DNA from: a phage
Sequence record: PZ452612.1
DNA length: 64,000 nucleotides
Direction: 5' to 3' (one strand)
In this document: positions 1 through 64,000 of the stretch, in pieces
How the letters are laid out: every line of letters begins with the position of its first letter
How positions within the stretch are numbered: the first letter of the stretch is position 1
Made by a program: the position numbers and the translations under genes
Notes under the pieces: model-generated
Seen by the model: the letters and a program-made list of their open reading frames with translations, nothing else
Database searches by the model: none
What the model was told of the DNA's origin: nothing

Positions 1-1098
1 TGCTAACCCGTTTTTAGATAATTGACGTTTATAATATCTTTCACAATATGTACACGTCGTCCCGCAGATTTCATTAGCACAATCGAAATCTGGATGTCTG
101 AACCACCTTTTTTCTAAAAAGCCATCTAACAAAGAGGTTTCAATATTTACTGTATGTGAAAACTCAGTTTCGTTTTCAAGAGTGAAAATAGTCTCTAAAG
201 GCTTCCACAGTTCTAACAAATTACCTTCAAACTTTTCAGAAGCGTATGCTTCAAGAACTTTCAAAATGTAGTCTGTGCTACCTGTACGTCCTGAAACTTT
301 GAATTGAGTGATACCAATATCATTATAAAGTTTCAAATCTTGAGGACGAACAAAACGAGTTCTCAACCAGTTAAATGGGTCTGTATCACGAGCTTTAATA
401 CAGTGCTGCATAGGATATCCGTTTAAGGATTTAGCATCATCAGCTGTAACATCAGTACTATGGAAAATATAGCAAGAGTCACGATAGCTACAATGTGTTG
501 TATACCCTTTACCAGCATTAGAACAGAACTCATTTACAAGAACTTCAAATATTATATTGTTCTTATTGCAAAACTCTGCTGCACGCTTCAGGAAAGAAAC
601 TGAACGGTTCTTATGAATTCCACAGCAGACCTTTTTGATATTATACTGGTCATGCAAGTATTTGATTTGAGTTACAGCATCGACATGTAGAATTGTTGAA
701 ACTTCAATCTCAATGTCTTTATTGACTTCACGAACAATTTCCATAACAACAGGGTTAGCGATAGTAATACGCCATACGCCTATTGACCAAAGATACTGAA
801 CATAATCCTGAATAGCTTTCTTCTTCCACCCAACTAGTTCTCTTTTTGAACCAGGATTTATCGTGTTGAGTGTATAGTTAAAGCAAATACCTAATTCGTT
901 ACAACGTTTAACGTAATCTTCTAACATCTTTTTGTCAACGTCAGGAAGCCTAAAATCAGGTCTGGCTGCTACAAAAGCCATTTCTCTTGTAGAGCCGTAT
1001 ACTTCGTTTATCAAGCTATTAGGATAAGTTTTATTGAGCTCTACGATTTTATCAAGAAGAGCTAAATCAAAATTCGTTCCAATTTTAAAAGTATTCAT
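1..1098 (-). CDS. Hypothetical Cys-rich protein, partial (C-terminus runs off the window start); contains CX3CX2C near the visible end
   Basis: Manual reverse-complement translation from ATG at 1098: MNTFKIGTNFDLALLDKIVELNK...DFDCANEICGTTCTYCERYYKRQLSKNGLA, open to position 1. Not in the ORF track because it is open-ended. No family recognised. Confidence 0.5.
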   Translation of the reverse strand, partial: MNTFKIGTNFDLALLDKIVELNKTYPNSLINEVYGSTREMAFVAARPDFRLPDVDKKMLEDYVKRCNELGICFNYTLNTINPGSKRELVGWKKKAIQDYVQYLWSIGVWRITIANPVVMEIVREVNKDIEIEVSTILHVDAVTQIKYLHDQYNIKKVCCGIHKNRSVSFLKRAAEFCNKNNIIFEVLVNEFCSNAGKGYTTHCSYRDSCYIFHSTDVTADDAKSLNGYPMQHCIKARDTDPFNWLRTRFVRPQDLKLYNDIGITQFKVSGRTGSTDYILKVLEAYASEKFEGNLLELWKPLETIFTLENETEFSHTVNIETSLLDGFLEKRWFRHPDFDCANEICGTTCTYCERYYKRQLSKNGLA

Positions 1099-1154
1099 TT
1101 TTTTGCATCTCACGTTAATTGATGCGATGGTTTTTGCAGGTCTTACTTAAATTA

Positions 1155-1541
1155 TTATAGATTCGGTTTATATGATTTAAATGTTTCGAATTCGCCTTTA
1201 TTCATAAGAGCTTTGAATTCGTCAGGACGCATAGCTTTGTCGTCGATAATCCAATCATATACTGGTTTATGTGTTAGCAAATTATGGTACTTCAAACCAA
1301 TGTTTTCCAAGTTCTGAATCAGACTTGGGAGAATGTCAATTGCTATACGACCAGGACCTACTGACTTCATACCGCGAGCAGTGTAAAGCGTTATGGTATG
1401 CCCTGCATCATACAGGGCATTAATAGCAGTCACCATTTCGACGTCTGGTTTGAAGTTCACGTAATCACGATTGTTATTCCACTCTGTTATACAATCATCG
1501 ACATCAAAACAAAGATTAAGCATGTTTTCTACACGGTGCAT
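1155..1541 (-). CDS. HAD-superfamily phosphatase-like protein
   Basis: DxD motif FDVDDCIT near the N-terminus and a later IIDDKA motif fit HAD motifs I and IV. Start placed at the internal Met whose ATG overlaps the upstream stop (TAATG coupling); the track ORF extends to 1556. Confidence 0.5.
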   Translation of the reverse strand: MHRVENMLNLCFDVDDCITEWNNNRDYVNFKPDVEMVTAINALYDAGHTITLYTARGMKSVGPGRIAIDILPSLIQNLENIGLKYHNLLTHKPVYDWIIDDKAMRPDEFKALMNKGEFETFKSYKPNL

Positions 1542-3226
1542 TAGATTCGTTCCCATTGATGAGTGATATCGCCACCGATTGGACGATAAGAAACACCAGT
1601 TTCTTTATCAGTTAGTACCCATTTACCAGGATTTTTTGTAATCAGAGTAGCCGTTACAGGTTCTGCTACGTCATAACTAATAGAGCCGTCCTGAAGTACA
1701 CGGCCCATGTTACGTAATTGCTTAGTCAGAAGTTCCATACCTTTATAATATGCGGCTACCGCTTTAAGTGGATTATTCTTGAAATAACCACCTAATGCAA
1801 TCCAGATAATTGCTACAGCCAAATGATGATACTCGTTAAACGAACTCATCTTTCCATATTTGTAAACTAATGGATTGATGTTAATAGTCACATTACAAGT
1901 TGTTTCGTCAATAGTAAACTGTCCCCAGGTCGGATTAGCGTTGAATTCATCATAACCTGAAACAGCATAAAGCACTTTAGCTTCATCATACAATTTTGGC
2001 CCGTAAATCTTGGTTTCGCCAAAATATCCACGAGGGTCGATAAACTTGACTTCGCCGTTATCAGTAATCATAGTATTACTGAAGTTCGGGTCACCGTGAA
2101 TAACAGAGTACTGTCCCTGAGAACGGGTATGATAACGAATAAGATGTTCTAAAGCTTGCTTCAGCATTGGCTTCAGACGTCCAATCTTAGTGTAGTTCAC
2201 GTGTGTGATTTTACCAAATGAATCAATCAATGGCTGAATGCTTTCACAACGATCAATAACTTTCGTATAGAACTCTTTAGTGAAATCACGGCGAACAGTT
2301 TCAGGACTTACAAAATAAGTGTCTGTGCTGAATTTCAGTGCATCTAAAATTGCATCAACAATTTGTGGACGAGCAAGACTTGATTTGGATTTAATATATT
2401 CAAATGCTGGCTTACCTTTAATACGTTCCATTTCAAAATTATTTTCATTTACCGAAACTAACTGAGGAACTGAATCTGATTTCACTTTCAAATACCATGA
2501 AATCTCATCTTTTTGAAGAGCTCGACCTTGTTCGGTTAACGCGAATTTAGTTACAGTTTCTTCGCCAATTTCAACTGCATTAAAACTACGATTAAGTTCA
2601 CGAACTTCATGAGCTTTTTCAAGTTTAGGCATATCACCTAAATCAATTAGATTCATAAGCTCTGATTTATTGAATGCACTGCCGTAAAGGAATTCTACGA
2701 AATCACGTCCTTTGCAGTATTCATGAATTTCCTCATCAGTAGAACCCATGTAGAATTCCCAGTCTTTGAACTGATAAATTCCTACAACATTACCGCCTGT
2801 TGAACCTACGTTAGTGATATTTTCACCATCGAAATTATATCGACATTCATCACCCTTAACATAGATTGCGTTAACATTCCAAGACCATGAACCAAAATCA
2901 GGAATAATATCACACCAGTTAACAATTACGTTATGGCCATCTAAATCTTTGTATAATTTAGCAAGAGCATAAGCAGAACCATACGCTTCATCAACTGTAC
3001 GAATAGTCACATTGAACCCTTCTTGCTCGCAATAAGCTCGAACAGTTTCAGCAAATTTTGAATGAACTACTACAATAATTTCATCTGCGCCAAGGTCAGA
3101 ATAAATTGTATACAAATTGCTCAGAATAGTGTCTTGTTTATAGTTAACAAGAACTTTTGGAATATGATGCGTTATTGGATACAAACGAGTTGCCAGTCCA
3201 GCACCAAGAATAACAGCTTTTTTCAT
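1541..3226 (-). CDS. Bifunctional sugar-1-phosphate nucleotidyltransferase (N-terminal) / sugar kinase (C-terminal, APH/choline-kinase-like)
   Basis: N-terminus MKKAVILGAGLATRLYP matches the GxGxR loop of NTP-transferases. C-terminal half has IHGDPNFSNTMITDNGEVKFIDPRGYFG, an HGD...N...ID catalytic loop typical of phosphotransferase-fold kinases. 561 aa. Confidence 0.6.
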   Translation of the reverse strand: MKKAVILGAGLATRLYPITHHIPKVLVNYKQDTILSNLYTIYSDLGADEIIVVVHSKFAETVRAYCEQEGFNVTIRTVDEAYGSAYALAKLYKDLDGHNVIVNWCDIIPDFGSWSWNVNAIYVKGDECRYNFDGENITNVGSTGGNVVGIYQFKDWEFYMGSTDEEIHEYCKGRDFVEFLYGSAFNKSELMNLIDLGDMPKLEKAHEVRELNRSFNAVEIGEETVTKFALTEQGRALQKDEISWYLKVKSDSVPQLVSVNENNFEMERIKGKPAFEYIKSKSSLARPQIVDAILDALKFSTDTYFVSPETVRRDFTKEFYTKVIDRCESIQPLIDSFGKITHVNYTKIGRLKPMLKQALEHLIRYHTRSQGQYSVIHGDPNFSNTMITDNGEVKFIDPRGYFGETKIYGPKLYDEAKVLYAVSGYDEFNANPTWGQFTIDETTCNVTININPLVYKYGKMSSFNEYHHLAVAIIWIALGGYFKNNPLKAVAAYYKGMELLTKQLRNMGRVLQDGSISYDVAEPVTATLITKNPGKWVLTDKETGVSYRPIGGDITHQWERI

Positions 3227-3267
3227 GTTGTGGTCCTCATTGGTAAGTAGGTGTATTGTACACTATT

Positions 3268-3411
3268 CTAGTTAAAGCATTCATACTTTGCTTGTAGTCC
3301 AATCATAATCCATCCAATTACAAGTGTTGGAATCATTACTGGAGCCGTTAAGCTCCAGTAGATAGTCATGACAAGCATCAATAGTAAAAGTCCTATTGTT
3401 ATTGCTTTCAT
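3268..3411 (-). CDS. Small hydrophobic protein (47 aa), translationally coupled to the upstream isomerase gene
   Basis: Manual translation MKAITIGLLLLMLVMTIYWSLTAPVMIPTLVIGWIMIGLQAKYECFN; its ATG overlaps the stop of 3408..4043 (ATGA). Sits where T4 has imm/imm.1, but no sequence match is claimed. Confidence 0.3.
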   Translation of the reverse strand: MKAITIGLLLLMLVMTIYWSLTAPVMIPTLVIGWIMIGLQAKYECFN

Positions 3412-4043
3412 TGTTCGCCTCGTAACATGGCACCTAGTGCACCGCCTGGATGGAACTTAAGAAAGTCATTAGAGGTAAATCCACGTTCAGACGAAAGGTT
3501 GATAGCAAACGTATCGATAAGCGCTAACAACAATGTAGTGGACATAGTCGGAGCCAGAGAATTCTCATCAACCTCTACCGCGATGCCTGTACAGAAAGAG
3601 TAATCAAAAAGGGCTTCATTTTCTTGCGGAATGTCTGGGTTACAATGCAACAGAATCTGTTTGACATTTGGACGAATCATTTTAAGATGCTTAGCCACGC
3701 CTATCATTTCTTCAGTCTTACCAGAACGACTAATATGAATCAACACATCATTAGGCGCAATGAATCCTGCATCACCGTGAGAATAATGCCCAGTGTTCAA
3801 GTACATACTCGGGATACCGAGTGAAGCAAATGTCTCAGAAGCTTTAGTTGCAATATTAGCATTCTTACCAACACCTGTAATAATTACTCGGCTTTCATAA
3901 TTACTAAGTCCAGGGCGTCGAAGAGTTTCTAGAATAGCATTATAACGAGCAGGGTTTTGACTAATTACTTTGGCCATAGCGGCCAAAGAAGAAGCTTGTT
4001 TTATGATTGCGTCAATAGCGATAGTAATAGGAGTAGTTTTCAT
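3408..4043 (-). CDS. SIS-domain sugar-phosphate isomerase (arabinose-5-phosphate isomerase / phosphoheptose isomerase-like)
   Basis: 211 aa with VIITGVGKNANIATKASETFASLGIP, a SIS phosphosugar-binding signature. Lies directly downstream of gene 43. Confidence 0.6.
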   Translation of the reverse strand: MKTTPITIAIDAIIKQASSLAAMAKVISQNPARYNAILETLRRPGLSNYESRVIITGVGKNANIATKASETFASLGIPSMYLNTGHYSHGDAGFIAPNDVLIHISRSGKTEEMIGVAKHLKMIRPNVKQILLHCNPDIPQENEALFDYSFCTGIAVEVDENSLAPTMSTTLLLALIDTFAINLSSERGFTSNDFLKFHPGGALGAMLRGEQ

Positions 4044-4083
4044 ATTTCTCTCATTTAATTAGTTTACCGTCCATGACATTATA

Positions 4084-6795
4084 TCAAAAATCGAACATAT
4101 CGAACAGAGATGCTTTCTTCTCGTAATCGAGTTTCGCTGCTGATGTGAATCCTTCAAGTGGTTTAATAAATGTCTTCTCAAGGAGAACAGTGTAGTCCAT
4201 CCAATGAAGTACGTCATCTTTAATTAAATCTGTGATTTCAGTACCAGAAGGCCATGCGATACATTTATCACCGAACGGGTTTCCTTCACGTAAAGGCAGA
4301 ACATATACTTTTTCACCTTCTACAACTTGTGGAGCATCAATATTACCTTTGATAGCTCTGTTATATGTCAGAATTCCACGAATATGGAACGGACATTTAG
4401 GACCAGGGAATCCACCTACATCATATTTAGCAATGTTATTCGCAGAAGATACCGACGCGATGCTAATATAATTCAATTGACGGAATTCTTTTTCAAACTC
4501 TTTAAAATATTCTTGTAATGATTCTTCACCTTCTTGAAGCATACGACGAATACATTCTTTAAGAGCTTTCTGTACTGCTTTAGGGGTCGAAGATTTCTGA
4601 GTCTCTAGACCCATGATTTTGAGTTTAGGCTCAGCGTAACGAGTACCTTCCATATCCCACACGTTTAATGCGTAACGTTTCTTACCAGTCCAGAATCCAC
4701 CAATACCTTTAGAACCGAGCGGAGGACCAGCGATAGCTTCTCGGTCCATGAACATTAAGTGTTGTTTATTGTTCATGTATTCACACATTTCACGGAAACC
4801 TCTATCAATAGCAGGTTCCATACGTTCACGAGCGAACTTATCTAAGAAGTCTACCCAATGGTTGGTATCACGGAATTTAGATTCACCAACCTTATCGATA
4901 ATTTTATCAGCAGATACGTAAATAGAGTCTGTATCACCATAAAGAACGAAAGCTTCACCTTCTGTACCACAAACTTCGTTCAGATATTCATTAACTTTAC
5001 GTTCAATCCACTGTAAAGCCATTTGACCAAATGTTGTGATTGCAGTAGCATTACGCAAATCGTAATAACGGAACCAAACGTTGCCAAGTGCACCATAAAG
5101 TGAGTTGATAAGCAATTTACGGTTAATTTGTGCAGTCATACCTGCAACTTCAGTACGTTGAGCTCTAAACAACATTTCATTAAGAGATTTAGCAGACAAC
5201 TTTTTAATCTTTTCTTTAATCTCGTCAGTGAAGTCGAAACGATAATCAACATCTAATGGTTCGTCAACAGAAAGATTAGGATTATGCAACGCCTCTTTAA
5301 TTATTTCACCATTACGTTGAGCCGCAAGCATATAACCTTTATGTTCTTTACGTTGATTAAAGACCTTAGTGATTTCAGTTGGAACTACACCATCACGGTC
5401 TTTATAATACATCATGCCATTAGGAGAACAACTGTACACATCTGAAGGACGTTCAGCGATTGCGTTAATATAATCATGCAGTGGAGCTACTTTAAACGTT
5501 CCTGCTATTGTTTCCGGGCTAATATTCACTTGGCGAATAATACTTGGATACAGAGATGTAAGGTCGAAACTCATTACATATTTGTATCGATTTGGAATAG
5601 GTTCCTTAACAAAAGCGCCAGGATAAGGTTGAACCGGGTGAGAACGACCTTGTGGAATCACCTTGTTCTGCTCTTTAAGGCTATTAAAAATAATAGCATC
5701 CCATGTTTTAATTGGGCTAAACACAGATTGAATCTGTATCTTAGCATAATAACCCATGTCCAAACTCAAGTTGATGAACTGACGCTTAGCATCAATTTGC
5801 AATACACGATACACGTCGATAATGTTATAAGAAATATATCGTTGGTGATTGCTTTCACGAAGCTTAGAAATAGGGCCGTCATATTTCAGTTTACCAACGT
5901 TCAATTCAAATTCTGAAATGTAATCTAGAGAATACGACGGTTGATTGGTAAAAGAGAATTTTTTGTAAAGGTCGATATAATCAAGAACAGAGATACCGAA
6001 CAATGTAATGATTTCACGAGAACCATACATGTTTTCGATAACTTTAACACGAGTTTTACGATGCGGTGATAAACGTTTCGCAGTAGATTCGCCAAAAATA
6101 TTCTTGATTCGGTTATACACATATGGAATATCAAATGACTCAACGTTCCATCCAGTCAAAATGACAGGAGTTTTCTGTTGCCAGAAGTTGAGATATTCCA
6201 TCAACAATTCTTTTTCGTTATCGAACGGCATATAAATGATTTTATCGATAATTTCAGATGGAACTTCATCACCGCCTTGTTCTTGAAGCTTAGCAGCGAT
6301 TTCAATAGACCATTCTTCTACATTACCATATGGAGAATTCAATAGATCAAATACGTAGAACCTGTCGTCAATTGAGTCATAATGGGTGATAGCATCAATC
6401 GGATGTTTTGCTTGTGATGGCTCAGGGAACCCATCCGGAGATGTTACTTCGATGTCGAAGTTAGCCACACGAATTTTTGTATGGTCGTATTTGATTTCAT
6501 AGTTATAAGTGTCAGACAAATACGCCAATTTGAAATCGTCCATGCCAAGTGCTTCAAGTCCGATATCTTCCATGCGTTTAATCCATTGGGAGGCATCACG
6601 CATATTAGCGAACAACTTACGAGTACACGGCTTACCGTAGATATCGAAATATTTCGTAGCCTGACTTTCCGGACAATGAGCAAACAGTGATGGTTTATAT
6701 TCTACTTCACGAGTACGTTCACGGCCATTAGAATCGATGTAACGTTCAAAAATTGAATCACCAATCTGTTCAACCGTTAAGTAAAATTCTTTCAT
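4084..6795 (-). CDS. 43: DNA polymerase (family B), gp43
   Basis: 903 aa, MKEFYLTVEQIGDSIFERYIDSNGRERTREVEYKPSLFAHCPESQ... Contains exo motifs (FDIEV, YNIIDVYRV) and pol motifs (DTDS, KKRYA). Matches the RB69 gp43 sequence as recalled. Confidence 0.97.
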   Translation of the reverse strand: MKEFYLTVEQIGDSIFERYIDSNGRERTREVEYKPSLFAHCPESQATKYFDIYGKPCTRKLFANMRDASQWIKRMEDIGLEALGMDDFKLAYLSDTYNYEIKYDHTKIRVANFDIEVTSPDGFPEPSQAKHPIDAITHYDSIDDRFYVFDLLNSPYGNVEEWSIEIAAKLQEQGGDEVPSEIIDKIIYMPFDNEKELLMEYLNFWQQKTPVILTGWNVESFDIPYVYNRIKNIFGESTAKRLSPHRKTRVKVIENMYGSREIITLFGISVLDYIDLYKKFSFTNQPSYSLDYISEFELNVGKLKYDGPISKLRESNHQRYISYNIIDVYRVLQIDAKRQFINLSLDMGYYAKIQIQSVFSPIKTWDAIIFNSLKEQNKVIPQGRSHPVQPYPGAFVKEPIPNRYKYVMSFDLTSLYPSIIRQVNISPETIAGTFKVAPLHDYINAIAERPSDVYSCSPNGMMYYKDRDGVVPTEITKVFNQRKEHKGYMLAAQRNGEIIKEALHNPNLSVDEPLDVDYRFDFTDEIKEKIKKLSAKSLNEMLFRAQRTEVAGMTAQINRKLLINSLYGALGNVWFRYYDLRNATAITTFGQMALQWIERKVNEYLNEVCGTEGEAFVLYGDTDSIYVSADKIIDKVGESKFRDTNHWVDFLDKFARERMEPAIDRGFREMCEYMNNKQHLMFMDREAIAGPPLGSKGIGGFWTGKKRYALNVWDMEGTRYAEPKLKIMGLETQKSSTPKAVQKALKECIRRMLQEGEESLQEYFKEFEKEFRQLNYISIASVSSANNIAKYDVGGFPGPKCPFHIRGILTYNRAIKGNIDAPQVVEGEKVYVLPLREGNPFGDKCIAWPSGTEITDLIKDDVLHWMDYTVLLEKTFIKPLEGFTSAAKLDYEKKASLFDMFDF

Positions 6796-6807
6796 TTAAT
6801 TTCCTTT

Positions 6808-6823
6808 AGACGAGTTATTGTCT
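6808..6823 (-). promoter_or_regulatory. Putative gp43 translational operator hairpin (stem AGAC/GUCU, 8-nt loop AAUAACUC) just 5' of the gene 43 Shine-Dalgarno
   Basis: mRNA reads AGACAAUAACUCGUCU AAAGGAAAUUAA AUG. The loop sequence and position match the T4-type gp43 autoregulatory operator architecture. Confidence 0.5.
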
Positions 6824-6853
6824 TTTGTTTGTTGATGAACTTATTATACTCCA

Positions 6854-6873
6854 AATGGGACCGAAGTCCCATT
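6854..6873 (-). other. Stable hairpin (AUGGGAC-UUCG-GUCCCAU) immediately after the regA stop, followed by GGAGUAUAAU
   Basis: Perfect 7-bp inverted repeat with a UUCG tetraloop seen in sequence; no long U-tract follows. Confidence 0.4.
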
Positions 6874-6876
6874 GCT

Positions 6877-7245
6877 TTAATTACCAATTGTATATTTTGC
6901 TTTCAAAGTCCAGTCATCTTTCTGTTTAAAAGAGATAACACGGAAGTTATTAGTCAGGCCAAACAGATCTTCACGAGCAGAGTCTTCAATAACAATCAAT
7001 CCCCAGTCTTCAAGCAACTGAGCAATCGAATCACGTCGCTGATAGTCTTCACCATCAATATCAACCTGACGTCCGTCCATACGCAGCATTTCTTTAAAGT
7101 GGACGATGTAATATTTACCTTGCTTTTGGAGGATATGACAAGACTGGTAAAGGACTTTATCCTTGTTATTAGCGATGCCCATACGGGTTAGAGTCTCTTT
7201 GACTTTCAGAAAATCTTCAGGGTTCTTCAATTTAATTTCAATCAT
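6877..7245 (-). CDS. regA: Translational repressor RegA
   Basis: MIEIKLKNPEDFLKVKETLTRMGIANNKDKVLYQSCHILQK... matches T4 RegA as recalled; syntenic between 62 and 43. Start taken at the internal Met. Confidence 0.85.
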   Translation of the reverse strand: MIEIKLKNPEDFLKVKETLTRMGIANNKDKVLYQSCHILQKQGKYYIVHFKEMLRMDGRQVDIDGEDYQRRDSIAQLLEDWGLIVIEDSAREDLFGLTNNFRVISFKQKDDWTLKAKYTIGN

Positions 7246-7247
7246 TT

Positions 7248-7811
7248 TTACCATTCCAATGCTAATTTTTTAAATTGTTTTTGTTCTTTTACGTTTTTAG
7301 TAACTTCTTTGAGAAATTCATCAGTGACCATGGCCTTCAGTTCTTTAAGGACTATTGGCAGCTTGTTATTTTTTTCAAGGAGCCGCTTATACTCGGTAGC
7401 ATCATTCATGTTGATTGTGTAATGTTTCATCAACAGTTTGATAACTAGTAACTCTGAAGTGTCTTCGACTAGTTTAGCCCATTTAGAGAATCGACGACCA
7501 CGCGGAATTGCCGCCATCATATAGTTGAAGTGCGCTTCATCACTTAATTCAGAACCGACTAAGTTCATCATGTAAACGGCTGGCATACATTCTGGAAACT
7601 GGGATAACGAGTTCTCAACCATAAATTTTGAGTAGTCGACCTGAGCAATTGACATAGATTTCTTTTCATTAATAGCATTAATGATTTTAAAGAATTCATT
7701 CTCAGGTTTTTCTTTAAACATATCAGCACATTTTTGAATCGCATCAGCGTCATTAGACTTCCATGCAATTTGGTGCTCGTTAAGCTGGACGTCATCATCG
7801 AATAAGTTCAT
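7248..7811 (-). CDS. 62: Clamp loader small subunit gp62
   Basis: 187 aa, same length as T4 gp62; position between 44 and regA. Confidence 0.8.
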
Positions 7812-7812
7812 A

Positions 7813-8775
7813 TTATTTCCAAGTCAGTTCACAGGTCAGTTGAAGAAGCATATACATAACATGTAATTCAATATTACTTGCTAGTCCATGAAACTTATTA
7901 TTTTCGCCTGCAATTTCGTAAAGCGAAATAATACTTTTACCAGGTGCAACTTGGTCATAACATTCTGAAACTAATTTATCTATGAACCATGAATAATCTG
8001 CAGCATATTTTGGAGCTAATGCACGAAGTTGTTTGATATCTTTGTTCTTCATTGCTTCGATAACATCAGAGACTGTGCCACGGTCATTAGTTACGATAGA
8101 CAGAATACCTGCATCAAGAACACCTTTAGACGAGTACTGGTCTAATTGGCCAATTGTACGACGAAAGTCTGGGAAGTTCTTTTTAACCAGAGCTGCAACA
8201 ACTTTCATATCAGCGATTTCGATATTTTCGTTCTTACAGATTTCAACCATACGATGAATCATTTTCTTCATCATCGAGATTTTATCTTCTTCAGTCGGAC
8301 GACCGAATTCTATAACTCGACAACGGCTACGTAATGGTTCAATAATTCCATCAATGTTGTTGGCAGTAATAATAATAGAACAGTTACTAGAGAATTCTTC
8401 CATAAACGTACGAAGGTGACGTTGTGATTCGGCGAGGCCACTACGGTCAAATTCATCAATAACAATAACTTTAGGCTTGCCTTCCATTGAGACTGAACGA
8501 GCGAATGCAGTTAACGGACCACGCACAAAATCAATCTTACAATCAGAACCGTTGACGAACATCATTTCGGCATTGATATCATTACATAATGCTTTTGCTA
8601 CGGTTGTTTTACCTGTACCAGGAGAAGGAGAGTGCAAAATAATATGAGGAAGTTTTCCTTTAGATACTAAAGACTTGAATGTTTCATGGTCATACGCAGG
8701 CAGAATACATTCGTCAATGGAAGAAGGACGATATTTCTGTTCTAGAATGTGTTCTTTGGAATTGATAGTAATCAT
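7813..8775 (-). CDS. 44: Clamp loader large subunit gp44 (AAA+ ATPase)
   Basis: 320 aa; Walker [11 protein letters not shown], Walker [12 protein letters not shown] motif. Confidence 0.9.
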
Positions 8776-8850
8776 GTAATTTTCCTCATTATCATTAAAC
8801 TGGAGGATTTCTCCTCCATAATCGTATCACATTAAACGTAAATCTTTGTC

Positions 8851-9537
8851 TTAGAAGTCGTGAGTAGAATCGGCTTCCATTGCAATAACATAACTTACTT
8901 GAGAGCTTTCAAACTTGGCTGCAACTTTATCACCAGCTCCCCACAACATTACTTTATAGTTACCTGGCTGGATTTTCATATTAGCCATATTGATTACAAA
9001 GTTAAAGTTATTAGAACCATCATAATCGGTAAGAGTCAAAGAATACTTAGGACGAGTTAGTCCGGAATCTTCAACTTTATTGTAACCGTTGATAACAATT
9101 TTACCATCTTTATTTGTAATAGCAATTGTATCAATCTGGAGACCACGTGAAACTCGAAGCAATTGTTGAAGGTCTTCAGCTTTAATTTCAGTAATCACAG
9201 AAGCCACCGGGAATTGAATTGGCTTATTAGGAAAAACAATGGTGCTCTTGTCGGCAGCAGGCCAATAAACTGTGGAACGTGTATCTGCAATTTTAATATT
9301 GCCATCGGTGTGCATTGAAATTTCAGCATCATCAGACACTAGACTCAAAATGCTTAAGAAGCTATTCAAATCATAAAGTGCTACGTCAAAATCAATTTCA
9401 TCGGAGATATTTGCTTCTGCATAAGTGGTGCCATTAACTGCACGGGTCATAATAAATTTACCTTGACTCAGCAGAATGCCGGAGTTAATAGAGGCAAAGT
9501 TTTTCAGAATAGCGATAGTATCTTTAGACAGTTTCAT
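8851..9537 (-). CDS. 45: Sliding clamp gp45
   Basis: MKLSKDTIAILKNFASINSGILL...EADSTHDF matches T4 gp45 as recalled; start at internal Met. Confidence 0.9.
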   Translation of the reverse strand: MKLSKDTIAILKNFASINSGILLSQGKFIMTRAVNGTTYAEANISDEIDFDVALYDLNSFLSILSLVSDDAEISMHTDGNIKIADTRSTVYWPAADKSTIVFPNKPIQFPVASVITEIKAEDLQQLLRVSRGLQIDTIAITNKDGKIVINGYNKVEDSGLTRPKYSLTLTDYDGSNNFNFVINMANMKIQPGNYKVMLWGAGDKVAAKFESSQVSYVIAMEADSTHDF

Positions 9538-9579
9538 TTTATTTCCTTTCAAGACAATTCAAAGTTTATAACAAATTTA

Positions 9580-9996
9580 TTATGCAGCAACCATCTGCTT
9601 TTTAATAGCTTCAGGCAGTGATTCAATATATTCTGGAATTTTAGAAGCAACAATTTCGCCAGCTGCAATTAATTGTTCATCGGCATCAACACAGTAGAAA
9701 TCTTCCAGACGCTCAGAACCATCTTTATCAAGAACGATTTTTCCACCTGCTTCAATAGAATCTTTATAGTGCTTACGCATCAGATGAATCCACATATCAG
9801 ATACATCGTTATCAATAAAACCATAAATCATAAAACGAGTTTCTTGTGGCAAAGATTGAAGCTTTTTAGCACTTGCGTCATCACAATGCAGGACCCATGC
9901 TTTACGAACACGATTATGGTTATGCGGGTTAGCGTCAGTACGGATAGAAGTAACTTTCAGATCAGCAGCAGTGAAACCTTTAGCAGTAGTAAACAT
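9580..9996 (-). CDS. rpbA: RNA polymerase-binding protein RpbA (by synteny)
   Basis: 138 aa ORF between 45 and 46, the T4 rpbA slot. Confidence 0.55.
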   Translation of the reverse strand: MFTTAKGFTAADLKVTSIRTDANPHNHNRVRKAWVLHCDDASAKKLQSLPQETRFMIYGFIDNDVSDMWIHLMRKHYKDSIEAGGKIVLDKDGSERLEDFYCVDADEQLIAAGEIVASKIPEYIESLPEAIKKQMVAA

Positions 9997-10008
9997 ATTA
10001 TTTCTCTC

Positions 10009-10209
10009 TTATTCGTAGAAGTCAGTAACTGTCCATGCGGAATTGCGATTAGACATTATTTTATTATACTCATCTTTAAAAGCAGATTTGAGCATTTGTT
10101 CAGTAACAATATGTTCTTCACCTGAAAACGTATTGGTCAAAACATATTTTTTAATTTCAGGGACAACAAGAAGATGTTGTCCGGTTGAATACTCCATGTT
10201 GTTCTCCAT
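10009..10209 (-). CDS. Hypothetical small protein
   Basis: 66 aa ORF between 46 and rpbA. Confidence 0.4.
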   Translation of the reverse strand: MENNMEYSTGQHLLVVPEIKKYVLTNTFSGEEHIVTEQMLKSAFKDEYNKIMSNRNSAWTVTDFYE

Positions 10210-10251
10210 TTAATTTGATGTGGTCATTATAACCACATCGTGTTAAAGCGT

Positions 10252-11940
10252 TTATGAAACAGTCATTACAGTAAATCGTCCAACTTTGCTCATTTGAAGA
10301 TGTTGTCCATAACGTTGAGGGTCATGGTCTCTATGAGAAATAATGAACACGTTAGTATTTTGTAAACTTCCAAGAATGGTATCTATAGCCTTAACAGCCT
10401 CAGAATCTACAGCGCCGTCAAAAACTTCGTCAAGAATAAGAGTGTTGATTTTAACACCAGAGACCTTTTCAGCAATATCTCGCCATGTAAACAACAATGC
10501 GATATCGATACGTGCCTTTTCACCTTGACTAAATGAAGCATAACTAAAATCTTCACGACCACGTGATTTTATAGATTCATTGAATTCTTCATCAATAGAA
10601 AACACGTAATCGGCTTCCATGATTTTAAGATAATGGTTAATCTGCTTGTTGAACAGAGGCACATATTTTTTAATGATAGCACCTTTAATACCAGAATCTT
10701 TTAACATATCTGTGATAATACCACGATGGTATTTTTCAAGAACGATATCCGATTTTGTTTTAATGATTTTATCAAGTTCTTTTTGAAGCAAAGCTATCTC
10801 ATCGGCATGGTCGATAAATTCCGCCGAGGCTTGTTCTATTGCAGCTTTAACTTTCTTAGCTTTATCAATAGTGGCAATCATTGCTTGTTTCTTGGTACGA
10901 ATATCAGATGCAAGGTCCTGCTTAGTCTTAACATTAGCTCTATATTCGTCCACTAGGACACTCAGATTATCTCTGTGGCAGGTAAGTTGCTCGAATGAGT
11001 GATTACATTCATGAAGCTTATCGGTAATCTTAGAGACAATAGGGTCACCCTGGTGCAACTGTGATGCGCAAGTAGGACATGTACCGCCATCATGATACAT
11101 CTTAATAACTTTGTTATATGAGTCAATTTTAGATTTAATCAAGAATGCTTCTTGTCCTATCTTGTTGAATGCCTCAGTAGGGTCTTCGTCAAGAACGATA
11201 TTAAGTAGACGCTCGTTAGCTTCTTCGATTTCTGCTTTTAATGACCGAGCTTCTTTGGCTAGGTCGTCGTACATATTCTGTAGACGCGCTACATTATCAC
11301 CAGATAATTTCTTTTGACGTTCGATGTTCTCATTATAAATCTTAATTTGTTGGATAATACCATCTTTCTTGGCATCGAGAACTTGTCCCTGGGAATTAAG
11401 TTCTCGAACTTGAGACTTATTGATTTTATCCATTTCAGCGAGTGTGCCAACTTCTAATAAGTCTTCAACAAGCTTTCTGCGAGCAGGGGTGCTAAGAGCC
11501 ATGAAAGGGGTATACCCTGCCGTCCCAAGCACAACGATTTGTTTAAAAGACGCGTATGACATTCCGATGCTACGTTCAAATTCTTCTTGGAAGTCACGAC
11601 TGCTGGCAGATTCATCAAGACGAACACCGTCAACGGAGATTTCGAAAATATTGGGCTTTTGGCCACGTTTAATGAAGTATTTTTTACCATCGAATTCCAT
11701 CCAAAGCTCAACTAAGAGCTCTTTCTTGTTCGTGCTATTAATGATTTGTCCTTTCTTAACATCACGAAATGGTTTACCGAAAAGTCCGAAAGTGATGGCT
11801 TCTAACATCGTAGATTTACCACCGCCGTTTTTACCAGTGATTAATGTCTTTTGGACTTTATCTAATTGGATATCAATAGGATTCCCACCTACCGACATGA
11901 TGTTTTGATAACGAACACGATTTAATTTAAATGATTTCAT
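10252..11940 (-). CDS. 46: Recombination endonuclease subunit gp46 (SbcC/Rad50-like ATPase)
   Basis: 562 aa; Walker A GKNGGGKST, long coiled-coil middle, C-terminal LILDEVFD signature region. Confidence 0.9.
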   Translation of the reverse strand: MKSFKLNRVRYQNIMSVGGNPIDIQLDKVQKTLITGKNGGGKSTMLEAITFGLFGKPFRDVKKGQIINSTNKKELLVELWMEFDGKKYFIKRGQKPNIFEISVDGVRLDESASSRDFQEEFERSIGMSYASFKQIVVLGTAGYTPFMALSTPARRKLVEDLLEVGTLAEMDKINKSQVRELNSQGQVLDAKKDGIIQQIKIYNENIERQKKLSGDNVARLQNMYDDLAKEARSLKAEIEEANERLLNIVLDEDPTEAFNKIGQEAFLIKSKIDSYNKVIKMYHDGGTCPTCASQLHQGDPIVSKITDKLHECNHSFEQLTCHRDNLSVLVDEYRANVKTKQDLASDIRTKKQAMIATIDKAKKVKAAIEQASAEFIDHADEIALLQKELDKIIKTKSDIVLEKYHRGIITDMLKDSGIKGAIIKKYVPLFNKQINHYLKIMEADYVFSIDEEFNESIKSRGREDFSYASFSQGEKARIDIALLFTWRDIAEKVSGVKINTLILDEVFDGAVDSEAVKAIDTILGSLQNTNVFIISHRDHDPQRYGQHLQMSKVGRFTVMTVS

Positions 11941-12185
11941 ATGTATTCTCTTCGAATGAAGTCCTCTACATATTTTAACATGTCATCTCTATCAGCAAAA
12001 TACTCATCTAGTTCTGCATACATAACAACACCCGGTGCGTACTCACAGGTAACATACATTGTTCCAAAGAAACGAGGAGTTGTCTCCTCATAATTCTCAG
12101 TCCATTCAACGATACCAATATAACCGTCACCAATACTAAATTCGTGACGATGGATTTCATAGTCAGTCTTCGTCATTATACGCAT
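11937..12185 (-). CDS. Hypothetical protein (46.1-like position)
   Basis: 82 aa ORF between 47 and 46, start overlapping. Confidence 0.45.
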   Translation of the reverse strand: MRIMTKTDYEIHRHEFSIGDGYIGIVEWTENYEETTPRFFGTMYVTCEYAPGVVMYAELDEYFADRDDMLKYVEDFIRREYI

Positions 12186-12420
12186 CCTCGATACATGCTT
12201 CAGCCATTTTAAGAATAGAGCCAGGAGTATCGTTGTCCATTATATTAAAGCTAAATTCAATAGCCCAGTCGGTACAGACATGAACGGCTTTAACTTCATT
12301 GCCTTCAACGCGTAATGGCTCAATCCAATACTTGATAGTGTTCTCGAATCCATCATCATCTTTAACGTCTATTTCAACTTCAAGCCCAAGCCCGGCATTG
12401 TTAAATTCATCTAAAGTCAT
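12163..12420 (-). CDS. Hypothetical acidic protein (46.2-like position)
   Basis: 85 aa ORF, overlaps the gp47 stop. Confidence 0.45.
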   Translation of the reverse strand: MTLDEFNNAGLGLEVEIDVKDDDGFENTIKYWIEPLRVEGNEVKAVHVCTDWAIEFSFNIMDNDTPGSILKMAEACIEDAYNDED

Positions 12421-13436
12421 TGTGTTGCCTCAATATAAAGTTCGTTAGAATATTTGACCAGCGCTTCTCTGTCTTCGTCTGAGATATCTGGAATCGCGTC
12501 AATATATTCTTTAATGATATCTTGAAGTGATTTAATCTCGATTTCCTGGTCGTCATCAGATTCAACACTGTTATCAACTTTAGAAACCATACGAAGAGAG
12601 TGAACTACTTTTTCAAGTTCAGATTCAAACTTAGTCAACTCTGAATCAATTTCTGATACTATAACACGTACGGCTAGATTAGTATAATCAGAATAATTGA
12701 TTTTGCCTTTAAACGGATAAGTGATTCTTCGATGCCATGTTGTTTCATTAGGAATAAATTCCATACGTTCAACATCAGTGTCAAATACCCAGAATCCACG
12801 CGGGTCGTTCTCATCACCTGCAGTAAGGGTCCACGGTGTTCCAATATATTTGACGTTAGCAGCTTCAGAGATTGTGTGGAAGTGGCCTGACCAGACTTGT
12901 TTATAAGTCTTTAAGAAATCAGGTTCAAGCCCATGAGACTTCATCCCTTTATAGAAATAAAAGCCGTTCAGTTCCCAGTGCCCAACACAATACGCAGCAG
13001 AAGAAGTCTTGATGTGCTCTAAGATTTCACCTGTATTTTCTTCACACATCCATGGAACGATATCAATCAGACATCCGTCAAAATCTACAGTAGTCGGATG
13101 CTCATAAATAGTAAAGTTTTCAAATTGAGTTAACAATTCAGAAACAGTGTTAGGTGTTATTGTATTCTTAAACGCCATGTCATGGTTTCCTATCGTGACA
13201 TGAACGTGAATGCCTGCTTTAGAAATCATATCAACGATTTCACGATTGAATTCCATTGTACGATGTGTTATTGCTTTACGGACGTCAAACCAATCACCGT
13301 ACTGAATCCAAGTTTTAATCCCGTGTTTCTTAGAGTATTCAATTGCTTGTCGAATACCATCACGTTGAATATCTTGAACCCATGGGTCGTCTTGTTTGAC
13401 TCCGATATGGAAGTCGCCTAAGTGCAAAATTTTCAT
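12417..13436 (-). CDS. 47: Recombination endonuclease subunit gp47 (SbcD/Mre11-like phosphoesterase)
   Basis: MKILHLGDFHIG...GNHD...GHFH metallophosphatase motifs; 339 aa as in T4 gp47. Confidence 0.9.
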   Translation of the reverse strand: MKILHLGDFHIGVKQDDPWVQDIQRDGIRQAIEYSKKHGIKTWIQYGDWFDVRKAITHRTMEFNREIVDMISKAGIHVHVTIGNHDMAFKNTITPNTVSELLTQFENFTIYEHPTTVDFDGCLIDIVPWMCEENTGEILEHIKTSSAAYCVGHWELNGFYFYKGMKSHGLEPDFLKTYKQVWSGHFHTISEAANVKYIGTPWTLTAGDENDPRGFWVFDTDVERMEFIPNETTWHRRITYPFKGKINYSDYTNLAVRVIVSEIDSELTKFESELEKVVHSLRMVSKVDNSVESDDDQEIEIKSLQDIIKEYIDAIPDISDEDREALVKYSNELYIEATQ

Positions 13437-13478
13437 ATTATTTCCTCATTAGTTAATTCATTTTATCATCCGTTTATA

Positions 13479-13507
13479 AAGCAAAAAAGGAACTCCGAAG
13501 AGTTCCT
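13479..13507 (-). terminator. Rho-independent terminator (AGGAACUC-UUCG-GAGUUCCU followed by UUUUUUGC)
   Basis: Perfect 8-bp stem, UUCG loop and a 6-U tract read on the minus strand, directly after the stop of the small ORF 13506..13679. Confidence 0.6.
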
Positions 13508-13679
13508 ATCCACATAGTACACCGTACAGAGGCTCATTTGAACTTTTAAATCGAATTGGCTTGTACGTAATAGTTCCTTCGGCTTTAGCTTTATCATAAG
13601 ACTCTTTAAAACGTCTCATTCTTTCTGCTTTGCCTTTACGGATTTTATCGAAATTTTCAGAAGTCGGGATGTTCGTCAT
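13506..13679 (-). CDS. Small basic protein (57 aa)
   Basis: Manual translation MTNIPTSENFDKIRKGKAERMRRFKESYDKAKAEGTITYKPIRFKSSNEPLYGVLCG; GAGG Shine-Dalgarno upstream; terminator follows. Confidence 0.35.
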   Translation of the reverse strand: MTNIPTSENFDKIRKGKAERMRRFKESYDKAKAEGTITYKPIRFKSSNEPLYGVLCG

Positions 13680-13718
13680 GCATAAGCACCTCTCAGAAAA
13701 TGCCTAAATCAATTTCTC

Positions 13719-13940
13719 TCATCGTTTCCACCATTTCTTAACTTGAAATGAATCGGCCCACACGAGTTGTTTTGGGTCTGCCTTTACAATAGGCGGACAA
13801 ATTTCTGTAATAGAACCGTCGTGATATTCCTTTTCAGAAATTTTAACACAAAGAGGACCTCCCAATTTAAGGGTGAACCCTGCGTTCAGCTTCAGACGTT
13901 TAAACTTTGTTTGAACTAGCGCCATTAATGATGTCCTCAA
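13719..13940 (-). CDS. Hypothetical protein
   Basis: 73 aa track ORF in the 55-47 interval. Confidence 0.3.
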   Translation of the reverse strand: MRTSLMALVQTKFKRLKLNAGFTLKLGGPLCVKISEKEYHDGSITEICPPIVKADPKQLVWADSFQVKKWWKR

Positions 13941-14223
13941 TAGCCTGACGAGTAGTAACCCACTGGATTTTAATTAACTTGTCATTGTATGGTTGTCGTA
14001 GAATATCCCGAGATTTCTTAATAGCATATTCGTAAGCTTCGAAGTTGTTTTGAATTGCTGCTTCTTGAGCATGAGCATAAAGACGGTTTAGTTCAAAACG
14101 ATTCTTTTTAAGAATCTTTTCGGATTTTTTACGTGCTTCAGCTTCATTTTTCTTTTGGATTTCTTGTAGCATTTTAGCTACTGCATCTTCTGCTTCTTTA
14201 TTTTCAATAATCTCGGTAGTCAT
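13900..14223 (-). CDS. Hypothetical protein
   Basis: 107 aa ORF, charged, coiled-coil-like. Confidence 0.4.
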   Translation of the reverse strand: MTTEIIENKEAEDAVAKMLQEIQKKNEAEARKKSEKILKKNRFELNRLYAHAQEAAIQNNFEAYEYAIKKSRDILRQPYNDKLIKIQWVTTRQAIEDIINGASSNKV

Positions 14224-14224
14224 A

Positions 14225-14440
14225 TTATCTCATTAAATTAAAATAAAAACGTCCATCCTCTTCAATACAGAACTCATACTCAACTGGAGTCCCATTTATC
14301 GAAAATGACACGTCATGTGGGTTCAAAGGGTCGATGTCAAAATTAATTTTAAATTCACGACCCAACAGTTTTACCAAATAAGGGATTGCTTCGTCAAAAG
14401 GTTCTTCTAAGTAGTTAGAGATGTCAATTGTCATCCTCAT
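14225..14440 (-). CDS. Hypothetical protein
   Basis: Track ORF 14225..14518 trimmed to an internal Met so that it does not run deep into gene 55. Confidence 0.35.
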
Positions 14441-14999
14441 ATAAAAAATCCAAACTAGGCGAATCGCTAACAACTTCCTTCTTTTCAGCCCCAGGAGCTT
14501 TATAAGCGGATTCTTCATAATGCGTCATTTTATCGTAGATGTCTTGAATAAACGTTTCATCTACTAACGCTACCATATCATCGTCATGACTGTCGTAGAC
14601 ATTATGAACGAAGTAACTATATTTCTTTGCAACTTCCTTACGTTCTTTTTTGATACGTTGGACAAAAGCATTAAAACAAGCTCGAGTTATGTATGCATGT
14701 GGGTTATTGTACTTAGTTTCGTCGAAATTATGAAGTCCCTTAATAGAGGCTTCAATCCCATCTGCAATCATCTCCTGCTTCCAAGACTGGGTATATCCTG
14801 AAAAGTTGAAACGTTTGGACAGGCCTTCGGCGATAAGCATAATTGCTAAACCGATGGTATCATTCTGACGAATAATTTTGTTTGGGTCTTTATTATTTAA
14901 GAGCTCCTTTTTCCACTCGATTATAGCGGCGAGAAGCTCTTTATTATTCACATAGTTATTTTTAGGTTTTTGTTCAGTCATAAGTACCTCTTGGCTCAA
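14424..14999 (-). CDS. 55: Late-transcription sigma factor gp55
   Basis: ...[62 protein letters not shown]... matches T4 gp55 as recalled. Confidence 0.95.
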
Positions 15000-15053
15000 T
15001 TCATAGGTCTATTATATCATAATATTTAGAGACCTATCTTAAAGCACGAGATA

Positions 15054-15323
15054 CTATCGGAGCAAACAATAAGCCTGAAACACTTTTTCCATTAAACGTT
15101 TGAACTCATGGATATCGATATAAAGCTCAGTAAGACCTGCATTATAAAGAAAATCTAAAAAGTTCTCATGTGTTTCGTTATAGTCGCCTTCGTTTAATTG
15201 AGATACATGAGTTTCCCAAAAACCAACACCTTTAACGAATGGAAAATACGTGACTTTCATGTATTCGTCAACATAAAATTCGCCCAGCTTTTCTTCAGTT
15301 ATACTGATTCGAGTTAATTTCAT
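15054..15323 (-). CDS. Hypothetical early protein
   Basis: 89 aa ORF in tightly packed, same-strand array. Confidence 0.4.
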   Translation of the reverse strand: MKLTRISITEEKLGEFYVDEYMKVTYFPFVKGVGFWETHVSQLNEGDYNETHENFLDFLYNAGLTELYIDIHEFKRLMEKVFQAYCLLR

Positions 15324-15547
15324 TCTAGTTCCTTTGCTGCTTCAAGAGCAGCATCCAGCGAATCAAATTGGTCAACGAAATCAATATTCAACGCATCGTC
15401 AACCGTAGCATATAACCACCATTGTTTGAATTCGTATTCAAGAATAAATCCAGGACCTTCAATCTGAGGAAGACCTAGGCTATTTGTACCAACTTCGTAA
15501 CCAGCTAGACGCAGGTCATTAATCAAAGTTTCTGTTAATACGCTCAT
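15320..15547 (-). CDS. Hypothetical early protein
   Basis: 75 aa ORF; 4-nt overlaps with both neighbours. Confidence 0.4.
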   Translation of the reverse strand: MSVLTETLINDLRLAGYEVGTNSLGLPQIEGPGFILEYEFKQWWLYATVDDALNIDFVDQFDSLDAALEAAKELE

Positions 15548-15915
15548 TTTGCCGCCTTAACAATTTTCAGGTCAACGAATTTTTTCTTACGTTGATTTTT
15601 CATACGACGGATAGTCTTTTCAGAGATTTCATGTTTCTGATAAGCTTTAGATTCAACACCAAATGCAGCAACGTCAAATTCAGAAAGAATATATTGTACT
15701 AGAATTTCACGAATAGAATTACGTCCAATTTTCTGGTCGTGTTTTTGCATGATTTCATAAAGACGGAATTCCCACGCATCAAGAACTTGAGGAGTAACAA
15801 TATTGCCAGATTCCAGAAGAGCAACAACTTTATCGAAAGCGAAAGAATTAACTACGTTTTTGATTTTAGTAGACATATTATTTTCCTCGGTTATTTTATT
15901 ATCCAACGAGGGCAT
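15544..15915 (-). CDS. Hypothetical early protein
   Basis: 123 aa ORF. Confidence 0.4.
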   Translation of the reverse strand: MPSLDNKITEENNMSTKIKNVVNSFAFDKVVALLESGNIVTPQVLDAWEFRLYEIMQKHDQKIGRNSIREILVQYILSEFDVAAFGVESKAYQKHEISEKTIRRMKNQRKKKFVDLKIVKAAK

Positions 15916-15942
15916 TATACTCTGCTCTCAAGAGTCTGTACA

Positions 15943-16182
15943 CTATTTTTTAAGCATGAAAAGCAAGTAATTTGTATCGCGTGGGCTGATATCGACACCC
16001 ATATCAAAGATACCTTTATATATTGGGTATTTGTTTTCGGTTGTATCGAAGCTGAAACTATTTCCATCACAACTAACAGTAATAGCATCTGTTAAAATGT
16101 CATACTCAATCCTAACAATTGAATCCCCAATTTTAACGTCGAGGTGTTTTTTGAATTTGATAAAATCTAATTCTTGGGCCAT
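15943..16182 (-). CDS. Hypothetical early protein
   Basis: 79 aa ORF; GAGG Shine-Dalgarno upstream. Confidence 0.4.
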   Translation of the reverse strand: MAQELDFIKFKKHLDVKIGDSIVRIEYDILTDAITVSCDGNSFSFDTTENKYPIYKGIFDMGVDISPRDTNYLLFMLKK

Positions 16183-16245
16183 GATATTTTCCTCATTTTA
16201 AGACGATAGGAAGTCATGTTATTATCTTCCTATCGTTGTATATTA

Positions 16246-16458
16246 TTAACCGAACTTTTTAGCGCCTTTCCAGCCTTCGTACATAACTGCGCAAGTCAAT
16301 AGCACGGCATGTTGGCATTCTTTGTATTTGTAAATCCAGAACCAGCGTAAAAAGTCTTCATCCTCAACACCGTTGAGTTTCATATTGGCAAAGAATTCGG
16401 CACGTTCTTCACGAAGTTGCCATGACACAATATTTTCAGGATTCATTTTGTGTTCCAC
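16246..16458 (-). CDS. Hypothetical early protein
   Basis: 70 aa ORF. Confidence 0.4.
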   Translation of the reverse strand: MEHKMNPENIVSWQLREERAEFFANMKLNGVEDEDFLRWFWIYKYKECQHAVLLTCAVMYEGWKGAKKFG

Positions 16459-16670
16459 GCCCCATTTTCATCGATGAACTTAATCCAGTCATTTACAGAC
16501 CATTTAGTTGTATCACCCTTTGGATTAACATTTAAAGTATATAATCCCTGCTTAAAAAGCATTCGTTTGATATTCATAATTTCCTCAACTGTAACGATAA
16601 CATTCGTTAGCTTTACGTTTGGCTTCAGTATGAGAAGTATTATAATCATACTCTTCTTTACTGTAAACAT
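16443..16670 (-). CDS. Hypothetical early protein (start uncertain)
   Basis: 75 aa track ORF overlapping 16585..16905; the true start may be an internal Met near 16577. Confidence 0.3.
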   Translation of the reverse strand: MFTVKKSMIIILLILKPNVKLTNVIVTVEEIMNIKRMLFKQGLYTLNVNPKGDTTKWSVNDWIKFIDENGAWNTK

Positions 16671-16905
16671 CTTTTTTCAACTTACGAACTTCTTTGCGGA
16701 GTTGTCGATTCATTTCGTTCTTGACTTCAGAATCAACGCCTTTCATACGCTTCCATTTATCAGAGCGGAATATGTTTTCAACCATGTCTTTGTGGCTAAC
16801 ACCGTCAGGAGCTTTACGTTTACCAAAATAGTCATAATCGCGAACTTTCAAATCTTTACGACGATACGTTTTACCCATAAGTACCTCAGAGGTTGATTGA
16901 TACAA
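16585..16905 (-). CDS. Hypothetical basic protein
   Basis: 106 aa, Lys/Arg-rich. Confidence 0.4.
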   Translation of the reverse strand: MYQSTSEVLMGKTYRRKDLKVRDYDYFGKRKAPDGVSHKDMVENIFRSDKWKRMKGVDSEVKNEMNRQLRKEVRKLKKDVYSKEEYDYNTSHTEAKRKANECYRYS

Positions 16906-17134
16906 CGCGTTTGATAAAATTCACTTCACTTACTGAAAGGTCTTTAAGACCGATTGATTCTAAACGCTGAGTAAGCGTCAACATCGGGATATAATCCCAA
17001 TGAGTTTTATTTGCTTGATAAGTACGAACGCCATTAGCAATTTCAACATGCAAATCGGAAATGGTAACGAATACCGGACGTTCGTCATTAACTTTAAGGG
17101 TTAGAACAACTTTCTTTGAATCTAAACTAATCAT
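16886..17134 (-). CDS. Hypothetical early protein
   Basis: 82 aa ORF. Confidence 0.4.
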   Translation of the reverse strand: MISLDSKKVVLTLKVNDERPVFVTISDLHVEIANGVRTYQANKTHWDYIPMLTLTQRLESIGLKDLSVSEVNFIKRVVSINL

Positions 17135-17352
17135 GACTTAATTTCCTTCGCAATTGAACAGAAGATACCACGGTCACAAAGCATTTCACCAATTTCTGGA
17201 TATTTGATTGAACGGTACCAAACATCCAGGCTTGAAACTCTGGTTATCTGTACTGCATTACCGTTGACAGAATAGTACTGGTCAACCTTAATTTCTTTAT
17301 CTTCAATTGTCATTTTATTTTCCTCTGTGGTAGATGGTGTTAATCTTAACAT
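17131..17352 (-). CDS. Hypothetical early protein
   Basis: 73 aa ORF. Confidence 0.4.
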   Translation of the reverse strand: MLRLTPSTTEENKMTIEDKEIKVDQYYSVNGNAVQITRVSSLDVWYRSIKYPEIGEMLCDRGIFCSIAKEIKS

Positions 17353-17480
17353 ATCTATCGAGGATGTAAACTGGTTTTATGAAAATATTTTTGATTTGAG
17401 AGGGGCACAAGGAGATAGTGAAGTGAAGATTCCAATGGATTATATTAGAAATGAGATAAAGAAGACCAGGCGGCACCTGG

Positions 17481-17804
17481 TCAATCTTCTATGATATCAG
17501 AGTCGTATCCTAATGAAATCAAGGACTTTTTAAACTCTGCAATATTCTTTTGTTTCTTATCATTTAAAAATATGACAGGATAACGAATATTAAGTGAAGT
17601 GAATCCTGCACGTTTAGCAAGAGATACGATTAAAGGTCGGTCATATTCAATCTTACCATTATTAGTGAGGACTTTATAAAATGTATAAGGAGCATTGAGC
17701 TCCTTTAAAAGTTTTGTAACAGTATAACATCCTGGACAACGTCCTACTTCTTCAGGGATGCCATAAATTTCAATCTTGTTCTTTAAGTTCGAGTTTTGTT
17801 CCAC
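17481..17804 (-). CDS. nrdH: Glutaredoxin-like protein NrdH (start uncertain, possibly GTG)
   Basis: KIEIYGIPEEVGRCPGCYTVTKLLKE carries a CPGC redox motif. The long hydrophobic N-terminal extension in the track ORF is probably not translated; a GTG at 17804 with an AGGA upstream is proposed. Confidence 0.55.
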   Translation of the reverse strand: MEQNSNLKNKIEIYGIPEEVGRCPGCYTVTKLLKELNAPYTFYKVLTNNGKIEYDRPLIVSLAKRAGFTSLNIRYPVIFLNDKKQKNIAEFKKSLISLGYDSDIIED

Positions 17805-18087
17805 GAGAAATAATTCCTTGGTAAGCCCAATAAGGAGGATTAACAGAATCCTCGCCAGAGTTTTCTTCAGGAAAATAAACCTGGATAACAAATCCAGATG
17901 CATCAAAGGTAAAATAAACCGTAGGCAGTTCACCTAACAATTCGGCACGAGCATTAATTTCTTCGAGATCTCGTTCACGTCCAGCCCAAAAACTAGGATT
18001 TAGATTACATTCGTAAAAATAATAGTCATTACCGAACATATCAAACCCCTTCCAACTCTCTACCACATACCGCTCAAAACTAATCAT
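17770..18087 (-). CDS. Hypothetical protein
   Basis: 105 aa ORF. Confidence 0.4.
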   Translation of the reverse strand: MISFERYVVESWKGFDMFGNDYYFYECNLNPSFWAGRERDLEEINARAELLGELPTVYFTFDASGFVIQVYFPEENSGEDSVNPPYWAYQGIISRGTKLELKEQD

Positions 18088-18089
18088 AA

Positions 18090-18305
18090 TTAAGCCTTTT
18101 TATCAAGAACAGAATTCAGTTTATTAGTAATTTTGTCCAAACGTTCATTGAATTCGCTGGAGGATAAACCCTTTTCCGGAGAAATTAAACTAATCACGAA
18201 AAATACACCAGTAAAAGGAATAAGAAAAATAGCTCCAACTGCCATAAACAAAAAGAACGTTACAGTTGTAAGAAAATCAGCTAAACCTTTACGAAATTTA
18301 TACAT
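18090..18305 (-). CDS. Small membrane protein
   Basis: 71 aa with a hydrophobic N-terminal segment (FLFMAVGAIFLIPFTGVFFVISLI). Confidence 0.45.
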   Translation of the reverse strand: MYKFRKGLADFLTTVTFFLFMAVGAIFLIPFTGVFFVISLISPEKGLSSSEFNERLDKITNKLNSVLDKKA

Positions 18306-18416
18306 ATTTACCCTTAATTAATTAACCAAGCATTGATAAGCAAACCATATTGCGAATAAAATTCTGGACCAAAATGAAAAATCATATCATTTATAGTATC
18401 CATAATGTAGTTCAAT

Positions 18417-18887
18417 TTAATCATGTTTCCACACCCCATTGGTATTCGACCAAAGTCGCTGATTATCTGATCCTCGCCACAGTTTTTTGGTCGGAAGATT
18501 TTTCTCATACTTCCCATCAATAATAACATCAACATATTTAAGCATTTCTAGTTGTTTAATATCTTCAAACTTATATCCTGTCCACAACCAAATGCTTTTA
18601 TTGGGATAAATATTTTTTACTGTTTGAACAATGCAATGAACAACATCTCTATTATCAGGATAGAGAGGGTCGCCTCCGGTTATAGTCAATCCTTCTATAT
18701 AATCATTATTCAAACATTCAATTAATTGTTCTAGTGTCTCTCCAGTGAATGGAGCACCATTTCTAGCGTTCCATGTTGATTTATTATAACACCCTTCACA
18801 TTTATGCAAACAACCTGTAACGAAAAGAACGACCCTGCAACCAGGGCCATTCACAAAATCGCAAGGATAAAATCTATCATAATTCAT
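18417..18887 (-). CDS. nrdG: Anaerobic ribonucleotide reductase activating protein NrdG (radical SAM)
   Basis: CLHKCEGCYN is a CX3CX2C radical-SAM motif; 156 aa; immediately downstream of nrdD. Confidence 0.9.
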   Translation of the reverse strand: MNYDRFYPCDFVNGPGCRVVLFVTGCLHKCEGCYNKSTWNARNGAPFTGETLEQLIECLNNDYIEGLTITGGDPLYPDNRDVVHCIVQTVKNIYPNKSIWLWTGYKFEDIKQLEMLKYVDVIIDGKYEKNLPTKKLWRGSDNQRLWSNTNGVWKHD

Positions 18888-20701
18888 TGGTGTTTAACCC
18901 TATGCATGATTTCTTTATTTTTACCGAGATTAAATCCGCGTTCGTTCGGATTTCCCAAATAACCGCATGTTCTTCTTATGGTGTTCATCTTTTTAGGATC
19001 AGTTTCTCCGCAAACTGAACAAACAAATCCGTTTTCAGTAGGAGTCATTTCATGGGTACTTCCACATGTAAAACATTTATCTACTGGCATATTAACACCA
19101 AAATAATCTAAATGTTGTGCAGCATAATCCCAGACAGCCTCAAGTCCCTTTAAATTGTTTTTCATATCTGGAAGTTCAACATAAGAAATGTGACCACCTG
19201 TCGCAATGAAATGATATGGCGCTTCACGAGAAATCTTTTCAAACGGAGTAATATTTTCTTCTACTGAAACATGGAAACTATTAGTGTACCAGCCTTTATC
19301 TGTAACATCTTTTACACTTCCATATTTTTCTGTGTCTAGTTTACAGAAACGATAACAAAGGTTTTCAGCAGGTGTAGAATACAAGCTAAAAGCAAACCCA
19401 GTTCTTTCAGTCCATTGTTTAAGAAGAGCATTCATTTTAGTTAAAATTTCTTGTCCAATATCACGTCCGACAAGAATATTCAATTCGTGGATACCAATGT
19501 ATCCTAAAGACACTGAACTTCTACCGTTTTTAAATAACTCAATTATGTCGTCATCAGGTTTAAGACGAACCCCGAATGCACCTTCTTGGTAAAGAATAGG
19601 AGCAACAGTCGCTTTAACTCCTTTTAAGGAACTAATTCTACACATCAAGGCTTCAAAACACAGATCCATACGTTCATTGAATAATTCAACAAATTTCTGT
19701 TCATTGAACTGTGTTCCAATATAAGAATCTAATGCGATACGAGGAAGATTCAGTGTTACAACACCGAGATTATTACGTCCATCAAGAATTTCATTACCAG
19801 TCGAATCTTTCCATACGCTCAAGAAACTACGGCAACCCATTGGAGAAACTGGAACTGAAGAACCAGTAATAGCTTTATTATTCTTAGCTGAAATAATATC
19901 AGGATACATTCTTTTGCTTGCGCACTCTAGAGCAAGCTGCTTAATATCATAGTTCGGATCGTCTTTATAAAGATTAACACCTTCTTCAACGAACATAACA
20001 AGCTTAGGGAAAATAGGAGTTATTCCATCACGACCAAGACCTTTAATGCGGTTTTTAAGAATTGCCTTCTGAATCATTCGTTCAGTCCAATCGGCCCCCG
20101 TACCAAATGTAATTGTTACAAAAGGCGTTTGTCCGTTTGAACTAAAGAGAGTATTTACTTCATATTCATAAGCTTGGAACGCGTCATAGACATCTTTTTC
20201 TGTTTTGGATTGAGCATAATTCAACGCATCAGCGATTTGCCATTTTTCCGCATCTTCAACATGTTTAGCGTATGTGCGTTTAACATAAGGAGAAAGAACT
20301 TTATCGACATTTGCAAATGTAGTTCCGCCATACTGATGTGAAGCAACTTGTGCAGTAATTTGTGCCATAATTGCAGTAGCAACACCAATCGATTTAGGCG
20401 TTTCAATTTGAGCATTGCCTAATTTAAATCCGTTCTCAAGCATCCCCTTTAAATCGACTAAACAACAATTAGTAAACGGAAGAGCAGGAGAATAATCAAT
20501 ATCATGCATGTGGATAATTCCACTTTCATGCGCATTCATAATAAAAGACGGGACCATATTTTTGGCAATGTGCTTAGACACAATACCAGCCATAAGGTCC
20601 CGTTGAGTTGGAAAAACACGAGAATCTTTATTAGCATTCTCGTTTAAAAGGTCTTTATTAGTTTTATGAATTAATCCTTCAATTTCTTTTTCAATTTTCA
20701 T
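18884..20701 (-). CDS. nrdD: Anaerobic ribonucleoside-triphosphate reductase NrdD
   Basis: 605 aa; C-terminal glycyl-radical motif RRTCGYLG and a C-terminal Cys cluster. Confidence 0.95.
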   Translation of the reverse strand: MKIEKEIEGLIHKTNKDLLNENANKDSRVFPTQRDLMAGIVSKHIAKNMVPSFIMNAHESGIIHMHDIDYSPALPFTNCCLVDLKGMLENGFKLGNAQIETPKSIGVATAIMAQITAQVASHQYGGTTFANVDKVLSPYVKRTYAKHVEDAEKWQIADALNYAQSKTEKDVYDAFQAYEYEVNTLFSSNGQTPFVTITFGTGADWTERMIQKAILKNRIKGLGRDGITPIFPKLVMFVEEGVNLYKDDPNYDIKQLALECASKRMYPDIISAKNNKAITGSSVPVSPMGCRSFLSVWKDSTGNEILDGRNNLGVVTLNLPRIALDSYIGTQFNEQKFVELFNERMDLCFEALMCRISSLKGVKATVAPILYQEGAFGVRLKPDDDIIELFKNGRSSVSLGYIGIHELNILVGRDIGQEILTKMNALLKQWTERTGFAFSLYSTPAENLCYRFCKLDTEKYGSVKDVTDKGWYTNSFHVSVEENITPFEKISREAPYHFIATGGHISYVELPDMKNNLKGLEAVWDYAAQHLDYFGVNMPVDKCFTCGSTHEMTPTENGFVCSVCGETDPKKMNTIRRTCGYLGNPNERGFNLGKNKEIMHRVKHQ

Positions 20702-21171
20702 TTTAAACTCTTTCTAAGCTGCTTTTTGAATGAAGCTATTAATTGTGTTTTAGTATCAGATTCATTATATTCAAATCCTCTTTGAAGCATCTCAGTCATC
20801 ATTTCCTCTTTACCTAGTCTTGAGAACTCTTTAGTTTTGTCTGGAACAAAATTAGGATGGATATTATTATCAGAATAATCTTGTTTCAAATAAGCAAGAA
20901 GAGCTTCAAGCCATTCGAGGTAATCAACGTTTTGACCTTTAAGACCAGAACGGTTGAACTTATGCTTCATTTGACCTTCTGCTGCATTGCACAGGTTACA
21001 TAGTAAACCACGAACCTTACCAGCTTTTGGCCCGTTTAATTCATGGTCGTGGTCAAGATGGTTACCTTGAACATCAGGGTCTAATTCACGGTGGCAAATA
21101 GGACACTTACCATTCTGTGCATCATAAAATTTTTGTTTTTCTTCTTTATATTTTGCGCCTGATAATAACAT
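20698..21171 (-). CDS. 49: Endonuclease VII (Holliday junction resolvase) gp49
   Basis: MLLSGAKYKEEKQKFYDAQNGKCPICHRELD...HLDHDHELNG matches T4 endo VII as recalled; 157 aa. Confidence 0.9.
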   Translation of the reverse strand: MLLSGAKYKEEKQKFYDAQNGKCPICHRELDPDVQGNHLDHDHELNGPKAGKVRGLLCNLCNAAEGQMKHKFNRSGLKGQNVDYLEWLEALLAYLKQDYSDNNIHPNFVPDKTKEFSRLGKEEMMTEMLQRGFEYNESDTKTQLIASFKKQLRKSLK

Positions 21172-21221
21172 GATAAACCCTTACCTTAAATAGATAAGGG
21201 TATTTATAATTTAGTAAACGT

Positions 21222-21389
21222 TATAAAAGTCTCGATGGAAACGCTTATACTGACGAATCATTCTTTTAGTAGGACGAGTTTCTGAAATAATTGAAGTCCT
21301 CATATTTGGATTGTTTGGGGCCCAATCATAATAAATTTCCAGGATTTTTGCCCATTTTTTCTTTCGCCATAAAATAGTTCAGTTTTCAT
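21222..21389 (-). pseudogene. Frameshifted, degenerate copy of the small basic-protein gene at 21814..21984
   Basis: Two reading frames together reproduce the paralog: MKTELFYGERKNGQKSWKF... in one frame and ...DWAPNNPNMRTSIISETRPTKRMIRQYKRF in another, versus the intact ...LLYRLLKNGKHDWYLLIKTDPNFFSGQPFTVRPTKRQLRKAKRSHRNFYREY. DNA similarity includes a shared TATAAAAGT..CGATG..TTTAGTAGGACGA stretch. Confidence 0.3.
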
Positions 21390-21398
21390 AATAAGCCC

Positions 21399-21812
21399 TT
21401 AACTTAAACGTCTTTCTAAATATTCAATGTATTCCGCGGCGGCTTGCATCAGATTACCTTCATAACCGTCATTATTTTCTTGACCGGCTAATTTAGCTAA
21501 AGCATAAGAAATACGTTCACCTTCGAATTCGCCAAGACCACCATCACAAACTACTTGGTCAATTTCTTCGAGTTCATCTATTGAATGGGATTCCCAGAAG
21601 CACCAAAGAGAAGTATCACGGTCATAGATGCAAAGTTTCTCACCTGTGTTCAACATCACTTCGATAATGCCATGGTCGCCATAACCATCTTCGGTAGTAG
21701 TACCAATTACCTTGATGATTGTTCCTTTCTTTAATTCAGGAAACTTGACTTGTAGTTCTTCATCTTCTTTAACAATCTTGAACCATTTACCGCGAGTTTC
21801 AGAAATATTCAT
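21399..21812 (-). CDS. Hypothetical protein (pin-like position)
   Basis: Track ORF 21399..21950 trimmed to the internal Met MNISETRGKWFKIV..., which abuts the upstream gene. Sits between 49 and nrdC where T4 has pin; no sequence match claimed. Confidence 0.4.
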   Translation of the reverse strand: MNISETRGKWFKIVKEDEELQVKFPELKKGTIIKVIGTTTEDGYGDHGIIEVMLNTGEKLCIYDRDTSLWCFWESHSIDELEEIDQVVCDGGLGEFEGERISYALAKLAGQENNDGYEGNLMQAAAEYIEYLERRLS

Positions 21813-21813
21813 A

Positions 21814-21984
21814 TCAATATTCTCTATAAAAGTTACGATGAGAACGTTTAGCTTTGCGAAGCTGACGTTTAGTAGGACGAACTGTAAATGGTTGTCCAGA
21901 GAAAAAATTCGGATCGGTTTTAATAAGCAAATACCAATCATGTTTGCCATTTTTTAATAAACGGTACAATAATTTAACTTGCAT
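21814..21984 (-). CDS. Small basic protein (56 aa)
   Basis: MQVKLLYRLLKNGKHDWYLLIKTDPNFFSGQPFTVRPTKRQLRKAKRSHRNFYREY; has a degenerate paralog about 600 bp downstream. Confidence 0.4.
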   Translation of the reverse strand: MQVKLLYRLLKNGKHDWYLLIKTDPNFFSGQPFTVRPTKRQLRKAKRSHRNFYREY

Positions 21985-22112
21985 AATAATCTCTTCCCAT
22001 TTCCATATCAATTAATTCATTTATTGAAGGTTCATCATAACACGTTTCTTCGTCGTTGTAAACTGTTTCGACGTCTGGCTCGACCGTCTCCCATCGAGCC
22101 GAATACCACGGT

Positions 22113-22469
22113 TTAACCGCGGAGTTTATTGATCTCTTCATAATCAACCCAGGATTCTAGCCCAGATGGCAAATCAGATTCAATTTCCCAAAGAAGCTCT
22201 TCAATGGCTTGCAGGCGATTATATTCTTCAACGGTAATGGTAACCATTGGTGCAACCGGTTCTGCCTTTTTAACAATCATATCGTTCATCAGGATGTAAA
22301 GGTCATCACGAACGACAGTGTCGTTCCAACCCCATGATTTGGCTTCATAAGCTAATGATGAAGGGAGCACATTTAAAACTTCAATAATAGTTGGAGCATC
22401 AGGACCAAGTTCATTGGCACAAACTTCGTATACATCTTGGAAATCTTTAAGATTTAATGAATATGTCAT
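22113..22469 (-). CDS. Hypothetical acidic protein
   Basis: 118 aa ORF. Confidence 0.45.
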   Translation of the reverse strand: MTYSLNLKDFQDVYEVCANELGPDAPTIIEVLNVLPSSLAYEAKSWGWNDTVVRDDLYILMNDMIVKKAEPVAPMVTITVEEYNRLQAIEELLWEIESDLPSGLESWVDYEEINKLRG

Positions 22470-22729
22470 TTAAAATATTCTCGTAGTTGGTCAAAGCCAC
22501 CGATCGAAGTTCCATCAGGAGCAAACACTTGAGGCATAGTCAATCCAACTTGTGATTCACGTCCAAGCTTAACCAGAAGCTCAGCAATTTTCTCATCATC
22601 AAAAACACCTTTTTCTGGCATAACGTTAATGAATTCGAATGGTTGTTTCTTAACAGTCAGCAATCGTTTCGCATTATCACAATAAATGCATTTATGAATA
22701 GTAGAGTCATACCCGTACACTTTAAACAT
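22466..22729 (-). CDS. nrdC: Thioredoxin/glutaredoxin NrdC
   Basis: MFKVYGYDSTIHKCIYCDNAKRLLTVKKQPFEFINVMPEKGVFDDEKIAELL... matches T4 NrdC as recalled; CIYC redox motif. Confidence 0.85.
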   Translation of the reverse strand: MFKVYGYDSTIHKCIYCDNAKRLLTVKKQPFEFINVMPEKGVFDDEKIAELLVKLGRESQVGLTMPQVFAPDGTSIGGFDQLREYFK

Positions 22730-23135
22730 TATTTTTCCTTTCATCGATTAAATATGCAACGCCAAATACAATACATGTAATAAAACCTGTGATACAGATA
22801 GAAACCAACAACACTGTACCAAAGAACCAAATCAGGTTATCTTTAGTAGTTTGTTTTATATCCATCTCACGAATTTCTATAGCTATAGTATCACCTTTAT
22901 TCAGAAGCGTATAAAACGACGGTGATACATGCCTGTCAAAAACTCGTCCTTGCTCATCTTTATAGACTGCAATAAATTCTAATTTAGAATATTTTCCTGT
23001 AGATTGACCTGAGATTAATTCCACTACCTCCACAGGAATTACTTTAGTTTCCATGTAAGTATTCTGACTGTTCCAAATGAATGGAATAATAGCAAAAACT
23101 AAAGCTGCGATAAAACAACGAAGGCTATATCTCAT
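22722..23135 (-). CDS. Membrane protein
   Basis: 137 aa with N- and C-terminal hydrophobic segments. Confidence 0.45.
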   Translation of the reverse strand: MRYSLRCFIAALVFAIIPFIWNSQNTYMETKVIPVEVVELISGQSTGKYSKLEFIAVYKDEQGRVFDRHVSPSFYTLLNKGDTIAIEIREMDIKQTTKDNLIWFFGTVLLVSICITGFITCIVFGVAYLIDERKNNV

Positions 23136-23440
23136 TATAATGTTCTCTCAAATTTGTGGAAGCATTTACGGCATTTCAATTTCAAGTTATCACTGGTCCA
23201 GTTAACCAGTTGGACTTGGATAGTTCCACATTCCGGACATGGATGTTTTGCTGCCGATTTGGCAGCATTTTCACGTCGTTCAACCATTTTCATGATTTCG
23301 TTCCATGCTGGAGGAACGAACTCTTCTTCACCGTGGATTTTATCTCGCTGAACAAATTCAATCTTTGAACTATCGTCAATAAACTTAACCAAGCGGTGAT
23401 TAGTGTTCATATCAATATCCTCTAAAAGACGTAGTTTCAT
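23135..23440 (-). CDS. Zinc-ribbon protein
   Basis: CPECG...CRKC C2C2 arrangement in a 101 aa ORF. Confidence 0.5.
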   Translation of the reverse strand: MKLRLLEDIDMNTNHRLVKFIDDSSKIEFVQRDKIHGEEEFVPPAWNEIMKMVERRENAAKSAAKHPCPECGTIQVQLVNWTSDNLKLKCRKCFHKFERTL

Positions 23441-24384
23441 TATAACACCTCAATGGCATTTCGTAAACCATCCGCTTTCGCATTCAGAGCTTTTAACGAT
23501 TTAGTCTGTTCTTTAATCTGGGCTTCGACTTCTTTCAGACGAGATTTGAGATATTCGCGTTCTTCGGCCATGATATCGACCTTTTCTGCTTTAGGTTCTT
23601 TAATAGGCTTAAACACATTAGGGTTCTTCAGTTTAATTTTAATTCGAGAACTGAATAACATTGAACCGTTATCTTCGGTTTCGTCGAACATTTCAACAAC
23701 ATCCATAGTCTGTAACATCATGCGAAGTTTATAAGACAGAGAACGAATGGTTTTGTTGCGCTTATTAATTTCTTCGGCTTTCATGGTACCGAGATTACGT
23801 GAGTAATAATAAGGAACCTGGATATCAATTGATAACGATGCGTTACCATTACCAGTTGGTTTGAATACTGCAGTAACCCAATCTTTAACATGAACTTTAT
23901 TTGTACGACCATCGCCGCCTGTGAATAATTTACGTGAATGTTTAAAAAGCATATTCACTTGGTTATTGAATTCACAAGCAAATTTATCAGCAAATTTAGT
24001 TTCAGGAATGGTGGAGAACCAATCAGCTAAATGAGTCTTTTTAACATCATTAACAATAGTGAATTCAACCAAATCGGTTTTAGATGTCACAGATTTAATA
24101 AAGCTCGGTTTCATAAAGTTTTTAATGTTATCACGAGCCACAGTAGAAGATAATAAACGAGAACGTTTGAACCATTGAAGCAACGTCCCTAATGAATGAG
24201 AATATGCATTTTGAGTATCTTTACAGATATGATTTTCTTGGCCTGTGTATGTACCAAAATCGCGAAGAATACCACTTACTACATCTCGGTGTGGAACATC
24301 AAATCCTAATGAACCAGAAGCACGTTGGGCATGAACGTTAGCGATAAGACCTGCAAAGTATTCAATGTAATGTGAACGTGTCAT
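23440..24384 (-). CDS. Hypothetical protein with C-terminal coiled coil
   Basis: 314 aa; C-terminus REYLKSRLKEVEAQIKEQTKSLKALNAKADGLRNAIEVL; preceded by the GTTTAC-N18-TATAAT module at 24413..24442. Confidence 0.5.
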   Translation of the reverse strand: MTRSHYIEYFAGLIANVHAQRASGSLGFDVPHRDVVSGILRDFGTYTGQENHICKDTQNAYSHSLGTLLQWFKRSRLLSSTVARDNIKNFMKPSFIKSVTSKTDLVEFTIVNDVKKTHLADWFSTIPETKFADKFACEFNNQVNMLFKHSRKLFTGGDGRTNKVHVKDWVTAVFKPTGNGNASLSIDIQVPYYYSRNLGTMKAEEINKRNKTIRSLSYKLRMMLQTMDVVEMFDETEDNGSMLFSSRIKIKLKNPNVFKPIKEPKAEKVDIMAEEREYLKSRLKEVEAQIKEQTKSLKALNAKADGLRNAIEVL

Positions 24385-24412
24385 AATATTTTCCTCTCGT
24401 TAAGATAGATTC

Positions 24413-24442
24413 ATTATACTCCAACCATCCTTGGTTGTAAAC
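24413..24442 (-). promoter_or_regulatory. Early-type promoter: GTTTAC -35, 18-bp spacer containing hairpin CAACCA-AGGA-TGGTTG, TATAAT -10
   Basis: Minus strand reads GTTTACAACCAAGGATGGTTGGAGTATAAT, 28 nt upstream of the ATG at 24384. Confidence 0.55.
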
Positions 24443-24446
24443 TATT

Positions 24447-25406
24447 TTATGATTTTAACGCATTCATTGCGTTAAAAAGTTTAGAATACTGCAACTGGAG
24501 ATTCGTTACAACACTTTGAGCATCACGAAGCTTAGCTTGTGCTTTGTCAAGTTCAACAGACAGTTGGTCCATAGTGGCCTTGATTTGATTGTAATGGTAA
24601 TCTTCGGCCGGAAGAAGGTCATTAGAAACATTTAGTTTTACTGCAGACAGTTTGCACACATTTGGCAAACCTTTAAACATTGATTTACCCGAAGTAGAAT
24701 AAGCACTTAGGACTTCGGCCTGTTCAATTGGGGTCCCAGTAAGCGATGCTTCAAACAATGCATTTTCCTTTTTAAGATTTTGATAATATTCGGAGTCTTT
24801 GTGCCACCATGGCGCAGGAACCTTTTTACCAATAGATACACGAGCCTGGATAGCGATATGGCCCTTATTCTTGATAAGGTCGATAATATTAAGCTCACGA
24901 GAATAAATCGCTTTAATCTGGTGGATATTATCACCTAAAACTTCCAACGCTTGGTGGAATACACGAGCGACATTATCATTCTTAGGTTTATACGTAAGAG
25001 TGAACTCATTCTCACTGATAACCATGATTTCCAACTTATCGTAAGTATATTTCAAATGTTTCATGTTAATTGCTTGAGGACGAATACGAGAAGCAATGGC
25101 CATCAGATTGTTAAGGTTATTCCGGAACTGCTTAGCGAAATATTGTCCTTCACCGCCAATACAAAAATTACGAAGTTTCTGTTTGGCCAATAAACGGCTG
25201 AACTCACCATTTTTAATGAACTCTTTAACGGGTGTGTTAGTAACGCATTCAAATTGAGTAAACTTACGAGAAGTAATCCCATAATATGAACAGATTTCCT
25301 CAATCTCTTCAGGAGTCTTTACAGGCATACGGATAGGATTAGGTCCTGGAGTATATGCGTTCGAGGTAAATTCTTTGATAAGTTCTCTACGTGTAATAAA
25401 AGCCAT
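24447..25406 (-). CDS. Hypothetical protein with C-terminal coiled coil
   Basis: 319 aa; C-terminus ...MDQLSVELDKAQAKLRDAQSVVTNLQLQYSKLFNAMNALKS; its 5' region contains the same 27-nt module. Confidence 0.5.
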   Translation of the reverse strand: MAFITRRELIKEFTSNAYTPGPNPIRMPVKTPEEIEEICSYYGITSRKFTQFECVTNTPVKEFIKNGEFSRLLAKQKLRNFCIGGEGQYFAKQFRNNLNNLMAIASRIRPQAINMKHLKYTYDKLEIMVISENEFTLTYKPKNDNVARVFHQALEVLGDNIHQIKAIYSRELNIIDLIKNKGHIAIQARVSIGKKVPAPWWHKDSEYYQNLKKENALFEASLTGTPIEQAEVLSAYSTSGKSMFKGLPNVCKLSAVKLNVSNDLLPAEDYHYNQIKATMDQLSVELDKAQAKLRDAQSVVTNLQLQYSKLFNAMNALKS

Positions 25407-25461
25407 TTTATATTCCTCATGTTGAAAAATTTATTATACTCCAACCATCCTTGGTTGTACA

Positions 25462-26457
25462 TCATTCCTTAAGAAGTTTTACTACCTGAATAAGATTAGC
25501 TCGTTCTGTTTTATTTTTACCGTTTAAGCCTGCTAATCGTGAGATTTCATCGTCAGTCTGTTGAATAGTTACATTAAGTTCGTTAATCAAAGCTTCAAAG
25601 TATTTGATTTGCTCAGCATGTTTTGATTCAAATTTCTGAACCGGAATAACGTCTTGGTTCAGTTCATCAATAAGGTCTTTAAGAGCATCTTCTTGGTTGA
25701 TATCATATTCAACTTCTTTTATTTCTTCAACGAGCTCGTCTTTATATCTAACGTCTTTTAGTCCTGGAGCTGGTCCTGAAATCTCTTCTTTAAGAGTACA
25801 AACATACCCAATACGGTATCCAACGCCGTCTCGCTTGATATCAACTTCGTCGATAAATCCACAATGTTTAAGTCCAGAGCCGATTATGTCAAAATATCCT
25901 TGACGTCGTCCTTCAAACGTTACACGAACTACTAAGACGGTTTTGCCACCGACCTTTTGAAGCTCACATTTATAAAAGTTTGTTGAACCTGAATAACATG
26001 GATGAGTTTTAAAGTTCATCTGACGATCTAGGCCCATTTGTAAACGTGCTGTTACGGCCATAAAACGTGTTTGGTTCTCGTTAAGATGAGCAACAATCCA
26101 TTTCAAAGGCATTTTACCCTGTTCACGGCCGAACAAATCAGTACGTCCTAGATTACGCAGGATGTTGTTAGAGTTAATCATCGACAGAACGTTAAGTTTA
26201 TTCAGCGCGCTGAAGATTCCATCAGCCATTGATTTTCCATAACCTTTACACGCTTTAATAAGTGCTCGCGGCAGATTAGTATAGATTTCAGACGGCATAT
26301 GAAAATCAAATTTACTAGTCAGTAATTGATGAACTTGGATAGCAATTTGCTCATAATTAAGTGCTCTGCGATCGTTATGGTCTTTAAACCATACTTTAAT
26401 CTGTGAAGCACATAAACCGTTAATTTCATGTTTTACCGCATCAGATGTAATGCTCAT
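25462..26457 (-). CDS. Hypothetical protein with C-terminal coiled coil
   Basis: 331 aa; acidic linker then coiled coil. Confidence 0.5.
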   Translation of the reverse strand: MSITSDAVKHEINGLCASQIKVWFKDHNDRRALNYEQIAIQVHQLLTSKFDFHMPSEIYTNLPRALIKACKGYGKSMADGIFSALNKLNVLSMINSNNILRNLGRTDLFGREQGKMPLKWIVAHLNENQTRFMAVTARLQMGLDRQMNFKTHPCYSGSTNFYKCELQKVGGKTVLVVRVTFEGRRQGYFDIIGSGLKHCGFIDEVDIKRDGVGYRIGYVCTLKEEISGPAPGLKDVRYKDELVEEIKEVEYDINQEDALKDLIDELNQDVIPVQKFESKHAEQIKYFEALINELNVTIQQTDDEISRLAGLNGKNKTERANLIQVVKLLKE

Positions 26458-26519
26458 AACTATTTCCTCGGATTGAATTGGAACTCAAAACCATTATAAC
26501 CCGTCCTTGGGTAAAGCGT

Positions 26520-27047
26520 TTATGCGTGAACCGACTTTAAACGTTCTTCAAATTTCCGAAGAGTACTAATACGTTCTGCTTTCTGTTTTGTATAGTTTGC
26601 AATACGTTCTGAAGTGAGAGCGTATCGTTCGTTTACTGTTTCTTTCATGAAGTCAGGGATTTCACGAGAAGCTTTAATTTCATCAAACTTATCGAGTACT
26701 GCCTGGTCTTCAGCAATTAAATTTTCGTACATCTCGATATCTTTCTTGATGAAGTCGATATCTTCCTGGGTTACTTTGGATAAACGAGATGCTTTATCCT
26801 TTTTGTACTGCTCGTTAGTTTCACGAGACCAGAATAATGTACGTTTTTTGTTAGTGTTTTTGTAGACTTCCACAATTCCAACTGAATCGATGATAACAAT
26901 CCAATTCCAGCGAGATTTGAAAATCTGACCTCCGTCCACGGTAATCTCGTTACCATAAGCAATGTCATTAAAGAACTTACTTTGTGCTTCGGATTTAAAT
27001 TTACCGTCGTTATAATTTACCAGGTTGAAAATATCTTTAGCGTTCAT
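26520..27047 (-). CDS. Hypothetical protein
   Basis: 175 aa ORF. Confidence 0.45.
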   Translation of the reverse strand: MNAKDIFNLVNYNDGKFKSEAQSKFFNDIAYGNEITVDGGQIFKSRWNWIVIIDSVGIVEVYKNTNKKRTLFWSRETNEQYKKDKASRLSKVTQEDIDFIKKDIEMYENLIAEDQAVLDKFDEIKASREIPDFMKETVNERYALTSERIANYTKQKAERISTLRKFEERLKSVHA

Positions 27048-27074
27048 GTTTTACCTCCAGTAGTTGATAGGTCT

Positions 27075-27103
27075 ATAATAACATAACCATAGACCTTGTA
27101 AAC
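27075..27103 (-). promoter_or_regulatory. Early-type promoter (GTTTAC -35, TATTAT -10) overlapping palindrome AGGTCTA...TAGACCT
   Basis: Minus strand reads GTTTACAAGGTCTATGGTTATGTTATTAT upstream of 26520..27047. Confidence 0.45.
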
Positions 27104-27105
27104 AA

Positions 27106-27393
27106 CTAAAAGAAACTTTTTTCGGTATTTTTTCCACTGAACCAAACAGACTTCGGGATTTTTTGTAATTTTTCAGATTTAAGTTTCTCTTCCTGTTCTT
27201 TCTTATATACACCCTTGTCGTACTGGAGCATCTCTATGACATTCTTTTGCAAACGATCTAAGGTAATTAAGGCTTTAGTTTTTCCTTTCAAGGAAGAGTC
27301 CTGGCGAACCTCCTCGCTATATTGCATTGTAGAACTAACCATACGATGAGCATAGAGTTCGACTGCGGCTTTAATTTTTTGCATAAAATCCAT
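27106..27393 (-). CDS. Hypothetical protein
   Basis: 95 aa ORF; the overlapping 27288..27494 ORF is treated as an alternative, less likely frame. Confidence 0.35.
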   Translation of the reverse strand: MDFMQKIKAAVELYAHRMVSSTMQYSEEVRQDSSLKGKTKALITLDRLQKNVIEMLQYDKGVYKKEQEEKLKSEKLQKIPKSVWFSGKNTEKSFF

Positions 27394-27531
27394 AACATAT
27401 CCTCTTTGATTTGTACATCATTATTTTTAAATATTTCTATGCCCTCAGTAGGTTCCTGGTGTCCTTCTTTGAGGTAAGCCATATGATTATTCATCTTTAT
27501 GGCTTTTGTTACCTCAGAACTTCCTATAAGC

Positions 27532-28533
27532 TTATTTCAGTAAAGTAACTTCCGAGATTTCTTCCCAACCATCTTTATCAGTTGAAATAAAATCTGCTAC
27601 ATAAAGAGCCGTACGTAATGATACATTGCGAAGACGAGATACGTTAGCCTTCATCCAGGACAATGCTTTATACGTTTCTGCATCCGTCAGACCACGTTTC
27701 TGCATCATGTCAGTAGATAATATTACATCTTCAACTCGAACCATAATCTCTTCATTAGAGTGTACTCCAAGGTCGAGATACACTGAACGAGATACTAAAG
27801 CTTGAAGGTGTGGAGCAAGTTTCGAACCCCGTTCTAACTCTTTATCGATATCAACGTTTGTAATGAAAACGATAGTACCTTCAAACTCAAATTCTTTATC
27901 AATACCCTTATCCTCGAGATAAGATGACGCAGTGCTCCAACAAACTTTGCGTTTATCTCCGGTATCTAATGCTGCTTTAAGAAGGTTCAGGATGTCCATA
28001 TCTGAGAATACGTCAACGTCATCGATTAAGAGAACGCTGTCTTCATCACGGTTGAGCCAAAGTTGTTCGTAAAGGCCAATACCAGAGATTTTACCATTAA
28101 TGCTTTTGTATTTGATGAAACCATTATCATTAGCATTATTAAGTGCTTTATCCAGAGAATACGTCTTACCAATACCAGCTGCACCTGAAATAATGAGTGA
28201 ACGAATTTTGCCATCGATAATGCCATTCGTCATCATGTTCATTACTTTAAAGCGTTTGTTGATACGGGTTTTCATATCTTCAGTGCTTTCAACAACTGCA
28301 ACTGGTGATGTCTCAACTCCTTCCATTACGATGTCTGATTTGAAGACCCATACTCCACGTTCAGAACCATCAATCATAACGAAAATTTTACCATCACCTA
28401 AGTGGGAACATTCAGGATTAAGCTTTGCCGGGAACCAGGTCTTTGTGGCAACATAAGAACCAGAGATTTCGTTATTACGATAGATACCTTTTTTGATTTG
28501 AACGTTGAACATTTTATTCTCCAATTTACTCAT
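27532..28533 (-). CDS. P-loop NTPase (AAA-like ATPase)
   Basis: Walker A ISGAAGIGKTYS and Walker B VLLIDDVD in the C-terminal two thirds of a 333 aa ORF. Confidence 0.55.
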   Translation of the reverse strand: MSKLENKMFNVQIKKGIYRNNEISGSYVATKTWFPAKLNPECSHLGDGKIFVMIDGSERGVWVFKSDIVMEGVETSPVAVVESTEDMKTRINKRFKVMNMMTNGIIDGKIRSLIISGAAGIGKTYSLDKALNNANDNGFIKYKSINGKISGIGLYEQLWLNRDEDSVLLIDDVDVFSDMDILNLLKAALDTGDKRKVCWSTASSYLEDKGIDKEFEFEGTIVFITNVDIDKELERGSKLAPHLQALVSRSVYLDLGVHSNEEIMVRVEDVILSTDMMQKRGLTDAETYKALSWMKANVSRLRNVSLRTALYVADFISTDKDGWEEISEVTLLK

Positions 28534-28611
28534 TTCGTTTCGATAGGTCTATAGTATCATATCCTAAAAGCATGTACACTACTTTTTAAAAATATTTTAA
28601 CCCCCTAAAGG

Positions 28612-28627
28612 GACCCGAAGGTCCCCA
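28612..28627 (-). other. Hairpin GGGACC-UUCG-GGUCCC immediately 3' of the stop of 28631..28897
   Basis: 6-bp GC-rich stem with UUCG tetraloop; followed by UUUAGGGGGUUAAAAUAUUUUU rather than a clean U-tract. Confidence 0.4.
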
Positions 28628-28630
28628 CAT

Positions 28631-28897
28631 TTACTTATCACACTTAGCAACATAATTAGGCATATCACAGAATACAGAGCGAGTAACTACTCGACCCTTT
28701 GACCATGCTTCAGTTGCTTGTCCGGCCGTGCTATTAATATAGCTTGATTTAATGTTCTCAATACCCTGAGAATGTGATGCATTTACCGAACCGTTAGAAG
28801 GCCCAGAAGACTGGTTACCACCAGCTCCTGCGCCCGTGGTAGCACCAACAGAGAATGCCATCATTACTGCGAATAAACCAATTACTAATTTTTTCAT
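28631..28897 (-). CDS. Small secreted protein (signal peptide, two Cys)
   Basis: MKKLVIGLFAVMMAFSVGATTGAGAGG... N-terminal signal-like segment; 88 aa. Confidence 0.45.
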   Translation of the reverse strand: MKKLVIGLFAVMMAFSVGATTGAGAGGNQSSGPSNGSVNASHSQGIENIKSSYINSTAGQATEAWSKGRVVTRSVFCDMPNYVAKCDK

Positions 28898-28928
28898 ATT
28901 TACCTCAAGTTAATGGTTATTTATCTAT

Positions 28929-29918
28929 TTATTTATAGTAAGAATTATGATTTTCGAGATAGACTTGCTCAAGGAAGTCATCCCAGAAACTCATATCTAC
29001 TTTTTGTTGCATACCGTTCTTAGCGGCTTGTTCTGACGCATGTTCAACTTGGTCAACGATATCTTCTAGGAATTCTTGCACAGTTTTAAACGTATGTTTA
29101 CCAAGCTTAACATCGAGAATAAATGGAGCATCCTGAAGTGGGTAAACCAGGTCGCCGGTTTTGTAAATTTCCAATAATTGAAGTCCACCACGACATGCAT
29201 GACTCAATGCTTTCCAGTCAATACCTTCGTTAGCTTCTGCCTTACGAGCACGTTCGCCATAGTTCTCTTCCAGTTTAACCAGGATGGCATTGAACTCTTT
29301 ATTGGTTAACGTATCTTGGAATTTACGGTCTAACAGATTATAGAATGTTTGCTTACCTGTTTTCTCGTTTTCGGTTTCAACCCATGAAGCAAATTCACCT
29401 ACAGGCAGAACATTCTTCATATGTGATAAACGAATTACTGCACCATTATCAAAGTATTGTCCCCATTCATTAGAACGTTTAAGGGCTTGACGAAGAACAG
29501 CCAGTCGAGAACCCTTGACACCGTATTTAGAAGCTTGCTTACGGACATACCCTAAATAAGATTTCATGTTAGTGGTATAGAAACGAGACCTGTTATCTTG
29601 AATATACTTCCATACATCAGGCAAATCAGATTTAACTACTAGACTTTGTGGAGTGTGAAGCATATCTAATGCGACGGTTTCACCATCTGCAGCTAGTTTA
29701 AAGAAATATTTGAGACTATATAACTCATGGTCCACGTCGTCTTTTGTGTTCTTAGAAGATGTGTTATTAGTGTTCTTGCTCATGTGTTCTTTAACGTTAC
29801 CGGTCAAGATATCACGAGCATGAGGGACATAAATTTCTTTAAAATCGACGTCAGATTCAGGAGTAGACGTTCCATAAAGGTGGCTACCAAAGTAGCCTTT
29901 CATAATTGTTTTCATCAT
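28929..29918 (-). CDS. Nucleotidyltransferase-fold protein (pol-beta superfamily)
   Basis: GSHLYGTSTPESDVDF near the N-terminus fits the minimal NTase signature G[SG]x9-13 DxD; 329 aa. Confidence 0.5.
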   Translation of the reverse strand: MMKTIMKGYFGSHLYGTSTPESDVDFKEIYVPHARDILTGNVKEHMSKNTNNTSSKNTKDDVDHELYSLKYFFKLAADGETVALDMLHTPQSLVVKSDLPDVWKYIQDNRSRFYTTNMKSYLGYVRKQASKYGVKGSRLAVLRQALKRSNEWGQYFDNGAVIRLSHMKNVLPVGEFASWVETENEKTGKQTFYNLLDRKFQDTLTNKEFNAILVKLEENYGERARKAEANEGIDWKALSHACRGGLQLLEIYKTGDLVYPLQDAPFILDVKLGKHTFKTVQEFLEDIVDQVEHASEQAAKNGMQQKVDMSFWDDFLEQVYLENHNSYYK

Positions 29919-30388
29919 TTAGCCTTATATTCAAGAGTAGGACAGACTTTTTCTTTACGAGCTTTAAGGTATTCGCCTATTAATGATTTCTTACGTTCAA
30001 TAGGCTCAAGTCCATTTTTAATTCGTTCTTGGTTTTGCGCAATGAGCTCAATTTCTTTATAATATTTTCTGTCGTTATATTTGTCTAACAACCAAGACGG
30101 ACCAATTACCAACCCGGTAGCAATAAAAGCCATGACTGCTACAATTAAAATGCCTACACCAATTGAGGCTGGAACTAATGTCCATAGACTGCTAAAAACA
30201 AAGAATTTAGTTAAAATTTCCTGGCCAATGATTGTGACTGCTGCTAAAATCGCAAATCCAATAATTGAAACAGCCAATACCGGGATTAACGTTTTCCAAA
30301 AATAAGCACACAACGTTTTCGGACGATTCCATGTACTATTGAACGCGGCATAAATTTTAAAGTGCCAAGAGTTTTCATTGATAATCAT
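29915..30388 (-). CDS. Integral membrane protein
   Basis: 157 aa with at least three hydrophobic helices. Confidence 0.45.
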   Translation of the reverse strand: MIINENSWHFKIYAAFNSTWNRPKTLCAYFWKTLIPVLAVSIIGFAILAAVTIIGQEILTKFFVFSSLWTLVPASIGVGILIVAVMAFIATGLVIGPSWLLDKYNDRKYYKEIELIAQNQERIKNGLEPIERKKSLIGEYLKARKEKVCPTLEYKAK

Positions 30389-30397
30389 AATAATTCC

Positions 30398-30928
30398 TTA
30401 TTTCAAAGTTGGGATAATAGAATCGAGATAAGCTTTAAGAGCAACTGCTTCATCTTTGTCTAATGTAACGATATGTTGACGAAGGTCATCAATTTGACGA
30501 ATAACTACAACATCGCCATCTTCATAAGAAGGATTAACGCCTAGGACCGTTGTATAGTCAGGGCGGTCCTGATTTGTAATAAAAGCATTACGGCATTTAG
30601 CCCATTGAAGTTTGGCCTTTTTGGCTATTTCAGATTCCATTAATTCTTTCACCTTAGTGACGAATGTTTTCCAATTATTGATAGAAAGGCATTCATCTTC
30701 TGTTTCGATATTAACCCCACTATAAAGACCGTGATAAAAACGAACTTGAAGGTCTTCATCGATGTTAATTACAGATGCATGGCCTGGCGGATTGAGTTTC
30801 AAAATCTTGTCCAGTTCCATAGGAAGAATAGTAACAGAATCATCTTCTTGTGTCAGAACGTAAGCATAACCACGTTTTTCGATACATAAATCACCAAACA
30901 ACTCGGTTGTTTCAATTACAATTTTCAT
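30398..30928 (-). CDS. Hypothetical protein
   Basis: Track ORF trimmed to the ATG at 30928 (MKIVIETTELFG...); the track start appears to be a non-ATG codon. Confidence 0.45.
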   Translation of the reverse strand: MKIVIETTELFGDLCIEKRGYAYVLTQEDDSVTILPMELDKILKLNPPGHASVINIDEDLQVRFYHGLYSGVNIETEDECLSINNWKTFVTKVKELMESEIAKKAKLQWAKCRNAFITNQDRPDYTTVLGVNPSYEDGDVVVIRQIDDLRQHIVTLDKDEAVALKAYLDSIIPTLK

Positions 30929-30929
30929 A

Positions 30930-31109
30930 TTATTCACCAATTAAAGTTTCAACAAAATTCACCAAAGCATTCTGGCACGCATCAACCTGATTTTCATAAA
31001 AGTCTCCGTTATCATTTACCGCGTGATAAGCTACATCATTCAAATCTGAATCGGCTTCACGTAGGTCACGGATAAGGTCCATCAATTTATTAGCTTGTTC
31101 ACGGGTCAT
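30930..31109 (-). CDS. Small acidic protein (59 aa)
   Basis: Manual translation MTREQANKLMDLIRDLREADSDLNDVAYHAVNDNGDFYENQVDACQNALVNFVETLIGE; ATGA overlap with the upstream small ORF. Confidence 0.3.
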   Translation of the reverse strand: MTREQANKLMDLIRDLREADSDLNDVAYHAVNDNGDFYENQVDACQNALVNFVETLIGE

Positions 31110-31216
31110 TTTACCATACTCGTTTCAATAAGATTCACTATGCCGTTTACCATGTTATAAGTAAACATCGGATAATTGTATTGTACTACAACATAAGCGA
31201 TAAGCAAAAGTTTCAT
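31106..31216 (-). CDS. Small hydrophobic peptide (36 aa)
   Basis: MKLLLIAYVVVQYNYPMFTYNMVNGIVNLIETSMVK with GGAG Shine-Dalgarno 8 nt upstream; downstream of the early promoter at 31245..31274. Confidence 0.25.
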   Translation of the reverse strand: MKLLLIAYVVVQYNYPMFTYNMVNGIVNLIETSMVK

Positions 31217-31244
31217 TTTGTTCTCCGTTTGTTTTGGTAGGACT

Positions 31245-31274
31245 ACTATAACATAGTCCTACCAAGATGTAAAC
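31245..31274 (-). promoter_or_regulatory. Early-type promoter (GTTTAC -35, 18-bp spacer, TATAGT -10) embedded in a perfect 10-bp-arm palindrome GGTAGGACTA-N8-TAGTCCTACC
   Basis: Minus strand reads GTTTACATCTTGGTAGGACTATGTTATAGTAGTCCTACC; the palindrome spans plus 31237..31264. Confidence 0.5.
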
Positions 31275-31507
31275 TACCGATTGTGTTTTAAATGTTGATA
31301 AAGTTCTTCAACTTGTTTTGGGTCTAAAACAATTAGGTCATTTTCTTGGCGAAGATAAATCCATCCCTTATCCCCAGGACCATTTTTACAAAACATTGCC
31401 ACCATATCATCATCTTCAGCGCTTTCAGGTAAAAGTTCAAGCACACCGTCTTCAGATTTTCTAGTATAATCGTAAAGCATAATATCCTCACATAATCTCG
31501 TTAACAT
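31274..31507 (-). CDS. Hypothetical protein
   Basis: 77 aa ORF. Confidence 0.4.
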   Translation of the reverse strand: MLTRLCEDIMLYDYTRKSEDGVLELLPESAEDDDMVAMFCKNGPGDKGWIYLRQENDLIVLDPKQVEELYQHLKHNR

Positions 31508-31694
31508 ACATTTGCAATTCAGTGTGGGCGTCGGCCATCTTTTTCATAGCTCTGTTAATGTCGATGTCTCCATCTTCGCACCCATGAGCATTTTCCCAAT
31601 CAGATACCGCATTAGCATACTCTTCAATCAAAAACATCAACTTAGAAATCTTTTCTTTACGTGTCATAGCGTTCTCCTATAGTAAGTAAGGACT

Positions 31695-31723
31695 ACTATA
31701 ACACAACCTGAGGAGAAGTAAAC
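31695..31723 (-). promoter_or_regulatory. Early-type promoter (GTTTAC -35, 17-bp spacer, TATAGT -10)
   Basis: Minus strand reads GTTTACTTCTCCTCAGGTTGTGTTATAGTAGTCC upstream of 31274..31507. Confidence 0.45.
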
Positions 31724-31768
31724 TGATAGATGCCAAAAAGCCCCAACCATAAGGAAGGGGCTAGTAAA

Positions 31769-32071
31769 TTAGATAGATGTAGGCTCTAATTTTATTTTCA
31801 TGAACTCGGCAAATTGTCTGGCAGTTTTTATGCCTTGTTCATGACATTCAAATGCATCATCACAGGGACTATTTTTGTAATGCTTTGCCATATACTTATA
31901 GAATTTTTCAGAATTCTCGACATTTTGAATTTCAAACAAAGTATATACGTTTTTAATCCCTGATTCCATAAAGTTATCAAAATATGGGTCGATATATGCA
32001 GTACCAACGATAGGAGTTGTTGCTGCAAAAAACCCCAGCATCGCCATGACAGCTATCGCTCTTAAGGCCAT
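31769..32071 (-). CDS. rI: Lysis inhibition regulator rI (periplasmic antiholin-type)
   Basis: MALRAIAVMAMLGFFAA...DPYFDNFMESGIKNVYTLFE...YKNSPCDDAFEC... resembles T4 rI as recalled; 100 aa with signal anchor. Confidence 0.7.
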   Translation of the reverse strand: MALRAIAVMAMLGFFAATTPIVGTAYIDPYFDNFMESGIKNVYTLFEIQNVENSEKFYKYMAKHYKNSPCDDAFECHEQGIKTARQFAEFMKIKLEPTSI

Positions 32072-32083
32072 ATAGGCCTCCTG

Positions 32084-32296
32084 TTAATTTTGGCCAGTAT
32101 TTATTTTTCGCCTTTGGACGGCCTTAACATCTGTGAGGTATTTTTCCAGCTTGCGCTTGCGTGTATAATCAGCTTTAGAACCAGTTTGACGGATATCCTC
32201 GTTTAAATGAGAAATAGAATGTCCTAATTCTCTTCGGATTTCATCCAATTGGGTTACAGTAAGATTACGAAGTTGTCTTTCGTTTAATTGCTGCAT
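32084..32296 (-). CDS. Hypothetical protein
   Basis: 70 aa ORF. Confidence 0.4.
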
Positions 32297-32323
32297 ATAT
32301 ACCTCTTGGTTAGATATTAGTAT

Positions 32324-32905
32324 TTATAACAACCCTGTCAAATCATTCCAATGCTTCCGGCATAATGACACGTATCTATCGGTATCACCAATTTCAATTT
32401 GACTGCCATCTGTAATTGGAAGTCCGTCTTCCGTGACTCTAGCTACCATTGTGGCCTTTTTACCGCAATGACAGACACCTTTAAGTTCAACAAGCTTATC
32501 GGCAATAGCCATTAATGCTTGAGAACCTTCAAATAGATTACCTTTAAAATCTGTTCGTAGTCCATATGCCATTACTGGCACATTGTATACGTCAACAATA
32601 CGACTAAGTTGATACACCTTTTCAGTAGTTAAGAACTGAGCTTCGTCAACAAATACACAGTGAATATCCTTTTGTGCTGCAGCCCATTTATAGAATTCAA
32701 AGATATCCATGTCTTTTGTAATTATATTGGCATCCTGACGAATACCAATACGAGAGACTATTTCACCTTTTGAATCACGAGTATCAATAGCCGGTTTAAG
32801 AACTAATACACCCATGCCACGTTCTTTATAGTTATGTGCGGCAGTAAGTAATGAAGAAGACTTACCAGCGTTCATAGCGGCATATGTAAAAATTAAACTA
32901 GCCAT
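32324..32905 (-). CDS. tk: Thymidine kinase
   Basis: MASLIFTYAAMNAGKSSSLL (P-loop) and a C-terminal CHCG...C zinc motif; 193 aa. Confidence 0.9.
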   Translation of the reverse strand: MASLIFTYAAMNAGKSSSLLTAAHNYKERGMGVLVLKPAIDTRDSKGEIVSRIGIRQDANIITKDMDIFEFYKWAAAQKDIHCVFVDEAQFLTTEKVYQLSRIVDVYNVPVMAYGLRTDFKGNLFEGSQALMAIADKLVELKGVCHCGKKATMVARVTEDGLPITDGSQIEIGDTDRYVSLCRKHWNDLTGLL

Positions 32906-32914
32906 AAGAGTCCC

Positions 32915-33097
32915 TTATAGTGAATTCACGTAGTCAATGAGTTCTTGTTCTTTCCTGTCAAATGATTCCAACAATGCTTGATATTCTTCATCTGTTAAAG
33001 GAGCATATTCATCGTACGCATTGGTGGCTGCTTGCTCATCCAATAGGTCATGGATAAGTTCGAATAGTTTAGCTTTCTCTTCTTTAGTTAATTTCAT
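32915..33097 (-). CDS. Hypothetical small acidic protein
   Basis: 60 aa ORF. Confidence 0.35.
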   Translation of the reverse strand: MKLTKEEKAKLFELIHDLLDEQAATNAYDEYAPLTDEEYQALLESFDRKEQELIDYVNSL

Positions 33098-33321
33098 TTA
33101 GGTTCACCTTCTTTAACGAAATCTGGGTAAGGGTAAAATCCTGAGTAAAACCCTTCACCTTTATGATTGCTACAACCTTTGTTCGAACAGTAACACCAAT
33201 AATCAAAATCACAAGCCATTTCGTCATTGCATAAAGCAAAAACTACAGGCCATTCGCATTTTTCGCATTTAGCACCTGTAAGAATTTTTGTTTGACTCAT
33301 AACCATGTCACCTTTAAGCAA
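33094..33321 (-). CDS. Small Cys-rich protein
   Basis: 75 aa with CEKCEW...C...C...CYC...C pattern, suggesting metal binding. Confidence 0.4.
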   Translation of the reverse strand: MLKGDMVMSQTKILTGAKCEKCEWPVVFALCNDEMACDFDYWCYCSNKGCSNHKGEGFYSGFYPYPDFVKEGEPK

Positions 33322-33524
33322 TATTCTTCTACATGTTGTTTACGGCCTTTCTTATCAATAAAGGTATATTCAACGAATGTTCCGATGTAGTCTTTATCTA
33401 CATCATGTGGACTATTAATTGGACATTTGGTACGACAAATGCGTTCCCATTGACGAATAATTACTGCCTTATTCTTTGGGTCATATGGATGTGGATAATG
33501 TATATTCATAATAACGGTTCCCAA
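33297..33524 (-). CDS. Hypothetical small protein
   Basis: 75 aa ORF. Confidence 0.35.
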   Translation of the reverse strand: MGTVIMNIHYPHPYDPKNKAVIIRQWERICRTKCPINSPHDVDKDYIGTFVEYTFIDKKGRKQHVEEYCLKVTWL

Positions 33525-34003
33525 TCAACAATCACAATTTCTAGTTTAGTGGAATACGTATCTAAAATCTCTTCGATGACATCCCAGTTTCCGCCACCGA
33601 TACCTGCACCAATTCTTGGCATATAAATTACAGGCTTTGTTATCTTATTCTTTCCGAATTCATTTAATTCTATTATACAATTCATTAAAGCAGAGTACTC
33701 AAAATTAGGTCCCGGCTCAAACTGCGTATAAAGATTAAAGCAATAAGCTTTATGGGTCTTAAAATATTTTTCATAAACCGAATAAGTCCCGAGTTTAGAC
33801 TCGTCTCCGAATTCGGTTTGAAGTTTATCGGCTTCCAGAATTTTTGGATAAGCCTTTGCTAATTGTCCTGCCACACCGGCGCCCATTGTATGAAAACAAT
33901 TACACCCATGAGCAATATTATTACCTTTAGAAAACAGGGCGACAATATCGCCCTTGATATAGTTTTTAATCACTTGCTGCAAGTCCTCTAGTATAAGAGT
34001 CAA
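33506..34003 (-). CDS. Macro-domain protein (ADP-ribose binding/processing fold)
   Basis: NIAHGCNCFHTMGAGVAGQLAKAYP and MPRIGAGIGGGNW resemble the two glycine-rich loops of macro domains; 165 aa. Confidence 0.55.
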   Translation of the reverse strand: MTLILEDLQQVIKNYIKGDIVALFSKGNNIAHGCNCFHTMGAGVAGQLAKAYPKILEADKLQTEFGDESKLGTYSVYEKYFKTHKAYCFNLYTQFEPGPNFEYSALMNCIIELNEFGKNKITKPVIYMPRIGAGIGGGNWDVIEEILDTYSTKLEIVIVDWEPLL

Positions 34004-34313
34004 CTAGACGGTCCACCATAGAATTGCATGCTGCCTTATCTTTAGGTTCCGCCACCGAGCATTCTAATATTTGCCATTTTTTATAGTATCTTTTAATTAA
34101 GGTAGACGCCTTGAACCTACTAGACGCCCCATCTTTTTCTCCGTCTTTATACGCGTATAACAATTTTTGTGAAAAATCTACTTTACACTCTTGACTTTTA
34201 CCACAATAATCAGACGCCGTTCTGTTTGTATACTCCGTTACATCAGTATATGTAGTATTAGCAAGAGCGTTAAATGAAACCAAGCTAACTATTAAAGCCA
34301 ACATTTTGGTCAT
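33966..34313 (-). CDS. Secreted protein (signal peptide, four Cys)
   Basis: MTKMLALIVSLVSFNALA signal-like N-terminus; 115 aa. Confidence 0.45.
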   Translation of the reverse strand: MTKMLALIVSLVSFNALANTTYTDVTEYTNRTASDYCGKSQECKVDFSQKLLYAYKDGEKDGASSRFKASTLIKRYYKKWQILECSVAEPKDKAACNSMVDRLVDSYTRGLAASD

Positions 34314-34852
34314 TCTTTTATTTCCAGTAGTTTATTTGATTTAAGGTAATTAGCCTTTTCTAGGACTTCAGAAGCATATTTACTTCCAGCACTTGTCTTC
34401 CATCCCGCATTATATGAGGATATGGCTTTTCTTATATCCCCGTTATGTATATTTAACCAATAAGAAAATTCGATATAAGCCCATCTGGCTGAATTAGACC
34501 GCTTAGATAGCATTTTCTTAATTTGGGCATCAGTCATATTATAACCAAGCTGGTTAATTCTTGCCCTCATTGTTGGTAGATAGTTTTGGAACATTCCATA
34601 CGCATGGTGACCTTTCTTATCTTTAAGATTAATACCGGCAGATGATTCTTGCCATAGTATTGCGGCCATTATGTATCCAAGTCCTTTCTTATGCATATTT
34701 TCATGCGTTTTAAATTTTCCATCCTTAGAAAACTGTTCCCCAAACTGATAAGCATAATTCAAGTTATCGAGTTGGACATTACTAAAAGTATGCTCGGAGC
34801 TATGTGCTGATAACGAAAGAGCAAATAGACCAGCGAGTAGTGCTTTTCTCAT
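34310..34852 (-). CDS. Secreted lytic transglycosylase-like protein (SLT domain)
   Basis: Signal peptide MRKALLAGLFALSLSAHS, then ILWQESSAG...YGMFQ, which resembles the SLT catalytic Glu-Ser and GLMQ motifs; 180 aa. Confidence 0.55.
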   Translation of the reverse strand: MRKALLAGLFALSLSAHSSEHTFSNVQLDNLNYAYQFGEQFSKDGKFKTHENMHKKGLGYIMAAILWQESSAGINLKDKKGHHAYGMFQNYLPTMRARINQLGYNMTDAQIKKMLSKRSNSARWAYIEFSYWLNIHNGDIRKAISSYNAGWKTSAGSKYASEVLEKANYLKSNKLLEIKE

Positions 34853-34860
34853 GTTTACCT

Positions 34861-35319
34861 CTAGATTTTAATCACTGCTTTAGAAGCTTTTCCTGGTAGT
34901 CGTTTACTGTTAATAATAGCCATTCTGCATTGAAGAGTCTTCATTTTGAATGCTGGATTTTCGCGACAAACTGTAAGTCCTAACCAAAGATTTCCATCAG
35001 TTATTTCTAAACGGCCTGGGCGATATTCGACACCTTCGACAAAATCTTCATCAACATCTGGACGGGCTGGCATTGATAAAAATTCTGCAACTTCTTTAAC
35101 ATGATTTTTTACTTTATGAAATAATTCAAAAACGTAATTCTCATCTATTTCTCTCTGGATGGCACGATCTAAGAGATGTTGAGAATACTTGATATGAAAG
35201 CCTGGTAGTCCAAGAGACTTTGCAGCATCTTTTATACTGGCATTTATTTTGCGGAACTCCGTTTCAAAGATTCGACGGAGTTTATTGCGGCGGATAAAAA
35301 CGTCTGAATTGATAGTCAT
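34861..35319 (-). CDS. regB: Endoribonuclease RegB
   Basis: MTINSDVFIRRNKLRR...YSQHLLDRAIQREIDENYVFELFHK...QCRMAIINSKRLPGKASKAVIKI matches T4 RegB as recalled; 152 aa. Confidence 0.85.
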   Translation of the reverse strand: MTINSDVFIRRNKLRRIFETEFRKINASIKDAAKSLGLPGFHIKYSQHLLDRAIQREIDENYVFELFHKVKNHVKEVAEFLSMPARPDVDEDFVEGVEYRPGRLEITDGNLWLGLTVCRENPAFKMKTLQCRMAIINSKRLPGKASKAVIKI

Positions 35320-35346
35320 TTTGATTTCTCCTCTAGTTGACAGGTC

Positions 35347-35376
35347 TATAGTAACACAACTAGAGGAGAAGTAAAC
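35347..35376 (-). promoter_or_regulatory. Early-type promoter (GTTTAC -35, TACTAT-like -10) upstream of regB
   Basis: Minus strand reads GTTTACTTCTCCTCTAGTTGTGTTACTATAGACC. Confidence 0.4.
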
Positions 35377-35717
35377 TACTCTTTGAAAGGAATTAACTTT
35401 TTAACTGCTTTAGATACTTCGTCACGAACCTGGTGGAAGTTCTTGAGCTGTTCAAGGCGTTGTTCGTAATACGCAATCTCATCTTCTTCAAGACAATCGT
35501 CAGCGTCTTCTTTCAGATATGCCTTGTACTCATTAAAGAGGGCCCATAGGCGGTTCTCAAAGTCATCAAGGCTTTGAATTTTCTTGTGCTTCGGAACAAG
35601 GCCAAAAGGATTGCTTTCAGTTATGCGTCGAGATGCTTCATAATGAGTTCCAAAGCCTGATAGGATTTGAGCCATTAGTATTTTTCCTCTGGTTGAAATA
35701 CCGCACGACAAGCCCAC
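35376..35717 (-). CDS. Hypothetical protein
   Basis: 113 aa ORF. Confidence 0.4.
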
Positions 35718-35920
35718 ATACTAGCTTCCTTTAGGCGTTCTTTAGCACAGTTCAATTGGGACAAAGCTGTCAAAGCTTCAGGAGTATTCGCAGACAACGC
35801 TTCTTCCGCCAAGGCATCGAAAATAAGCCCTAATCGAACTTCTGCATCTTTAATAGCGTTCACTTTACCGATTTTATCATCGGTATGCGGCTTGTAGCCT
35901 TTGATGTCTTCAATCGACAT
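35675..35920 (-). CDS. Hypothetical protein
   Basis: Track ORF 35675..36088 trimmed to the internal Met [18 protein letters not shown]... Confidence 0.35.
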
Positions 35921-36134
35921 AAGGAATTTCCTCATCGGTGGCAAGGTCATATTCGACCAATTGGATAGGCTCATTAATACCATATCCACGTACAGTGATA
36001 TCGGTTGTCGGATATTTTCCAGTAATATCACCCATTCTAAATGCTTCAGTGAATGATTGCTCGCCTGAGCAACTAAACCAGGCGGCAAAACATTTTAAAA
36101 CATCTTCAGACCCTTCTATAATCAATTTAGCCAT
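35910..36134 (-). CDS. Hypothetical acidic protein
   Basis: 74 aa ORF. Confidence 0.4.
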   Translation of the reverse strand: MAKLIIEGSEDVLKCFAAWFSCSGEQSFTEAFRMGDITGKYPTTDITVRGYGINEPIQLVEYDLATDEEIPYVD

Positions 36135-36496
36135 TATAGACTCTCAGTAAAGGTACGAGCGATAACGTCGCGCTGCTGTTCCGGGGTCAGAGAGTTAAAG
36201 CGAACTGCATAACCGGATACACGGATGGTCAGCTGTGGATATTTTTCCGGATGCTTAACTGCATCTTCCAGAGTTTCGCGACGCAGAACGTTAACGTTCA
36301 GATGTTGACCACCTTCAATTTTAACTTTAGGTTGATGTTCAATTTCAATTTCACGGGCATTCAAACCGTAGAAAATTTCCGGGTCTACAATAGCGTCTTC
36401 TTTAAAAGTCTTAGAGACGATAATCCGGGCTTGAGTACCGTCTTCAAAATAAATAGTGCCTTTATGTGCACCTTCAAGAATTTGATATGCTTTCAT
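36134..36496 (-). CDS. grcA: Autonomous glycyl radical cofactor GrcA/YfiD-like
   Basis: C-terminal ...[62 protein letters not shown] carries the RVSGY glycyl-radical motif and appears near-identical to enterobacterial GrcA as recalled. Confidence 0.85.
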
Positions 36497-36502
36497 ATAA
36501 CC

Positions 36503-36811
36503 TCAATTAGAAAATAAATTTATCCAAGTTTTTTCTTTAATCAAAAATGGGTCAGAACTAAACGCCATTAAACTTTGAGTGATTAATCCCTTAAATGGCC
36601 CATCAATAAATTCCATTTTGAAATGCGGAATACTAGTCATCAACCGTGCGTTAGGAGCAGTACAAAGAACCTGCTGCCCTGCGAACGGACCTTTAGTCAA
36701 ACGGTATCGTTTAGGTTTAAAATGGTAAATCTCGTAATTTTCTACAAGAGCCCTTTTATTGCATACTGGGCTGTTATAACAATATTCAAAAACTTCAATA
36801 GTGGTCATCAT
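36503..36811 (-). CDS. Hypothetical protein
   Basis: 102 aa ORF. Confidence 0.4.
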   Translation of the reverse strand: MMTTIEVFEYCYNSPVCNKRALVENYEIYHFKPKRYRLTKGPFAGQQVLCTAPNARLMTSIPHFKMEFIDGPFKGLITQSLMAFSSDPFLIKEKTWINLFSN

Positions 36812-37347
36812 TGCATTCCAATCACAAAAAATTGAGGACGAGCATTACCGCCGATGCAATATTTGCTTTTGCAGCAGTACTGTACTGTTTTAATATGGAC
36901 ATTGTAAATCTTATCCATATCAGGAGCTTTAATAGGCTCGTCAATTATATACAGAATACGAGAAAGCGTTAATCCACGGAATTTAGAACCTTCATTGCCA
37001 ATAAAACTACGAACAGAATCAGTAAATAAACGGAATCGAATATCATCGCTAGAATAACGAGAAAATTCTTTTTCAATGTTACCAGCAGAAATTTTAGCAT
37101 AAGCTGAAGTATTAGAAAGAACAATAACTGTTCCGCCATCATACAGCCAATTAGCAGCAAAGTTAGTCACAGCAATTGATTTACCGGATTGTCTGCCACC
37201 GTCTAAACGAAGTGTACAGTACTGCTTGAGTACGTCTTCAAACGGTGGGATATAACCGTTCTTACAAATTTCTTCTACTCTAGCATCAGAATGGTGTGTA
37301 AAAGCATTCATCAGGGATAGATAAGGTCCAGTTAAAAATGTTCTCAT
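36808..37347 (-). CDS. Hypothetical protein with a P-loop-like motif
   Basis: DGGRQSGKS in a 179 aa ORF. Confidence 0.4.
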   Translation of the reverse strand: MRTFLTGPYLSLMNAFTHHSDARVEEICKNGYIPPFEDVLKQYCTLRLDGGRQSGKSIAVTNFAANWLYDGGTVIVLSNTSAYAKISAGNIEKEFSRYSSDDIRFRLFTDSVRSFIGNEGSKFRGLTLSRILYIIDEPIKAPDMDKIYNVHIKTVQYCCKSKYCIGGNARPQFFVIGMQ

Positions 37348-37520
37348 TTAGTTTCTCTTTTATGTTGGGCCATTCCGTGGCACATGTTAGGTCCTTCGAC
37401 TCGCTATGTAAACCCATTACCGCACTTGGGCTCGACATTATTACAGGTTGGAAAAGGTACATCACTCAGAGGACTCGACGTTCATGAGGAGAGGTTGCGT
37501 TTCCCTTTATTAGGCAAGAA

Positions 37521-37850
37521 TTATACTCTAGGCTTTTGAGCTTGTTTGGTATTGGATTCCCATGCGGCTTTGGTAATTTTGTTAGTGGCATAACCAAAGG
37601 CATTAGATAGAACACCTTTAGAGTTGAATACATCCAATCCAATAAGTACACCGGCTGTGTTAAATTTAGGAGCAAAGTACGCATTAGTTTTAGAAAGAGC
37701 TTTTTTCAATTCAGGGTCTTGAACCAAACCATCAAAAACGCCTTTACTATTTACTTTATATGTTACTTTGGGATTTTTACCTTCTTCGATAGCAGCTTTC
37801 TGTTCCGCAGATAATGTAACTTCAGTGATAAACTCCTGATATGTTTTCAT
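37521..37850 (-). CDS. Internal (capsid-packaged) protein with N-terminal capsid-targeting sequence
   Basis: Starts MKTYQEFITEV, the conserved T4 internal-protein targeting leader; 109 aa, Lys-rich. Confidence 0.7.
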   Translation of the reverse strand: MKTYQEFITEVTLSAEQKAAIEEGKNPKVTYKVNSKGVFDGLVQDPELKKALSKTNAYFAPKFNTAGVLIGLDVFNSKGVLSNAFGYATNKITKAAWESNTKQAQKPRV

Positions 37851-37858
37851 TTTGTTCC

Positions 37859-38272
37859 TTAGTAAATTGATTTACCATAGTATTTGTACCAAGTCGGACG
37901 TTGAGCAATTTTTTCATCTAAGCGTGCTTGACTTATCGCAATGGACGCTTCGGACGGGACGTAATTATTACGAAATTCTACAGGAATGTCGGAAATATCC
38001 TGGACTGTCGTGTCCTTGATTTTGAAACCACGTTTCAAGCATTCGGCGATTAGCTCGATTTGACGTAAACGTAAAAATTCGAGTTTGTCGTAAAAGAATG
38101 TTACGTGACCTGTGCCTAAGATAAATGTTGGAGAGATTTTAAAATCCTTTACACGTTTACCGTTTTGAACATGTTTACGGACTGCACCAAATACGCGTGG
38201 TAATTCACGATACTCAGCCATAAGATGTTGGTCGGACAGTTCAGAAACAAGTGTTAAATTGATACGAGTCAT
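37859..38272 (-). CDS. denV: Endonuclease V (pyrimidine dimer DNA glycosylase) DenV
   Basis: [35 protein letters not shown]...[12 protein letters not shown] matches T4 endo V as recalled. Confidence 0.9.
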
Positions 38273-38299
38273 AATTTCCTCCAAGTAGTTGATGAATGT

Positions 38300-38329
38300 A
38301 TAGTATCAAAACTCTTGGAGGAAGTAAAC
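38300..38329 (-). promoter_or_regulatory. Early-type promoter (GTTTAC -35, TACTAT -10) upstream of denV
   Basis: Minus strand reads GTTTACTTCCTCCAAGAGTTTTGATACTAT. Confidence 0.4.
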
Positions 38330-38330
38330 A

Positions 38331-38612
38331 CTATTTTTCTGAAGCGCCTGAAATATATTTTTCAAGACGTTGTTTCATCAGCGAGCCGTTCTTAGCGATT
38401 TCTTCCGGTTTATCGCACATACGCAACAAGGCTTCAAGCTTAACGATATCACTGGTGCGCTCAAATTTGCGAGTATCTATCTTACTGGCAAGTTCAGAAA
38501 TACGTGCTAATAGACTTTCAGCTTCAACCAAAGCTGCACCTAGCTTAGTTGCAAATGTGTCAGTAGCTTCGTTAAGAATAGATTCTGATAAAAATTCACT
38601 ATATGTTTTCAT
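38331..38612 (-). CDS. Internal protein (capsid-targeting leader MKTYSEFL)
   Basis: Start at the internal Met; ATG overlaps the stop of gene e. Confidence 0.6.
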
Positions 38613-39097
38613 ATATACGCTTTCCAAGTTCCTGTTTTAAATGTTGAGATTACGCGTTTCGCTCGATTAGGTGTCTGACGGTACCATTTAGATTGGGCTA
38701 GATTTACTGCCGCTTCATCCCAACGTTTCTGTTGAAGCATACGAAGAGAATTAGTAAAACCAGCGACGCCTGCTACACCCATTTGGAAGACCATATTGAC
38801 CAATGCACATCGACGAACCGCATCTAAAGAATCATATACCGGTTTAAGTTTAGCATTACCCAAGATTCCGCGAACGGCTTTATCAACGTCTTCATTAAAT
38901 AGCTTTTCAGCCTCATCAAGGGTAATTGTACCGTTGCATTTACGTCCGATCATTCTGTCAAGTTCAGCTTTAGCTACGGCTAAAGACGGGTTCTTTGTTA
39001 CTAAATGGCCTATGCCAATCGTCCAAAAGCCTTCAGTGTCTTTGTATAAAGTCAGTCTAAGACCTTCGTCATTACGAAGCATTTCAAATATATTCAT
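38609..39097 (-). CDS. e: Endolysin (T4-type lysozyme) e
   Basis: [32 protein letters not shown]... matches T4 lysozyme as recalled, with the catalytic Glu and Asp in EMLRNDEG / YKDTEG. Confidence 0.9.
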
Positions 39098-39131
39098 AAT
39101 ACCTCCCACGTTTATAGGAGGTATTTATTAC

Positions 39132-39590
39132 TTATAGGATGGTAGTGAGCACCTTATATAATGATTTACCCATTACATATTCCCATTGAGAAGGTTTAAT
39201 TAAAGCGAATGCATCAAATTCAGGAATCTGTCGTCCGTCTGGGAATGTATGATAGGAATTACAAACACTGTTTCTGAATTGCTCGTGCTCTACAGGGATG
39301 GTATATAGGAACAGATGAATATTCTTATTGTCTGAGTAATGATGTTCACCTAGGTCTTTCAGGAAGGCAGGGTCATATTGTGTAAACCCAGTTTCTTCTT
39401 CGCATTCACGAATAGCGGCTTCAATAGGAGATTCGCCAGGTTCGACACGGCCTTTAGGAATATCCCACCGATGAGTTAATGCACCTTTAGGACGAGAACC
39501 AGTTACACGCCCCATGAATAACTCTTTATCTTCGGTAAGGAAAATAATACCGGCTGATAGCTCTTTCACTTTATTTTTCTTACTCATCAT
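39132..39590 (-). CDS. nudE: Nudix hydrolase NudE
   Basis: Nudix box GRVEPGESPIEAAIRECEEETG; 152 aa. Confidence 0.8.
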   Translation of the reverse strand: MMSKKNKVKELSAGIIFLTEDKELFMGRVTGSRPKGALTHRWDIPKGRVEPGESPIEAAIRECEEETGFTQYDPAFLKDLGEHHYSDNKNIHLFLYTIPVEHEQFRNSVCNSYHTFPDGRQIPEFDAFALIKPSQWEYVMGKSLYKVLTTIL

Positions 39591-39831
39591 CTCGGTCCCA
39601 TGATTTGGCCATTAATTCGGACATAAATTCTTCAATGCGCGTTTCTTTAGATGGACTTTCACTATTAGAGACCGCAAGTTTGTAATCTGCAATAGGACAG
39701 AACATATCAAGGTCCGTATTAAGGTCGTCTTTGATTTTTTCTTCTGACACATCTTTATCGTATGTGTACAGATAACTATCACATGATTCTGATTTAATGT
39801 AAATTGCTATACTCATCTCAAATTCCTGCAT
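39580..39831 (-). CDS. Hypothetical acidic protein
   Basis: 83 aa ORF. Confidence 0.4.
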   Translation of the reverse strand: MQEFEMSIAIYIKSESCDSYLYTYDKDVSEEKIKDDLNTDLDMFCPIADYKLAVSNSESPSKETRIEEFMSELMAKSWDRDDE

Positions 39832-40304
39832 TCGGTAATAAAACGTTCAACTTCATTATTCTTGGCCTTTATCTTGTCTTTATGTTCTTGTAAACTACTT
39901 TTAATAAGATTAATAATGATGGCGGCGGTACCGCCGCCAATGATGCCACCAACAACACTTATGATACTAGATGCTAATAAGATAGCAATAATATCAACAA
40001 AACTGAAAGAACTCACCTTAGTACTAAAAAACCATACCGACGGTGCAAATATAATCCATCCTGTTATCCATTGGCACTTATTGAAAAACTTTTCAAGATC
40101 AGCTTGAGTTGTTCGTATTACTTCATCGATAGGTTGATATCCATTAATGTATCTGTTCACAATAATACCTGCTGGCTGGTCGATTTTAAATTCTTGGCAA
40201 ATACGTTTCACTAAGTAGGATGGACATCCTGTCCAATCTACTGAATAGTATGAAATACCTTCATTGCCATCGTCTATATTAGACCAATATGTTTTGTTAA
40301 TCAT
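39813..40304 (-). CDS. Membrane protein
   Basis: 163 aa; hydrophobic segments WITGWIIFAPSVWFF and IIAILLASSIISVVGGIIGGGTAAIIINLI. Confidence 0.45.
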   Translation of the reverse strand: MINKTYWSNIDDGNEGISYYSVDWTGCPSYLVKRICQEFKIDQPAGIIVNRYINGYQPIDEVIRTTQADLEKFFNKCQWITGWIIFAPSVWFFSTKVSSFSFVDIIAILLASSIISVVGGIIGGGTAAIIINLIKSSLQEHKDKIKAKNNEVERFITECRNLR

Positions 40305-40990
40305 TACCAGCCTTCCATAGGGAATTCCAGATAAACTTGGGTATTGACACGAATTTCATTGGTAATCTTTTTAACTCGGTCTGTATTACGAGATACACGT
40401 CCGAACCAACGCCATCCATTACTAATTGCACGAGAACCAGTGTGCCATGTTTGCCAATCAAACTGAAGAAGAGTACGATCTGGAGCTTCCCATTTCTCTA
40501 GTTCGCCTTTTTCGATTTTTTCGAGGACTTCTTTGTGCCACTGGCGATAGATAAGTTCGCCATCAGGAATCTGACTGAACTCTGCAGTTCCTGTTGCAAA
40601 ATGAGTAGGACACACATCAGCGTTAACAAGACCAAGAATATGTTCAGACAAATAGCGAGGATTGTCATAGTCAGGTTGTCCTGCAGTAATAAAATGTTGA
40701 CCAACCGGAATATCCGGGCGTGGTACGTCATCATGGTGATAACCAGGAATAGCAGGATACCAACCAGGCATCAGCATATGGACTCGTGAATCAAATACTA
40801 CATCCGAGTCTTTCCAATCGTCAGGGAGATTTTGGATAAAGCTACGAGTAATTGGACCGCCGTTATCAAAAGCAAAATTCAAATCGCAATTAAAGAACAT
40901 AGGCTCGTTTTTAATCTGGTCATTTTTAATCGCATGAGCAAAACCACCTACTGCACGAGCTTGACTATTAAACACTTTAGAACTATTCAT
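40304..40990 (-). CDS. Hypothetical protein
   Basis: 228 aa ORF; no motif recognised. Confidence 0.45.
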   Translation of the reverse strand: MNSSKVFNSQARAVGGFAHAIKNDQIKNEPMFFNCDLNFAFDNGGPITRSFIQNLPDDWKDSDVVFDSRVHMLMPGWYPAIPGYHHDDVPRPDIPVGQHFITAGQPDYDNPRYLSEHILGLVNADVCPTHFATGTAEFSQIPDGELIYRQWHKEVLEKIEKGELEKWEAPDRTLLQFDWQTWHTGSRAISNGWRWFGRVSRNTDRVKKITNEIRVNTQVYLEFPMEGW

Positions 40991-40991
40991 A

Positions 40992-41297
40992 TTATTTTCC
41001 TCGACATTCTTTAATGAAATTTTCTAGATTGGTAGATTCAATAGCTTTTTTACGAGCTTCTGCGTGTTCTTCTTCAGACAATTTACATTTATAATTGACC
41101 CAGACGTTATGGTCGAAACTAGTCGTGGCATATAATAACAATGCTCCAACGAATAGCAAAAACGGCGATAAGAATACAAAACCAGGAACACCATCCATAC
41201 TGTAAGCCTTTTGTAATACTGCAACAGAAAGAGCTGCGTAAAAAAGTGATACAAATATTGTTAAAAGACCAATTCGGTTGGTTTCGCCTAATTTCAT
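40992..41297 (-). CDS. Small membrane protein
   Basis: 101 aa with two hydrophobic helices. Confidence 0.45.
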   Translation of the reverse strand: MKLGETNRIGLLTIFVSLFYAALSVAVLQKAYSMDGVPGFVFLSPFLLFVGALLLYATTSFDHNVWVNYKCKLSEEEHAEARKKAIESTNLENFIKECRGK

Positions 41298-41325
41298 AAT
41301 ATTCTCCTCATGTTTTAATAGGACT

Positions 41326-41355
41326 ACTATAACATAGTCCTATCATCATGTAAAC
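41326..41355 (-). promoter_or_regulatory. Early-type promoter (GTTTAC -35, 18-bp spacer, TATAGT -10) inside palindrome ATAGGACTA-N8-TAGTCCTAT
   Basis: Minus strand reads GTTTACATGATGATAGGACTATGTTATAGTAGTCCTAT. Confidence 0.5.
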
Positions 41356-41357
41356 TA

Positions 41358-41621
41358 TTAAATACCAGCTTCGCGTTTAACATAATCGACGTAAGCTTGG
41401 ATAGCTTTCTTGCTGGTAATTTTTACCTGGCCACGACCATTGCCTTCTTTAGAGTTTTTCTTAACAACTACATTACCATCTTTAACACCCCATACATGGA
41501 CGTAAGTACCGATGTTTCGGTCGTAGAACATTGCATGGTCATTGTTGTAAGAGAATGATTCATAGTTCTCTGTCAAAGCAAAAGATTCGGATTCTGCGAT
41601 AAATTCTTTATACGTTTTCAT
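41358..41621 (-). CDS. Internal protein (capsid-targeting leader MKTYKEFIAE)
   Basis: 87 aa; N-terminus matches the T4 internal-protein leader. Confidence 0.7.
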   Translation of the reverse strand: MKTYKEFIAESESFALTENYESFSYNNDHAMFYDRNIGTYVHVWGVKDGNVVVKKNSKEGNGRGQVKITSKKAIQAYVDYVKREAGI

Positions 41622-41653
41622 TTATTTTTCCGTTTGGTTGTTTTGATAGGACT

Positions 41654-41683
41654 ACTATAACATAGCCCTATCAAGATGTAAAC
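41654..41683 (-). promoter_or_regulatory. Early-type promoter (GTTTAC -35, 18-bp spacer, TATAGT -10) inside palindrome GATAGGACTA-N8-TAGCCCTATC
   Basis: Minus strand reads GTTTACATCTTGATAGGGCTATGTTATAGTAGTCCTATC. Confidence 0.5.
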
Positions 41684-41686
41684 TAC

Positions 41687-41974
41687 TTACAGAAGAGTTT
41701 TTGCAATAATTTTAAGCTGAGCTACAGAAATATGCTTAGCTTTAAACAGTGCGGTCTCTTCAGCCGGAGAGATAACAATAGTAGCGCCATCTTTCTTAGC
41801 AGACCATCCATCCCCTAAGTAAACAGTACCTTTTACTTCTTCGCCGTCAACCAGACTAATCATTGGTTTACCCTCACGTCCTTTATTTGCTTTAATAACT
41901 TCGGAAGTAAGGGTTGCTTCGGTCAGAGTAGAAACGTTAGCAACAGGTGATATAAATTCTTTATAGGTTTTCAT
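41687..41974 (-). CDS. Internal protein (capsid-targeting leader MKTYKEFISP)
   Basis: 95 aa; leader as above. Confidence 0.65.
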   Translation of the reverse strand: MKTYKEFISPVANVSTLTEATLTSEVIKANKGREGKPMISLVDGEEVKGTVYLGDGWSAKKDGATIVISPAEETALFKAKHISVAQLKIIAKTLL

Positions 41975-42051
41975 TTTATTTCCTTGAGGTTGTTTATTTG
42001 ATAGGATGATAGTATCACACCATCATACTTATGTAAACTGTTTTGTGAAAA

Positions 42052-42737
<686 letters not shown>

Positions 42738-42741
42738 TTTA

Positions 42742-43476
42742 TTACCTTAAGATTGTTTCAATTTTAGAATAAAGCTCTTCTAAAGAGCCGTCGTTTGTAA
42801 TAACTAAATCGCCTTCTTCAATAGGCAACCCAGCTTCTGTAATATGTTTATCAGTGGATTCCGTACCAGAGCGAACCACATGAATAACTGTAGCACCCAT
42901 CGCTCTAGCGGTTTCCATTTCATGGACTTGGCGTGTATCGGTTACAACATAGTAATCGAAATCACTTCCAATATAATCCATATAGTTTAATGCAAAAAGT
43001 TTAACCCAATACATACGGTCAAATAAATTAACGACAACATCCGTACCGAGGGCTTGCATAAGACGGCGGATTGACCATGTGTCGTTGATATTATTTATAG
43101 CTTCACGCAGGGCTTCATACGGTTTAATATCTAGATATGAATACCCACCTTCTAAGGATGATAATACTTTAACATTATTAATTGGTAAATATTGACTTTG
43201 TAAATAAATTAGCGCTTCTTCCAATAATTCAATAACATCCAACTTATTGAGATTTAATGGTGTTTCACGGTCATATCCGACACCTTCAAAGTATTCGTAT
43301 TTCAACTCTGTGAATACATTAGGGTTTTCGGCATGTTTACGTCCCCAGGCTATTGCTAGAGCGTCTTTAATCGGATATGCCAATTGGTATTTTACGGATT
43401 TAAAGTTTGAATTGATGTAATCAGCAGTGGTGTCTTTACCACTACGTTTGACGCCACTTAAAAAGATTAGCTCCAT
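42742..43476 (-). CDS. 1: Deoxynucleoside monophosphate kinase gp1
   Basis: MELIFLSGVKRSGKDTTADYI P-loop N-terminus as in T4 gp1; 244 aa. Confidence 0.9.
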   Translation of the reverse strand: MELIFLSGVKRSGKDTTADYINSNFKSVKYQLAYPIKDALAIAWGRKHAENPNVFTELKYEYFEGVGYDRETPLNLNKLDVIELLEEALIYLQSQYLPINNVKVLSSLEGGYSYLDIKPYEALREAINNINDTWSIRRLMQALGTDVVVNLFDRMYWVKLFALNYMDYIGSDFDYYVVTDTRQVHEMETARAMGATVIHVVRSGTESTDKHITEAGLPIEEGDLVITNDGSLEELYSKIETILR

Positions 43477-43529
43477 AGGTTTTCCTCATATAATTTATGA
43501 GTGATTATAACATACGGAGCTAGAAGCGA

Positions 43530-44120
43530 TTAACGCAAGGAAGGGTGTCTAGAAATGGATTTAGATTCGACTGCTTGACGTGGTTGTTGAGATACAATGA
43601 CTTCACCATCCTTTTCTATCGTCATATACGCATAGTGAATAGTTGCTACGCACGTAACGGCAGGGTCAGAATCTTCAGTGTAACTAAATTCAATTTCGCT
43701 CAGATCGGAAATCCATGGTTTATAGAAATTTGCCGTCAAAACTACTTCTGTCTTATTGTTATTTAAAATGTGCAAAGTAACAAACTCAGGACCATCGGAG
43801 TGGGCAGTATTATGTCCGGTTATATAGTTATTAGTGCTGAGCATCCATTTATACATGTTCATCCAGGACGTCATGTCTTCATCAACTATAAATCGTACAA
43901 TAAAAGGGTCGTATTCAAATGTGGTGCCTGCACGCATTGCACGTCCTAACCCCATTGTGCCTGTCACAGTTTCAACAACAGGAATTCTCACACCTGGCAA
44001 CGGTGCCGTTTGAGCATTGAGCACAAAACCCGAAGTTCGTGTACTATCTGGGATATCCACAACAAAGTTTGTTATATTTGTTTGGTTAAAAATCTGTCTC
44101 GTTGGACGAGTCATAAGCAC
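43530..44120 (-). CDS. 3: Tail completion / sheath stabiliser gp3 (by synteny)
   Basis: 196 aa ORF between gp1 and gp2. Confidence 0.55.
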   Translation of the reverse strand: MLMTRPTRQIFNQTNITNFVVDIPDSTRTSGFVLNAQTAPLPGVRIPVVETVTGTMGLGRAMRAGTTFEYDPFIVRFIVDEDMTSWMNMYKWMLSTNNYITGHNTAHSDGPEFVTLHILNNNKTEVVLTANFYKPWISDLSEIEFSYTEDSDPAVTCVATIHYAYMTIEKDGEVIVSQQPRQAVESKSISRHPSLR

Positions 44121-44216
44121 CTCAAAAACGCTTTAATAAAAATGCAGTATAATGGTTTTAGGTCTCTTCCATTAATCTGGTTCAACAGAATATCAGAAGA
44201 ACGGAAGAGAATAGAA

Positions 44217-45038
44217 TTAAGATTTCCAAACAGTATTCGCAGAGAAACGTTTTCCTTTTGACATAAATTGCTGAGTAGGTAACATGATTATGTTAGCCCA
44301 GTCTTTAGGAGCTATTTCTGTTATTGTTCCTCTAATGTGGCCTGGCAGGTATGCTTTAATCATTTTGTCCGCACCTTGAAATCCTTTCACCTTGCTCCAG
44401 TCTATCTTCAACTTTGTGTTATTAGTAATAGTAGTTGTGCTAGCATATTGCTTCAGCAATTCTTCAAGAAACTGTTGTCGTGCTTTAGGTGGGATATAGT
44501 GCAAGTTTAACCCATACATCAAATTATGTTTACCTAATCCTAAATAAATAATCAAAGGATATCTGTCCCAATACGGCAGAGTATCTTTATGTTTAGCATC
44601 ATACACGTAAGTATAAATTTTGCCTGGCGTAGGCTTGACTACTTTATGACCTTTTACACTTTTCTTAATTGTTTCAACAAACCACTTAGATGATTTGTTG
44701 TTTACTGCTGCGCCTTCATTTCTAATCTTTTCTCGTATTGAACTGCGAAACGAGTTTATCATCAGAAGTTGACGTTCTTGCTTATTGAGTTTATTTTTAG
44801 GTTTAGATTCAAGCGTTTCAATTTTCTGTGCAGTCTTAATAGATGATGCATATCTAGACATTGCAGATGTAAACGACGAGTATTTTATTCCTTTTGATTC
44901 TGCAAATGCTTTTGCAGTGATTCCTTTCTCTTTAGCTTTCTTGTATTCTAATCCTATCTCAATCCATTTTCTTTCATTCATAGACTGAGCAATCTTAGGG
45001 GCTTGTACGCCTTCAGATATAATTTGGAATATGCTCAT
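44217..45038 (-). CDS. 2: DNA end-protector protein gp2
   Basis: 273 aa ORF, basic, in the T4 gene 2 position and size. Confidence 0.8.
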
Positions 45039-45040
45039 AA

Positions 45041-45490
45041 TTACCCCTTGTATCCGAGTTTTCTAAGACCATCTTCGGTTAGAACTCGAAATTTTATATT
45101 TCTCTTTTCAGCAACAGCTGAGGCAGCTTTCCATTTGTCACAGTTCACAGACCAGGTATATATTTCATTCATATAACGTTTCTTTGCTGCGGTAGTAAGA
45201 TTTGCGGGCTTAATAGGTGGTTGAGTTTCTTTCTTTGGTTTTATTTCTACAAAGAACTCTTGACCTGATGCATCTTTCATCCATATGTCCATATAGTATC
45301 GACGTTTCTTACCTTCAGCATTACAAAAATATGGAATTACTGCTGTTTCACTACCCCATGCAATAATTTCTGGATTTTTATCCAACCATTCGAAAAAGAA
45401 TTTTTCCCAGTTTGAACGATACGTTATTTTGGTATGGTCTCCACGGTATTTTTTTAAATTTTTTGGGACCCATTTACCAGAGTAGGCCAT
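45041..45490 (-). CDS. 4: Head completion protein gp4
   Basis: Start at the internal Met [18 protein letters not shown]...; the 48-codon N-terminal extension in the track ORF covers the promoter region. Confidence 0.8.
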
Positions 45491-45502
45491 GTTGTCCTCC
45501 TT

Positions 45503-45510
45503 ATAAATAG
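45503..45510 (+). promoter_or_regulatory. Late promoter TATAAATA for gene 53
   Basis: Exact TATAAATA on the plus strand 41 nt upstream of the gene 53 ATG. Confidence 0.6.
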
Positions 45511-45516
45511 TATTAT

Positions 45517-45524
45517 TATTTATA
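45517..45524 (-). promoter_or_regulatory. Late promoter TATAAATA for genes 4-2-3
   Basis: Exact TATAAATA on the minus strand 27 nt upstream of the gp4 ATG. Confidence 0.55.
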
Positions 45525-45551
45525 CCAATTTCATATTGGAAGGAGACTATC

Positions 45552-46127
45552 TTGTTATTTACATTCTTCGACCCAATAGGATATAGTGCTAAAACAGTTG
45601 ATAAGAATGCACCTACTATTCCTATGACAGACATATTTCGTAACTATAAAGAGTACTTTAAGCGTGTGGCTGCCAATTATAGATTACGTTCTTATTATAT
45701 TAAAGGCTCTCCGCGTCCTGAAGAACTAGCGAATATCATTTATGGCAACCCTCAATTATACTGGGTCCTTTTGATGTGCAACGATAACTACGACCCGTAT
45801 TATGGTTGGATTACATCTCAGGAAGCAGCGTATCAAGCTTCTATTCAGAAATATGCTAATGCTGGCGGCGACCAAGTTCTTTATCATATTAATGAAAATC
45901 GTGAGAAATTTTACAATTTGGTTTCATATCCGGACGAGCCTTTAGTGTGGTATGATAAAGGTGATGAAGCTCGTAAGTATCCGCAATATAAAGGACCTTT
46001 AGCTGCAGTAGATACTTATGAAGCTGCAGTATTAGATAATGAAAAACTTCGTAAAATAAAAATTGTTGCAAAAGAAGATATAAACTCGTTTATCACAGAT
46101 TTGATTCGTGAGATGGAGATTGCATAA
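45552..46127 (+). CDS. 53: Baseplate wedge protein gp53
   Basis: 191 aa ORF directly upstream of and overlapping gene 5. Confidence 0.85.
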   Translation: MLFTFFDPIGYSAKTVDKNAPTIPMTDIFRNYKEYFKRVAANYRLRSYYIKGSPRPEELANIIYGNPQLYWVLLMCNDNYDPYYGWITSQEAAYQASIQKYANAGGDQVLYHINENREKFYNLVSYPDEPLVWYDKGDEARKYPQYKGPLAAVDTYEAAVLDNEKLRKIKIVAKEDINSFITDLIREMEIA

Positions 46128-47860
46128 TGGAAATGATTAGCAGTAGCCTTAATTGGTTCGTGGGTGTTGTCGAGGACAGAATGGACCCATTAAAACAAGG
46201 GCGAGTTCGAGTTCGAGTCGTTGGTCTTCATCCAGCACAGAGAGCACAAGGTGATGTACAAGGTATTCCTACAGAAAAACTTCCATGGATGACTGTTATT
46301 CAACCTATTACGTCTGCATCAATGTCAGGTATTGGTGGTTCTGTTACAGGTCCTGTTGAAGGAACTCGAGTATATGGTCATTTCTTAGACAAATGGAAAA
46401 CAAACGGGATTGTACTTGGTACATACGGCGGAATCGTACGTGAAAAGCCTAATAGACTTGAAGGTTTTTCAGACCCGACAGGCCAGTATCCGCGACGTTT
46501 AGGTAATGATACGAACGTATTAAACCAAGGTGGTGAAGCTGGTTATTATTCAAACTCTAACGTAATTCAAGATAACAACTTGGATTATGGTATAAACCCG
46601 GATGATACAGATTTAGCAAATATTCCGGAAGATGATGACCCTAATTTTACAATAACAGAAATGTTACGTCGTGACGAAGGTCTTCGTGATAAAGTGTATT
46701 GGGACCATCTCGGATATCCTACCGTAGGTATTGGACACCTTATAGTAATGGAAAAAACCCGAGATATGTCTAGAATTAATAAATTGTTATCCGATCAAGT
46801 AGGGCGTGAAGTAACAGGAAATCCTGGGACTATTACATTAGAAGAAGCAACAGCGTTATTTGAGAAAGACCTTGCTAAGATGCAGAAAGACATTCGTTCT
46901 AATTCTAAAGTAGGTCCTGTTTATGCTAAAATGAACAGATCTCGCCAAATGGCATTAGAAAACATGTGCTTCCAAATGGGCGTTGGTGGTGTAGCAAAAT
47001 TCAATACTATGCTTAAAGCAATGGCCGAAGGCGATTGGAAAACTGCATACAAATCTGGACGCGATTCATTATGGTTCCAACAGACTAAAGGGCGTGCTTC
47101 ACGTGTAACAACAATTATTTTAACCGGTAACATGGAATCATACGGTGTTCCTGTTAAAACACCGCCTTCACCAGGAGTTGGTGCTGATTTAGTTACTAGA
47201 AATACCGATCCGGAAGACCCTGCTGGTCCTCCTGTTCCATTAGATTCACGTATCCTTTTTAAAGAACCTGAATCAAGTTATCGTGGTGAGTATCCATACG
47301 TTCATGCTATGGAAACAGAAAGTGGTCATATCCAAGAGTTTGACGATACTCCAGGTAATGAACGTTATCGCTTAGTTCATCCAACAGGGTCATATGAGGA
47401 AGTTTCTCCGTCTGGGCGTCGTACTCGTAAAACTGTAGAAGACCTTTTTGACATCACTAATGGTGATGGGAACTTCTTGATTTCTGGCGATAAGCTTGTT
47501 AACGTTGGTGCTAATGAAATATATTATAACATGGCAGACCGCCTCCATCAAATAGACGGCAATGACACAATCTTTATTCGTGGTAACCAATCTAAAACTG
47601 TTGAAGGCGATGGAACTCTTTACGTTAAGGGTAATATCAAAATAGTTGTTGACGGAAATGCAGATATTCTTGTTAAAGGTGATGCTAAAACTCAGGTCGA
47701 AGGGAATCATGATTACACCGTCAACGGAAACGTTAAATGGACTGTTAATGGTAATGTTGATATGACTGTTGCCGGTGATTGGGCAGAAAGAATGTCTACA
47801 ATGAGCTCAGTAGCTTCAGGACAATACACTGTTGACGGATCTCGTATTGATATTGGGTAA
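46127..47860 (+). CDS. 5: Baseplate hub and tail lysozyme gp5
   Basis: N-terminal OB-fold region, a central lysozyme domain (ITEMLRRDEGLRDKVYWDHLGYPTVGIGHL) and C-terminal VxGxxxxxV beta-helix repeats; 577 aa. Confidence 0.95.
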   Translation: MEMISSSLNWFVGVVEDRMDPLKQGRVRVRVVGLHPAQRAQGDVQGIPTEKLPWMTVIQPITSASMSGIGGSVTGPVEGTRVYGHFLDKWKTNGIVLGTYGGIVREKPNRLEGFSDPTGQYPRRLGNDTNVLNQGGEAGYYSNSNVIQDNNLDYGINPDDTDLANIPEDDDPNFTITEMLRRDEGLRDKVYWDHLGYPTVGIGHLIVMEKTRDMSRINKLLSDQVGREVTGNPGTITLEEATALFEKDLAKMQKDIRSNSKVGPVYAKMNRSRQMALENMCFQMGVGGVAKFNTMLKAMAEGDWKTAYKSGRDSLWFQQTKGRASRVTTIILTGNMESYGVPVKTPPSPGVGADLVTRNTDPEDPAGPPVPLDSRILFKEPESSYRGEYPYVHAMETESGHIQEFDDTPGNERYRLVHPTGSYEEVSPSGRRTRKTVEDLFDITNGDGNFLISGDKLVNVGANEIYYNMADRLHQIDGNDTIFIRGNQSKTVEGDGTLYVKGNIKIVVDGNADILVKGDAKTQVEGNHDYTVNGNVKWTVNGNVDMTVAGDWAERMSTMSSVASGQYTVDGSRIDIG

Positions 47861-47863
47861 TAT

Positions 47864-48379
47864 ATGGCACAAATACTTCCTTTAAATACCGACTTAGGAG
47901 AAGACATGGAAGGGGCGTCTATTGACGTCCTTTTTACTCCACAGTTAGAAACAACCGAAACTTTAGTGTCAATAAATATAACAGATTATGAACCGACACA
48001 AGGCATTACGGTAGACGGCAATCGTTTATATGGAACATATGAAAGTGTGTTTAGCTTTTCTTCGGATGCATTGAAATACCGATTAAATGATGATTTTGAA
48101 ACAGCATCTTCATGGGATGATTTACCAAAAGATGAATCCACACAGTTATATTTGTGGAGAGCTCCTCAGAATCTTCGTAAAGTGTTTAGTTATACGGTTG
48201 AAATGATTTATAACTACCAAGAAGAAAGTTCATCAGGCGGTTCTAGAAGTGACTCTGGTACAGAACCTCCACCGGCTCCAGTACAAAAAACTCTTACTAA
48301 GGTTTATACAAAAACTATAGTAGGAAATTGGAGCAAATGGGCTCATCAATTACGAAACTATGTTTATGTGAGGCCGTGA
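47864..48379 (+). CDS. 5.1: Hypothetical protein gp5.1 (by position)
   Basis: 171 aa ORF between 5 and 5.4. Confidence 0.5.
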
Positions 48380-48381
48380 AA

Positions 48382-48675
48382 ATGTCTGGCTTAAGTTACG
48401 ACAAGTGCGTTACAACAGGTCATGAAGCATGGCCTCCTACTGTAATAAATGCTTCCCAATCTAAAGTATTCACCGGCGGTATTCCTGTTCTTGTAGCAGG
48501 AGACCAAATAACACCTCATACAGAAATTAAAAAACCATACGAGACTCATGGAGGTGTTACTGAACCTCGTACATCTAAAGTATACGTCACCGGTAAAAAG
48601 GCCGTTCAAATGGCTGACCCAATTTCATGCGGGGATACTGTTTCTCAGGCCTCGTCAAAAGTCTTTATAAAATAG
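48382..48675 (+). CDS. 5.4: PAAR-repeat spike-tip protein gp5.4
   Basis: Internal start [14 protein letters not shown]...; 97 aa with conserved Cys/His, size and position as T4 gp5.4. Confidence 0.6.
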
Positions 48676-48683
48676 GAATTAAA

Positions 48684-50657
48684 ATGGCAAACACTCCTGT
48701 AAATTATCAATTAACCCGAACAGCGAATGCTATTCCCGAGATTTTTATCGGGGGCACATTTGCCGAAATCAAACAGAACATTATCGAATGGCTCCATGGA
48801 CAGAATGAATTTCTTGACTATGATTTTGAAGGTTCACGCTTAAACGTATTGTGCGACCTTTTAGCATATAACACTCTTTACATCCAACAGTTCAGTAATA
48901 GTGCAGTGTATGAAAGTTTTATGCGCACTGCAAACTTGCGTAGCTCTGTTGTACAAGCGGCTCAAGATAACGGATATCTGCCTTCATCTAAATCAGCAGC
49001 ACAAACAGAAATTATGCTCACATGTACGGATGCGTTAAATAGAAACTATATCACCATTCCACGTGGCACTCGTTTCTTAGCATATGCTAAAGATACTTCT
49101 GTTAACCCATATAACTTTGTTTCTACTGAAGATGTCATTGTAGTTAAAGACAAAAATAACCAATATTTCCCACGTCTTAGATTAGCTCAGGGACGTATTG
49201 TTCGTACTGAATTAACATTTGATAAATTAAAACCTATCATTATTCGTGATAAGAACATTGACCGTAATTTAGTTAAGTTGTACGTTGATGGAGCAGAATG
49301 GATTAACTGGACTCGTAAGTCGATGGTTCACGCTGGTTCTACGTCAACAATCTATTATATGCGTGAAACAGTTGATGGGAACACCGAATTTTATTTTGGT
49401 GAAGGCGAAATCTCTATTAACACATCAGAAGGTGCGTTAACATCCAACTATATTGGTGGCCTTAAACCTGTTCAGGGTTCTAAAATCGTAATTGAGTATA
49501 TTTCTACTAATGGCGCAGATGCTAACGGTGCTGTAGGATTTTCTTATGCTGATACATTAGCTAATATCACGGTAATCGATATTAATGAGAACCCTAGCAA
49601 TAACCCAGACTTTGTCGGGGCCGATGGCGGCGGCGACCCTGAAGATATTGAACGTATTCGAGAATTAGGCACAATTAAACGCGAAACTCAACAACGTTGT
49701 GTAACCGCTTCCGACTATGACACATTCGTCTCTGAGCGGTTTGGTTCTATTATTCAAGCAGTTCAAACATTCACAGATTCGTCTAAACCTGGGTATGCAT
49801 ACATTGCTGCTAAGCCTAAATCTGGATTGTATTTGACTTCTGTCCAACGTGATGATATCAAAAACTATTTGAATGATTATAACTTAGGGACTATTACACC
49901 TGTTGTTATTTCGCCTGATTATTTGTTTATCAAAATGAATATCAAAGTTACGTACGCGTTGAATAAACTCCAAGAATCAGAACAATATCTTGAAGGGCAA
50001 ATTATTAATAAAATTGACCGATATTATATTGAAGATGTAGAAATTTTTAACTCATCGTTTGCAAAATCTAAAATGCTAACTTATGTCGATGATGCAGATA
50101 TTTCTATTATTGGTTCTTCAGCTACTATTCAAATGGTTCGCGAAGTACAGAACTTTTATAAAACGCCTGAGGCCGGTATTAAATACAATAATCAGATTAA
50201 AGATAGATCGATGGAATCTAATATATTCTCGTTTGATTCGCACAGACCTAATCCAGAAAATGCAAACGAAACTATTAAATACGGTGTTCGCATAGTATCT
50301 TCTGACCGTAATGACCGTGGCATAGGTCAAGTTATTATTGGTCCATTTGCAGATGGCGATGTTGTTGAAAACGAAAATATACAACCTTATACAGGTAATG
50401 ATTTTAATAAACTTACTGTTACTGACGGACGAAACAAATACTATTCAATTGGTGAGGTGAATTATCCTGCCGATTCGATTTATTGGAACATTGCTAAAAT
50501 TGACCTCACTTCAGACCGTTTTGAAGTTCAGACAATTGAACTTTATTCCGACCCTGCAGATGATATTATTTTTACAAAGGATGGTTCTTTAATCGTATTC
50601 GAAAATGACTTACGTCCTCAGTACTTAACTATAGATTTGGAGCCTATTTCACAATGA
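48684..50657 (+). CDS. 6: Baseplate wedge protein gp6
   Basis: MANTPVNYQLTRTANAIPEIFIGGTFAEIKQNIIEWL... matches T4 gp6 as recalled. Confidence 0.9.
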   Translation: MANTPVNYQLTRTANAIPEIFIGGTFAEIKQNIIEWLHGQNEFLDYDFEGSRLNVLCDLLAYNTLYIQQFSNSAVYESFMRTANLRSSVVQAAQDNGYLPSSKSAAQTEIMLTCTDALNRNYITIPRGTRFLAYAKDTSVNPYNFVSTEDVIVVKDKNNQYFPRLRLAQGRIVRTELTFDKLKPIIIRDKNIDRNLVKLYVDGAEWINWTRKSMVHAGSTSTIYYMRETVDGNTEFYFGEGEISINTSEGALTSNYIGGLKPVQGSKIVIEYISTNGADANGAVGFSYADTLANITVIDINENPSNNPDFVGADGGGDPEDIERIRELGTIKRETQQRCVTASDYDTFVSERFGSIIQAVQTFTDSSKPGYAYIAAKPKSGLYLTSVQRDDIKNYLNDYNLGTITPVVISPDYLFIKMNIKVTYALNKLQESEQYLEGQIINKIDRYYIEDVEIFNSSFAKSKMLTYVDDADISIIGSSATIQMVREVQNFYKTPEAGIKYNNQIKDRSMESNIFSFDSHRPNPENANETIKYGVRIVSSDRNDRGIGQVIIGPFADGDVVENENIQPYTGNDFNKLTVTDGRNKYYSIGEVNYPADSIYWNIAKIDLTSDRFEVQTIELYSDPADDIIFTKDGSLIVFENDLRPQYLTIDLEPISQ

Positions 50658-53600
50658 CAGTAAAAGCGCCAGCAGTCACAAGTCTCAGAATATCCAAGTT
50701 GTCCGCTAACCAAGTTCAAATACGCTGGGATGACGTTGGTGCTAATTTCTACTATTTCGTAGAAATCGCTGAGACTAAAACGGCAGACGGGGAAATAATT
50801 CCCCCTGCCAGCTACAGATGGATAAATTTAGGATATACCCCTAATAACAACTGGTTCGAAAGTAGCTTAGACCCATTAACTTCTTATATTATTCGTGTAT
50901 CAACTGCCGCTGAAGGCTTCGAGAGATCTGATTGGGTATATACCGAAATATTTGAATCATTTCAGACTAACGCGTATACATTTCAACATATGATTGAAAT
51001 GCAATTGGCTAACACTTTTATTAGAGAAAAATTTACAAATAACAACATGGCTTATGTCGATTTTAATAACGACACTATAATGGCAGCTCTAATGAATGAA
51101 TCGTTCCAATTTAGCCCTGCTTATGCAGATATTTCATCTATTAAAAATTTCATTATTGGCGAAAATGAGTATCATGAAATTCAAGGTTCGATTCAACAGG
51201 TGTGTCATGATATAAACCGTGTTTATTTGATGGAATCCGAAGGAATTCTTTATTTGTTTGAACGGTATCAGCCTGTGGTTAAAGTCTCTAATGATAAGGG
51301 ACAAACCTGGAAATCGGTTAAATTGTTTAATGACCGTGTAGGGTACCCTGTATCAAGAACAGTGTATTACCAGACAGATTACACCACGTATGTTCTTGGG
51401 TATGATAAATTATTTTACGGCCGTAAATCAACTGACGTTCGTTGGTCTGCTGATGATGTGAGATTTAGTTCTCAAGATATAACATTTGCTAAAATTGGTG
51501 ACCAGTTAAATTTAGGATTTGATGTAGAAATATTTGGTAACTACGCATCATTACCTGCTAACGTGTCACGTATTGCAGAAGCTATCGTTTGCAATGACGA
51601 TTATGTGTACGTCGCTGCTCGAGATAAAGTTCGTTTTATTAAAACTAGTAATGCCCCTATCGATTCAGACCCGTTATCTCCGACGTATTCCGAACGTTTG
51701 TTTGAACAAGAAACATTTAACATCACAGGTAACCCTAAGGCAGTTTGTTATAAAATGGATTCTGTCGGCGGTAAAATATTTGCACTGATTATCGGTGAAG
51801 TTGTTAATCTTAATGACGACCCGAGGACCACTCCTATTGTTGATTCTGCTGATAAGGGTATTTACGTTCTAGACCATGATGCTGGCACATTTAAACGTGT
51901 GTTTGGTAATACTGAAGAAGAACGCCGTCGTATTGAACCTGGGTACACCAGTATGTCTACTGATGGTGTTGAGTTATCTATTTCATCTAGTAATTTTAAA
52001 TTTCTAGAATCGGATATTGTTGATGACCCAAAAACGCAAATCAAGTACGGTTTAATCGGTGCTGTTAAATATGAGTATCCTCGCGAATGGTTGGCTGATA
52101 AACATTATCATATGATGGCATTTATTTCAACTGAAGACTCTCAATGGGAATCGTTCACTCCTCAACCGATGGAATACTATGCTGAGCCATTCTTTAGTTA
52201 TTCTAGAAAGTCTGGTACTCGTTGTTGGATTAATAACTCAGACAAGGCCGTTGTAATTTATTCTGATTTACTTTACACTAAGGTTATTGAGAATCATCCA
52301 CTTAGTTCTTCAGACCGTGAAGTTCATGAATATTGGAAGGACGGTGACTGTACAATAGTGATGCCTAACGTGGATTTCACCGGATTTAAAAAATATGCAT
52401 CCGGCATGATTTTCTATAAATCATCAGGTGAGATTATTTCTTATTATGATTTTAGTTATCGTGTTAGAGATAATGTTTCTATAATTTGGAAGCCTACTAA
52501 TATATTCTTAACAGCATCATTACAAAACCAAGAAAAAGATACCACATGGACTCCTGTAGAAGAGAATGGTATTGCAGACCCAGATTTACGTCCATTGCTC
52601 ACTACAATGATGCCGGAGTCTTATCTTTTAGATAATACAAACTTTGAAGCGTTCTGCGAGGCTTATATTCAGTATCTTTCTGACGGTTATGGGACCCATT
52701 ATAACAACCTTTTGAATCTTATTAAAAATCAATATCCGCGCGAAGAACATGCGTGGGAATACTTATGGTCTGAGATTTATAAACGAAACATTTACTTAAA
52801 CGCCGAAAAACGCGATTTAGTGTCTCGTTTCTTTGAATCAAGAAGTTATGACTTCTATTCAACTAAAGGAACTGAAGCATCATATAAATTCTTGTTTAAA
52901 GTGCTTTATAACGAAGATGTTGAAATTGAAATTGAATCTAGTTCCGGGACCGAATATGATATCATCATTGAATCTGATTCGTTGACAGAAGATTTGGTCG
53001 GACAAACCATATACACCGCTACAGGACGTTGTAATGTGACGTATATCGAGAGAAGTTACTCTAAAGGTAAATTACAATGGACTGTAACAATTCACAACCT
53101 CTTAGGTCGTTTAATCCAAGGACAGGAAGTTAAAGCTGAAAGACTCCCTGGTTTTGAAGGTGAAATTGTTCGTGGTATTAAAGGTAAAGAGCTTTCTCAG
53201 AACAACATCGATTACATAAATCGTGGTAGAGCATACTACGTAATGAAGATTAAATCTAAACTTCCGTCATCTCGTTGGAAATCAGACGTATTACGTTTTG
53301 TTCATCCGGTTGGATTTGGATTTATCGCAATTACCCTTCTCACAATGTTTATTAACACCGGATTAACACTTAAACATGTTGAAACCATTATTAATAAATA
53401 CAAAAACTATAAGTGGGATTCTGGATTACCGACTAAATATGCAGACCGAGTGGCTAAATTAGACCCACAAGGAAATGTTGAGTTTGACCCTATTACAGGT
53501 AAAGCGATATATGAAATAGGCCCTATGGCTGGTCAAGATTATCCATTGCCTGAAGATTATAACGCTGAAAACAATAACTCCATATTTCAAGGTCAACTTC

Positions 53601-53752
53601 CATCGGAACGACGTAAACTGATGAGCCCATTATTTGATGCGTCCGGAACAACATTCTCTAGATTTAGAGATTTGGTTGAACAACGGTTAATCGATAATGT
53701 AGGAAATCCAAGAGACCCCGTGAATCCACCACAGGTTAAATTAGATGAATGA
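50654..53752 (+). CDS. 7: Baseplate wedge protein gp7
   Basis: 1032 aa, same length as T4 gp7; syntenic. Confidence 0.9.
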   Translation: MTVKAPAVTSLRISKLSANQVQIRWDDVGANFYYFVEIAETKTADGEIIPPASYRWINLGYTPNNNWFESSLDPLTSYIIRVSTAAEGFERSDWVYTEIFESFQTNAYTFQHMIEMQLANTFIREKFTNNNMAYVDFNNDTIMAALMNESFQFSPAYADISSIKNFIIGENEYHEIQGSIQQVCHDINRVYLMESEGILYLFERYQPVVKVSNDKGQTWKSVKLFNDRVGYPVSRTVYYQTDYTTYVLGYDKLFYGRKSTDVRWSADDVRFSSQDITFAKIGDQLNLGFDVEIFGNYASLPANVSRIAEAIVCNDDYVYVAARDKVRFIKTSNAPIDSDPLSPTYSERLFEQETFNITGNPKAVCYKMDSVGGKIFALIIGEVVNLNDDPRTTPIVDSADKGIYVLDHDAGTFKRVFGNTEEERRRIEPGYTSMSTDGVELSISSSNFKFLESDIVDDPKTQIKYGLIGAVKYEYPREWLADKHYHMMAFISTEDSQWESFTPQPMEYYAEPFFSYSRKSGTRCWINNSDKAVVIYSDLLYTKVIENHPLSSSDREVHEYWKDGDCTIVMPNVDFTGFKKYASGMIFYKSSGEIISYYDFSYRVRDNVSIIWKPTNIFLTASLQNQEKDTTWTPVEENGIADPDLRPLLTTMMPESYLLDNTNFEAFCEAYIQYLSDGYGTHYNNLLNLIKNQYPREEHAWEYLWSEIYKRNIYLNAEKRDLVSRFFESRSYDFYSTKGTEASYKFLFKVLYNEDVEIEIESSSGTEYDIIIESDSLTEDLVGQTIYTATGRCNVTYIERSYSKGKLQWTVTIHNLLGRLIQGQEVKAERLPGFEGEIVRGIKGKELSQNNIDYINRGRAYYVMKIKSKLPSSRWKSDVLRFVHPVGFGFIAITLLTMFINTGLTLKHVETIINKYKNYKWDSGLPTKYADRVAKLDPQGNVEFDPITGKAIYEIGPMAGQDYPLPEDYNAENNNSIFQGQLPSERRKLMSPLFDASGTTFSRFRDLVEQRLIDNVGNPRDPVNPPQVKLDE

Positions 53753-54749
53753 TTCAAGTGTTATCTATCGTGCAATAGTTACATCAAAATTTAGAACAGA
53801 GAAAATGCTGAATTTTTATAATTCAGTTGGGGATGGAGATGATAAGAACTCCATTTATATTACGTTTGGACGTTCAGAGCCTTGGGCGTCAAATGAAAAT
53901 GAGGTGGGCTTCGCCCCACCTTATCCTACAGATTCTGTTCTTGGTGTTACTGATATGTGGACCCATATGATGGGTACCGTTAAAGTTTTACCTTCAATGT
54001 TAGATTCTGTTATTCCTAGACGTGATTGGGGAGATGTGCGATATCCAGACCCTTACACGTTTAGAATTAACGATATAGTCGCATGTAATACTGCTCCGTA
54101 CAACGCGACAGAAGTTGGAGCTGGTTGGTTAATTTACCGTTGTTTAGATGTCCCTGACGTAGGGCTCTGTTCAATAGAATCTTTAGATAATAAAGATGAA
54201 TGTCTTAAATTAGGTGGTAAATGGACTCCGTCTGTTCGTTCTATGTCTCCTCCTGAAGGCAGAGGCGATGCTAATGGGGTCATCGAAACAGGTGATGGAT
54301 ATATTTGGGAATATCTTTATGAGATTCCTGCTGATGTGTCAATTAACCGTTGCACTAACGAATATCTTGTAGTTCCATGGCCGGAAGAAATTAAAGAAGA
54401 CCCCACCCGTTGGGGATATGAAAATAACTTAACTTGGCAACAAGATGACTACGGTTTGATTTACCGTGTTAAAGCTAATACGATGCGGTTTAAAGCATAT
54501 TTTGATTCTGTTTATTTCCCTGAGGCAGCTTTGCCTGGTAACAAGGGTTTTAGACAGATATCAATTATCGCAAACCCGTTAGAAGCTAAGAAAAATCCAA
54601 ATGACCCTAATGTTAAAGCAGAAAAGGATTATTACGACCCTAGAGACCTGCAACGTCATTCCGGTGAAATGATTTATATGGAAAACCGACCACCTGTTAT
54701 TATGGCAATGGACCAAACAGAAGAAATTAACATTTTGTTTATGTTTTAA
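53745..54749 (+). CDS. 8: Baseplate wedge protein gp8
   Basis: 334 aa, as T4 gp8; syntenic. Confidence 0.9.
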   Translation: MNDSSVIYRAIVTSKFRTEKMLNFYNSVGDGDDKNSIYITFGRSEPWASNENEVGFAPPYPTDSVLGVTDMWTHMMGTVKVLPSMLDSVIPRRDWGDVRYPDPYTFRINDIVACNTAPYNATEVGAGWLIYRCLDVPDVGLCSIESLDNKDECLKLGGKWTPSVRSMSPPEGRGDANGVIETGDGYIWEYLYEIPADVSINRCTNEYLVVPWPEEIKEDPTRWGYENNLTWQQDDYGLIYRVKANTMRFKAYFDSVYFPEAALPGNKGFRQISIIANPLEAKKNPNDPNVKAEKDYYDPRDLQRHSGEMIYMENRPPVIMAMDQTEEINILFMF

Positions 54750-54752
54750 TTA

Positions 54753-54777
54753 GGGAGCCTTCGGGCTCCCATTTTTG
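54753..54777 (+). terminator. Rho-independent terminator (GGGAGCC-UUCG-GGCUCCC followed by AUUUUUG) after gene 8
   Basis: Perfect 7-bp GC-rich stem, UUCG loop and U-tract, 3 nt after the gp8 stop. Confidence 0.65.
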
Positions 54778-54781
54778 TATC

Positions 54782-54789
54782 TATAAATA
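54782..54789 (+). promoter_or_regulatory. Late promoter TATAAATA for gene 9
   Basis: Exact TATAAATA 32 nt upstream of the gp9 ATG, just after the terminator. Confidence 0.6.
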
Positions 54790-54821
54790 GAATATAATAT
54801 CGGACAACAAAAGGCAGAATT

Positions 54822-55694
54822 ATGGCATTTTTTAAGCAAACTCCTAAACAATTAATCGATACCGGCGAAATTGGTAATGCCTCAACAGGTGATATCTTAT
54901 TCGACGGTGGTAATAAAATAAATGACGATATCAACGCTATTTACAATGCATTTGGCGATCAACGTAAAATGGCCGTAGCAGATGGAACCGGACCTACAGG
55001 TCAAACTATTCATGCCACAGGTTATTATCAAAAAGGAAAGGCAGCCGATTATCAAACTCCTATTAAACCCGGCACCATGCATGATATTGATGCTTCTGAT
55101 GGCGGTGTGATTGTTATTATTGACCGTCCTGAATTAGGTGACTCTGTAGAATTCATAAACTCTAATGGGTCTATTTCTGTTAACAATCCTTTAAGTATCC
55201 AAGTAACTGATGGTTCGATTAAAGGTGTTCTTAATAATCTTGTTATTTCCACCCCTTATACCCATGTTGTTCTTCGTTGTGTTGAACTTAATGGGCCAAC
55301 TTCAGTATGGAATTATTCTACTGATAGCATGTTTGGGCAGAAAGAATCTCCTGTCGATGGGACTTGGAGTCTTACAGGAAACACAGTTTCTATTCCTCTG
55401 TTTTATCGCACGGATTATAACATGGCCAAATTGCTTGTTACATGCCAATCCGCCGACGGTAGAAAAATAAAAACATGCGAAATAAATATTCTAATAGATA
55501 CAATTAACTCAGAAGTTCTTTCTACCGAATTTGCAGTAATGCGAGTTGGTAATGTAGATGAAACCGACGAGATTGCTAATATTAGCTTTAGTATTATTAA
55601 CAACTTTGCTACTATGACGATTACATCCGATATTATTGGATTACGTTCGGCAGTTAAAATTATCTCAACTCAGAAAATTGGGGTCGCTCAATAA
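54822..55694 (+). CDS. 9: Baseplate wedge / long tail fiber socket protein gp9
   Basis: ...QLIDTGEIGNASTGDILFDGGNKINDDINAIYNAFGDQRKMAV... matches T4 gp9 as recalled. Confidence 0.9.
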   Translation: MAFFKQTPKQLIDTGEIGNASTGDILFDGGNKINDDINAIYNAFGDQRKMAVADGTGPTGQTIHATGYYQKGKAADYQTPIKPGTMHDIDASDGGVIVIIDRPELGDSVEFINSNGSISVNNPLSIQVTDGSIKGVLNNLVISTPYTHVVLRCVELNGPTSVWNYSTDSMFGQKESPVDGTWSLTGNTVSIPLFYRTDYNMAKLLVTCQSADGRKIKTCEINILIDTINSEVLSTEFAVMRVGNVDETDEIANISFSIINNFATMTITSDIIGLRSAVKIISTQKIGVAQ

Positions 55695-57499
55695 TGAAAC
55701 AAAATATTAAAATTGGTAACGTCGTTGATGACGGACAAGGCGATTACCTTCGTCGAGGTGGTGAAAAAATAAATGAGAACTTTGACGAAATCTATTATGA
55801 ATTAGGTGATGGTGAAGTTCCTTATGCAGCTGGTGCATGGAAGACTTATGATGCGGCTGATGGTCTTAATCTTAAGGCTGCTTGGGGTAAATCTTATGCA
55901 ATTAATACTACTTCTGGGCGAGTTTCGGTAAATCTTCCTAAAGGGACAATTGCAGACTATAATAAAGTTATTCGTGCTCGTGACGTATTTGCAACTTGGA
56001 ACATTAACCCTGTTACTTTAATTCCGGCAAACGGAGACACGATTAAAGGTTCTTCATCTCCGGTAGAAATTAACGTTCAGTTCTCTGATTTAGAATTAGT
56101 TTATTGTGCTCCTGGACGTTGGGAATACATCAAGAACAAACAAATTGATAAAATAGTTAGCTCTGACATTAGTAATGTTGCTCGTAGAGAATATCTTGTT
56201 GAAACCCAAGGTCAGACCGATTTCATGGATGTTTTTAACGGGACCTCTTATAACGTTAACAACATTCGCGTAAAACATCGTGGCAACGAATTGTATTATG
56301 GTGATGTATTCAGTGATAATAGTGATTTTGGTTCTCCGGGCGCTAATCCTGGTGAACTGGTTGCACTCGATGGATTTAATATTAGATTACGCCAACCATG
56401 TAATGTTGGGGACACTGTACAAATTGAGACATTCCTAGACGGTGTTTCTCAGTGGCGTAGTTCATATACTCGTCGCCAAGTTCGCATTTTAGATAGTAAA
56501 TTGACTGCTAAAAAGTCTATTGACGGAAGTATTTACGTCACTGATTTGAGTACGTTCAGGTCTATTCCATTTACAGCATTTGGTATTAATCCTACGGAAC
56601 CACCTAACCCGAATTCATTAGAAGTTCGCTTCAATGGTATTCTCCAAGAATTAGCTGGTACTGTTGGAACTCCTATTTTCCGTTGTGAAGGTGTGGATGC
56701 TGATTCTGAAGAGTCATGCGCTAATCTCGGTGGGACATGGACTCAATCGTATACAGATTATGCGATTGAATATACTGATAATATCCCTAGCGCAATTCTG
56801 TTTGACCGTCAATTTGAAGACCAAGACATTATTACCATAACATGGTTTAATAACGATTTAGGAACTCTTCTTGAAATGGAAGAAATTCTTGATGTCGCTG
56901 ATGAGAAATATGTTTCTCAAGGGTCTAACATTGAAATTACTGGTGACGTTGCATTAACCGATTTCGATAAAATTGGATGGCCTAATGTAGAACCTGTTCC
57001 TAAGTATGAACGTGAATTCTCGACTATCTCAGCAATATTTGACACAATTTATCCTGTTGGGACTATTTACGAAAATGCTGTTAACCCTAATAATCCGGCC
57101 ACTTATTTAGGTTTTGGTTCATGGAAAATTTGGGGGCAAGGCAAAGTATTAGCAGGTTGGAATGACGACGCGTCGGATCCTAATTTTGCATTAAATAATA
57201 ATGACCTTGACGTCAATGGTAACCCTACTCATACCGCAGGTGGTACCGTTGGTGTAACAACCATCACATTAGAAAATGCTGATTTACCGGCTACACAAAC
57301 CGATGAAAAGGTTCTTATTTCTGATGATAATGGTACAGTAATTATAGGCGGCTGCCAATATGACCCGGATGAAGAAGGTCCTATTTACACTAAATATCGT
57401 GAAGACCATGCAAAGACTAATGGATCTCATGTTCCAGCGCGTTCTATAACTAATATTCAGCCATCTATAACTGTATACCGTTGGGTAAGGATTGCATAA
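55694..57499 (+). CDS. 10: Baseplate wedge / tail pin protein gp10
   Basis: 601 aa, syntenic, size as T4 gp10. Confidence 0.9.
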
Positions 57500-58158
57500 T
57501 GACTGTACTTAATACAAAGGCGGGAGTTATTTCCCGTCATGCTGATTTTTTGAATTACAGAAAAAATCCAGATCAAATTGATGTTTTAAACAACCAAGCT
57601 GTAGGTTCCGTGACTATTTCTCAGTTAGCTCGCGGTTTTTATGATGCTAACGTAGAATCTGCAATAAATGATGTCCATAATATGGCACGAGCTGATATTG
57701 GTACTGTTGTCACAAACACTTCAGGCGTATCGCCTGAAGGTACAGCACAAGTTGATTATTGGACTTTTTCTGGTGATGTTCTCGACGATACTTTGGCCCC
57801 TGGAACGCCGGTCGTTATTAACGTATTTGGACTTGCTGTTAAAGCAACAATCGGTATGACTGATAACGAATTAACGGCACAAGTTCGTATAGCTTTACAA
57901 GAAGCCATTGCTAATCAAATCGCTATTTCTTCTTATAAAGACCATCCGTCCGAAGGTAATAAACTTCAGGTGACATATTTAGATAACCAACGTCATGTGT
58001 TGCCAACATATGCTTCGTTTGGTGTAACAATTTCGCAAGAAATTTTGTCTGAAGCAAAATCCGGATACGGAACATGGAATTTACTGGGTGCCCAAACGGT
58101 TACTCTTGATAACCATAATACTCCTACCGTTTTCTACCACTTTGTGAGAGCCTCATGA
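57499..58158 (+). CDS. 11: Baseplate wedge / short tail fiber attachment protein gp11
   Basis: Start at the [21 protein letters not shown]...; matches T4 gp11 as recalled. The track ORF begins at an upstream non-ATG codon. Confidence 0.9.
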
Positions 58159-59738
58159 GTAATAACAATACATACCAACACGTTTCAAACGAATCCATTT
58201 ACGTTGAATTCGACCCTACGGGGTCGAATTTTCCAGATACAGTCACTAATGTCCAAGCCGCATTAGCTGCTATTTCTCCTTCAGGTGTTAATGGTGTACC
58301 GGAAGCAACAACTACTACACCAGGAATTATTCAAATAGCTACTCCACAAGAAGTTATTGATGGACTAGATAATAGTAAAGCTGTTACTCCGGCATCACTG
58401 AATGCTCGTCTACAATATCCTAATGCAACCGAAACTCAATATGGCTTAACTCGTTATGCTACTGAAGATGAAGCAGTAACAGGAACTATTGACGATGCAT
58501 CAATTACTCCGCTTAAATTGAATCAAAAAATAGACAATGTATTCCAGACAAAAGTGTCAACAGAAGCATCAAATGGTGTAATTAAAATTTCGACTTCTGC
58601 TGCGGCATTAGCCGGTTCTGACGATACGACGGCAATGACTCCGTTAAAAACGCAACAATTGGCAATTAAACTTATTTCGCAAATTGCTCCAAATAATAGT
58701 GACGCCACTGAATCTATTACCGGTGTTGTTCGTTTGGCTACAGTTGCTCAAGCGCAACAAGGCACCCTGCGTGAAGGCTATGCAATTTCACCTTATACCT
58801 TTATGAATTCAGTAGCATCAGAAACTAATAAAGGTGTCGTTAAACTAGGGACACAGACTGAAGTAAATAGTAACAACTCTTCAGTTGTAGTGACCGGCGC
58901 AACATTAAACGGGCGTGGGGCTACAACTTCTTTACGTGGAGTTGTTCGTTTAACTACACAAGCTGGTAGCCAATCAGGTGGTGATGGTTCTTCTGCCCTT
59001 GCTTGGAATGCTGATGTTATCCACCAACGAGGCGGACAAACTATTAATGGCACGCTTCGCATTAATAATACGTTGACTGTTGGTTCTGGTGGCGCTAATA
59101 TAACGGGTAATGTCAATATGACCGGTGGTTATATTCAAGGCAATCGTATTGTGACTCAAAATGAATTAGACCGAATTCTCCCAGTTGGCGCTATTACAAT
59201 GTGGGCTGCAGATAGTTTACCGAGTTCTGACTGGCGCTTCTGTCACGGTGGGACCGTTTCTGCTTCAGAATGTCCGGTATATGCTTCCAGAATTGGGACA
59301 CGATATGGCGGTAGTTCTTCTAACCCAGGCTTGCCTGATATGCGTGGATTATTTGTTCGCGGCTCAGGTCGTGGCTCTCACTTAACAAATCCAAATGTTA
59401 ATGGTAATGACCAGTTTGGTAAGCCTAGATTAGGTGTAGGTTGTACCGGTGGATATGTCGGTGAAGTGCAAAAACAACAGATGTCATATCATAAGCATGC
59501 TGGCGGTTTTGGTGAACATGATGATTCTGGAGCATTCGGTAATACCCGTAGATCAAATTTTGTTGGTACACGTAAAGGACTTGACTGGGATAACCGTTCA
59601 TACTTCACCAATGACGGATATGAAATTGACCCGGCATCACAACGAAATTCCAAATATACATTAAATCGTCCTGAATTAATTGGAAATGAAACACGTCCAT
59701 GGAACATTTCTTTAAACTATATCATTAAGGTAAAATAA
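58155..59738 (+). CDS. 12: Short tail fiber protein gp12
   Basis: 527 aa, same length as T4 gp12; repetitive Thr/Gly-rich fibre region and a C-terminal His/Cys-containing head domain. Confidence 0.9.
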
Positions 59739-61186
59739 TGGCTGATATAACTCTGGTAGATTTACCATATGTTGACGGCCCGCCAGACGCGGGTCAGAGT
59801 CGTATTGAATGGATTAAAAACGATGAAGAAATAACAGGTGCTGACACAAAATACGGTTCTGAAGGTGTAATGAACCGTCCTATTGTTGAAGTTCAACGTA
59901 ACGTAGAAGCGTTAGATGTTAATATTAAAACTATAGCATCTTCTTTGAATACGGCCAATGAAGATATCAAAGCTATTCAAGGTATTTTAGATGTTTCTGG
60001 GGATGTTGATGCTCTTGCACAGATAGGCCAGAACACCCAAGATATTGATGTCATTAAAGTCACAGTTCAAACCCATGCTAGTGAATTGAATGATTTGAAT
60101 GAACATATTGATGCGAATACTGATGATATTGGTGTTTATAATCAGGAAAAAGATTCAGTTTATAGAACGGTTCGTAACGACCTGCTTTGGATTAAAAATG
60201 AATTAGGACAATATACTGGTCAAGATATTAATGGGGTTCCTACTCCAGGAAATGATAGCACTGGTATGAAACGCCGTATTATGACTAATAGCTCCGTAAT
60301 TGTTGACCACGGTGTTCGATTAACTGATCTAGAAACTAAATTTGCTGATTCTGACGTCGGCTCTTTAACTACTGAAGTCGAACACTTGCGCGAAGAAATG
60401 GGACCTCGCACTTCTTTCACTACTCCAGTGTTTAGTCGTCTTTCCAGTATTGATTTAACTTTGTCGCGTCAAAATGCTGACTTGGATGGCATTAAACAGT
60501 CTATTGGGTATCCTAATACGACTTCTATTATTACTACCACTAATGCAAATAGTTCAGCAATAAACGACATTAATCTTGAGCTCAATCAATCAGGTGGTAT
60601 TAAACCTCGTTTGACTACAGTAGAAACTGCCATTGGCGCTGATGATTTGCCTACTACAATCCAAGGACGTATTAAACTCAATACTGATGCTATCGGAGCA
60701 TTGAACACTGTTGTCGGCTCTGATTCTTCGTCAGGACTGCGTTTTAATGTGTCATGGTTAAATAACGTAGTTGGTGTTGACGCTTCAGGCGGAAAACCGG
60801 AACCAGACGGCTCTTTGCTTTATCGTACTCGAGAGCTTGAAGGAACTATCAGTGGGATGAGTAATGACATTCAGAACATTCAAACTGATGTTGGGACTAC
60901 TTCCACAGGAATTAAGGGTTCTGTAAACACATTAAATACTCTTATAAATGGCACCAACCCAAATGGTTCGACTGTTGAAGAACGCGGTATATTGCCTACA
61001 GTTAAAAGTCATGATACGACAATTAATGGTTTAACTTCTAGAATTGCTACTCTTGAAACTGACTTGGCCGCTGCAGAAGCTGAAATCCAAACTCTTAAGG
61101 ACGCTGGATATATTGAAGATGCTCCTTCAGACGGTAAATTCTATGTTCGCAAAGATGGTGCATGGGTTGAACTTCCTACAGCTTAA
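59738..61186 (+). CDS. wac: Fibritin (whisker antigen control) wac
   Basis: Long coiled-coil protein ending in a foldon-like GYIEDAPSDGKFYVRKDGAWVELPTA. Confidence 0.9.
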   Translation: MADITLVDLPYVDGPPDAGQSRIEWIKNDEEITGADTKYGSEGVMNRPIVEVQRNVEALDVNIKTIASSLNTANEDIKAIQGILDVSGDVDALAQIGQNTQDIDVIKVTVQTHASELNDLNEHIDANTDDIGVYNQEKDSVYRTVRNDLLWIKNELGQYTGQDINGVPTPGNDSTGMKRRIMTNSSVIVDHGVRLTDLETKFADSDVGSLTTEVEHLREEMGPRTSFTTPVFSRLSSIDLTLSRQNADLDGIKQSIGYPNTTSIITTTNANSSAINDINLELNQSGGIKPRLTTVETAIGADDLPTTIQGRIKLNTDAIGALNTVVGSDSSSGLRFNVSWLNNVVGVDASGGKPEPDGSLLYRTRELEGTISGMSNDIQNIQTDVGTTSTGIKGSVNTLNTLINGTNPNGSTVEERGILPTVKSHDTTINGLTSRIATLETDLAAAEAEIQTLKDAGYIEDAPSDGKFYVRKDGAWVELPTA

Positions 61187-61192
61187 TGAAAA

Positions 61193-61206
61193 GGGCCTTC
61201 GGGCCC
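61193..61206 (+). other. Stable hairpin GGGCC-UUCG-GGCCC between wac and gene 13
   Basis: Perfect 5-bp GC stem with UUCG tetraloop, 12 nt before the gene 13 ATG; no U-tract follows. Confidence 0.45.
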
Positions 61207-61218
61207 TAAAGGATTTAT

Positions 61219-62145
61219 ATGTCAGGTTATAATGCACAAAACCCTAAAGAATTAAAGGATGTAATATTACGTCGTTTAGGCGCTCCTATTGTAAATGTTG
61301 AATTAACTACGGACCAAATTTATGATTGTATTTCACGAGCGTTAGAACTTTATGGCGAATACCATTTTGACGGGTTGAATAAAGGTTTCCATGTATTTTT
61401 TGTTGATGACGAAGAAAAATACCGTCACGGCGTATTTGATATGCGTGGTTCTAATGTATTTGCCGTAACAAGAATTATAAGAACAAATGTTGGCTCTATT
61501 ACTTCAATGGATGGTAATGCAACTTATCCATGGTTCACCGATTTCCTTTTAGGAATGGCTGGTGTTTCAGGTGGTATGGGTAGTAATTGTGGTAAATTCT
61601 ACGGTCCGAACGCTTTTGGCGCTGACCTCGGGTATTATTCTCAATTAGTATCTTATATGGGTATGCTTCAAGATATGATTGCTCCTCTTCCAGATTTTTG
61701 GTTTAACTCTGCAAACGAGCAATTAAAAGTAATGGGTAACTTTAGACAAAAAGATGTCATTATCGTTGAATCGTATGTTCGCTCTTATATCGAGACCCAT
61801 AAGATGGTAGGAAATACAGTAGGGTACGGACAGGTCGGTCCTCGTGATTCATGGTCTATTTCTGAACGTTATGATAATCCAGACCATAATTTGGTCGGAC
61901 GTCGAGTTGGTGAAGATCCTGCAACTAAACAAGGCGCATATAACAACCGCTGGGTTAAAGATTATGCAACTGCATTAGCTAAAGAGCTTAATGGACAAAT
62001 TCTTGCTAAACATCAAGGTATGATGTTACCGGGTGGCGTCACTGTTGATGGTGTTCGATTAATTGAAGAAGCTCGTTTAGAGAAAGAAGCTTTACGAGAA
62101 GAGTTATATTTACTGGACCCTCCTGCAGGTATTTTGGTAGGTTAA
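61219..62145 (+). CDS. 13: Neck protein gp13
   Basis: 308 aa, syntenic after wac. Confidence 0.85.
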
Positions 62146-62146
62146 T

Positions 62147-62911
62147 ATGGCAACTTATGATAAAAATCTTTTCGCCAAACTAGAAAATCGTGGTGGGTAT
62201 TCTAAAACTAATGAAACCGAGATTTTAAACAAATATGTGAATTTTAATAATTACGAGAATAGTCAGACATTAGCTGATGTTCTAGTGGCAGAAAGCATAC
62301 AGATGCGCGGTATTGAATGTTTTTATGTTCCACGTGAATATGTTGCCGTGGACCTTATCTTTGGTGAGGACCTTAAAAATAAATTTACTAAAGCATGGAA
62401 ATTTGCTGCATATCTGAACTCTTTTGAAGGTTATGAAGGAGCGAAATCGTTCTTCAGCAACTTCGGAATGCAAGTTCAAGACGAAGTTACATTATCTATT
62501 AACCCAGGTCTTTTCAAACACCAGGTCAACAATCAGGAGCCCAAGGAAGGTGATTTAATATACTTCCCAATGGACAACAGTTTGTTTGAGATTAACTGGG
62601 TTGAACCATATGACCCATTCTATCAAGTAGGTAAAAATGCGATTCGTAAAATTACTGCAGGCAAGTTTATTTACTCTGGCGAAGAAATCAATCCGGTGCT
62701 TCAGAAAAATGAAGGTATCAATATACCTGAATTTAGTGACTTGGAACTTAACCCTGTTAGAAATCTTGACGGTATCCATGACATTAATATCGATGAATAT
62801 TCTGAAGTTGAGCAAATCAATTCAGAGGCAAGTGAATACGTTGAGCCGTATGTAGTAGTTAACAACCGTGGTAGACAAAATTCACCATTTGACGATGGGT
62901 TTATGAATTAA
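62147..62911 (+). CDS. 14: Neck protein gp14
   Basis: 254 aa, syntenic. Confidence 0.85.
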
Positions 62912-62963
62912 TAAATAGATAAGATAAAGCAAACACCGGTCGAAAGGCCGGTTAGGAGAAATG

Positions 62964-63785
62964 ATGTTTGGTTATTTTTACAACTCGTCGTTCAGGCGAT
63001 ATATCACAATGATGGGCGATTTGTTTTCAAATATCCAAGTTAACCGTCAATTGTCTACAGGCAATAAATTAATTAGAGTTCCTATCACGTATGCATCTAA
63101 AGAGCACTTTATGATGAAACTTAATAAATGGACCTCTATAAACTCACAAGAAGATGTGGCTAAAGTCGAAACTATCCTACCACGTATAAATCTCCAAATG
63201 GTAGATTTCGTTTATAACCCGACGTTTAAAACGAATATATTGAATAACTCTCTTTTGAGTAAATCGACTAAGGATATTGTAGACCAATACAACCCATCAC
63301 CAATTAAAATGATTTTTGAACTGAGCATCTTTACTCGTTATGAAGATGATATGTTCCAAATCGTTGAGCAAATTATTCCATATTTTCAGCCACATTTTAA
63401 TACGACTATGATTGAGCAATATGGGCAGGATATTCCATTTGAAAGGGATATTAAGGTCGTATGGATGGCTGCGGCAATGGATGAACAAATAGATGGTGAT
63501 AATTTATCCCGTAGACGTTTAGAGTGGTCATTAACATTTGAAGTAAATGGATGGATGTATCCTCCGGTAGGCGCAGCAGAAGGTCTTATTAAAACGACTT
63601 ATCTTGATTTTCATGCTAATGAACGAGACCTTCAAACAGCCGAAAGCGTTTTTGAATCAGTTGATACAGAAATTAAACCGAGAGACGTTGAAGTACAAGA
63701 TTGGAATGGTGAAGTTGAACAAACTTATACTCATGATATTCCAATTCCGACTCCACCAACCCCTCCTGGTCCTAGAAAACAATAA
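62964..63785 (+). CDS. 15: Tail sheath stabiliser / tail terminator gp15
   Basis: MFGYFYNSSFRRYITMMGDLFSNIQVNRQ... matches T4 gp15 as recalled. Confidence 0.9.
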   Translation: MFGYFYNSSFRRYITMMGDLFSNIQVNRQLSTGNKLIRVPITYASKEHFMMKLNKWTSINSQEDVAKVETILPRINLQMVDFVYNPTFKTNILNNSLLSKSTKDIVDQYNPSPIKMIFELSIFTRYEDDMFQIVEQIIPYFQPHFNTTMIEQYGQDIPFERDIKVVWMAAAMDEQIDGDNLSRRRLEWSLTFEVNGWMYPPVGAAEGLIKTTYLDFHANERDLQTAESVFESVDTEIKPRDVEVQDWNGEVEQTYTHDIPIPTPPTPPGPRKQ

Positions 63786-63794
63786 GAGGTAAAT

Positions 63795-64000
63795 ATGGAA
63801 GGTCTAGATATTAATAAGCTTTTAGATATCTCTGACCTCCCTGGAATATCTGGGGAGGAAGTAGAGGTATATGCTCCTTTACAATTGGTGGAAGTTCAAA
63901 GTAATCCTCAAAACCGCACCCCGGATTTGGAAGATGACTATAGCGTTGTTCGTAAGAATATGCACTTCCAACAACAAATGTTAATGGACGCTGCCAAGAT
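63795..64000 (+). CDS. 16: Terminase small subunit gp16 (partial, runs off the window end)
   Basis: [49 protein letters not shown]... matches the T4 gp16 N-terminus as recalled. Confidence 0.85.

Follow-up and report, generated by a model that had tools for sequence, protein, structure and literature searches.

Cassettes of the PeSL (promoter-early stem-loop) kind, already published, help T4-type phages to swap accessory genes, and have been described in RB49/phi1 (Arbiol et al. 2010, PMC2839356) and in PST/T4 and nt-1/KVP40 (Comeau et al. 2014, PMC4122927). In the published layout a stop codon leads into an AT-rich region, followed by -35 and -10 elements, mostly with the stem-loop between them or over the -10, and finally by an SD sequence and an ATG; crossovers within the loop itself have been mapped (PMC2839356, PMC4122927). 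No description of PeSLs in Mosigvirus or RB69 was found in the literature searched. The 64,000-nucleotide stretch of phage DNA analysed here (sequence record PZ452612.1; hereafter the window) is that of a Mosigvirus, an RB69-like relative of T4, and shows 100% identity to the E. coli O157 typing phages 3, 6 and 13 (Mosigvirus); its genes lie on the minus strand, and MotA-like and AsiA-like genes are both found in the genome.

An earlier note on this DNA had reported three minus-strand elements in which a hairpin is followed by TTGGAGTATAA, one between regA and gene 43 (site 1) and one upstream of each of two accessory genes (sites 2 and 3). This was borne out: exactly three copies of the 11-mer TTGGAGTATAA are present where 0.09 would be expected, a count of at least three being reached in none of 100 shuffles, and a tetraloop hairpin precedes each copy. 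An exact 27-mer, TACAACCAAGGATGGTTGGAGTATAAT, is common to sites 2 and 3, so that the three hits effectively amount to two independent sequence families; GGAGTATAAT with one mismatch allowed is not enriched (9 found, 5.8 expected). All three sites are very probably composite intergenic cassettes, combining a 3'-end RNA hairpin of the upstream message with a promoter from which the host RNA polymerase transcribes the gene downstream, sites 2 and 3 being PeSLs; judged by their architecture, the sites are additional examples of this published kind of cassette.

The regA-43 junction

Site 1, which by alignment is the ortholog of the T4 regA-43 intergenic region, lies on the minus strand between the regA stop codon (6879-6877) and the gene 43 ATG (6795). 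Its C(UUCG)G hairpin, AAUGGGAC-UUCG-GUCCCAUU (minus strand, 6854..6873), recognised from sequence, RNA folding (-11.7 kcal/mol, z -3.2) and covariation, begins 3 nt past the stop codon and is followed by UUUGG; at the same place T4 has GGGGC-UUCG-GCCCC and then TTATTTGGAGTATAAT, and the T4 region carries TTTGGAGTATAAT where site 1 has its -10. The GGAG (6852-6849) and -10 TATAAT (6848-6843) of the gene 43 promoter, which together span 6843..6852 on the minus strand, are assigned through orthology with T4 P43, and on that alignment the promoter is the ortholog of this MotA-dependent middle promoter. The P43 start site has been mapped at 29933 (Hinton 2010, PMC2988021, Table 1), which is 5 nt past T4's own TATAAT, and the gene 43 transcript of the window is predicted to start at about 6836-6838. 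Site 1 has no recognisable -35 element, and for RB69 Nolan et al. list its equivalent as neither early promoter, middle promoter nor terminator. The MotA box is a weak match at best: by hand count against the consensus (a/t)(a/t)(a/t)TGCTT(t/c)A, together with the ACTT variant described for T4 P46 (PMC2988021), the candidate register TGGGACTTCG (minus strand, 6862..6871) falls at -35 to -26, with CTT-C placed as in the consensus (13 bp upstream of the -10) and overlapping the hairpin loop. In other phages the loop is GAAA or UACG and a TGCTAT box stands apart from it, so that in general the loop is unlikely to be the MotA box.

A hairpin stands at the same position in more than 40 T4-like loci. 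In six of the seven stem pairs both bases vary, and 100% of cells show pairing, a percentage inflated because the segments counted were chosen as the best local hairpin; the covariation score of the stem was reached in none of 500 shuffles. Whichever ORF lies upstream, the module kept in these loci consists of the hairpin, a T-rich tail, a G-rich TATAAT, the operator, SD and ATG. Across T4-like phages the loops of this type are UUCG, UACG, UCCG and GAAA (the RNA-stable UNCG and GNRA classes), and the distance from hairpin to -10 ranges from 5 to ~21 nt, so that the hairpin is a module of its own rather than part of the spacer. At site 1 it is likely a weak intrinsic terminator or a 3'-end-protecting structure, terminator-like in form; its U tract is short (AUUU), and on the minus strand the terminator tool rejects the hairpin on its U tract. 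The early strand of the genome carries about 20 C(UUCG)G hairpins.

The translational operator of gp43, AGACAAUAACUCGUCU (minus strand, 6808..6823), identified as a 16-nt hairpin of RB69 type by its size, loop and conservation across the compared loci, is a different hairpin from the flagged one and lies within the 5' leader of the site 1 promoter transcript. Its 16 bases and its shared AAUAAC loop region fit what is on record for the gp43 operators of T4 and RB69 (PMC3014915).

Sites 2 and 3 and the AAGGAY-loop hairpins

The site 2 cassette (minus strand, 24382..24449) runs from a TAA stop codon (24449-24447) to the ATG (24384) of an nrdC.3-like gene and contains a -35 GTTTAC (24442-24437), the spacer hairpin CAACCA-AGGA-UGGUUG (24437-24422), GAG and the -10 TATAAT (24418-24413), and an SD GAGAGG. 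The site 3 cassette (minus strand, 25404..25464) extends from a TGA (25464-25462) to the ATG (25406) of an nrdC.5-like gene, with a -35-like ATGTAC that overlaps the stop codon (25462-25457), a hairpin identical to that of site 2 (25457-25442), the -10 TATAAT (25438-25433) and an SD GAGG. Both hairpins are as previously noted, apart from a first stem base missed by a trivial 1 nt, and it is correct that within the window only the 24413 copy has the consensus GTTTAC -35. The repeat fills the 18-bp spacer of each from the last -35 base to 3 bp before the -10, and folds at -6.9 kcal/mol in both (z -1.8 and -2.3 at sites 2 and 3). Against a sigma-70-like consensus, site 2 scores 11/12, the region's top match, and site 3 scores 10/12; their RB69 orthologs are the predicted early promoters Pe:51019 (score 27.8) and Pe:52042 (score 18.2), respectively (Nolan et al. 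2006). These sequence measures identify sites 2 and 3 as early promoters of sigma-70 type, with a hairpin family distinct from that of site 1. The suggestion of a promoter class thus survives in part: all three sites are best read as promoters, though not of one class, site 1 being of the MotA-type middle kind and sites 2 and 3 early. What they have in common, GGAGTATAAT, appears for the most part to mark a single promoter subfamily, RGAG-TATAAT, between -16 and -7. Promoter activity in Mosigvirus is here deduced from consensus, HMM prediction and T4 orthology. The genes downstream of sites 2 and 3 are not paralogs, and the repeat is therefore not a by-product of gene duplication.

The genome holds seven AAGGAY-loop hairpins, all on the early strand and all within promoters. 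A related member of the family beyond the three sites of the earlier note, AAACGCTTT-ACCC-AAGGAC-GGGT-TATAAT (minus strand, 26493..26521; hairpin 26512-26499), is a MotA-type middle promoter. Its ortholog in T4, TTATACC-AAGGAT-GGTATAA, has been mapped as middle promoter PnrdC.7, with a start at 53325, 7 nt past TATAAT; in T4, AAGGAY-loop hairpins stand upstream of each of nrdC.3, nrdC.4 and nrdC.7. Across 25 distinct promoter contexts and several genera the loop is invariant while the stems covary, with paired variants CAACC/GGTTG, CATCC/GGATG, CTTCC/GGAGG, ACCC/GGGT, AGCC/GGCT, TATC/GATA and CCAC/GTGG; internal non-Watson-Crick pairs on the sense strand are G.U in four cases and A.C in none. 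From core to -10 the distance is 0, 1, 2, 3, 6 or 7 nt depending on the family member, early and middle promoters included. An IMG/VR scan gave 13 matches in promoter context, every one of which pairs at the two free stem positions (AA/TT, AT/AT or TT/AG), and ~108 chance matches to the core, mostly unpaired there. The 30-mer occurs, exactly or nearly so, at 589 places in 216 phage records, with 2-4 copies per genome among the matches listed; of 40 matches listed, none overlaps a CDS annotated in frame and three lie under CDS annotations. A stable stem-loop is present in only about half of the early-type promoters of the genome, whose mean folding z is -1.0 against -0.15 in controls (p = 0.03).

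Gene exchange and the role of the hairpin

Between the two identical 27-bp repeats, which are 1020 bp apart, lies an nrdC.5-like accessory ORF of 319 aa (minus strand, 24447..25406; Pfam DUF7235, E 7e-124). Phage FL31 lacks exactly this ORF, and its junction consists of the upstream flank of site 3, one repeat and the downstream flank of site 2; AV109, with the same 70% cover as FL31, is probably without the ORF as well, and phage moha has a different cassette at the locus. In JK42 the ORF between two other copies is missing, and the junction is a chimeric hairpin, CAACCA-AGGA-TGGATG, whose left arm comes from one copy and whose right arm comes from the other; this recombinant is the sole element of the family with an internal mismatch. 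As the same 27-30 bp recur within a genome, homologous exchange between copies would delete or insert the intervening ORF, a step that comparative genomics shows for FL31 and JK42, and the 319-aa ORF behaves as a gain/loss cassette on this comparison.

With regard to expression, RNA polymerase would start ~5-7 nt past TATAAT, as it does at the T4 orthologs P43 and PnrdC.7, so that mRNAs initiated at these promoters should be free of the hairpin. Transcripts reading through from upstream would carry it right behind the stop codon, most likely as an attenuator and a barrier to 3' exonucleases, a role suggested by the covariation, the G.U pairs, the stable tetraloops and the U-rich tail of site 1. 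Without a U tract, the AAGGAY hairpins would be expected to terminate poorly. An RNA-level role on read-through transcripts is thus likely, and the proposal of an RNA stability or processing element holds in part, in that the hairpins lie 4-10 nt 3' of the upstream stop codon and vary as RNA does.

Other readings place the function elsewhere. That the spacer inverted repeat extrudes a cruciform, as the earlier note also proposed, or alters spacer geometry, so tuning promoter strength, now seems hardly probable at all: the repeat does fit the spacer of sites 2 and 3 exactly, and both DNA strands can fold (-5.5 and -4.8 kcal/mol, z ~ -3.5), but stems of 5-8 bp with loops of 4-6 nt should, by what is established for cruciforms, be too short for stable extrusion. 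The register of the core to the -10 is variable (0-7 nt in the family, 5-~21 nt for the site 1 type), the internal G.U pairs stand on the sense strand only, where the opposite strand would have C.A mismatches, and the loops of site 1 type are the RNA-specific stable tetraloops UNCG and GNRA. It is very unlikely that the hairpin is a functionless passenger of a duplicated promoter, spread by recombination and palindromic by accident. Copies within a genome are identical over 27-30 bp, as recent duplication or gene conversion would leave them, and sites 2 and 3 fold with modest z-scores; against this, pairing is kept through changes on both sides of the stem (e.g. CAACC/GGTTG, ACCC/GGGT, CCAC/GTGG), and chance genomic matches to the same core are mostly unpaired. 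A generic 3'-end-barrier role leaves the invariant AAGGAY loop unexplained. A sequence-specific factor that binds the CCAAGGAYGG core or the AAGGAY loop, be it an early-promoter shut-off factor or an RNA-binding protein (S1), would fit a loop held constant over covarying stems in several genera and 216 phage records; the spacers of ordinary sigma-70 promoters are not conserved in sequence, in reviews the shut-off of early promoters is not fully understood, and GGA-containing loops recur among S1 ligands (PMC1702504). Such a factor is nevertheless improbable: as an operator the core has no candidate protein, it occurs in a minority of early promoters (7 sites per genome), its register to RNA polymerase contacts varies, and concerted evolution by recombination between copies could keep it identical without any binding.

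RegB/S1 punctuation concerns the same read-through RNA. Here GGAGUAUAAUA, behind the hairpin, would be cut between G and A by RegB with S1, leaving the upstream message with a protective hairpin at its end and detaching or inactivating the downstream cistron, while promoter-initiated RNA, beginning past the motif, would be immune; such cleavage may coexist with the cassette reading, to which it is a plausible addition, yet it remains tentative and on balance rather unlikely. The window has a regB homolog (GGAG-specific endoribonuclease; minus strand, 34867..35319), 77% identical to T4 RegB over 151 aa (tblastn, E 1e-81); the homolog bears on the RNA-processing hypothesis only. The model substrate in the T4 motB leader is GGAGUAUAAAA in the T4 genome, and GGAGUAUAAUA at sites 1 and 3 matches it at 10 of 11 positions, keeping the most conserved A residues 6, 8 and 11; U at position 10 is seen in 3 of 26 cleaved RegB sites. 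A review has gp43 synthesis stimulated by RegB processing, and the hairpin loop itself displays an unpaired GGA. On the other hand, sibling promoters have AGAG, GGGG, TGGG or GTAG before TATAAT, so that the conserved feature is a G-rich -16 to -13 and not GGA; the GGAG of sites 2 and 3 begins inside the hairpin, its first G being the last stem base. Efficient cleavage in T4 is limited to 24 of its 68 intergenic GGAG sites, most GGAG sites in middle transcripts resist it, and 2 of 30 intergenic GGAU sites are cut (55.2 and motB.2 only), the motB.2 site being an SD and not a hairpin loop.

Relation to described systems

The composite-cassette reading can be set against each of its precedents. 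T4 regA-43 aligns with site 1 base for base through the stop, C(UUCG)G hairpin, TTTGGAGTATAAT, operator hairpin, SD and ATG. The stem differs from that of T4 by compensatory changes (AUGGGAC/GUCCCAU here, AAGGGGC/GCCCCUU in T4), and the hairpin is 2 nt nearer the -10, which brings the loop CTT into the canonical MotA-box register (ACTT variant). MotA dependence, a property of T4 P43, would be expected of site 1 by orthology. Like the flagged hairpin, the gp43 operator (6823-6808) lies within the regA-43 intergenic region upstream of gene 43; it is downstream of the promoter and beside the SD, whereas the flagged hairpin is ~30 nt upstream and outside the P43 transcript. The operator here is of the 16-nt RB69 type, unlike that of T4. 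Tuerk and colleagues reportedly described, in 1988, extra-stable C(UUCG)G hairpins in T4 intercistronic regions as intrinsic terminators or 3'-end stabilisers. These T4 hairpins are also mentioned in PMC1702504. Site 1 shares with them a GC-rich stem, a C-G pair closing UUCG, a position after a stop codon and U residues next; unlike the stand-alone T4 hairpins it is fused to a promoter, and sites 2 and 3 are of another type. RegB/S1 sites (GGAGRAYARAA), like GGAGUAUAAUA, are intergenic and on early-strand RNA, with regB present in the window; GGAGUAUAAUA differs in being part of a promoter -10 region and absent from that promoter's RNA.

The closest likeness of sites 2 and 3 is with PeSLs, although the stem-loop here is short, with an invariant AAGGAY loop and no U tract, where RB49 has a G-run/C-run and PST has AGNA...TCNT. 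The weakness of the AAGGAY hairpins (-6.9 kcal/mol) and their want of a U tract mean that the terminator function measured for one GC-rich RB49 PeSL is not simply transferable. PmSLs, the versions with a MotA box (PMC4122927), correspond to window positions 26493-26521 and, loosely, to site 1. PeSLs and sites 2 and 3 alike consist of a stop codon, sigma-70-like -35 and -10 elements, a stem-loop, an SD and an ATG, all intergenic; in both, many copies per genome are concentrated among accessory genes, and ORF-sized indels between close relatives have their junctions in the repeats, with one crossover inside the stem-loop.

Hairpin promoters of the nrdC region

At 100% identity, the window matches three E. 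coli O157 typing phages, 3, 6 and 13 (genus Mosigvirus, RB69-like relatives of T4); its prereplicative genes are those of the minus strand, and the genome has annotated genes for a MotA-like activator and an AsiA-like anti-sigma factor. An earlier note, made from the sequence alone, had claimed three minus-strand copies of a hairpin followed by an 11-mer, and on reading that strand all three are present: one between regA and gene 43 (site 1) and two in the nrdC accessory region (sites 2 and 3), before an nrdC.3-like ORF and an nrdC.5-like ORF (DUF7235). The 11-mer, TTGGAGTATAA, has three copies in the window, all on the minus strand, against 0.09 expected; as an enriched word with one mismatch allowed, GGAGTATAAT was rejected, there being no enrichment of the 10-mer. 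Sites 2 and 3 share an exact 27-mer, its copies 1020 bp apart with site 3 upstream. RNA folding gives -11.7 kcal/mol for the hairpin of site 1 and -6.9 kcal/mol for those of sites 2 and 3, and Rfam 15 covariance models returned no match at E up to 1 on either strand of 6000-27000.

Site 2 (minus strand) runs from a stop codon (24449-24447) through GTTTAC (24442-24437), the hairpin CAACCA-AGGA-UGGUUG (24437-24422), GAG and TATAAT (24418-24413) to an ATG at 24384. Site 3, on the same strand, carries the same 27-mer with ATGTAC in front of it, overlapping the TGA stop codon. The hairpin lies 4-10 nt after the stop codon at these sites, with SD and ATG 20-30 nt past the -10. In a 20-kb region they are the best and third-best matches to the sigma-70 consensus (11/12 and 10/12), GTTTAC occupies -36 to -31, the position it has in the early consensus of T4, and the RB69 orthologs are the HMM-predicted early promoters Pe:51019 and Pe:52042 (Nolan et al. 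2006). On sequence grounds, then, sites 2 and 3 are sigma-70-type early promoters carrying a special hairpin. Tandem gene duplication was rejected as the origin of their repeat: the three adjacent ORFs of ~320 aa are mutually dissimilar, so the repeat is no leftover of such an event.

The hairpin fills the -35/-10 spacer in sites 2 and 3, and elsewhere in the genome stem-loops lie over the -10. Early-type promoters have a mean folding z of -1.0 versus -0.15 for random windows (p = 0.03), and only about half of those in the genome carry a stable stem-loop, which argues that the hairpin is not required for promoter function as such. Two further subfamilies were seen. In the second, represented by an early promoter at 27040-27110 (minus strand; GTTTAC...TGT-TATTAT-AGACCTATCA), an 11-bp stem, AGGUCUAUGGU/AUUAUAGACCU, spans the -10 and the whole 71-nt fold reaches -18.1 kcal/mol; other parts of the genome contain several TGn-TATTAT-AGACCT promoters. 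The third, TAGT(G/T)TACA(A/G)ACTCT(T/C)G(A/G)GAGCAGAGTATAATGC(C/T)C(T/C)C, is found at 15908-15942 (minus strand) and in NC_041863 near 13692 and 154070; its stem-loop, which in the best copy reads GAGAGCA...UGCUCUC, encloses the -10. The motB promoter of T4 is built like this third subfamily, and just downstream of it lies a site, GGAGUAUAAAA, for RegB, the GGAG-specific phage endoribonuclease that acts with S1.

The regA-43 junction

At site 1 (minus strand) the regA stop codon (6879-6877) is followed by the hairpin AAUGGGAC-UUCG-GUCCCAUU (6873-6854), one U, GGAG (6852-6849) and a TAnnnT-type -10, TATAAT (6848-6843), with the ATG of gene 43 at 6795, 47 nt beyond the TATAAT. Here too an upstream stop codon precedes the element and the next gene's SD and ATG follow it, a layout like that of the promoter-early stem-loop cassettes (PeSLs) of T4-type phages. 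The T4 equivalent reads TAA-GC-AAGGGGC-UUCG-GCCCCUU-ATTTGGAGTATAAT, then the gp43 operator hairpin, SD and ATG, and base 29933 of the T4 record, 5 nt past the orthologous TATAAT, is the P43 start in the table of identified T4 middle promoters (Hinton, PMC2988021). Site 1 is essentially the known T4 P43 junction and, by that orthology, a MotA-type middle promoter. It resembles at most a PmSL, the MotA-box version described alongside PeSLs: site 1 has no recognisable -35 element and hence no sigma-70 early promoter such as a PeSL carries. The lists of Nolan et al. for RB69 name nothing there.

The MotA box has the consensus (a/t)(a/t)(a/t)TGCTT(t/c)A, lies 11-13 bp upstream of the -10 and takes an ACTT variant in T4 P46 (PMC2988021). 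The candidate at site 1, TGGGACTTCG, sits 13 bp ahead of the -10 and matches only in CTTC (plus the ACTT variant). The CTT of the loop, at -30 to -28, falls in MotA-box register in this phage and is a candidate for the box; relatives with GAAA, UACG or UCCG loops, or with a separate TGCTAT box, speak against the loop in that part as a general rule. Where the hairpin of a relative stands farther off, a clear TGCTAT box is found 11-12 bp upstream of the -10.

Conservation in related phages was looked for at 80 regA loci from IMG/VR. The parts follow one another alike in more than 40 T4-like phages: first a stop codon and a GC-rich tetraloop hairpin, then a T-rich tail and a G-rich TATAAT, and last the operator, the SD and the ATG, whether regA or an inserted extra ORF precedes. 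Such an ORF stands between regA and the hairpin/P43 module in many T4-like phages (IMG/VR loci L004-L014, L018-L019, L022, L030, L034 and L036-L041), its start lying at, or overlapping, the stop codon of regA (TAATATG or TGATATG); its position implies that the hairpin travels with gene 43 and not with regA. Ortholog loops are mostly UUCG, others being UACG, UCCG, GAAA and UUAC. In the stem, both sides have changed in six of the seven pairs and 100% of cells are paired, a figure inflated by the choice of the best local hairpin as each segment; none of 500 shuffles reached the covariation score. The distance from hairpin to -10 ranges from 5 to ~21 nt and, since it varies in this way and a separate TGCTAT box appears where it is long, the hairpin is a separate module and not a spacer element.

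That module has a good 8-bp stem, a UUCG loop and the tail UUUGGAGU, with 3-5 U after the GC core in orthologs. Read from sequence, it is an RNA structure placed where the upstream message ends, its U-rich tail being of variable quality; with such a tail behind a GC-rich stem capped by UUCG, an attenuator and/or a block to 3' exonucleases is a reasonable reading. It is absent from the TransTerm list for RB69, and a terminator scan of the minus strand did not call it. The hairpin was also considered as the gp43 (DNA polymerase) translational operator and rejected in that role, having a UUCG loop, lying ~60 nt before the ATG and lacking the AAUAAC loop. The operator hairpin itself, AGACAAUAACUCGUCU (6823-6808, minus strand), is of the 16-nt RB69 type, stands between the site 1 promoter and the gene 43 SD, and is conserved with compensatory stem changes in T4-like loci. 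UUCG hairpins are spread through the genome, ~20 on the early strand and seven on the other. Further C(UUCG)G examples lie at 13488-13507 (minus strand), where a T run follows and the hairpin is a clear terminator, and on the plus strand at ~54750-54800 and ~61190-61230, that near 54760 being followed by a late-promoter-like TATAAATA.

The AAGGAY hairpins and their possible role in RNA

The hairpins of sites 2 and 3 belong to a family with an invariant AAGGAY loop. In the 158 kb scanned of the 169-kb genome there are seven stem-AAGGA(U/C)-stem hairpins, all on the early strand and all within promoters, located in the nrdC, dexA-motB, rnlA-upstream and 30.x accessory regions. One copy is an identical 30-mer before a motB-like ORF, its neighbour having CAUCCA/UGGAUG stems; another lies in a MotA-type middle promoter, AAACGCTTT-ACCC-AAGGAC-GGGT-TATAAT (26493-26521, minus strand), the ortholog of T4 PnrdC.7. 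T4 has the same hairpins before nrdC.3, nrdC.4 and nrdC.7, the last being the mapped middle promoter PnrdC.7, whose start (53325) is 7 nt past the TATAAT and which is in its entirety a palindrome, TTATACC-AAGGAT-GGTATAA. The 30-mer occurs in 216 phage records at 589 places; among the 40 matches listed there are 1-4 per genome (2-4 in near-exact matches), nearly all outside annotated genes, and one record labels the 30-mer a promoter. An 11-bp 'direct repeat sequence1 posible binding site of StbAB', annotated by the depositors of phage ATK47 (NC_055708 121830-121840; L085 2806-2816), lies within an nrdC.6-like gene and is unrelated to these promoter repeats.

Across 25 distinct promoter contexts the AAGGAY loop is invariant and the stems covary (CAACC/GGUUG, CAUCC/GGAUG, CUUCC/GGAGG, ACCC/GGGU, AGCC/GGCU, UAUC/GAUA and CCAC/GUGG); on the sense strand four internal pairs are G.U and none is A.C. 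In a scan of IMG/VR for TTTACNNCCAAGGAYGG, 13 of the 13 promoter-context hits listed pair at both free positions; ~108 chance hits among the matches listed, mostly unpaired, served as an internal control and were not counted as family members.

The earlier note had offered two explanations, a promoter class with a cruciform in its spacer or an RNA processing or stability element, and each survives in part. The elements are promoters, by consensus and by orthology to RB69 and T4, but they do not form one class, P43 being middle and sites 2 and 3 early. The cruciform itself finds no support: the distance from the AAGGAY core to the -10 runs from 0 to 7 nt across members, and a register that varies so widely argues against both that model and a fixed contact with RNA polymerase. 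A role of the hairpin in RNA is likely, given that pairing is conserved, variation is of the RNA type and the hairpin is placed directly after a stop codon. As T4 transcripts start downstream, the hairpin would be missing from the RNA of the cassette's own promoter; on read-through transcripts it would attenuate transcription and/or block 3' exonucleases. For the AAGGAY hairpins, efficient termination is doubtful, as they are without a U tract and have a folding energy of only -6.9 kcal/mol, and the invariant loop is left unexplained by the attenuation and exonuclease-block reading.

Processing, the other half of the RNA proposal, would involve the GGAG that follows the hairpin. The four bases before TATAAT read GGAG, AGAG, GGGG, TGGG or GTAG in sibling promoters, variation which makes the common 10-mer chiefly a promoter-subfamily signature, RGAG-TATAAT. 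Against the RegB/S1 target GGAGRAYARAA, GGAGUAUAAUA matches at 9/11 (GGAG plus UAUAAUA), the first G being paired in sites 2 and 3; against the model substrate GGAGUAUAAAA of the T4 motB leader it differs at one position (10/11). The phage encodes a RegB homolog (34867-35319, minus strand; 77% identical to T4 RegB over 151 aa), and RegB processing is reported to increase gp43 synthesis in T4. The resemblance to the target, the presence of regB and the effect on T4 gp43 make RegB cleavage of read-through RNA just 3' of the hairpin a plausible extra layer, if on balance an unlikely one. Cleavage in the loop, at GGAU, was rejected: in T4, where two of 30 intergenic GGAU sites are cut, the GGAU of motB.2 (the one site checked) is an SD and not a hairpin. 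A bolder proposal, to which we give somewhat less credence still, is that an AAGGAY hairpin followed by GGAGUAUAAU might form a dedicated RNA punctuation signal. Its loop, with GGA unpaired, and the 11-mer would recruit S1/RegB or another loop-specific factor and cut read-through RNA at gene boundaries, leaving each cassette gene expressed from its own promoter only; a protective hairpin would end the upstream message, the 10-bp core would double as a crossover point, and the whole would be kept across several T-even genera. The conserved AAGGAY loop and the possible RegB site are the one point worth experiment, and a natural variant set for the question of how a stem-loop acts within a promoter is at hand in the invariant loop, the covarying stems and one mismatched recombinant junction.

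Cassette exchange and comparison with PeSLs

That junction comes from comparing gene content between relatives. Phage FL31 lacks exactly the 319-aa ORF (24447-25406) between sites 2 and 3, its sequence passing from the upstream flank of site 3 through a single repeat into that downstream of site 2. AV109, which equals FL31 in its 70% cover, probably lacks the ORF too, and phage moha has different genes between these positions. A second pair of hairpin copies lies among three tandem motB-like ORFs after dexA (NC_041863 142612-144051; L087 18613-20052), the first of which (164 aa, Pfam motB E 1e-8) has an AAGGAU-hairpin promoter on either side. JK42 lacks this first ORF, and its junction hairpin, CAACCA-AGGA-UGGAUG, joins the left arm of one copy to the right arm of the other with one mismatch, which places the crossover inside the CCAAGGAUGG core. 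If the cassette reading is true, accessory genes in RB69-like phages are wired one by one, as self-contained units swapped between genomes at a repeat of 10-30 bp, which would help to annotate the many therapeutic and typing phages of the genus and to predict the places at which they will differ in gene content.

In a published PeSL, a stop codon and an AT-rich stretch lead to strong sigma-70 boxes accompanied by a stem-loop, after which come an SD and an ATG. The stem-loop most often covers the -10 or fills the interval that separates it from the -35; the cassettes are found preferentially with accessory ORFs, ORFs are excised or inserted when copies recombine, and the loop is where one crossover has been mapped (PMC2839356; PMC4122927). 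For Mosigvirus or RB69, the searchable literature yielded no account of PeSLs. The picture of T4-type transcription is unchanged: the idea of cassette shuffling is already published, as are the promoter class and the P43 junction. In anatomy and behaviour sites 2 and 3 are what has been published for PeSLs: they share the intergenic position from stop codon to SD and ATG, the early promoter with -35 and -10 boxes and the stem-loop in the spacer, their family has several copies per genome in accessory regions, and ORFs are lost between relatives with junctions in the repeats, as in the single repeat of FL31 and the chimeric hairpin of JK42. It is in the AAGGAY loop that they differ from the stem-loop types reported for PeSLs.

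Follow-up and report, generated by a model that had tools for sequence, protein, structure and literature searches.

The DNA polymerase of phage T4, gp43, is an autoregulatory translational repressor, and its operator is composed of a hairpin and a sequence overlapping the ribosome-binding site, according to the passages on gene 43 in a review of post-transcriptional control in T4-related phages (Uzan and Miller 2010, PMC3014915), which cites Pavlov and Karam 1994, Wang et al. 1997, Petrov, Ng and Karam 2002, and Petrov and Karam 2002. The same passages give the hairpin as 18 bases in T4 and 16 bases in RB69 with shared loop nucleotides, name UAAC as the loop core of both, single out its 3' AC as especially relevant, and describe crosslinking of RB69 operator RNA to the palm domain of gp43 (PMC3014915). 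The T4 and RB69 polymerases are both autogenous repressors that bind RNA, each with its own RNA specificity (Borjac-Natour et al. 2004, PMC535899), and the binding of RNA and of DNA is mutually exclusive, as shown for T4 gp43 (PMC535899).

We followed up a hairpin in the DNA of a phage, a stretch of 64,000 nucleotides from sequence record PZ452612.1 (the window). A first-pass annotation made from the letters had read an AGAC/GUCU hairpin at positions 6808-6823, next to the ribosome-binding site of gene 43, and had proposed that it is a gp43 autogenous translational operator in a diverged form. Below, we compare this locus with RB69, T4 and other relatives, examine the evolution of the hairpin, and weigh the proposed repression by gp43 against other explanations.

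The gene 43 leader of an RB69-like phage

The window phage is an RB69-like Mosigvirus. Its gp43 matches the RB69 DNA polymerase structures 1CLQ and 1IG9 and many others in the PDB over the full length of the protein. Compared with RB69 gp43 (AAP75958), 2 of 903 residues differ (99.8% identity), I446 and T523 of the window being V and S in RB69, and 47 of the 2712 nt of gene 43 are different. The two phages have the gene order 44-62-regA-43 in common, their RegA proteins are identical, and the 84 nt of the regA-43 intergenic region are the same as in RB69 base for base. The segment 6600-7300 of the window shows 100% identity to E. coli O157 typing phages 3, 6 and 13, compared with 98.9% to RB69, and its approximately 155 full-length matches are Mosigvirus-type phages without exception. 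The 60 nt that run from GGAG/TATAAT to the ATG recur with 100% identity in 145 of 153 Mosigvirus records. The features of the locus, with the evidence on which each is placed, are as follows.

4084-6795, minus strand: gene 43, encoding the B-family DNA polymerase gp43 of 903 aa, the putative repressor (PDB match over residues 1-903)
6793-6795, minus strand: ATG start codon of gene 43 (open reading frame list; the RB69 gene 43 annotation begins at the homologous base)
6802-6806, minus strand: Shine-Dalgarno sequence of gene 43, AAGGA (sequence)
6808-6823, minus strand: operator hairpin AGAC-AAUAACUC-GUCU (sequence, RB69 identity, covariation and covariance-model score)
6823-6820, 6819-6812 and 6811-6808, minus strand: 5' arm, loop and 3' arm of the hairpin (sequence)
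6843-6848, minus strand: -10 element TATAAT, homologous to that of the T4 middle promoter P43 (conservation and homology to T4 P43)
6854-6873, minus strand: hairpin AAUGGGAC-UUCG-GUCCCAUU with a C(UUCG)G tetraloop (sequence; context and not part of the operator)
6877-7254, minus strand: regA, with its stop codon at 6879-6877 (open reading frame list and RB69 annotation)

Because the regA-43 intergenic region is identical to that of RB69 and gp43 differs at 2 of 903 residues, the hairpin is, on its sequence, the published RB69 gene 43 translational operator, and as such was already known. Direct reading of the sequence confirms the coordinates and the AGAC/GUCU hairpin of the first-pass annotation, and adds the strand, minus, which had been left unstated. 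The stem had been described as only 4 bp long, which is right, and the 16-base RB69 hairpin likewise consists of a 4-bp stem and an 8-nt loop. The loop had been equated with that of the T4 operator, and comparison with T4 bears this out: the 8-nt loop AAUAACUC at 6819-6812, with its UAAC core, is the loop of both T4 and RB69. What does not stand is the description of the element as a diverged form, since it is, base for base, the RB69 version that has been published and studied experimentally.

The hairpin at 6823-6808 lies in the gene 43 leader and is contiguous with the ribosome-binding site. A single A (6807) separates its 3' end from the Shine-Dalgarno sequence AAGGA, the AGGA core (6805-6802) begins 2 nt past the hairpin, and AAUUAA and the ATG follow. 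The sequence AAGGAA upstream of gene 43 is common to T4, RB69 and other genera. The predicted minimum-free-energy fold contains the hairpin, at -2.2 kcal/mol for the 16-mer alone and -3.2 kcal/mol in context. In place of the outermost pair of the 5-bp versions seen in other phages, the window has A opposite A, hence the 4-bp, 16-base form of RB69.

By homology to T4 P43, the hairpin would lie inside the transcribed leader of gene 43. The start site of the T4 middle promoter P43 is base 29933 (Hinton review, PMC2988021, Table 1), which in the T4 record AF158101.6 follows TATAAT by 5 nt and precedes the ATG of gene 43 (29893) by 40 nt; the T4 reference record AF158101 carries no promoter or operator features. 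Transferred to the window, this spacing would place the transcript start at about 6838-6836, with a leader of about 41-43 nt and the hairpin beginning at about +13. The stretch GGAGTATAAT (6843-6852, minus strand) is conserved across genera, from Tequatrovirus to Karamvirus and Jiaodavirus. The TATAAT at 6848-6843 was not called by a sigma-70 promoter scan, which found no -35 match, and a missing -35 match fits a MotA-type middle promoter; we identified no convincing MotA box for the P43 homologue in the window.

Several other elements surround this promoter. A GGAG at 6852-6849 (minus strand), just upstream of the -10 element, has the sequence of the RegB cleavage motif as given in the relevant part of the Uzan and Miller review (PMC3014915), and might be a processing site in read-through transcripts. 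The hairpin at 6873-6854 lies immediately past the end of regA, right after its stop codon, and a U-rich UUUGG comes next. T4 (GGGGCUUCGGCCCC) and many genera have this hairpin with compensatory substitutions, and a scan for terminator-like elements lists the 6854-6873 inverted repeat on the other strand. This hairpin may be a terminator, a stabiliser of the 3' end of the 45-44-62-regA mRNA, or an upstream part of the P43 promoter. On the plus strand, at 6871-6896, ATTGCTTTA, a perfect MotA-box-like sequence, is followed by an 11-nt spacer and TATATT. A promoter at this place would read into the 3' end of regA in the antisense direction, and the same arrangement is present in T4; conservation at 6871-6896 is uninformative because the segment overlaps the conserved C-terminal codons and stop of regA.

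Conservation and covariation of the operator hairpin

Leaders were collected independently of the operator by anchoring on the N-terminus of gp43. The collection comprised 22 GenBank phages, found by tblastn with the gp43 N-terminus and by blastn matches, and 77 IMG/VR loci, found by a search using an alignment of gp43 N-termini; this alignment-built query was used instead of a single-protein query, which gave only 5 loci. A MAFFT alignment of whole leaders left the T4 and RB69 hairpins out of register, and a loop-anchored alignment was used. In this collection, a hairpin with the loop AAU[A/C/U]ACU[C/U/G] directly 5' of the Shine-Dalgarno sequence occurs in 19 distinct versions, including the following.

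Window, RB69 and Serratia phage 4S: stem AGAC/GUCU, loop AAUAACUC
T4, T2 and RB14: stem AGCCU/GGGCU, loop AAUAACUC
Dhakavirus: stem AGAC/GUCU, loop AAUCACUC
Gaprivervirus: stem AGUC/GACU, loop AAUCACUC
Karamvirus: stem AGACC/GGUCU, loop AAUCACUC
Jiaodavirus: stem AGACU/GGUCU, loop AAUAACUC
Pectobacterium PM2: stem AGGC/GUCU, loop AAUAACUC
Proteus PM2 (Bragavirus): stem AUUCU/GGAAU, loop AAUCACUC
IMG/VR contigs: stems AGUCC/GGACU and GGUCU/GGACC, loop AAUCACUC
IMG/VR contigs L075 and L081: stems AGCCU/GGGCU and AGAC/GUCU, loop AAUUACUC

At loop position 4, Tequatrovirus, Mosigvirus and Jiaodavirus have A; Dhakavirus, Gaprivervirus, Karamvirus and Bragavirus have C; and two IMG/VR contigs have U. 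The first-pass annotation had named loss of the loop in related phages as a result that would speak against an operator; we find the loop kept across many genera, on a stem that covaries. Among the 19 versions, 88.4% of the stem cells form a standard pair, and in four of the five pairs both partners vary. None of 500 shuffled alignments, whose mean is 0.274, reaches the observed covariation score of 0.851, and controls in which the 3' partners were slid by 1-3 columns score at most 0.233. This covariation identifies the stem as a real helix whose pairing has been kept in evolution. To our knowledge, this is the first count of stem covariation for the gene 43 operator.

A covariance model was built from the related phages (19 rows, one of which is the window's own hairpin). 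In the window, the operator site is its top match (31.9 bits, E of about 9e-6), and the next-best site scores 22 bits. Across the gp43-anchored loci, the model matches 38 of 77, on the coding strand only and 4-50 nt 5' of the start codon (locus positions 351-397, the start codon lying at about 401), and it finds no match at E<=1 elsewhere in the 93 kb of these loci. As gp43-anchored sequences fed the model, the informative part of this result is the absence of matches elsewhere.

In this sample, all lineages with the model-detected hairpin share at least 59% identity with the window over the gp43 N-terminus. The covariance model finds no hairpin in Slopekvirus, in Krischvirus, or in relatives from Acinetobacter, Aeromonas, Vibrio and cyanophages, and Erwinia phage Cronus and Serratia phages PS2 and Muldoon, which belong to closer lineages, are also without a match. 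The comparative data map the T4-like lineages that carry the operator, some lineages at or above 59% identity lacking it. That the hairpin is missing from some lineages fits a remark in the part of the review that deals with gp43, according to which autoregulation is absent from some of the T4-related polymerases (Uzan and Miller 2010, PMC3014915).

The element was also compared with curated RNA families. A scan of window positions 6000-7600 against Rfam 15 at E<=10 returned only sub-threshold chance matches (snoRNA, CRISPR repeat and similar), with no match of any kind on the hairpin and no family at its gathering score. The gene 43 operator therefore seems to be without a curated Rfam model, and our 19-sequence alignment and covariance model could seed such a family.

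Proposed autogenous repression by gp43 and alternative explanations

Our preferred reading, to which we assign a probability of about 0.93, is that the hairpin is the gene 43 translational operator of an RB69-type phage, through which gp43 would exert autogenous feedback by blocking the ribosome-binding site. The gp43 autogenous operator proposed by the first-pass annotation is in this respect supported, both by the RB69 literature and by a leader identical to that of RB69. Binding and repression by gp43 have been published for RB69 with the identical RNA (Borjac-Natour et al. 2004, PMC535899; and, in its passages on RB69, Uzan and Miller 2010, PMC3014915). By analogy, both would be expected in the window phage, whose leader is identical and whose gp43 shares 901 of 903 residues with that of RB69.

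The mechanism we propose, as the best supported, is steric competition. The gene 43 mRNA would come from the P43-like promoter about 40 nt upstream of the gene and from read-through from regA. When gp43 is in excess over primer-template DNA, it would bind the loop sequence-specifically, together with the adjoining 3' single-stranded segment. Bound gp43 would then cover the ribosome-binding site and keep the 30S subunit off, an exclusion that we predict because the hairpin ends 2 nt before the AGGA, and translation of gene 43 would fall. Polymerase engaged on primer-template DNA would be unavailable for repression, such that gp43 synthesis would track demand. Because the stem is weak (-2.2 kcal/mol), the fold suggests that the hairpin structure is stabilised by the bound protein, and it may be stable perhaps only when bound.

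We considered three other explanations for the hairpin and rate each at a few per cent at most, because none of them explains a base-conserved loop on a covarying stem. In one, the leader is mainly a target of RegA, which binds A/U-rich unstructured sequence at ribosome-binding sites, and the hairpin is incidental. The leader between the hairpin and the ATG is indeed A/U-rich (AAAGGAAAUUAAAUG), and the RB69 RegA sequences obtained by in vitro selection are, in the review's account of them, similar to AAUAAUAAUAA and do not require an AUG (Uzan and Miller 2010, PMC3014915). However, RegA sites are described in the same account as lacking secondary structure (PMC3014915), which leaves both the covarying stem and the base-conserved loop unexplained, and the hairpin does not have the features of a RegA operator, which is unstructured, A/U-rich and without a conserved helix. 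The passages on gene 43 moreover put this gene under specific autocontrol by gp43, apart from RegA (PMC3014915), and any action of RegA on the 3' segment could add to that of gp43 rather than replace it. We consider it very improbable that RegA recognition accounts for the element.

Still less credit is due to the idea that the hairpin arose by chance and has no function, its match to the T4 loop being a coincidence or a matter of mere shared ancestry. Hairpins with a 4-bp Watson-Crick stem and an 8-nt loop number 368 per strand in the window. The 8-mer AATAACTC occurs 8 times against 3.7 expected, a count reached by 3 of 100 shuffles. The fold energy is also ordinary: 12 of 200 shuffles of the 16-mer are as stable as its -2.2 kcal/mol, and the 66-nt leader has a fold z-score of -0.22 against shuffles. 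Taken singly, shape, motif and energy do not exceed chance; their combination and position do. Only 2 of the 8 AATAACTC copies are flanked by at least 4 pairs, and only the operator copy sits in a 5' leader. Against a chance origin, the loop is kept and the stem compensates across genera whose gp43 N-termini are about 59-77% identical to that of the window, the covariance-model matches fall only at this position relative to gene 43, and binding and repression have been published for the identical RB69 sequence, as described in the passages on RB69 in PMC3014915. The covariation effectively refutes the chance explanation.

An mRNA stability or processing element, which would shield the transcript from attack by RNase E or RegB, or guide that attack, without being a protein operator, has in its favor the position of the hairpin about 13 nt from the predicted 5' end and the RegB-type GGAG motif at 6852-6849 just upstream of the -10 element, but we discount it as strongly as a chance origin, for a -2.2 kcal/mol hairpin with an 8-nt loop protects poorly, a base-conserved loop is not needed for such a role, and the GGAG lies upstream of the predicted P43 start and outside the hairpin.

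Two other sites in the window resemble the operator, and we rejected both. The site that scores 22 bits with the covariance model, at 43491-43514 (minus strand), reads UUAU-AAUCACUC-AUAA, a resemblance to the Dhakavirus type, and lies 5' of gene 1 (dNMP kinase, 42742-43476). We regard it as a look-alike: its apparent loop overlaps the -10 element TTATAAT of the gene 1 middle promoter, the AAU of the loop being the end of TTATAAT, and T4T, HY03 and a Jiaodavirus do not share the remainder of the motif. In T4, the region upstream of gene 1 has a clear MotA box and then TTATAAT. The second site, the AATAACTC copy at 20017-20024 (minus strand), has five flanking pairs, two of them G-U. It is most likely a chance occurrence, deep inside a 605-aa open reading frame (18884-20701) and far from any start codon.

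Candidate operator variants in other phages and comparison with known systems

The element in the window is itself nothing new, a textbook regulatory RNA. Some of the phages in which the covariance model finds no match have other hairpins at the place of the gene 43 operator. Serratia phage PS2 (KJ025957; L057:360-375) has GUCC-AGCAACCU-GGAC, which ViennaRNA folds as a 6-bp stem with a CAAC tetraloop. Serratia phage Muldoon (MN095771; L069:360-376) has GUCCG-AGCAACC-UGGAC; on the DNA similarity of the locus alone, Muldoon has close relatives in Cronobacter phage vB_Cdu_VP8 and Serratia phage SP1. Erwinia phage Cronus (MH059636; L043:366-377) has AGCC-ACAC-GGCU, a T4-like stem with a tetraloop. 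At the same position, an IMG/VR contig (L040:363-381) has UGUCC-UAAUAACUC-GGACA with a 9-nt loop, and in Krischvirus ECD7 (L015) a hairpin CUUUC-GUAAGU-GAAGG overlaps the Shine-Dalgarno sequence. The hairpins of PS2, Muldoon and Cronus sit between a TATAAT and the Shine-Dalgarno sequence of gene 43.

The T4 gene 43 operator RNA is said to have been used by Tuerk and Gold in 1990 in the first SELEX experiment. We take AGCAACCU, the loop of the PS2 hairpin, to be that of the 'major variant' from that work. Two published descriptions of the variant agree with this assignment, one counting four changes among its eight loop nucleotides (Gold 2015, PMC4661202) and the other, in the review's lines on SELEX, giving its core as CAAC (Uzan and Miller, PMC3014915). 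In those lines, Uzan and Miller in 2010 also wondered whether the SELEX major variant exists in nature (PMC3014915), and natural CAAC-type loops bear on this open remark. If the PS2 and Muldoon hairpins are working operators, nature and the first SELEX experiment would have reached the same two solutions. A full-text literature search for AAUAACUC and AGCAACCU brought up nothing but unrelated papers on siRNA or miRNA; it gave no paper containing both AGCAACCU and 'T4 DNA polymerase', and no report of a natural variant was found. We raise, tentatively, the possibility that operators of this family are far more widespread and diverse than the three published cases (T4, RB69 and RB49) suggest.

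Among described systems, the RB69 gene 43 operator is the closest to the window, with the same hairpin, Shine-Dalgarno sequence and spacing and an RNA without any difference; the window phage is nevertheless a different Mosigvirus isolate. The T4 gene 43 operator belongs to the same gene, has the same position in the leader and carries the same 8-nt loop AAUAACUC, and both T4 and the window have the P43 -10 element and the upstream CUUCGG hairpin. The T4 stem differs in having 5 bp (AGCCU/GGGCU, with a closing U-G pair) compared with 4 bp in the window (AGAC/GUCU), and its predicted energy in context is -6.3 kcal/mol compared with -3.2 kcal/mol. The hairpin is 9 nt from the AGGA in T4 and 2 nt in the window, and the end of the loop is 23 nt and 16 nt from the ATG, respectively. 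RB69 gp43 reportedly represses both operators and T4 gp43 its own only, a result attributed to Wang and colleagues in 1997. The review, where it compares the two hairpins, calls the 'top 10 bases' of T4 and RB69 identical (Uzan and Miller 2010, PMC3014915), whereas we count matches at 9 of these 10, the 5' closing base being U in T4 and C in RB69.

The logic of the proposed feedback is shared with the gene 32 operator of T4 and RB69, at which a replication protein in excess over its DNA ligand likewise represses its own mRNA through the 5' leader (PMC3014915, PMC535899). The gene 32 operator, in the review's treatment of it, combines a pseudoknot with an unstructured A/U-rich tract, which gp32 covers cooperatively (PMC3014915); unlike it, the gene 43 operator is a simple hairpin, with no pseudoknot, recognised through its loop sequence. 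RegA is likewise a phage-encoded protein in competition with the ribosome, in its case at the ribosome-binding sites of early and middle genes for replication that belong to the same gene cluster. It acts on many mRNAs at unstructured A/U-rich sites, as the review's passages on RegA have it (PMC3014915), whereas the element in the window is structured, specific to gene 43 and, on our reading, autogenous.

Follow-up and report, generated by a model that had tools for sequence, protein, structure and literature searches.

Absence of the alpha-glucosyltransferase gene between genes 47 and 55 of Escherichia coli O157 typing phage 6, a Mosigvirus

The alpha-glucosyltransferase gene (a-gt), which lies between genes 47 and 55 in T4, is absent from typing phage 6, and its absence is the ordinary arrangement throughout the genus Mosigvirus. 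The substrate of the T4 enzyme is hydroxymethylcytosine (hmC) in DNA. We consider it very probable that typing phage 6 has a normal Mosigvirus slot, from which a-gt is missing because this lineage does not make that substrate and would carry arabinosyl-5-hydroxycytosine instead. The missing gene and the reason for it are already known for Mosigvirus, the genus-level facts having been published from 2018 to 2026; the pattern of loss or gain of a-gt among related phages is the only part not already in print.

The window, i.e. the whole stretch of 64,000 nucleotides that was analysed, matches positions 43750-107749 of NC_041864.1 exactly over its 64 kb. This is the genome of E. coli O157 typing phage 6 (160,570 bp), which is classed as a Mosigvirus, an RB69-like relative of the T-even phages within the Tevenvirinae. 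An Rfam scan of the window gave no match and a tRNA scan of it was empty.

Gene content of the interval between genes 47 and 55

The slot is bounded below by gene 47 (12417..13436, minus strand), which encodes an SbcD-like recombination nuclease subunit of 339 aa (PHROG 100, E=1.6e-135; 76% identity to T4 gp47 and 100% to RB69 gp47), and above by gene 55 (14424..14981, minus strand), which encodes the late sigma factor (185 aa, 91% identity to T4 gp55; PHROG 234, E=3.9e-68). The interval from 13437 to 14423 holds only four small genes on the minus strand and a spacer of 69 nt. The four genes are collinear, lie directly downstream of gene 55 and form the a-gt.2 to a-gt.5 block, under which names they are also annotated in a sister record. 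These names reflect only the position of the genes beside a-gt in T4. The a-gt.2 homolog (13506..13679, minus strand) codes for 57 aa of the DUF5486 family (PF17588, E=4.5e-28; PHROG 2140) with 76% identity to the T4 protein. It is preceded by the a-gt.3 homolog (13719..13925, minus strand; PHROG 1648; 69% identity to T4 a-gt.3), annotated with 68 aa, although in the list of open reading frames it reaches 13940 from a TTG and counts 73 aa. The a-gt.4 homolog (13900..14223, minus strand) encodes 107 aa of the DUF2654 family (PF10849, E=1e-27; 58-61% identity to T4 a-gt.4), and the a-gt.5 homolog (14225..14440, minus strand) a DUF5491 protein (PF17595, E=5.8e-13; 47% identity to T4 a-gt.5) of 71 aa as annotated and 97 aa in the list of open reading frames. 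As in T4, the a-gt.5 homolog and the end of gene 55 share 17 nt. On the plus strand of the interval the longest ORF, of 50 aa, is without support.

The corresponding interval of T4 reads 47, 47.1, a-gt (400 aa, PF11440), mobB, a-gt.2, a-gt.3, a-gt.4, a-gt.5, 55. The two phages thus share the flanking genes, the four small genes, the 17-nt overlap and a module of terminator and MotA promoter before gene 47, whereas T4 has approximately 2.2 kb more, made up of 47.1, a-gt, the homing endonuclease gene mobB and a second copy of the terminator/promoter module, which stands before mobB and a-gt. An earlier note on this sequence had reported an a-gt of roughly 400 aa between 47 and 55 in T4 and, in its place in this phage, only small ORFs of 57, 73, 107 and about 72 aa with a terminator. 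All of this was borne out, the sizes agreeing with the list of open reading frames or with the annotation.

The 69 nt that separate the stop codon of the a-gt.2 homolog from the start of gene 47 are fully occupied by signals, which on the coding strand run, from 5' to 3', as a hairpin, a MotA box with its -10 element, GAGGA and the start codon of gene 47. The hairpin, a candidate intrinsic terminator (13488..13507, minus strand), overlaps the a-gt.2 stop codon and has the sequence AGGAACUC-UUCG-GAGUUCCU followed by U6, i.e. an 8-bp stem closed by a UUCG tetraloop. It folds at -13.9 kcal/mol (z = -2.9), and an equally good fold was obtained in 2 of 200 shuffled sequences. It is followed by a candidate promoter (13460..13483, minus strand) directed into gene 47, in which a MotA box (TGCTTTA) and, after an 11-nt spacer, a -10 element (TAAAAT) have the features of a T4-type, MotA-dependent middle promoter. 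The window contains 10 matches to the motif TGCTTYA-N11-13-TANNNT where 1.5 would be expected, a count reached in none of 100 shuffles, and the matches lie mostly on the coding strand of early and middle genes. The annotation of the genome includes a MotA homolog. The GAGGA Shine-Dalgarno sequence of gene 47 (13443..13447, minus strand) was read off the sequence. Judged from these motifs, the terminator and the MotA-type middle promoter would restart transcription into gene 47.

Arabinose modification genes and the probable chemistry of the DNA

By itself, the empty slot is weak evidence on the modification of the DNA, because phage CC31 also lacks a-gt at this place and yet has homologs of b-gt and ba-gt (PMC6024577). 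Stronger evidence, overlooked in the earlier note, lies in the same window, where positions 1-4043 hold four genes of the proposed arabinose-nucleotide supply, all on the minus strand and all situated between genes 42 and 43. The first codes for a Peptidase-U32-like protein (1..1098, minus strand; PF01136, E=7e-11 for the full protein) with 99.2% identity to RB69p050, the last 63 nt of the gene lying outside the window. It is followed by the ortholog of RB69p051 (1155..1541, minus strand; 97.7% identity), a small HAD-like sugar phosphatase that matches the capsule biosynthesis phosphatase model TIGR01689 with E=2e-13, below the cut-off. The ortholog of RB69p052:53 (1541..3226, minus strand) is a predicted bifunctional protein of 561 aa, with 99-100% identity to both RB69 fragments, in which an N-terminal sugar-1-phosphate nucleotidyltransferase domain (PF00483, E=1.3e-9) is joined to a kinase-like domain with weak matches at residues 354-409. 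The fourth gene (3408..4043, minus strand) encodes a KpsF/GutQ-like arabinose-5-phosphate isomerase with 100% identity to RB69p055. It matches PHROG 5670 ('arabinose 5-phosphate isomerase') with E=4e-116, and TIGR00393 (E=2e-32) and KdsD (E=7e-31) with scores that are both below the curated cut-offs. In typing phage 6, imm and imm.1 do not lie between genes 42 and 43, unlike in T4.

The remaining modification genes are located outside the window. The gene-42 homolog, a member of the thymidylate-synthase family (PF00303) at positions 42692-43408 of typing phage 6, resembles a 5-hydroxy-dCMP (5hodCMP) synthase gene. It has only 25% identity to T4 gp42 as against 99.2% to RB69p048, whereas neighbouring replication genes have 60-91% identity to those of T4. 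In T4 itself, gp42 serves to produce hmC, which is then glucosylated. Beside it, the gene replacing b-gt in its T4 place codes for a protein of 299 aa (GT1) with 99-100% identity to RB69p046:47, and a further gene for a thymidylate-kinase-like protein with 99.5% identity to that of RB69. The earlier note had placed gene 42 and b-gt outside the window; this is true of the gene-42 homolog, which ends 342 nt before the window starts, but b-gt is nowhere in the genome. GT1 had no sequence match in Pfam, NCBIfam or the PDB, and its assignment as a glycosyltransferase would follow from published structure predictions. A protein of 366 aa encoded between rIIA and gene 39 is identical to RB69 ORF003c (RB69p003) at 365 of 366 positions and matches the solved structure 9iqz, 'glycosyltransferase subfamily 4-like', with E=8e-250; no relevant paper was found in the literature under the PDB codes 9IQZ and 9IR0. 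Orthologs of both candidate DNA arabinosyltransferases of RB69 are thus present. Across all the modification genes the identity to RB69 is 97.5-100%, and the genes p046/p047 and p052/p053, split in the RB69 record, are each one intact ORF in typing phage 6. The splits are regarded in the published view as sequencing errors (PMC13326640).

The chemistry of such phages has been described for RB69, the type member of Mosigvirus, and for the Mosigvirus NP by LC-MS and NMR of virion DNA (PMC13326640, PMC13390438). Thomas et al. (2018, PMC6024577) found no a-gt, b-gt or ba-gt homolog in RB69 by BlastP, showed that the sugar of its DNA is arabinose and not glucose, suggested that ORF003c is a GT-B arabinosyltransferase and included O157 typing phage 3 in a set of phages whose pathway genes are at least 97% identical. 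In the revised chemistry of Lee et al. (2026, PMC13326640), the cytosine of RB69 is fully replaced by mono- and di-arabinosylated 5-hydroxycytosine (5hoC) and gp48 is a flavin-associated 5hodCMP synthase. In their proposal, gp46:47 and gp3 would be the transferases, and gp50-55 would form the NDP-arabinose pathway. The U32-like protein is a candidate member of this pathway (PMC13326640, Table 1), a role in it has been proposed for the nucleotidyltransferase/kinase in both studies (PMC13326640, PMC6024577), and the arabosyl-transferring activity of the first transferase on 5hoC DNA was not reproduced in vitro (PMC13326640). The DNA of NP contains 5-ara-dC and 5-ara-ara-dC, and the same two gene locations were described for that phage in the Durham Collection paper (PMC13390438).

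By analogy, the DNA of typing phage 6 would have the same chemistry as that of RB69 and NP. Its gene-42 homolog would act not as a dCMP hydroxymethylase but as a flavin-associated 5-hydroxy-dCMP synthase, so that cytosine would be replaced by 5-hydroxycytosine, which would then receive one or two arabinose residues. These would be added by two GT-B-type arabinosyltransferases, one encoded beside gene 42 in the T4 b-gt slot and the other between rIIA and gene 39; which of them performs which step we infer. The donor would be NDP-arabinose. The enzymes producing it would be those of the region between genes 42 and 43, and four of their genes lie at 1-4043 of the window. The type of cytosine hypermodification decides how vulnerable a phage is to restriction enzymes, CRISPR systems, DNA glycosylases (Brig1) and type IV nucleases (GmrSD/BrxU), and also whether its DNA can be cut, cloned and sequenced by standard methods. 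To recognize an O157 typing phage as probably of the arabinosyl-5-hydroxycytosine type, and not of the glucosyl-hmC type, is practically useful but conceptually nothing new.

It might be argued that the sugar modification has been lost altogether, leaving unglycosylated modified cytosine or plain cytosine, since searches with the Pfam and NCBIfam HMMs detected no glycosyltransferase domain in any protein of the phage. In Pfam, NCBIfam and the PHROG annotation, the two candidate transferases fall in no named family. Such a loss is very unlikely, as the set of arabinose-nucleotide and transferase genes is complete, conserved and free of frameshifts, the ORFs split in the RB69 record being whole, and the ORF003c homolog matches a solved GT4-like structure. 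Moreover, the DNA of RB69 and NP is fully arabinosylated (PMC13326640, PMC13390438).

Searches for glucosyltransferases and the slot in other phages

The whole genome was searched by tblastn (E<=1) and, over its 661 stop-to-stop ORFs of at least 60 aa, by phmmer (E<=10), with T4 a-gt, the a-gt of Klebsiella phage Mineola (66% identity to that of T4), T4 b-gt, RB32 ba-gt, 47.1 and mobB as queries. None of a-gt, b-gt, ba-gt, 47.1 and mobB had a match anywhere in the 160,570 bp of typing phage 6, and likewise none in typing phage 3. The queries themselves behaved as expected, T4 a-gt scoring 862 bits on PF11440 and the b-gt and ba-gt queries matching their own Pfam families (PF09198 and PF20691). 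The genome contains no protein of about 400 aa similar to the T4 a-gt family (PF11440, AGT), and none lies between a-gt.2 and 47; homologs of b-gt (PF09198) and of the T2/T6 ba-gt (TAGT, PF20691) are equally absent. Nine other large unannotated ORFs of the genome showed no glycosyltransferase domain. As far as sequence searches reach, a non-homologous glucosyltransferase may formally be encoded.

These searches bear directly on whether a-gt has merely moved, in which case hmC would still be alpha-glucosylated by a homolog encoded elsewhere in the genome. The gene order does depart from that of T4 at other places (imm, imm.1), and two GT-B-type enzymes are encoded outside the slot. On the published evidence, these two are probable arabinosyltransferases, and they are not orthologs of a-gt. 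In alignments by hhalign of the candidate arabinosyltransferases with T4 and Mineola a-gt and with T4 b-gt, made from single sequences or a two-sequence alignment, the probabilities were below 1%, but the positive control, in which two known GT-B enzymes (T4 b-gt and a-gt) were aligned, was also without signal. Relocation is, in our judgement, highly improbable: two divergent a-gt queries match nothing genome-wide, the RB69 homolog of gene 42 makes 5hoC and not hmC (PMC13326640), and arabinose, not glucose, was found in RB69 DNA (PMC6024577). In the phage collection, a-gt is present in 657 records, and their identity bands correspond by number to Tequatrovirus (approximately 504) and to Klebsiella/Raoultella phages (approximately 143), which leaves none for the 147 Mosigvirus records. 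The earlier note had argued that the DNA is not alpha-glucosylated and had suggested a search of the whole genome for glucosyltransferases as a check, an a-gt elsewhere being what would speak against it. No homolog of a-gt, b-gt or ba-gt was found, and the claim is supported, as far as gene content and analogy allow, by this result together with the RB69-type arabinosylation genes, 97.5-100% identical, and the published chemistry of RB69 and NP.

An empty slot could also be peculiar to this isolate, produced by a deletion or an assembly artefact, the more so as an 8.1-kb segment of typing phage 3 was found by a collinearity check to be missing from the window, an arrangement that a junction search detected, among the records, in typing phage 6 alone. 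We regard this as barely credible for the slot itself. The 2.6 kb around the slot, genes 47 to 55 included, are 100% identical in the O157 typing phages 3, 6 and 13; dozens of other, independent isolates match at 98.8-99.2%, and all of these phages are Mosigvirus. At least 80% of positions 12400-15000 is covered in one piece by 147 phage records in the collection, and a gp55 at least 99% identical to that of typing phage 6 is encoded in 147 records. RB69 has the same order (47, a-gt.2, a-gt.3, a-gt.4, a-gt.5, 55), with slot proteins 95-100% identical and with spacer and hairpin identical base for base; typing phage 6 differs from it in the single ORFs for p046/p047 and p052/p053 and in the 8.1-kb deletion elsewhere. 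The spacer itself is a complete unit of terminator, promoter and ribosome site, in which no remnant of a-gt or of another gene was found.

A slot without a-gt is also found outside Mosigvirus. In Dhakavirus dhaeg, Karamvirus CC31 and Krischvirus MIZ3, gene 55 is followed by small a-gt.x genes, a terminator-like hairpin and gene 47, with no large gene between them, the Krischvirus slot having two small ORFs only. These genera differ from typing phage 6 in that other modification chemistries are assigned to them, the Dhakaviruses being predicted to have 5hoC/arabinose types (PMC13326640). In Klebsiella phage Mineola (Jiaodavirus), which has the same slot and flanks, a-gt is present without mobB or 47.1 and lies between a-gt.2 and the terminator that precedes gene 47. 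A hairpin and promoter module equivalent to that of typing phage 6 stands before 47 or 47.1 in T4, and hairpins occur at the analogous place in T4, Mineola, CC31 and dhaeg, the promoter module being more diverged in dhaeg, CC31 and Mineola.

That one of the small proteins of the slot stands in for a-gt, as their position and their a-gt names might suggest, can be dismissed as practically out of the question, since proteins of 57-107 aa are far below the size of a two-domain GT-B enzyme, belong to DUF5486, DUF2654 and DUF5491 and are independent of glucosylation, because T4 and Mineola have them alongside a-gt and phages of three different modification types carry them.

Loss or gain of a-gt

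The gene a-gt, whose T4 product has a solved structure (PDB 1XV5, cited in PMC6024577), is patchily distributed, being found in Tequatrovirus and Jiaodavirus only, in a slot that is otherwise conserved. A neighbour-joining tree of concatenated gp46, gp47 and gp55 (999 ungapped columns) had the topology (Krischvirus, ((Dhakavirus, (T4, typing phage 6)), (CC31, Mineola))), with bootstrap values of 100% for T4 with typing phage 6 and 93% for CC31 with Mineola. Each of the two lineages that carry a-gt, represented by T4 and Mineola, is thus sister to one that does not. This pattern requires either that one early gain was followed by three losses or that a-gt was gained at the same site twice.

A tentative reading, which we would stop short of calling probable, is that a-gt was ancestral at the site between a-gt.2 and the module before gene 47 and was lost independently in Mosigvirus, Dhakavirus and Karamvirus when each of them took up a different cytosine chemistry, so that the empty slot would be a scar of this switch; the alternative is that it was gained twice at this site. 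Between Mineola and T4, a-gt has 66% identity, and the flanking proteins have 67% (46), 71% (47) and 77% (55), or 71% when concatenated. That a-gt and its flanks have diverged to a similar extent is consistent with vertical descent and, short of proof, mildly favours ancestral presence followed by repeated loss.

Repeated modules at the mobB/a-gt cassette and the 8.1-kb deletion

In T4, mobB and a-gt are flanked by two similar modules that combine a terminator hairpin with a MotA promoter, one after a-gt.2 and the other after a-gt (coordinates 10681-10731 and 8586-8624 of L003, the T4 stretch containing the 47-55 region). The single hairpin/promoter module of the window is similar to both of them, and such repeated modules could mediate the gain or loss of the mobB/a-gt cassette.

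An 8.1-kb segment of typing phage 3 (NC_041863.1, 75523-83638), which contains tRNA-Met, tRNA-Arg and approximately 15 small ORFs, is missing from the window, that is, from typing phage 6, and no tRNA genes remain in the window. As the 54-bp stretch at the deletion junction (window 41292-41345) matches both flanks of the missing segment, the deletion looks like a recombination between repeated cassettes. At the junction, the hairpin GGACTA..TAGTCC is present together with a ribosome site immediately 5' of an ATG, and the junction sequence is similar to promoter/stem-loop cassettes known from T4-type phages.

The 42-43 interval and the ORFs split in the RB69 record

Genes 42 and 43 of T4 are separated by imm and imm.1 (stretch L005), whereas in typing phage 6 this interval is occupied by the arabinose-pathway genes (window 1-4043), and the imm/imm.1 homologs are found elsewhere, beyond gene 41 (36415-37093 of the typing phage 6 genome). 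The ortholog of RB69p052 and RB69p053 is a single unbroken ORF of 561 aa (window 1541-3226, minus strand), and that of RB69p046 and RB69p047 is likewise a single unbroken ORF, of 299 aa, located outside the window (typing phage 6, 41793-42692). Both intact ORFs support the published view that sequencing errors account for the splits seen in the RB69 record.

Candidate middle promoters and hypothetical proteins

Pattern matching for a MotA box followed by a -10 element identified 10 sites in the window, a more than six-fold enrichment over shuffled sequences. Eight of them lie on the minus strand, including those at 3255-3279, 10766-10790, 20764-20789 and 33667-33692, and together the 10 sites map candidate middle promoters across this region of the genome.

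Outside the window, a 216-aa "hypothetical protein" (typing phage 6, 35406-36056, corresponding to 20678-21328 of L004) matches Pfam AdfA (anti-DarT factor A) over its full length (E=1e-119); the annotation of the record leaves this anti-defence gene unnamed. Four hypothetical proteins of ~315-330 aa, one of which is DUF7235, are encoded in a run at window 23440-28512. This run includes an unannotated 326-aa protein (27532-28512, minus strand), with weak P-loop/STAND-like NTPase and helix-turn-helix matches, all under the Pfam cut-offs.

Follow-up and report, generated by a model that had tools for sequence, protein, structure and literature searches.

Palindromes at early promoters of an RB69-like phage as probable promoter-early stem-loop cassettes

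Introduction

In bacteriophage T4, the ribosome-binding sites of genes e, soc, 49 and I-TevI are sequestered by a hairpin with a promoter inside it, and the read-through RNA folds while the promoter-proximal RNA does not. A second arrangement is said to have been described for the internal-protein loci of T-even phages by Repoila and colleagues in 1994. This reportedly consists of a repeat of approximately 70 bp, comprising a T4-type early promoter and an overlapping inverted repeat, which flanks internal-protein genes that share a common 11-residue leader.

Related elements, the promoter-early stem-loop (PeSL) cassettes, are known from phages RB49 and phi1 (Arbiol et al. 2010, PMC2839356). 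As in the phage studied here, these are intergenic and pair an early promoter with a stem-loop that in many cases sits between the -35 and -10 hexamers or overlaps the -10. They likewise occur as many repeats in variable early regions, ahead of small genes whose function is unknown, and coincide with junctions at which close relatives differ by insertion, deletion or replacement. Terminator activity and mini-circles, which arise when the DNA between two cassettes is excised, have been demonstrated for RB49/phi1 only, with termination established by reporter assay for RB49 PeSL211/210 alone (Arbiol et al. 2010). The PeSLs of PST/T4 and nt-1/KVP40 share further properties with the elements below: TTTACW-N17-TAYWAT promoters, AT-rich stem-loops, proximity to indels and the occurrence of degraded 'half' PeSLs (Comeau et al. 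2014, PMC4122927).

Here, a 64,000-nucleotide stretch of phage DNA (record PZ452612.1; the window) was analyzed. It matches the RB69-like, T4-type E. coli O157 typing phage 6 (Mosigvirus), and 41 early promoters were predicted in the matching phage record, NC_041864. A sequence-only reading of the window had reported six palindromes overlapping early promoters and had proposed that they are sites for a dimeric DNA-binding regulator or for recombination.

Results

All six palindromes are present and intergenic, as read directly from the sites (Table 1). Every arm position is intergenic, and intergenic DNA makes up only 5.8% of window positions 1-45490. The pattern TAGGNCTA-N6-16-TAGNCCTA has three exact matches, compared with 0.00 expected from 100 shuffles. 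The half-site claimed at 27069-27096 is incomplete, with its outer GAT unpaired. The palindrome at 41318-41343 has an additional outer pair (41344/41317), which is A·C on the plus strand and G·U on the minus strand, and the single A·C at 41645-41672 is also G·U on the minus strand. The cassettes occupy short gaps between two minus-strand genes, mostly in variable early regions, with the hairpin 10-15 nt past the upstream stop codon and a Shine-Dalgarno sequence and start codon following. At least five further full copies lie outside the window in the matching phage record; genome-wide, this geometry occurs in at least nine copies and the late structural block contains none. Rfam covariance models gave no match at the gathering threshold in window positions 14000-43000.

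Table 1. Early-promoter hairpins and associated features. All features are on the minus strand; arms are in plus-strand coordinates.
Feature	Coordinates	Arms	Stem	-35	-10	Predicted +1	Fold (kcal/mol)	z	Remarks
Hairpin around extended -10 promoter upstream of gene 55 (late sigma factor)	15003..15036	15003-15010 / 15029-15036	8 bp, 18-nt spacer	no GTTTAC	TGATATAAT (perfect extended -10)		-13.5	-2.1	
Hairpin between gp096 and gp095, PeSL with inverted loop	16203..16236	16203-16213 / 16226-16236	11 bp, 12-nt spacer		TGT-TATTAT on plus strand		-14.8	-4.0	
PeSL cassette upstream of nrdC.8 homologue	27047..27108	27069-27076 / 27089-27096	8 bp	27103-27098	TATTAT 27080-27075	27068	-18.1	-3.7	hairpin and promoter; 17-nt promoter spacer
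Early promoter with 3' arm only (half copy)	28512..28579	3' arm TAGACCTATC 28551-28542		GTGTAC 28579-28574	TACTAT 28556-28551				missed in the sequence-only reading
PeSL cassette upstream of gp126	31212..31277	31234-31245 / 31254-31265	12 bp perfect, 8-nt spacer	31274-31269	TATAGT 31250-31245	31238	-20.7	-4.6	hairpin and promoter; reference copy of D1
Sister class	35319..35376						-21.6	-4.7	promoter spacer TTCTCCTCTAGTTG pairs with downstream Shine-Dalgarno region CAACTAGAGGAGAA
Sister class, upstream of denV	38272..38329						-20.0	-5.5	promoter spacer CTTCCTCCAAG pairs with Shine-Dalgarno region CTTGGAGGAAG
PeSL cassette upstream of gp153	41293..41358	41318-41326 / 41335-41343	9 bp	41355-41350	TATAGT 41331-41326	41319	-18.4	-5.2	hairpin and promoter; D1 repeat
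gp154, internal-protein-type gene between two PeSL cassettes	41358..41621								from translation
PeSL cassette upstream of gp154	41621..41686	41645-41654 (3' arm) / 41663-41672 (5' arm)	10 bp including one G·U	GTTTAC 41683-41678	TATAGT 41659-41654; TG at -15/-14	A 41647	-18.9	-4.4	hairpin and promoter; 66-nt repeat family D1

Four of the six palindromes are strong minus-strand early promoters of the sigma-70 type, with GTTTAC, a 17- or 18-nt spacer, TGn-TATAGT or TATTAT, and A-rich DNA upstream. The proposed overlap with early promoters therefore stands at 27103, 31274, 41355 and 41683; it is partial at 15003, which is without a GTTTAC -35, and fails at 16203, where the -10 is on the opposite strand. 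In these elements, stems of 8-12 bp (z -2.1 to -5.2) enclose the -10. The 5' arm is within the promoter spacer, and the spacer from approximately -25 to -16 is complementary to positions -7 to +3 of the same promoter, which places the -10 in the loop of a 9-12 bp hairpin. The +1, whose position was derived from the -10 by prediction, falls inside the 3' arm. Among the 41 predicted promoter regions, 14 fold with z < -2.

Taken over the full set of 41 early promoters of NC_041864, all predicted, the start-site consensus is the 3' arm, AGNCCTATC; 78% of them have C at -3, 83% have T at -1 and 73% have A at +1. The start-region consensus of the cassettes reads AGNCC-T, then A-TC. A preference of RB69 for C at -3 to -1 was noted previously (Nolan 2006). 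The recurring 3' half-site is the genus-wide start-site consensus, a small addition to the published picture. In the sister class (35376 and 38329), the promoter spacer pairs with the Shine-Dalgarno region as in the T4 ribosome-binding-site hairpins; at 35319..35376 the 5' arm is at the same place as in the reported palindromes and only its 3' partner differs. In contrast, the 3' arm of the reported palindromes ends at about +3, leaving the Shine-Dalgarno sequence free. In addition, the internal promoter is early here, whereas it is late or middle in the T4 hairpins.

Stem pairing is maintained by compensatory change. Across paralogues and orthologues, 9 of 10 stem pairs have changes on both sides, in 40 cells, a level reached by none of 500 shuffles, with slid controls far lower; the set was chosen beforehand for pairing and many of its copies are related by descent. 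The same geometry is found with very different arms, such as GATGAGGTA/TACCTCATC, GTGTAGGAG/CTCCTACAC and GGTACAGGT/ACCTGTACC. Between orthologues, GGTAGGACTA/TAGTCCTACC in this phage is replaced in a compensatory manner by GGCAAGGTTA/TAATCTTGTC in JB75, and the JB75 orthologue of the gp126 cassette has three double compensatory changes and two G·U pairs. The arms of the gene 55 hairpin, ATAGGTCT/AGACCTAT here and ATAGATCT/AGATCTAT in Tequatrovirus AR1, also differ by a double compensatory change. The stem is kept even where the promoter is flipped or lost, at the 16203 locus in this phage, p000y and LF82-2. In JB75 and IME281, the promoters orthologous to that of the nrdC.8 homologue have their spacer paired instead with the Shine-Dalgarno region.

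The wobble pairs are unevenly distributed between strands. Sense-strand G·U occurs in 29 cells (21 arm combinations) and A·C in 10 cells (8 combinations), the selection rule being even-handed toward both. Within the window, the minus strand has G·U at both stem imperfections. This bias is modest, and the folding energies of the sense and antisense strands do not differ over all 41 promoter regions (20 vs 20, p = 0.59). The bias points to a role of the stem at the RNA level, again a small addition to the published picture.

The recombination-site idea agrees with the published PeSL model and with where homology to relatives stops. Near-identical intergenic cassette repeats of 45-66 nt are present, the direct-repeat family D1 being 66 nt long. 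Homology with JK36, ATK47 and p000y ends at 41345, with AV114 at 41355 and with Tequatrovirus at 31274/5, while that with moskry begins at 41616 and that with Shf125875 begins at TATAGACCTATC, the 28551 junction. This association of breakpoints with cassettes is descriptive rather than statistical, and three of five indel junctions among close relatives use other microhomologies (22449-22483, 32918-32922 and 37820-37859, the last being the internal-protein leader). Between two of these exchange sites lies gp154, with the N-terminal leader MKTYKEFIAE in its translation, which is a swappable module; a query spanning 40900-42150 was covered to at least 80% by only 2 of 912 matching records. The region 41293-41686 around gp154 and ipI has the same arrangement as that reported for the T-even internal-protein loci. 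That description concerned two internal-protein loci only, whereas cassettes are found here also at nrdC.8, gp126 and sites outside the window. The annotation of ATK47 describes Ip7 as 'flanked by 43 bp direct repeat'.

At 16203, this genome has the -10-bearing loop in an orientation opposite to that in related phages. Comparison with ATK47, JK36, p000y, NBG1, DCP548 and others showed that a 10-nt loop is flipped between 12-bp arms within Mosigvirus. Both orientations are common in the genus, and two different variants of the sequence immediately upstream each occur with either orientation. In the forward orientation, gp095 has an ordinary early promoter. In the flipped orientation of the window, the gp095 promoter is gone and an extended -10 reads on the plus strand, antisense to gp096. 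This natural inversion, which flips the -10 of one cassette, is an addition to the published picture.

Discussion

The palindromes are already known as PeSL cassettes. We consider it probable that they are of a T-even/RB69 type, functioning as hairpins of read-through RNA and as portable homology. They differ from the RB49 elements in having AT-richer stems (GATAGGNCTA) in place of G-run/C-run stems and GTTTAC-type in place of TTGACA-type promoters. They differ also from the PST elements, whose stems have an AGNA-loop-TCNT consensus and are depicted immediately ahead of the promoter, as here the stem encloses the -10.

With the predicted start lying within the 3' arm, transcripts from the cassette's own promoter would lack the 5' arm and with it the hairpin, which could then fold only in read-through RNA from upstream promoters. 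Pairing that is kept despite sequence change, G·U on the sense strand and the position of the start fit a hairpin in read-through RNA, and the strand bias supports the sense strand as the one on which it would act. The earlier view, which placed the symmetry in the DNA and not in the transcript, is not upheld, since read-through transcripts hold the whole palindrome and the imperfections are mostly sense-strand G·U. Single-stranded DNA is a possible, less likely location. At its position the hairpin would delimit the upstream transcription unit on its 3' side, acting either as an attenuator or as an element for the 3' end or for processing stability. T4-type recombination could, in addition, use the cassettes as portable homology to delete, insert or swap gene cassettes such as gp154.

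The literature on PeSLs calls the stem-loops terminators or attenuators, strong termination was demonstrated for one RB49 stem-loop, and the hairpins here follow the upstream stop codon at 10-15 nt. However, that these are classical rho-independent terminators that overlap promoters by chance is very unlikely. Directly after the 3' arm comes A-rich sequence (AAAACAA) in place of T, with +4 to +10 mostly A, and without a U-tract the hairpin is not a classical intrinsic terminator. A terminator scan that picks up a genuine, T-tailed terminator at about 28600-28625 flagged none of the elements and found no T-tract after any hairpin. The terminator role of one GC-rich RB49 stem-loop may not carry over to these hairpins. 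Even less credible is an operator over the -10 for a dimeric, sequence-specific DNA-binding regulator, one candidate being the factor that shuts off T4-type early promoters. We know of no cognate DNA-binding protein for these promoters. The palindromes are centered on the -10 like classical operators, several copies are near-identical, and how early promoters are shut off is described as not understood (Hinton 2010; Uzan and Miller 2010), but the half-site is not conserved: the arms covary, and orthologous spacers may pair with the Shine-Dalgarno region instead. The geometry is present in only about one quarter of early promoters, the others pairing the spacer with the Shine-Dalgarno region or being without a stem, and the 3' half-site recurs at promoters without any 5' partner. 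A symmetric protein site would not favor strand-asymmetric imperfections either.

If the arms paired in single-stranded or supercoiled DNA, as a hairpin or cruciform signal for the recombination and replication machinery, promoter overlap and RNA folding would be secondary. The loop inversion at 16203 shows that the arms interact at the DNA level too; it requires DNA events within a strand or from arm to arm, and apparently occurred more than once. Cruciforms form poorly, however, from arms of 8-12 bp with spacers of 8-19 nt, and the G·U over A·C bias is unexpected for a duplex palindrome. Recombination junctions do lie at cassette edges and a stem-loop-binding recombination protein has been speculated upon (Arbiol et al. 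2010, PMC2839356), but the junctions are already accounted for by simple homologous recombination between direct repeats of 45-66 nt, and other junctions rely on non-palindromic microhomology. As the main explanation, DNA-level structure is therefore unlikely. We also regard as unlikely the idea that a -10 in a palindrome loop makes the early promoter invertible, as a recombinase-free switch via hairpin-templated strand switching.

Read as PeSL cassettes, these elements organize the expression of many small early genes in T4-type phages. In published work, they are the linkers for shuffling host-range and defence-related cassettes, for example internal proteins. For the window, their value is mainly in annotation: early promoters, predicted start sites and gp154 as a bracketed internal-protein cassette. 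If loop flipping were appreciably frequent in phage populations, it would constitute a promoter switch, which might extend to other PeSLs.

Genomic setting of the palindromes

Window 14000–34000 is shared at 100% identity with typing phages 6, 3 and 13 of Escherichia coli O157; within the T4-type phages, these belong to the RB69-like Mosigvirus branch. NC_041864.1 (43750–107749), the matching phage record, differs from the full 64 kb window at a single base, position 29769. All genes in window 1–45490 are on the minus strand. The palindromes lie in its early, variable region, which spans gene 55, nrdD, the nrdC.x genes, tk, regB, denV, e and the ipI locus.

A sequence-only reading had described the palindromes as intergenic inverted repeats overlapping early promoters, with the symmetry residing in the DNA and not the transcript, and had proposed either a dimeric regulator site or a recombination hotspot. 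Direct reading of the sequence confirms six out of six sites, and the pattern TAGGNCTA-N6-16-TAGNCCTA has three exact matches vs 0.00 expected from shuffles. Every arm is intergenic, in a region (window 1–45490) where intergenic DNA makes up 5.8%. A half copy that had been overlooked is also present, as is a family of 66-nt direct repeats with 82–83% identity. The overlap with early promoters is borne out as well: minus-strand promoters of the T4 type, each with an A-rich upstream region, GTTTAC, 17–18 nt and a TG-extended TATAGT or TATTAT, are present at four sites. Both imperfect pairs, A·C on the plus strand, read as G·U on the strand that carries the genes (minus).

Palindromes and related features (window positions, plus strand; predicted +1 inferred from the -10)
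Feature	Position	Hairpin arms	Imperfect pair	Early promoter	Predicted +1 (in 3' arm)	66-nt direct repeat
Palindrome	15003	8 bp
Palindrome	16203	11-12 bp, 10-nt loop
Palindrome	27069	8 bp		27103	27068
Palindrome	31234	12 bp		31274	31238	31212-31277
Palindrome	41318	9 bp	41317/41344	41355	41319	41293-41358
Palindrome	41645	10 bp	41651/41666	41683	41647	41621-41686
Half copy	28542-28579
Sister early promoter	35319-35376
Sister early promoter	38272-38329
Sister early promoter	31667-31723
Leader segment	37820-37859
Leader segment	38583-38612
Leader segment	41592-41621
Leader segment	41952-41981

The half-site and the promoter start region

The whole matching record was assembled and the best promoter 5' of each annotated minus-strand start was taken, which yielded 41 predicted intergenic early promoters. 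Following the -10, their consensus is A G N C C T A T C A A, with C at -3 in 78%, T at -1 in 83% and A at +1 in 73%. In RB69, too, C is favoured at -3 to -1 (Nolan et al. 2006). The recurring 3' half-site TAGNCCTATC is thus no more than the end of the -10 followed by the genus-wide start region. TAGNCCTATC is also found at promoters without any palindrome, for example at 42038, 28579 and 35376. The palindrome is made by the 5' arm, a stretch of the promoter spacer (about -25 to -16) whose complement is the segment from -7 to +3. A literature search for RNA-seq-mapped T4 start sites or terminators returned nothing usable.

Three genera (Mosigvirus, Tequatrovirus, Dhakavirus) conserve a MotA-box-like TGCTTTA (15036–15050) upstream of the gene 55 hairpin. 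Its distance from the extended -10 TATAAT, which is conserved as well, is 23 nt against a canonical 11–13 nt, and the idea that 15003 is a MotA-dependent middle promoter was dropped for this reason.

Conservation of pairing

The RNA folds of the hairpins are well below those of shuffled controls (z of -2.1 to -5.2), and among the promoter regions 14 out of 41 have z below -2. Hairpins of the same geometry but with very different arms number 48 in this genome, in relatives fetched for comparison and in T4-like IMG/VR loci among the matches listed. The matches listed in the IMG/VR scan (GTTTAC-N15-TGNTATAGT) were mostly chance hits on unrelated contigs, and only loci with at least two promoters were kept; a stricter pattern gave 20 stretches only. 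The T4 ipI hairpin has the arms GATGAGGTA/TACCTCATC, and further divergent pairs are GATAGGGTA/TACCCTATC, GTGTAGGAG/CTCCTACAC, GGTACAGGT/ACCTGTACC and GGTGGAGTT/AACTCTACC. Across 29 in-register sequences, which were pre-chosen for pairing in the same register and include many rows that share descent, both sides have changed at 9 of 10 pairs (40 cells), a level matched by 0 of 500 shuffles and much lower in slid registers.

Orthologous comparisons are cleaner evidence of covariation than this set. At the gp126 promoter the arms are GGTAGGACTA/TAGTCCTACC here and GGCAAGGTTA/TAATCTTGTC in Tequatrovirus JB75, with three double compensatory changes and two G·U pairs between them, and the gene 55 element has ATAGGTCT/AGACCTAT in Mosigvirus vs ATAGATCT/AGATCTAT in AR1. 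At the nrdC.8 promoter the spacer changes its pairing partner: in Mosigvirus this is the start region, in JB75 and IME281 the Shine-Dalgarno region. The pattern is that of selection on structure, not sequence. Divergent arms that keep their pairing, together with the switch of partner between genera at nrdC.8, speak against recognition of one fixed half-site by a protein, and the dimeric regulator site is accordingly not retained. An Rfam scan of window 14000–43000 gave no matches.

A sister class of early promoters has a spacer that pairs with the downstream Shine-Dalgarno region, using stems of 7–14 bp (spacer TTCTCCTC... with …GAGGAGAA). Here, the ribosome-binding site and its RegB-type GGAG would be masked in read-through RNA, and promoter-proximal RNA would leave both exposed. 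The nrdC.8 promoter belongs to either class, depending on the genus.

Inversion of the loop at 16203

The sense-strand loop at 16203 is TAATAACATG in this phage, NBG1, p000y and Shf125875, and C/TATGTTATTA, the reverse complement of TAATAACATG, in ATK47, phiC120, JK36, mar005P1 and APCEc01. The forward form is a normal cassette, that is, an early promoter with an overlapping hairpin: ATGTAC, N18 including TGT, TATTAT and CTTCCTATC. In the flipped form the extended -10 (TGT-TATTAT) is on the plus strand, which in the window is antisense to gp096. When ~115 Mosigvirus records were searched with 71-nt queries, the forward form matched at ≥95% in ~76, and the flipped form in 17, with 26 further records at 90–95%; both orientations are common in the genus.

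Each of two immediately upstream variants carries both orientations, AATATAC being common to this phage (flipped) and DCP548 (forward, loop 2 nt longer) and AATGTAC to NBG1 (flipped) and JK36 (forward). This distribution suggests that the loop has inverted repeatedly, or that sequence was exchanged inside the arms. The flip is consistent with strand switching templated by the hairpin, which is an established route of mutation. In LF82-2, a compensated stem (GGTAGGAAG/CTTCCTACC) is kept at this locus without the -10. The fetched T4-like loci held no further flipped loops besides 16203. That a -10 within a palindrome loop would give a recombinase-free invertible promoter is an improbable reading.

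Strand of action and role of the hairpin

Cruciform extrusion was considered and dropped, because short arms separated by long spacers, as here, disfavour it. The wobble pairs point to RNA: when helices are selected without preference for either G·T or A·C, sense-strand G·U occurs in 29 cells vs 10 for A·C (21 vs 8 distinct arm combinations), a moderate bias among non-independent events, with several of the A·C cases in doubtful elements. Sense and antisense folding energies compared over all 41 promoter regions show no bias (20 vs 20, p = 0.59); the sense bias is confined to hairpins spanning the -10 and to the wobble-pair count. This G·U bias and the survival of the stem where the promoter is flipped or lost support a hairpin that acts in sense-strand RNA, and the DNA-only view is disfavoured. 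An element's own transcripts are without the 5' arm, so the hairpin would have to act in RNA that reads through from the nearest promoter upstream.

In RB49, terminator/attenuator function was demonstrated for one GC-rich stem-loop (Arbiol et al. 2010, PMC2839356). This function cannot simply be assumed here, because an A-rich tract follows the 3' arm and a terminator scan, which detects a genuine T-tailed hairpin at ~28600–28625, flags none of the elements; a classical terminator was rejected. The hairpin may stabilise the 3' end of the upstream cistron or mark a boundary at which its RNA is processed.

Cassettes as recombination junctions

The proposal of recombination fares better, as homology with relatives breaks at the cassettes. 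AV114 homology ends at 41355, the first -35 base, that of JK36, ATK47 and p000y ends at 41345, and moskry homology begins at 41616, the gp154 start codon. Tequatrovirus homology to the nrdC region ends at 31274/5, and comparison with Shf125875 places a junction upstream of nrdC.10 at TATAGACCTATC. Between two cassettes lies gp154 (41358–41621), annotated as hypothetical, whose N-terminus MKTYKEFIAE is the internal-protein capsid-targeting leader also found in ipI and gp145; gp154 is probably an injected internal protein. Its arrangement is rare, with the 40900–42150 query covered to at least 80% by only 2 of 912 matching records.

Close relatives also show junctions built on other microhomologies (22449–22483, 32918–32922 and the internal-protein leader at 37820–37859), so the cassettes are one preferred linker among several in this descriptive list. 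At 22449–22483, JK36 and ATK47 have an extra gene 49.3 (282 nt plus repeat) with 35-nt repeat flanks; the repeat is a gene-end/gene-start junction, …GAGAAxATTTTAAATGA, and the event is a microhomology indel at a translationally coupled junction, not a promoter cassette. The leader MKTY(Q/K)EFI is encoded by a repeated segment of 30–40 nt. In JK36 and p000y, an additional cassette of 624 nt with two genes (Ip10 and one more) sits exactly between two copies of it at 37820–37859, making the leader itself a recombination linker as well.

Gene order here (window 41298–41357) is ipI, gp154 and then directly the e.x genes; by contrast, ipI is followed by tRNA.4, tRNA.3 and the tRNA-gene block in moskry, ATK47 and T4. 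Most relatives are ~8–10 kb longer than NC_041864, so exchange between cassettes may have removed the tRNA block.

Relation to known elements

Promoter-early stem-loops (PeSLs) were defined in RB49 and phi1 as early promoters with stem-loops, which mostly overlap the -10 or lie between it and the -35 (Arbiol et al. 2010, PMC2839356). According to the same study, PeSLs cluster in hyperplastic regions, where modules are shuffled through them, and they can give rise to excised mini-circles. PeSLs were later extended to PST/T4 and nt-1/KVP40 (Comeau et al. 2014, PMC4122927). As relayed by Arbiol et al. (2010, PMC2839356), Repoila et al. (1994) had already observed PeSL-like elements flanking T-even internal-protein genes, consisting of T4 early promoters with weaker, AT-richer stem-loops. 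The stretch 41293–41686 has precisely this layout. The ATK47 record annotates Ip7 as 'flanked by 43 bp direct repeat'.

The palindromes share with PeSLs the promoter, the overlapping stem, the intergenic repeated distribution and the association with breakpoints. Promoter overlap and recombination junctions remain from the original interpretation, and the dimeric regulator and DNA-only symmetry do not. Because the descriptions of Arbiol et al. (2010), Comeau et al. (2014) and, as summarised in the former, Repoila et al. (1994) match, the palindromes are a rediscovery of a described element type of T4-type phages.
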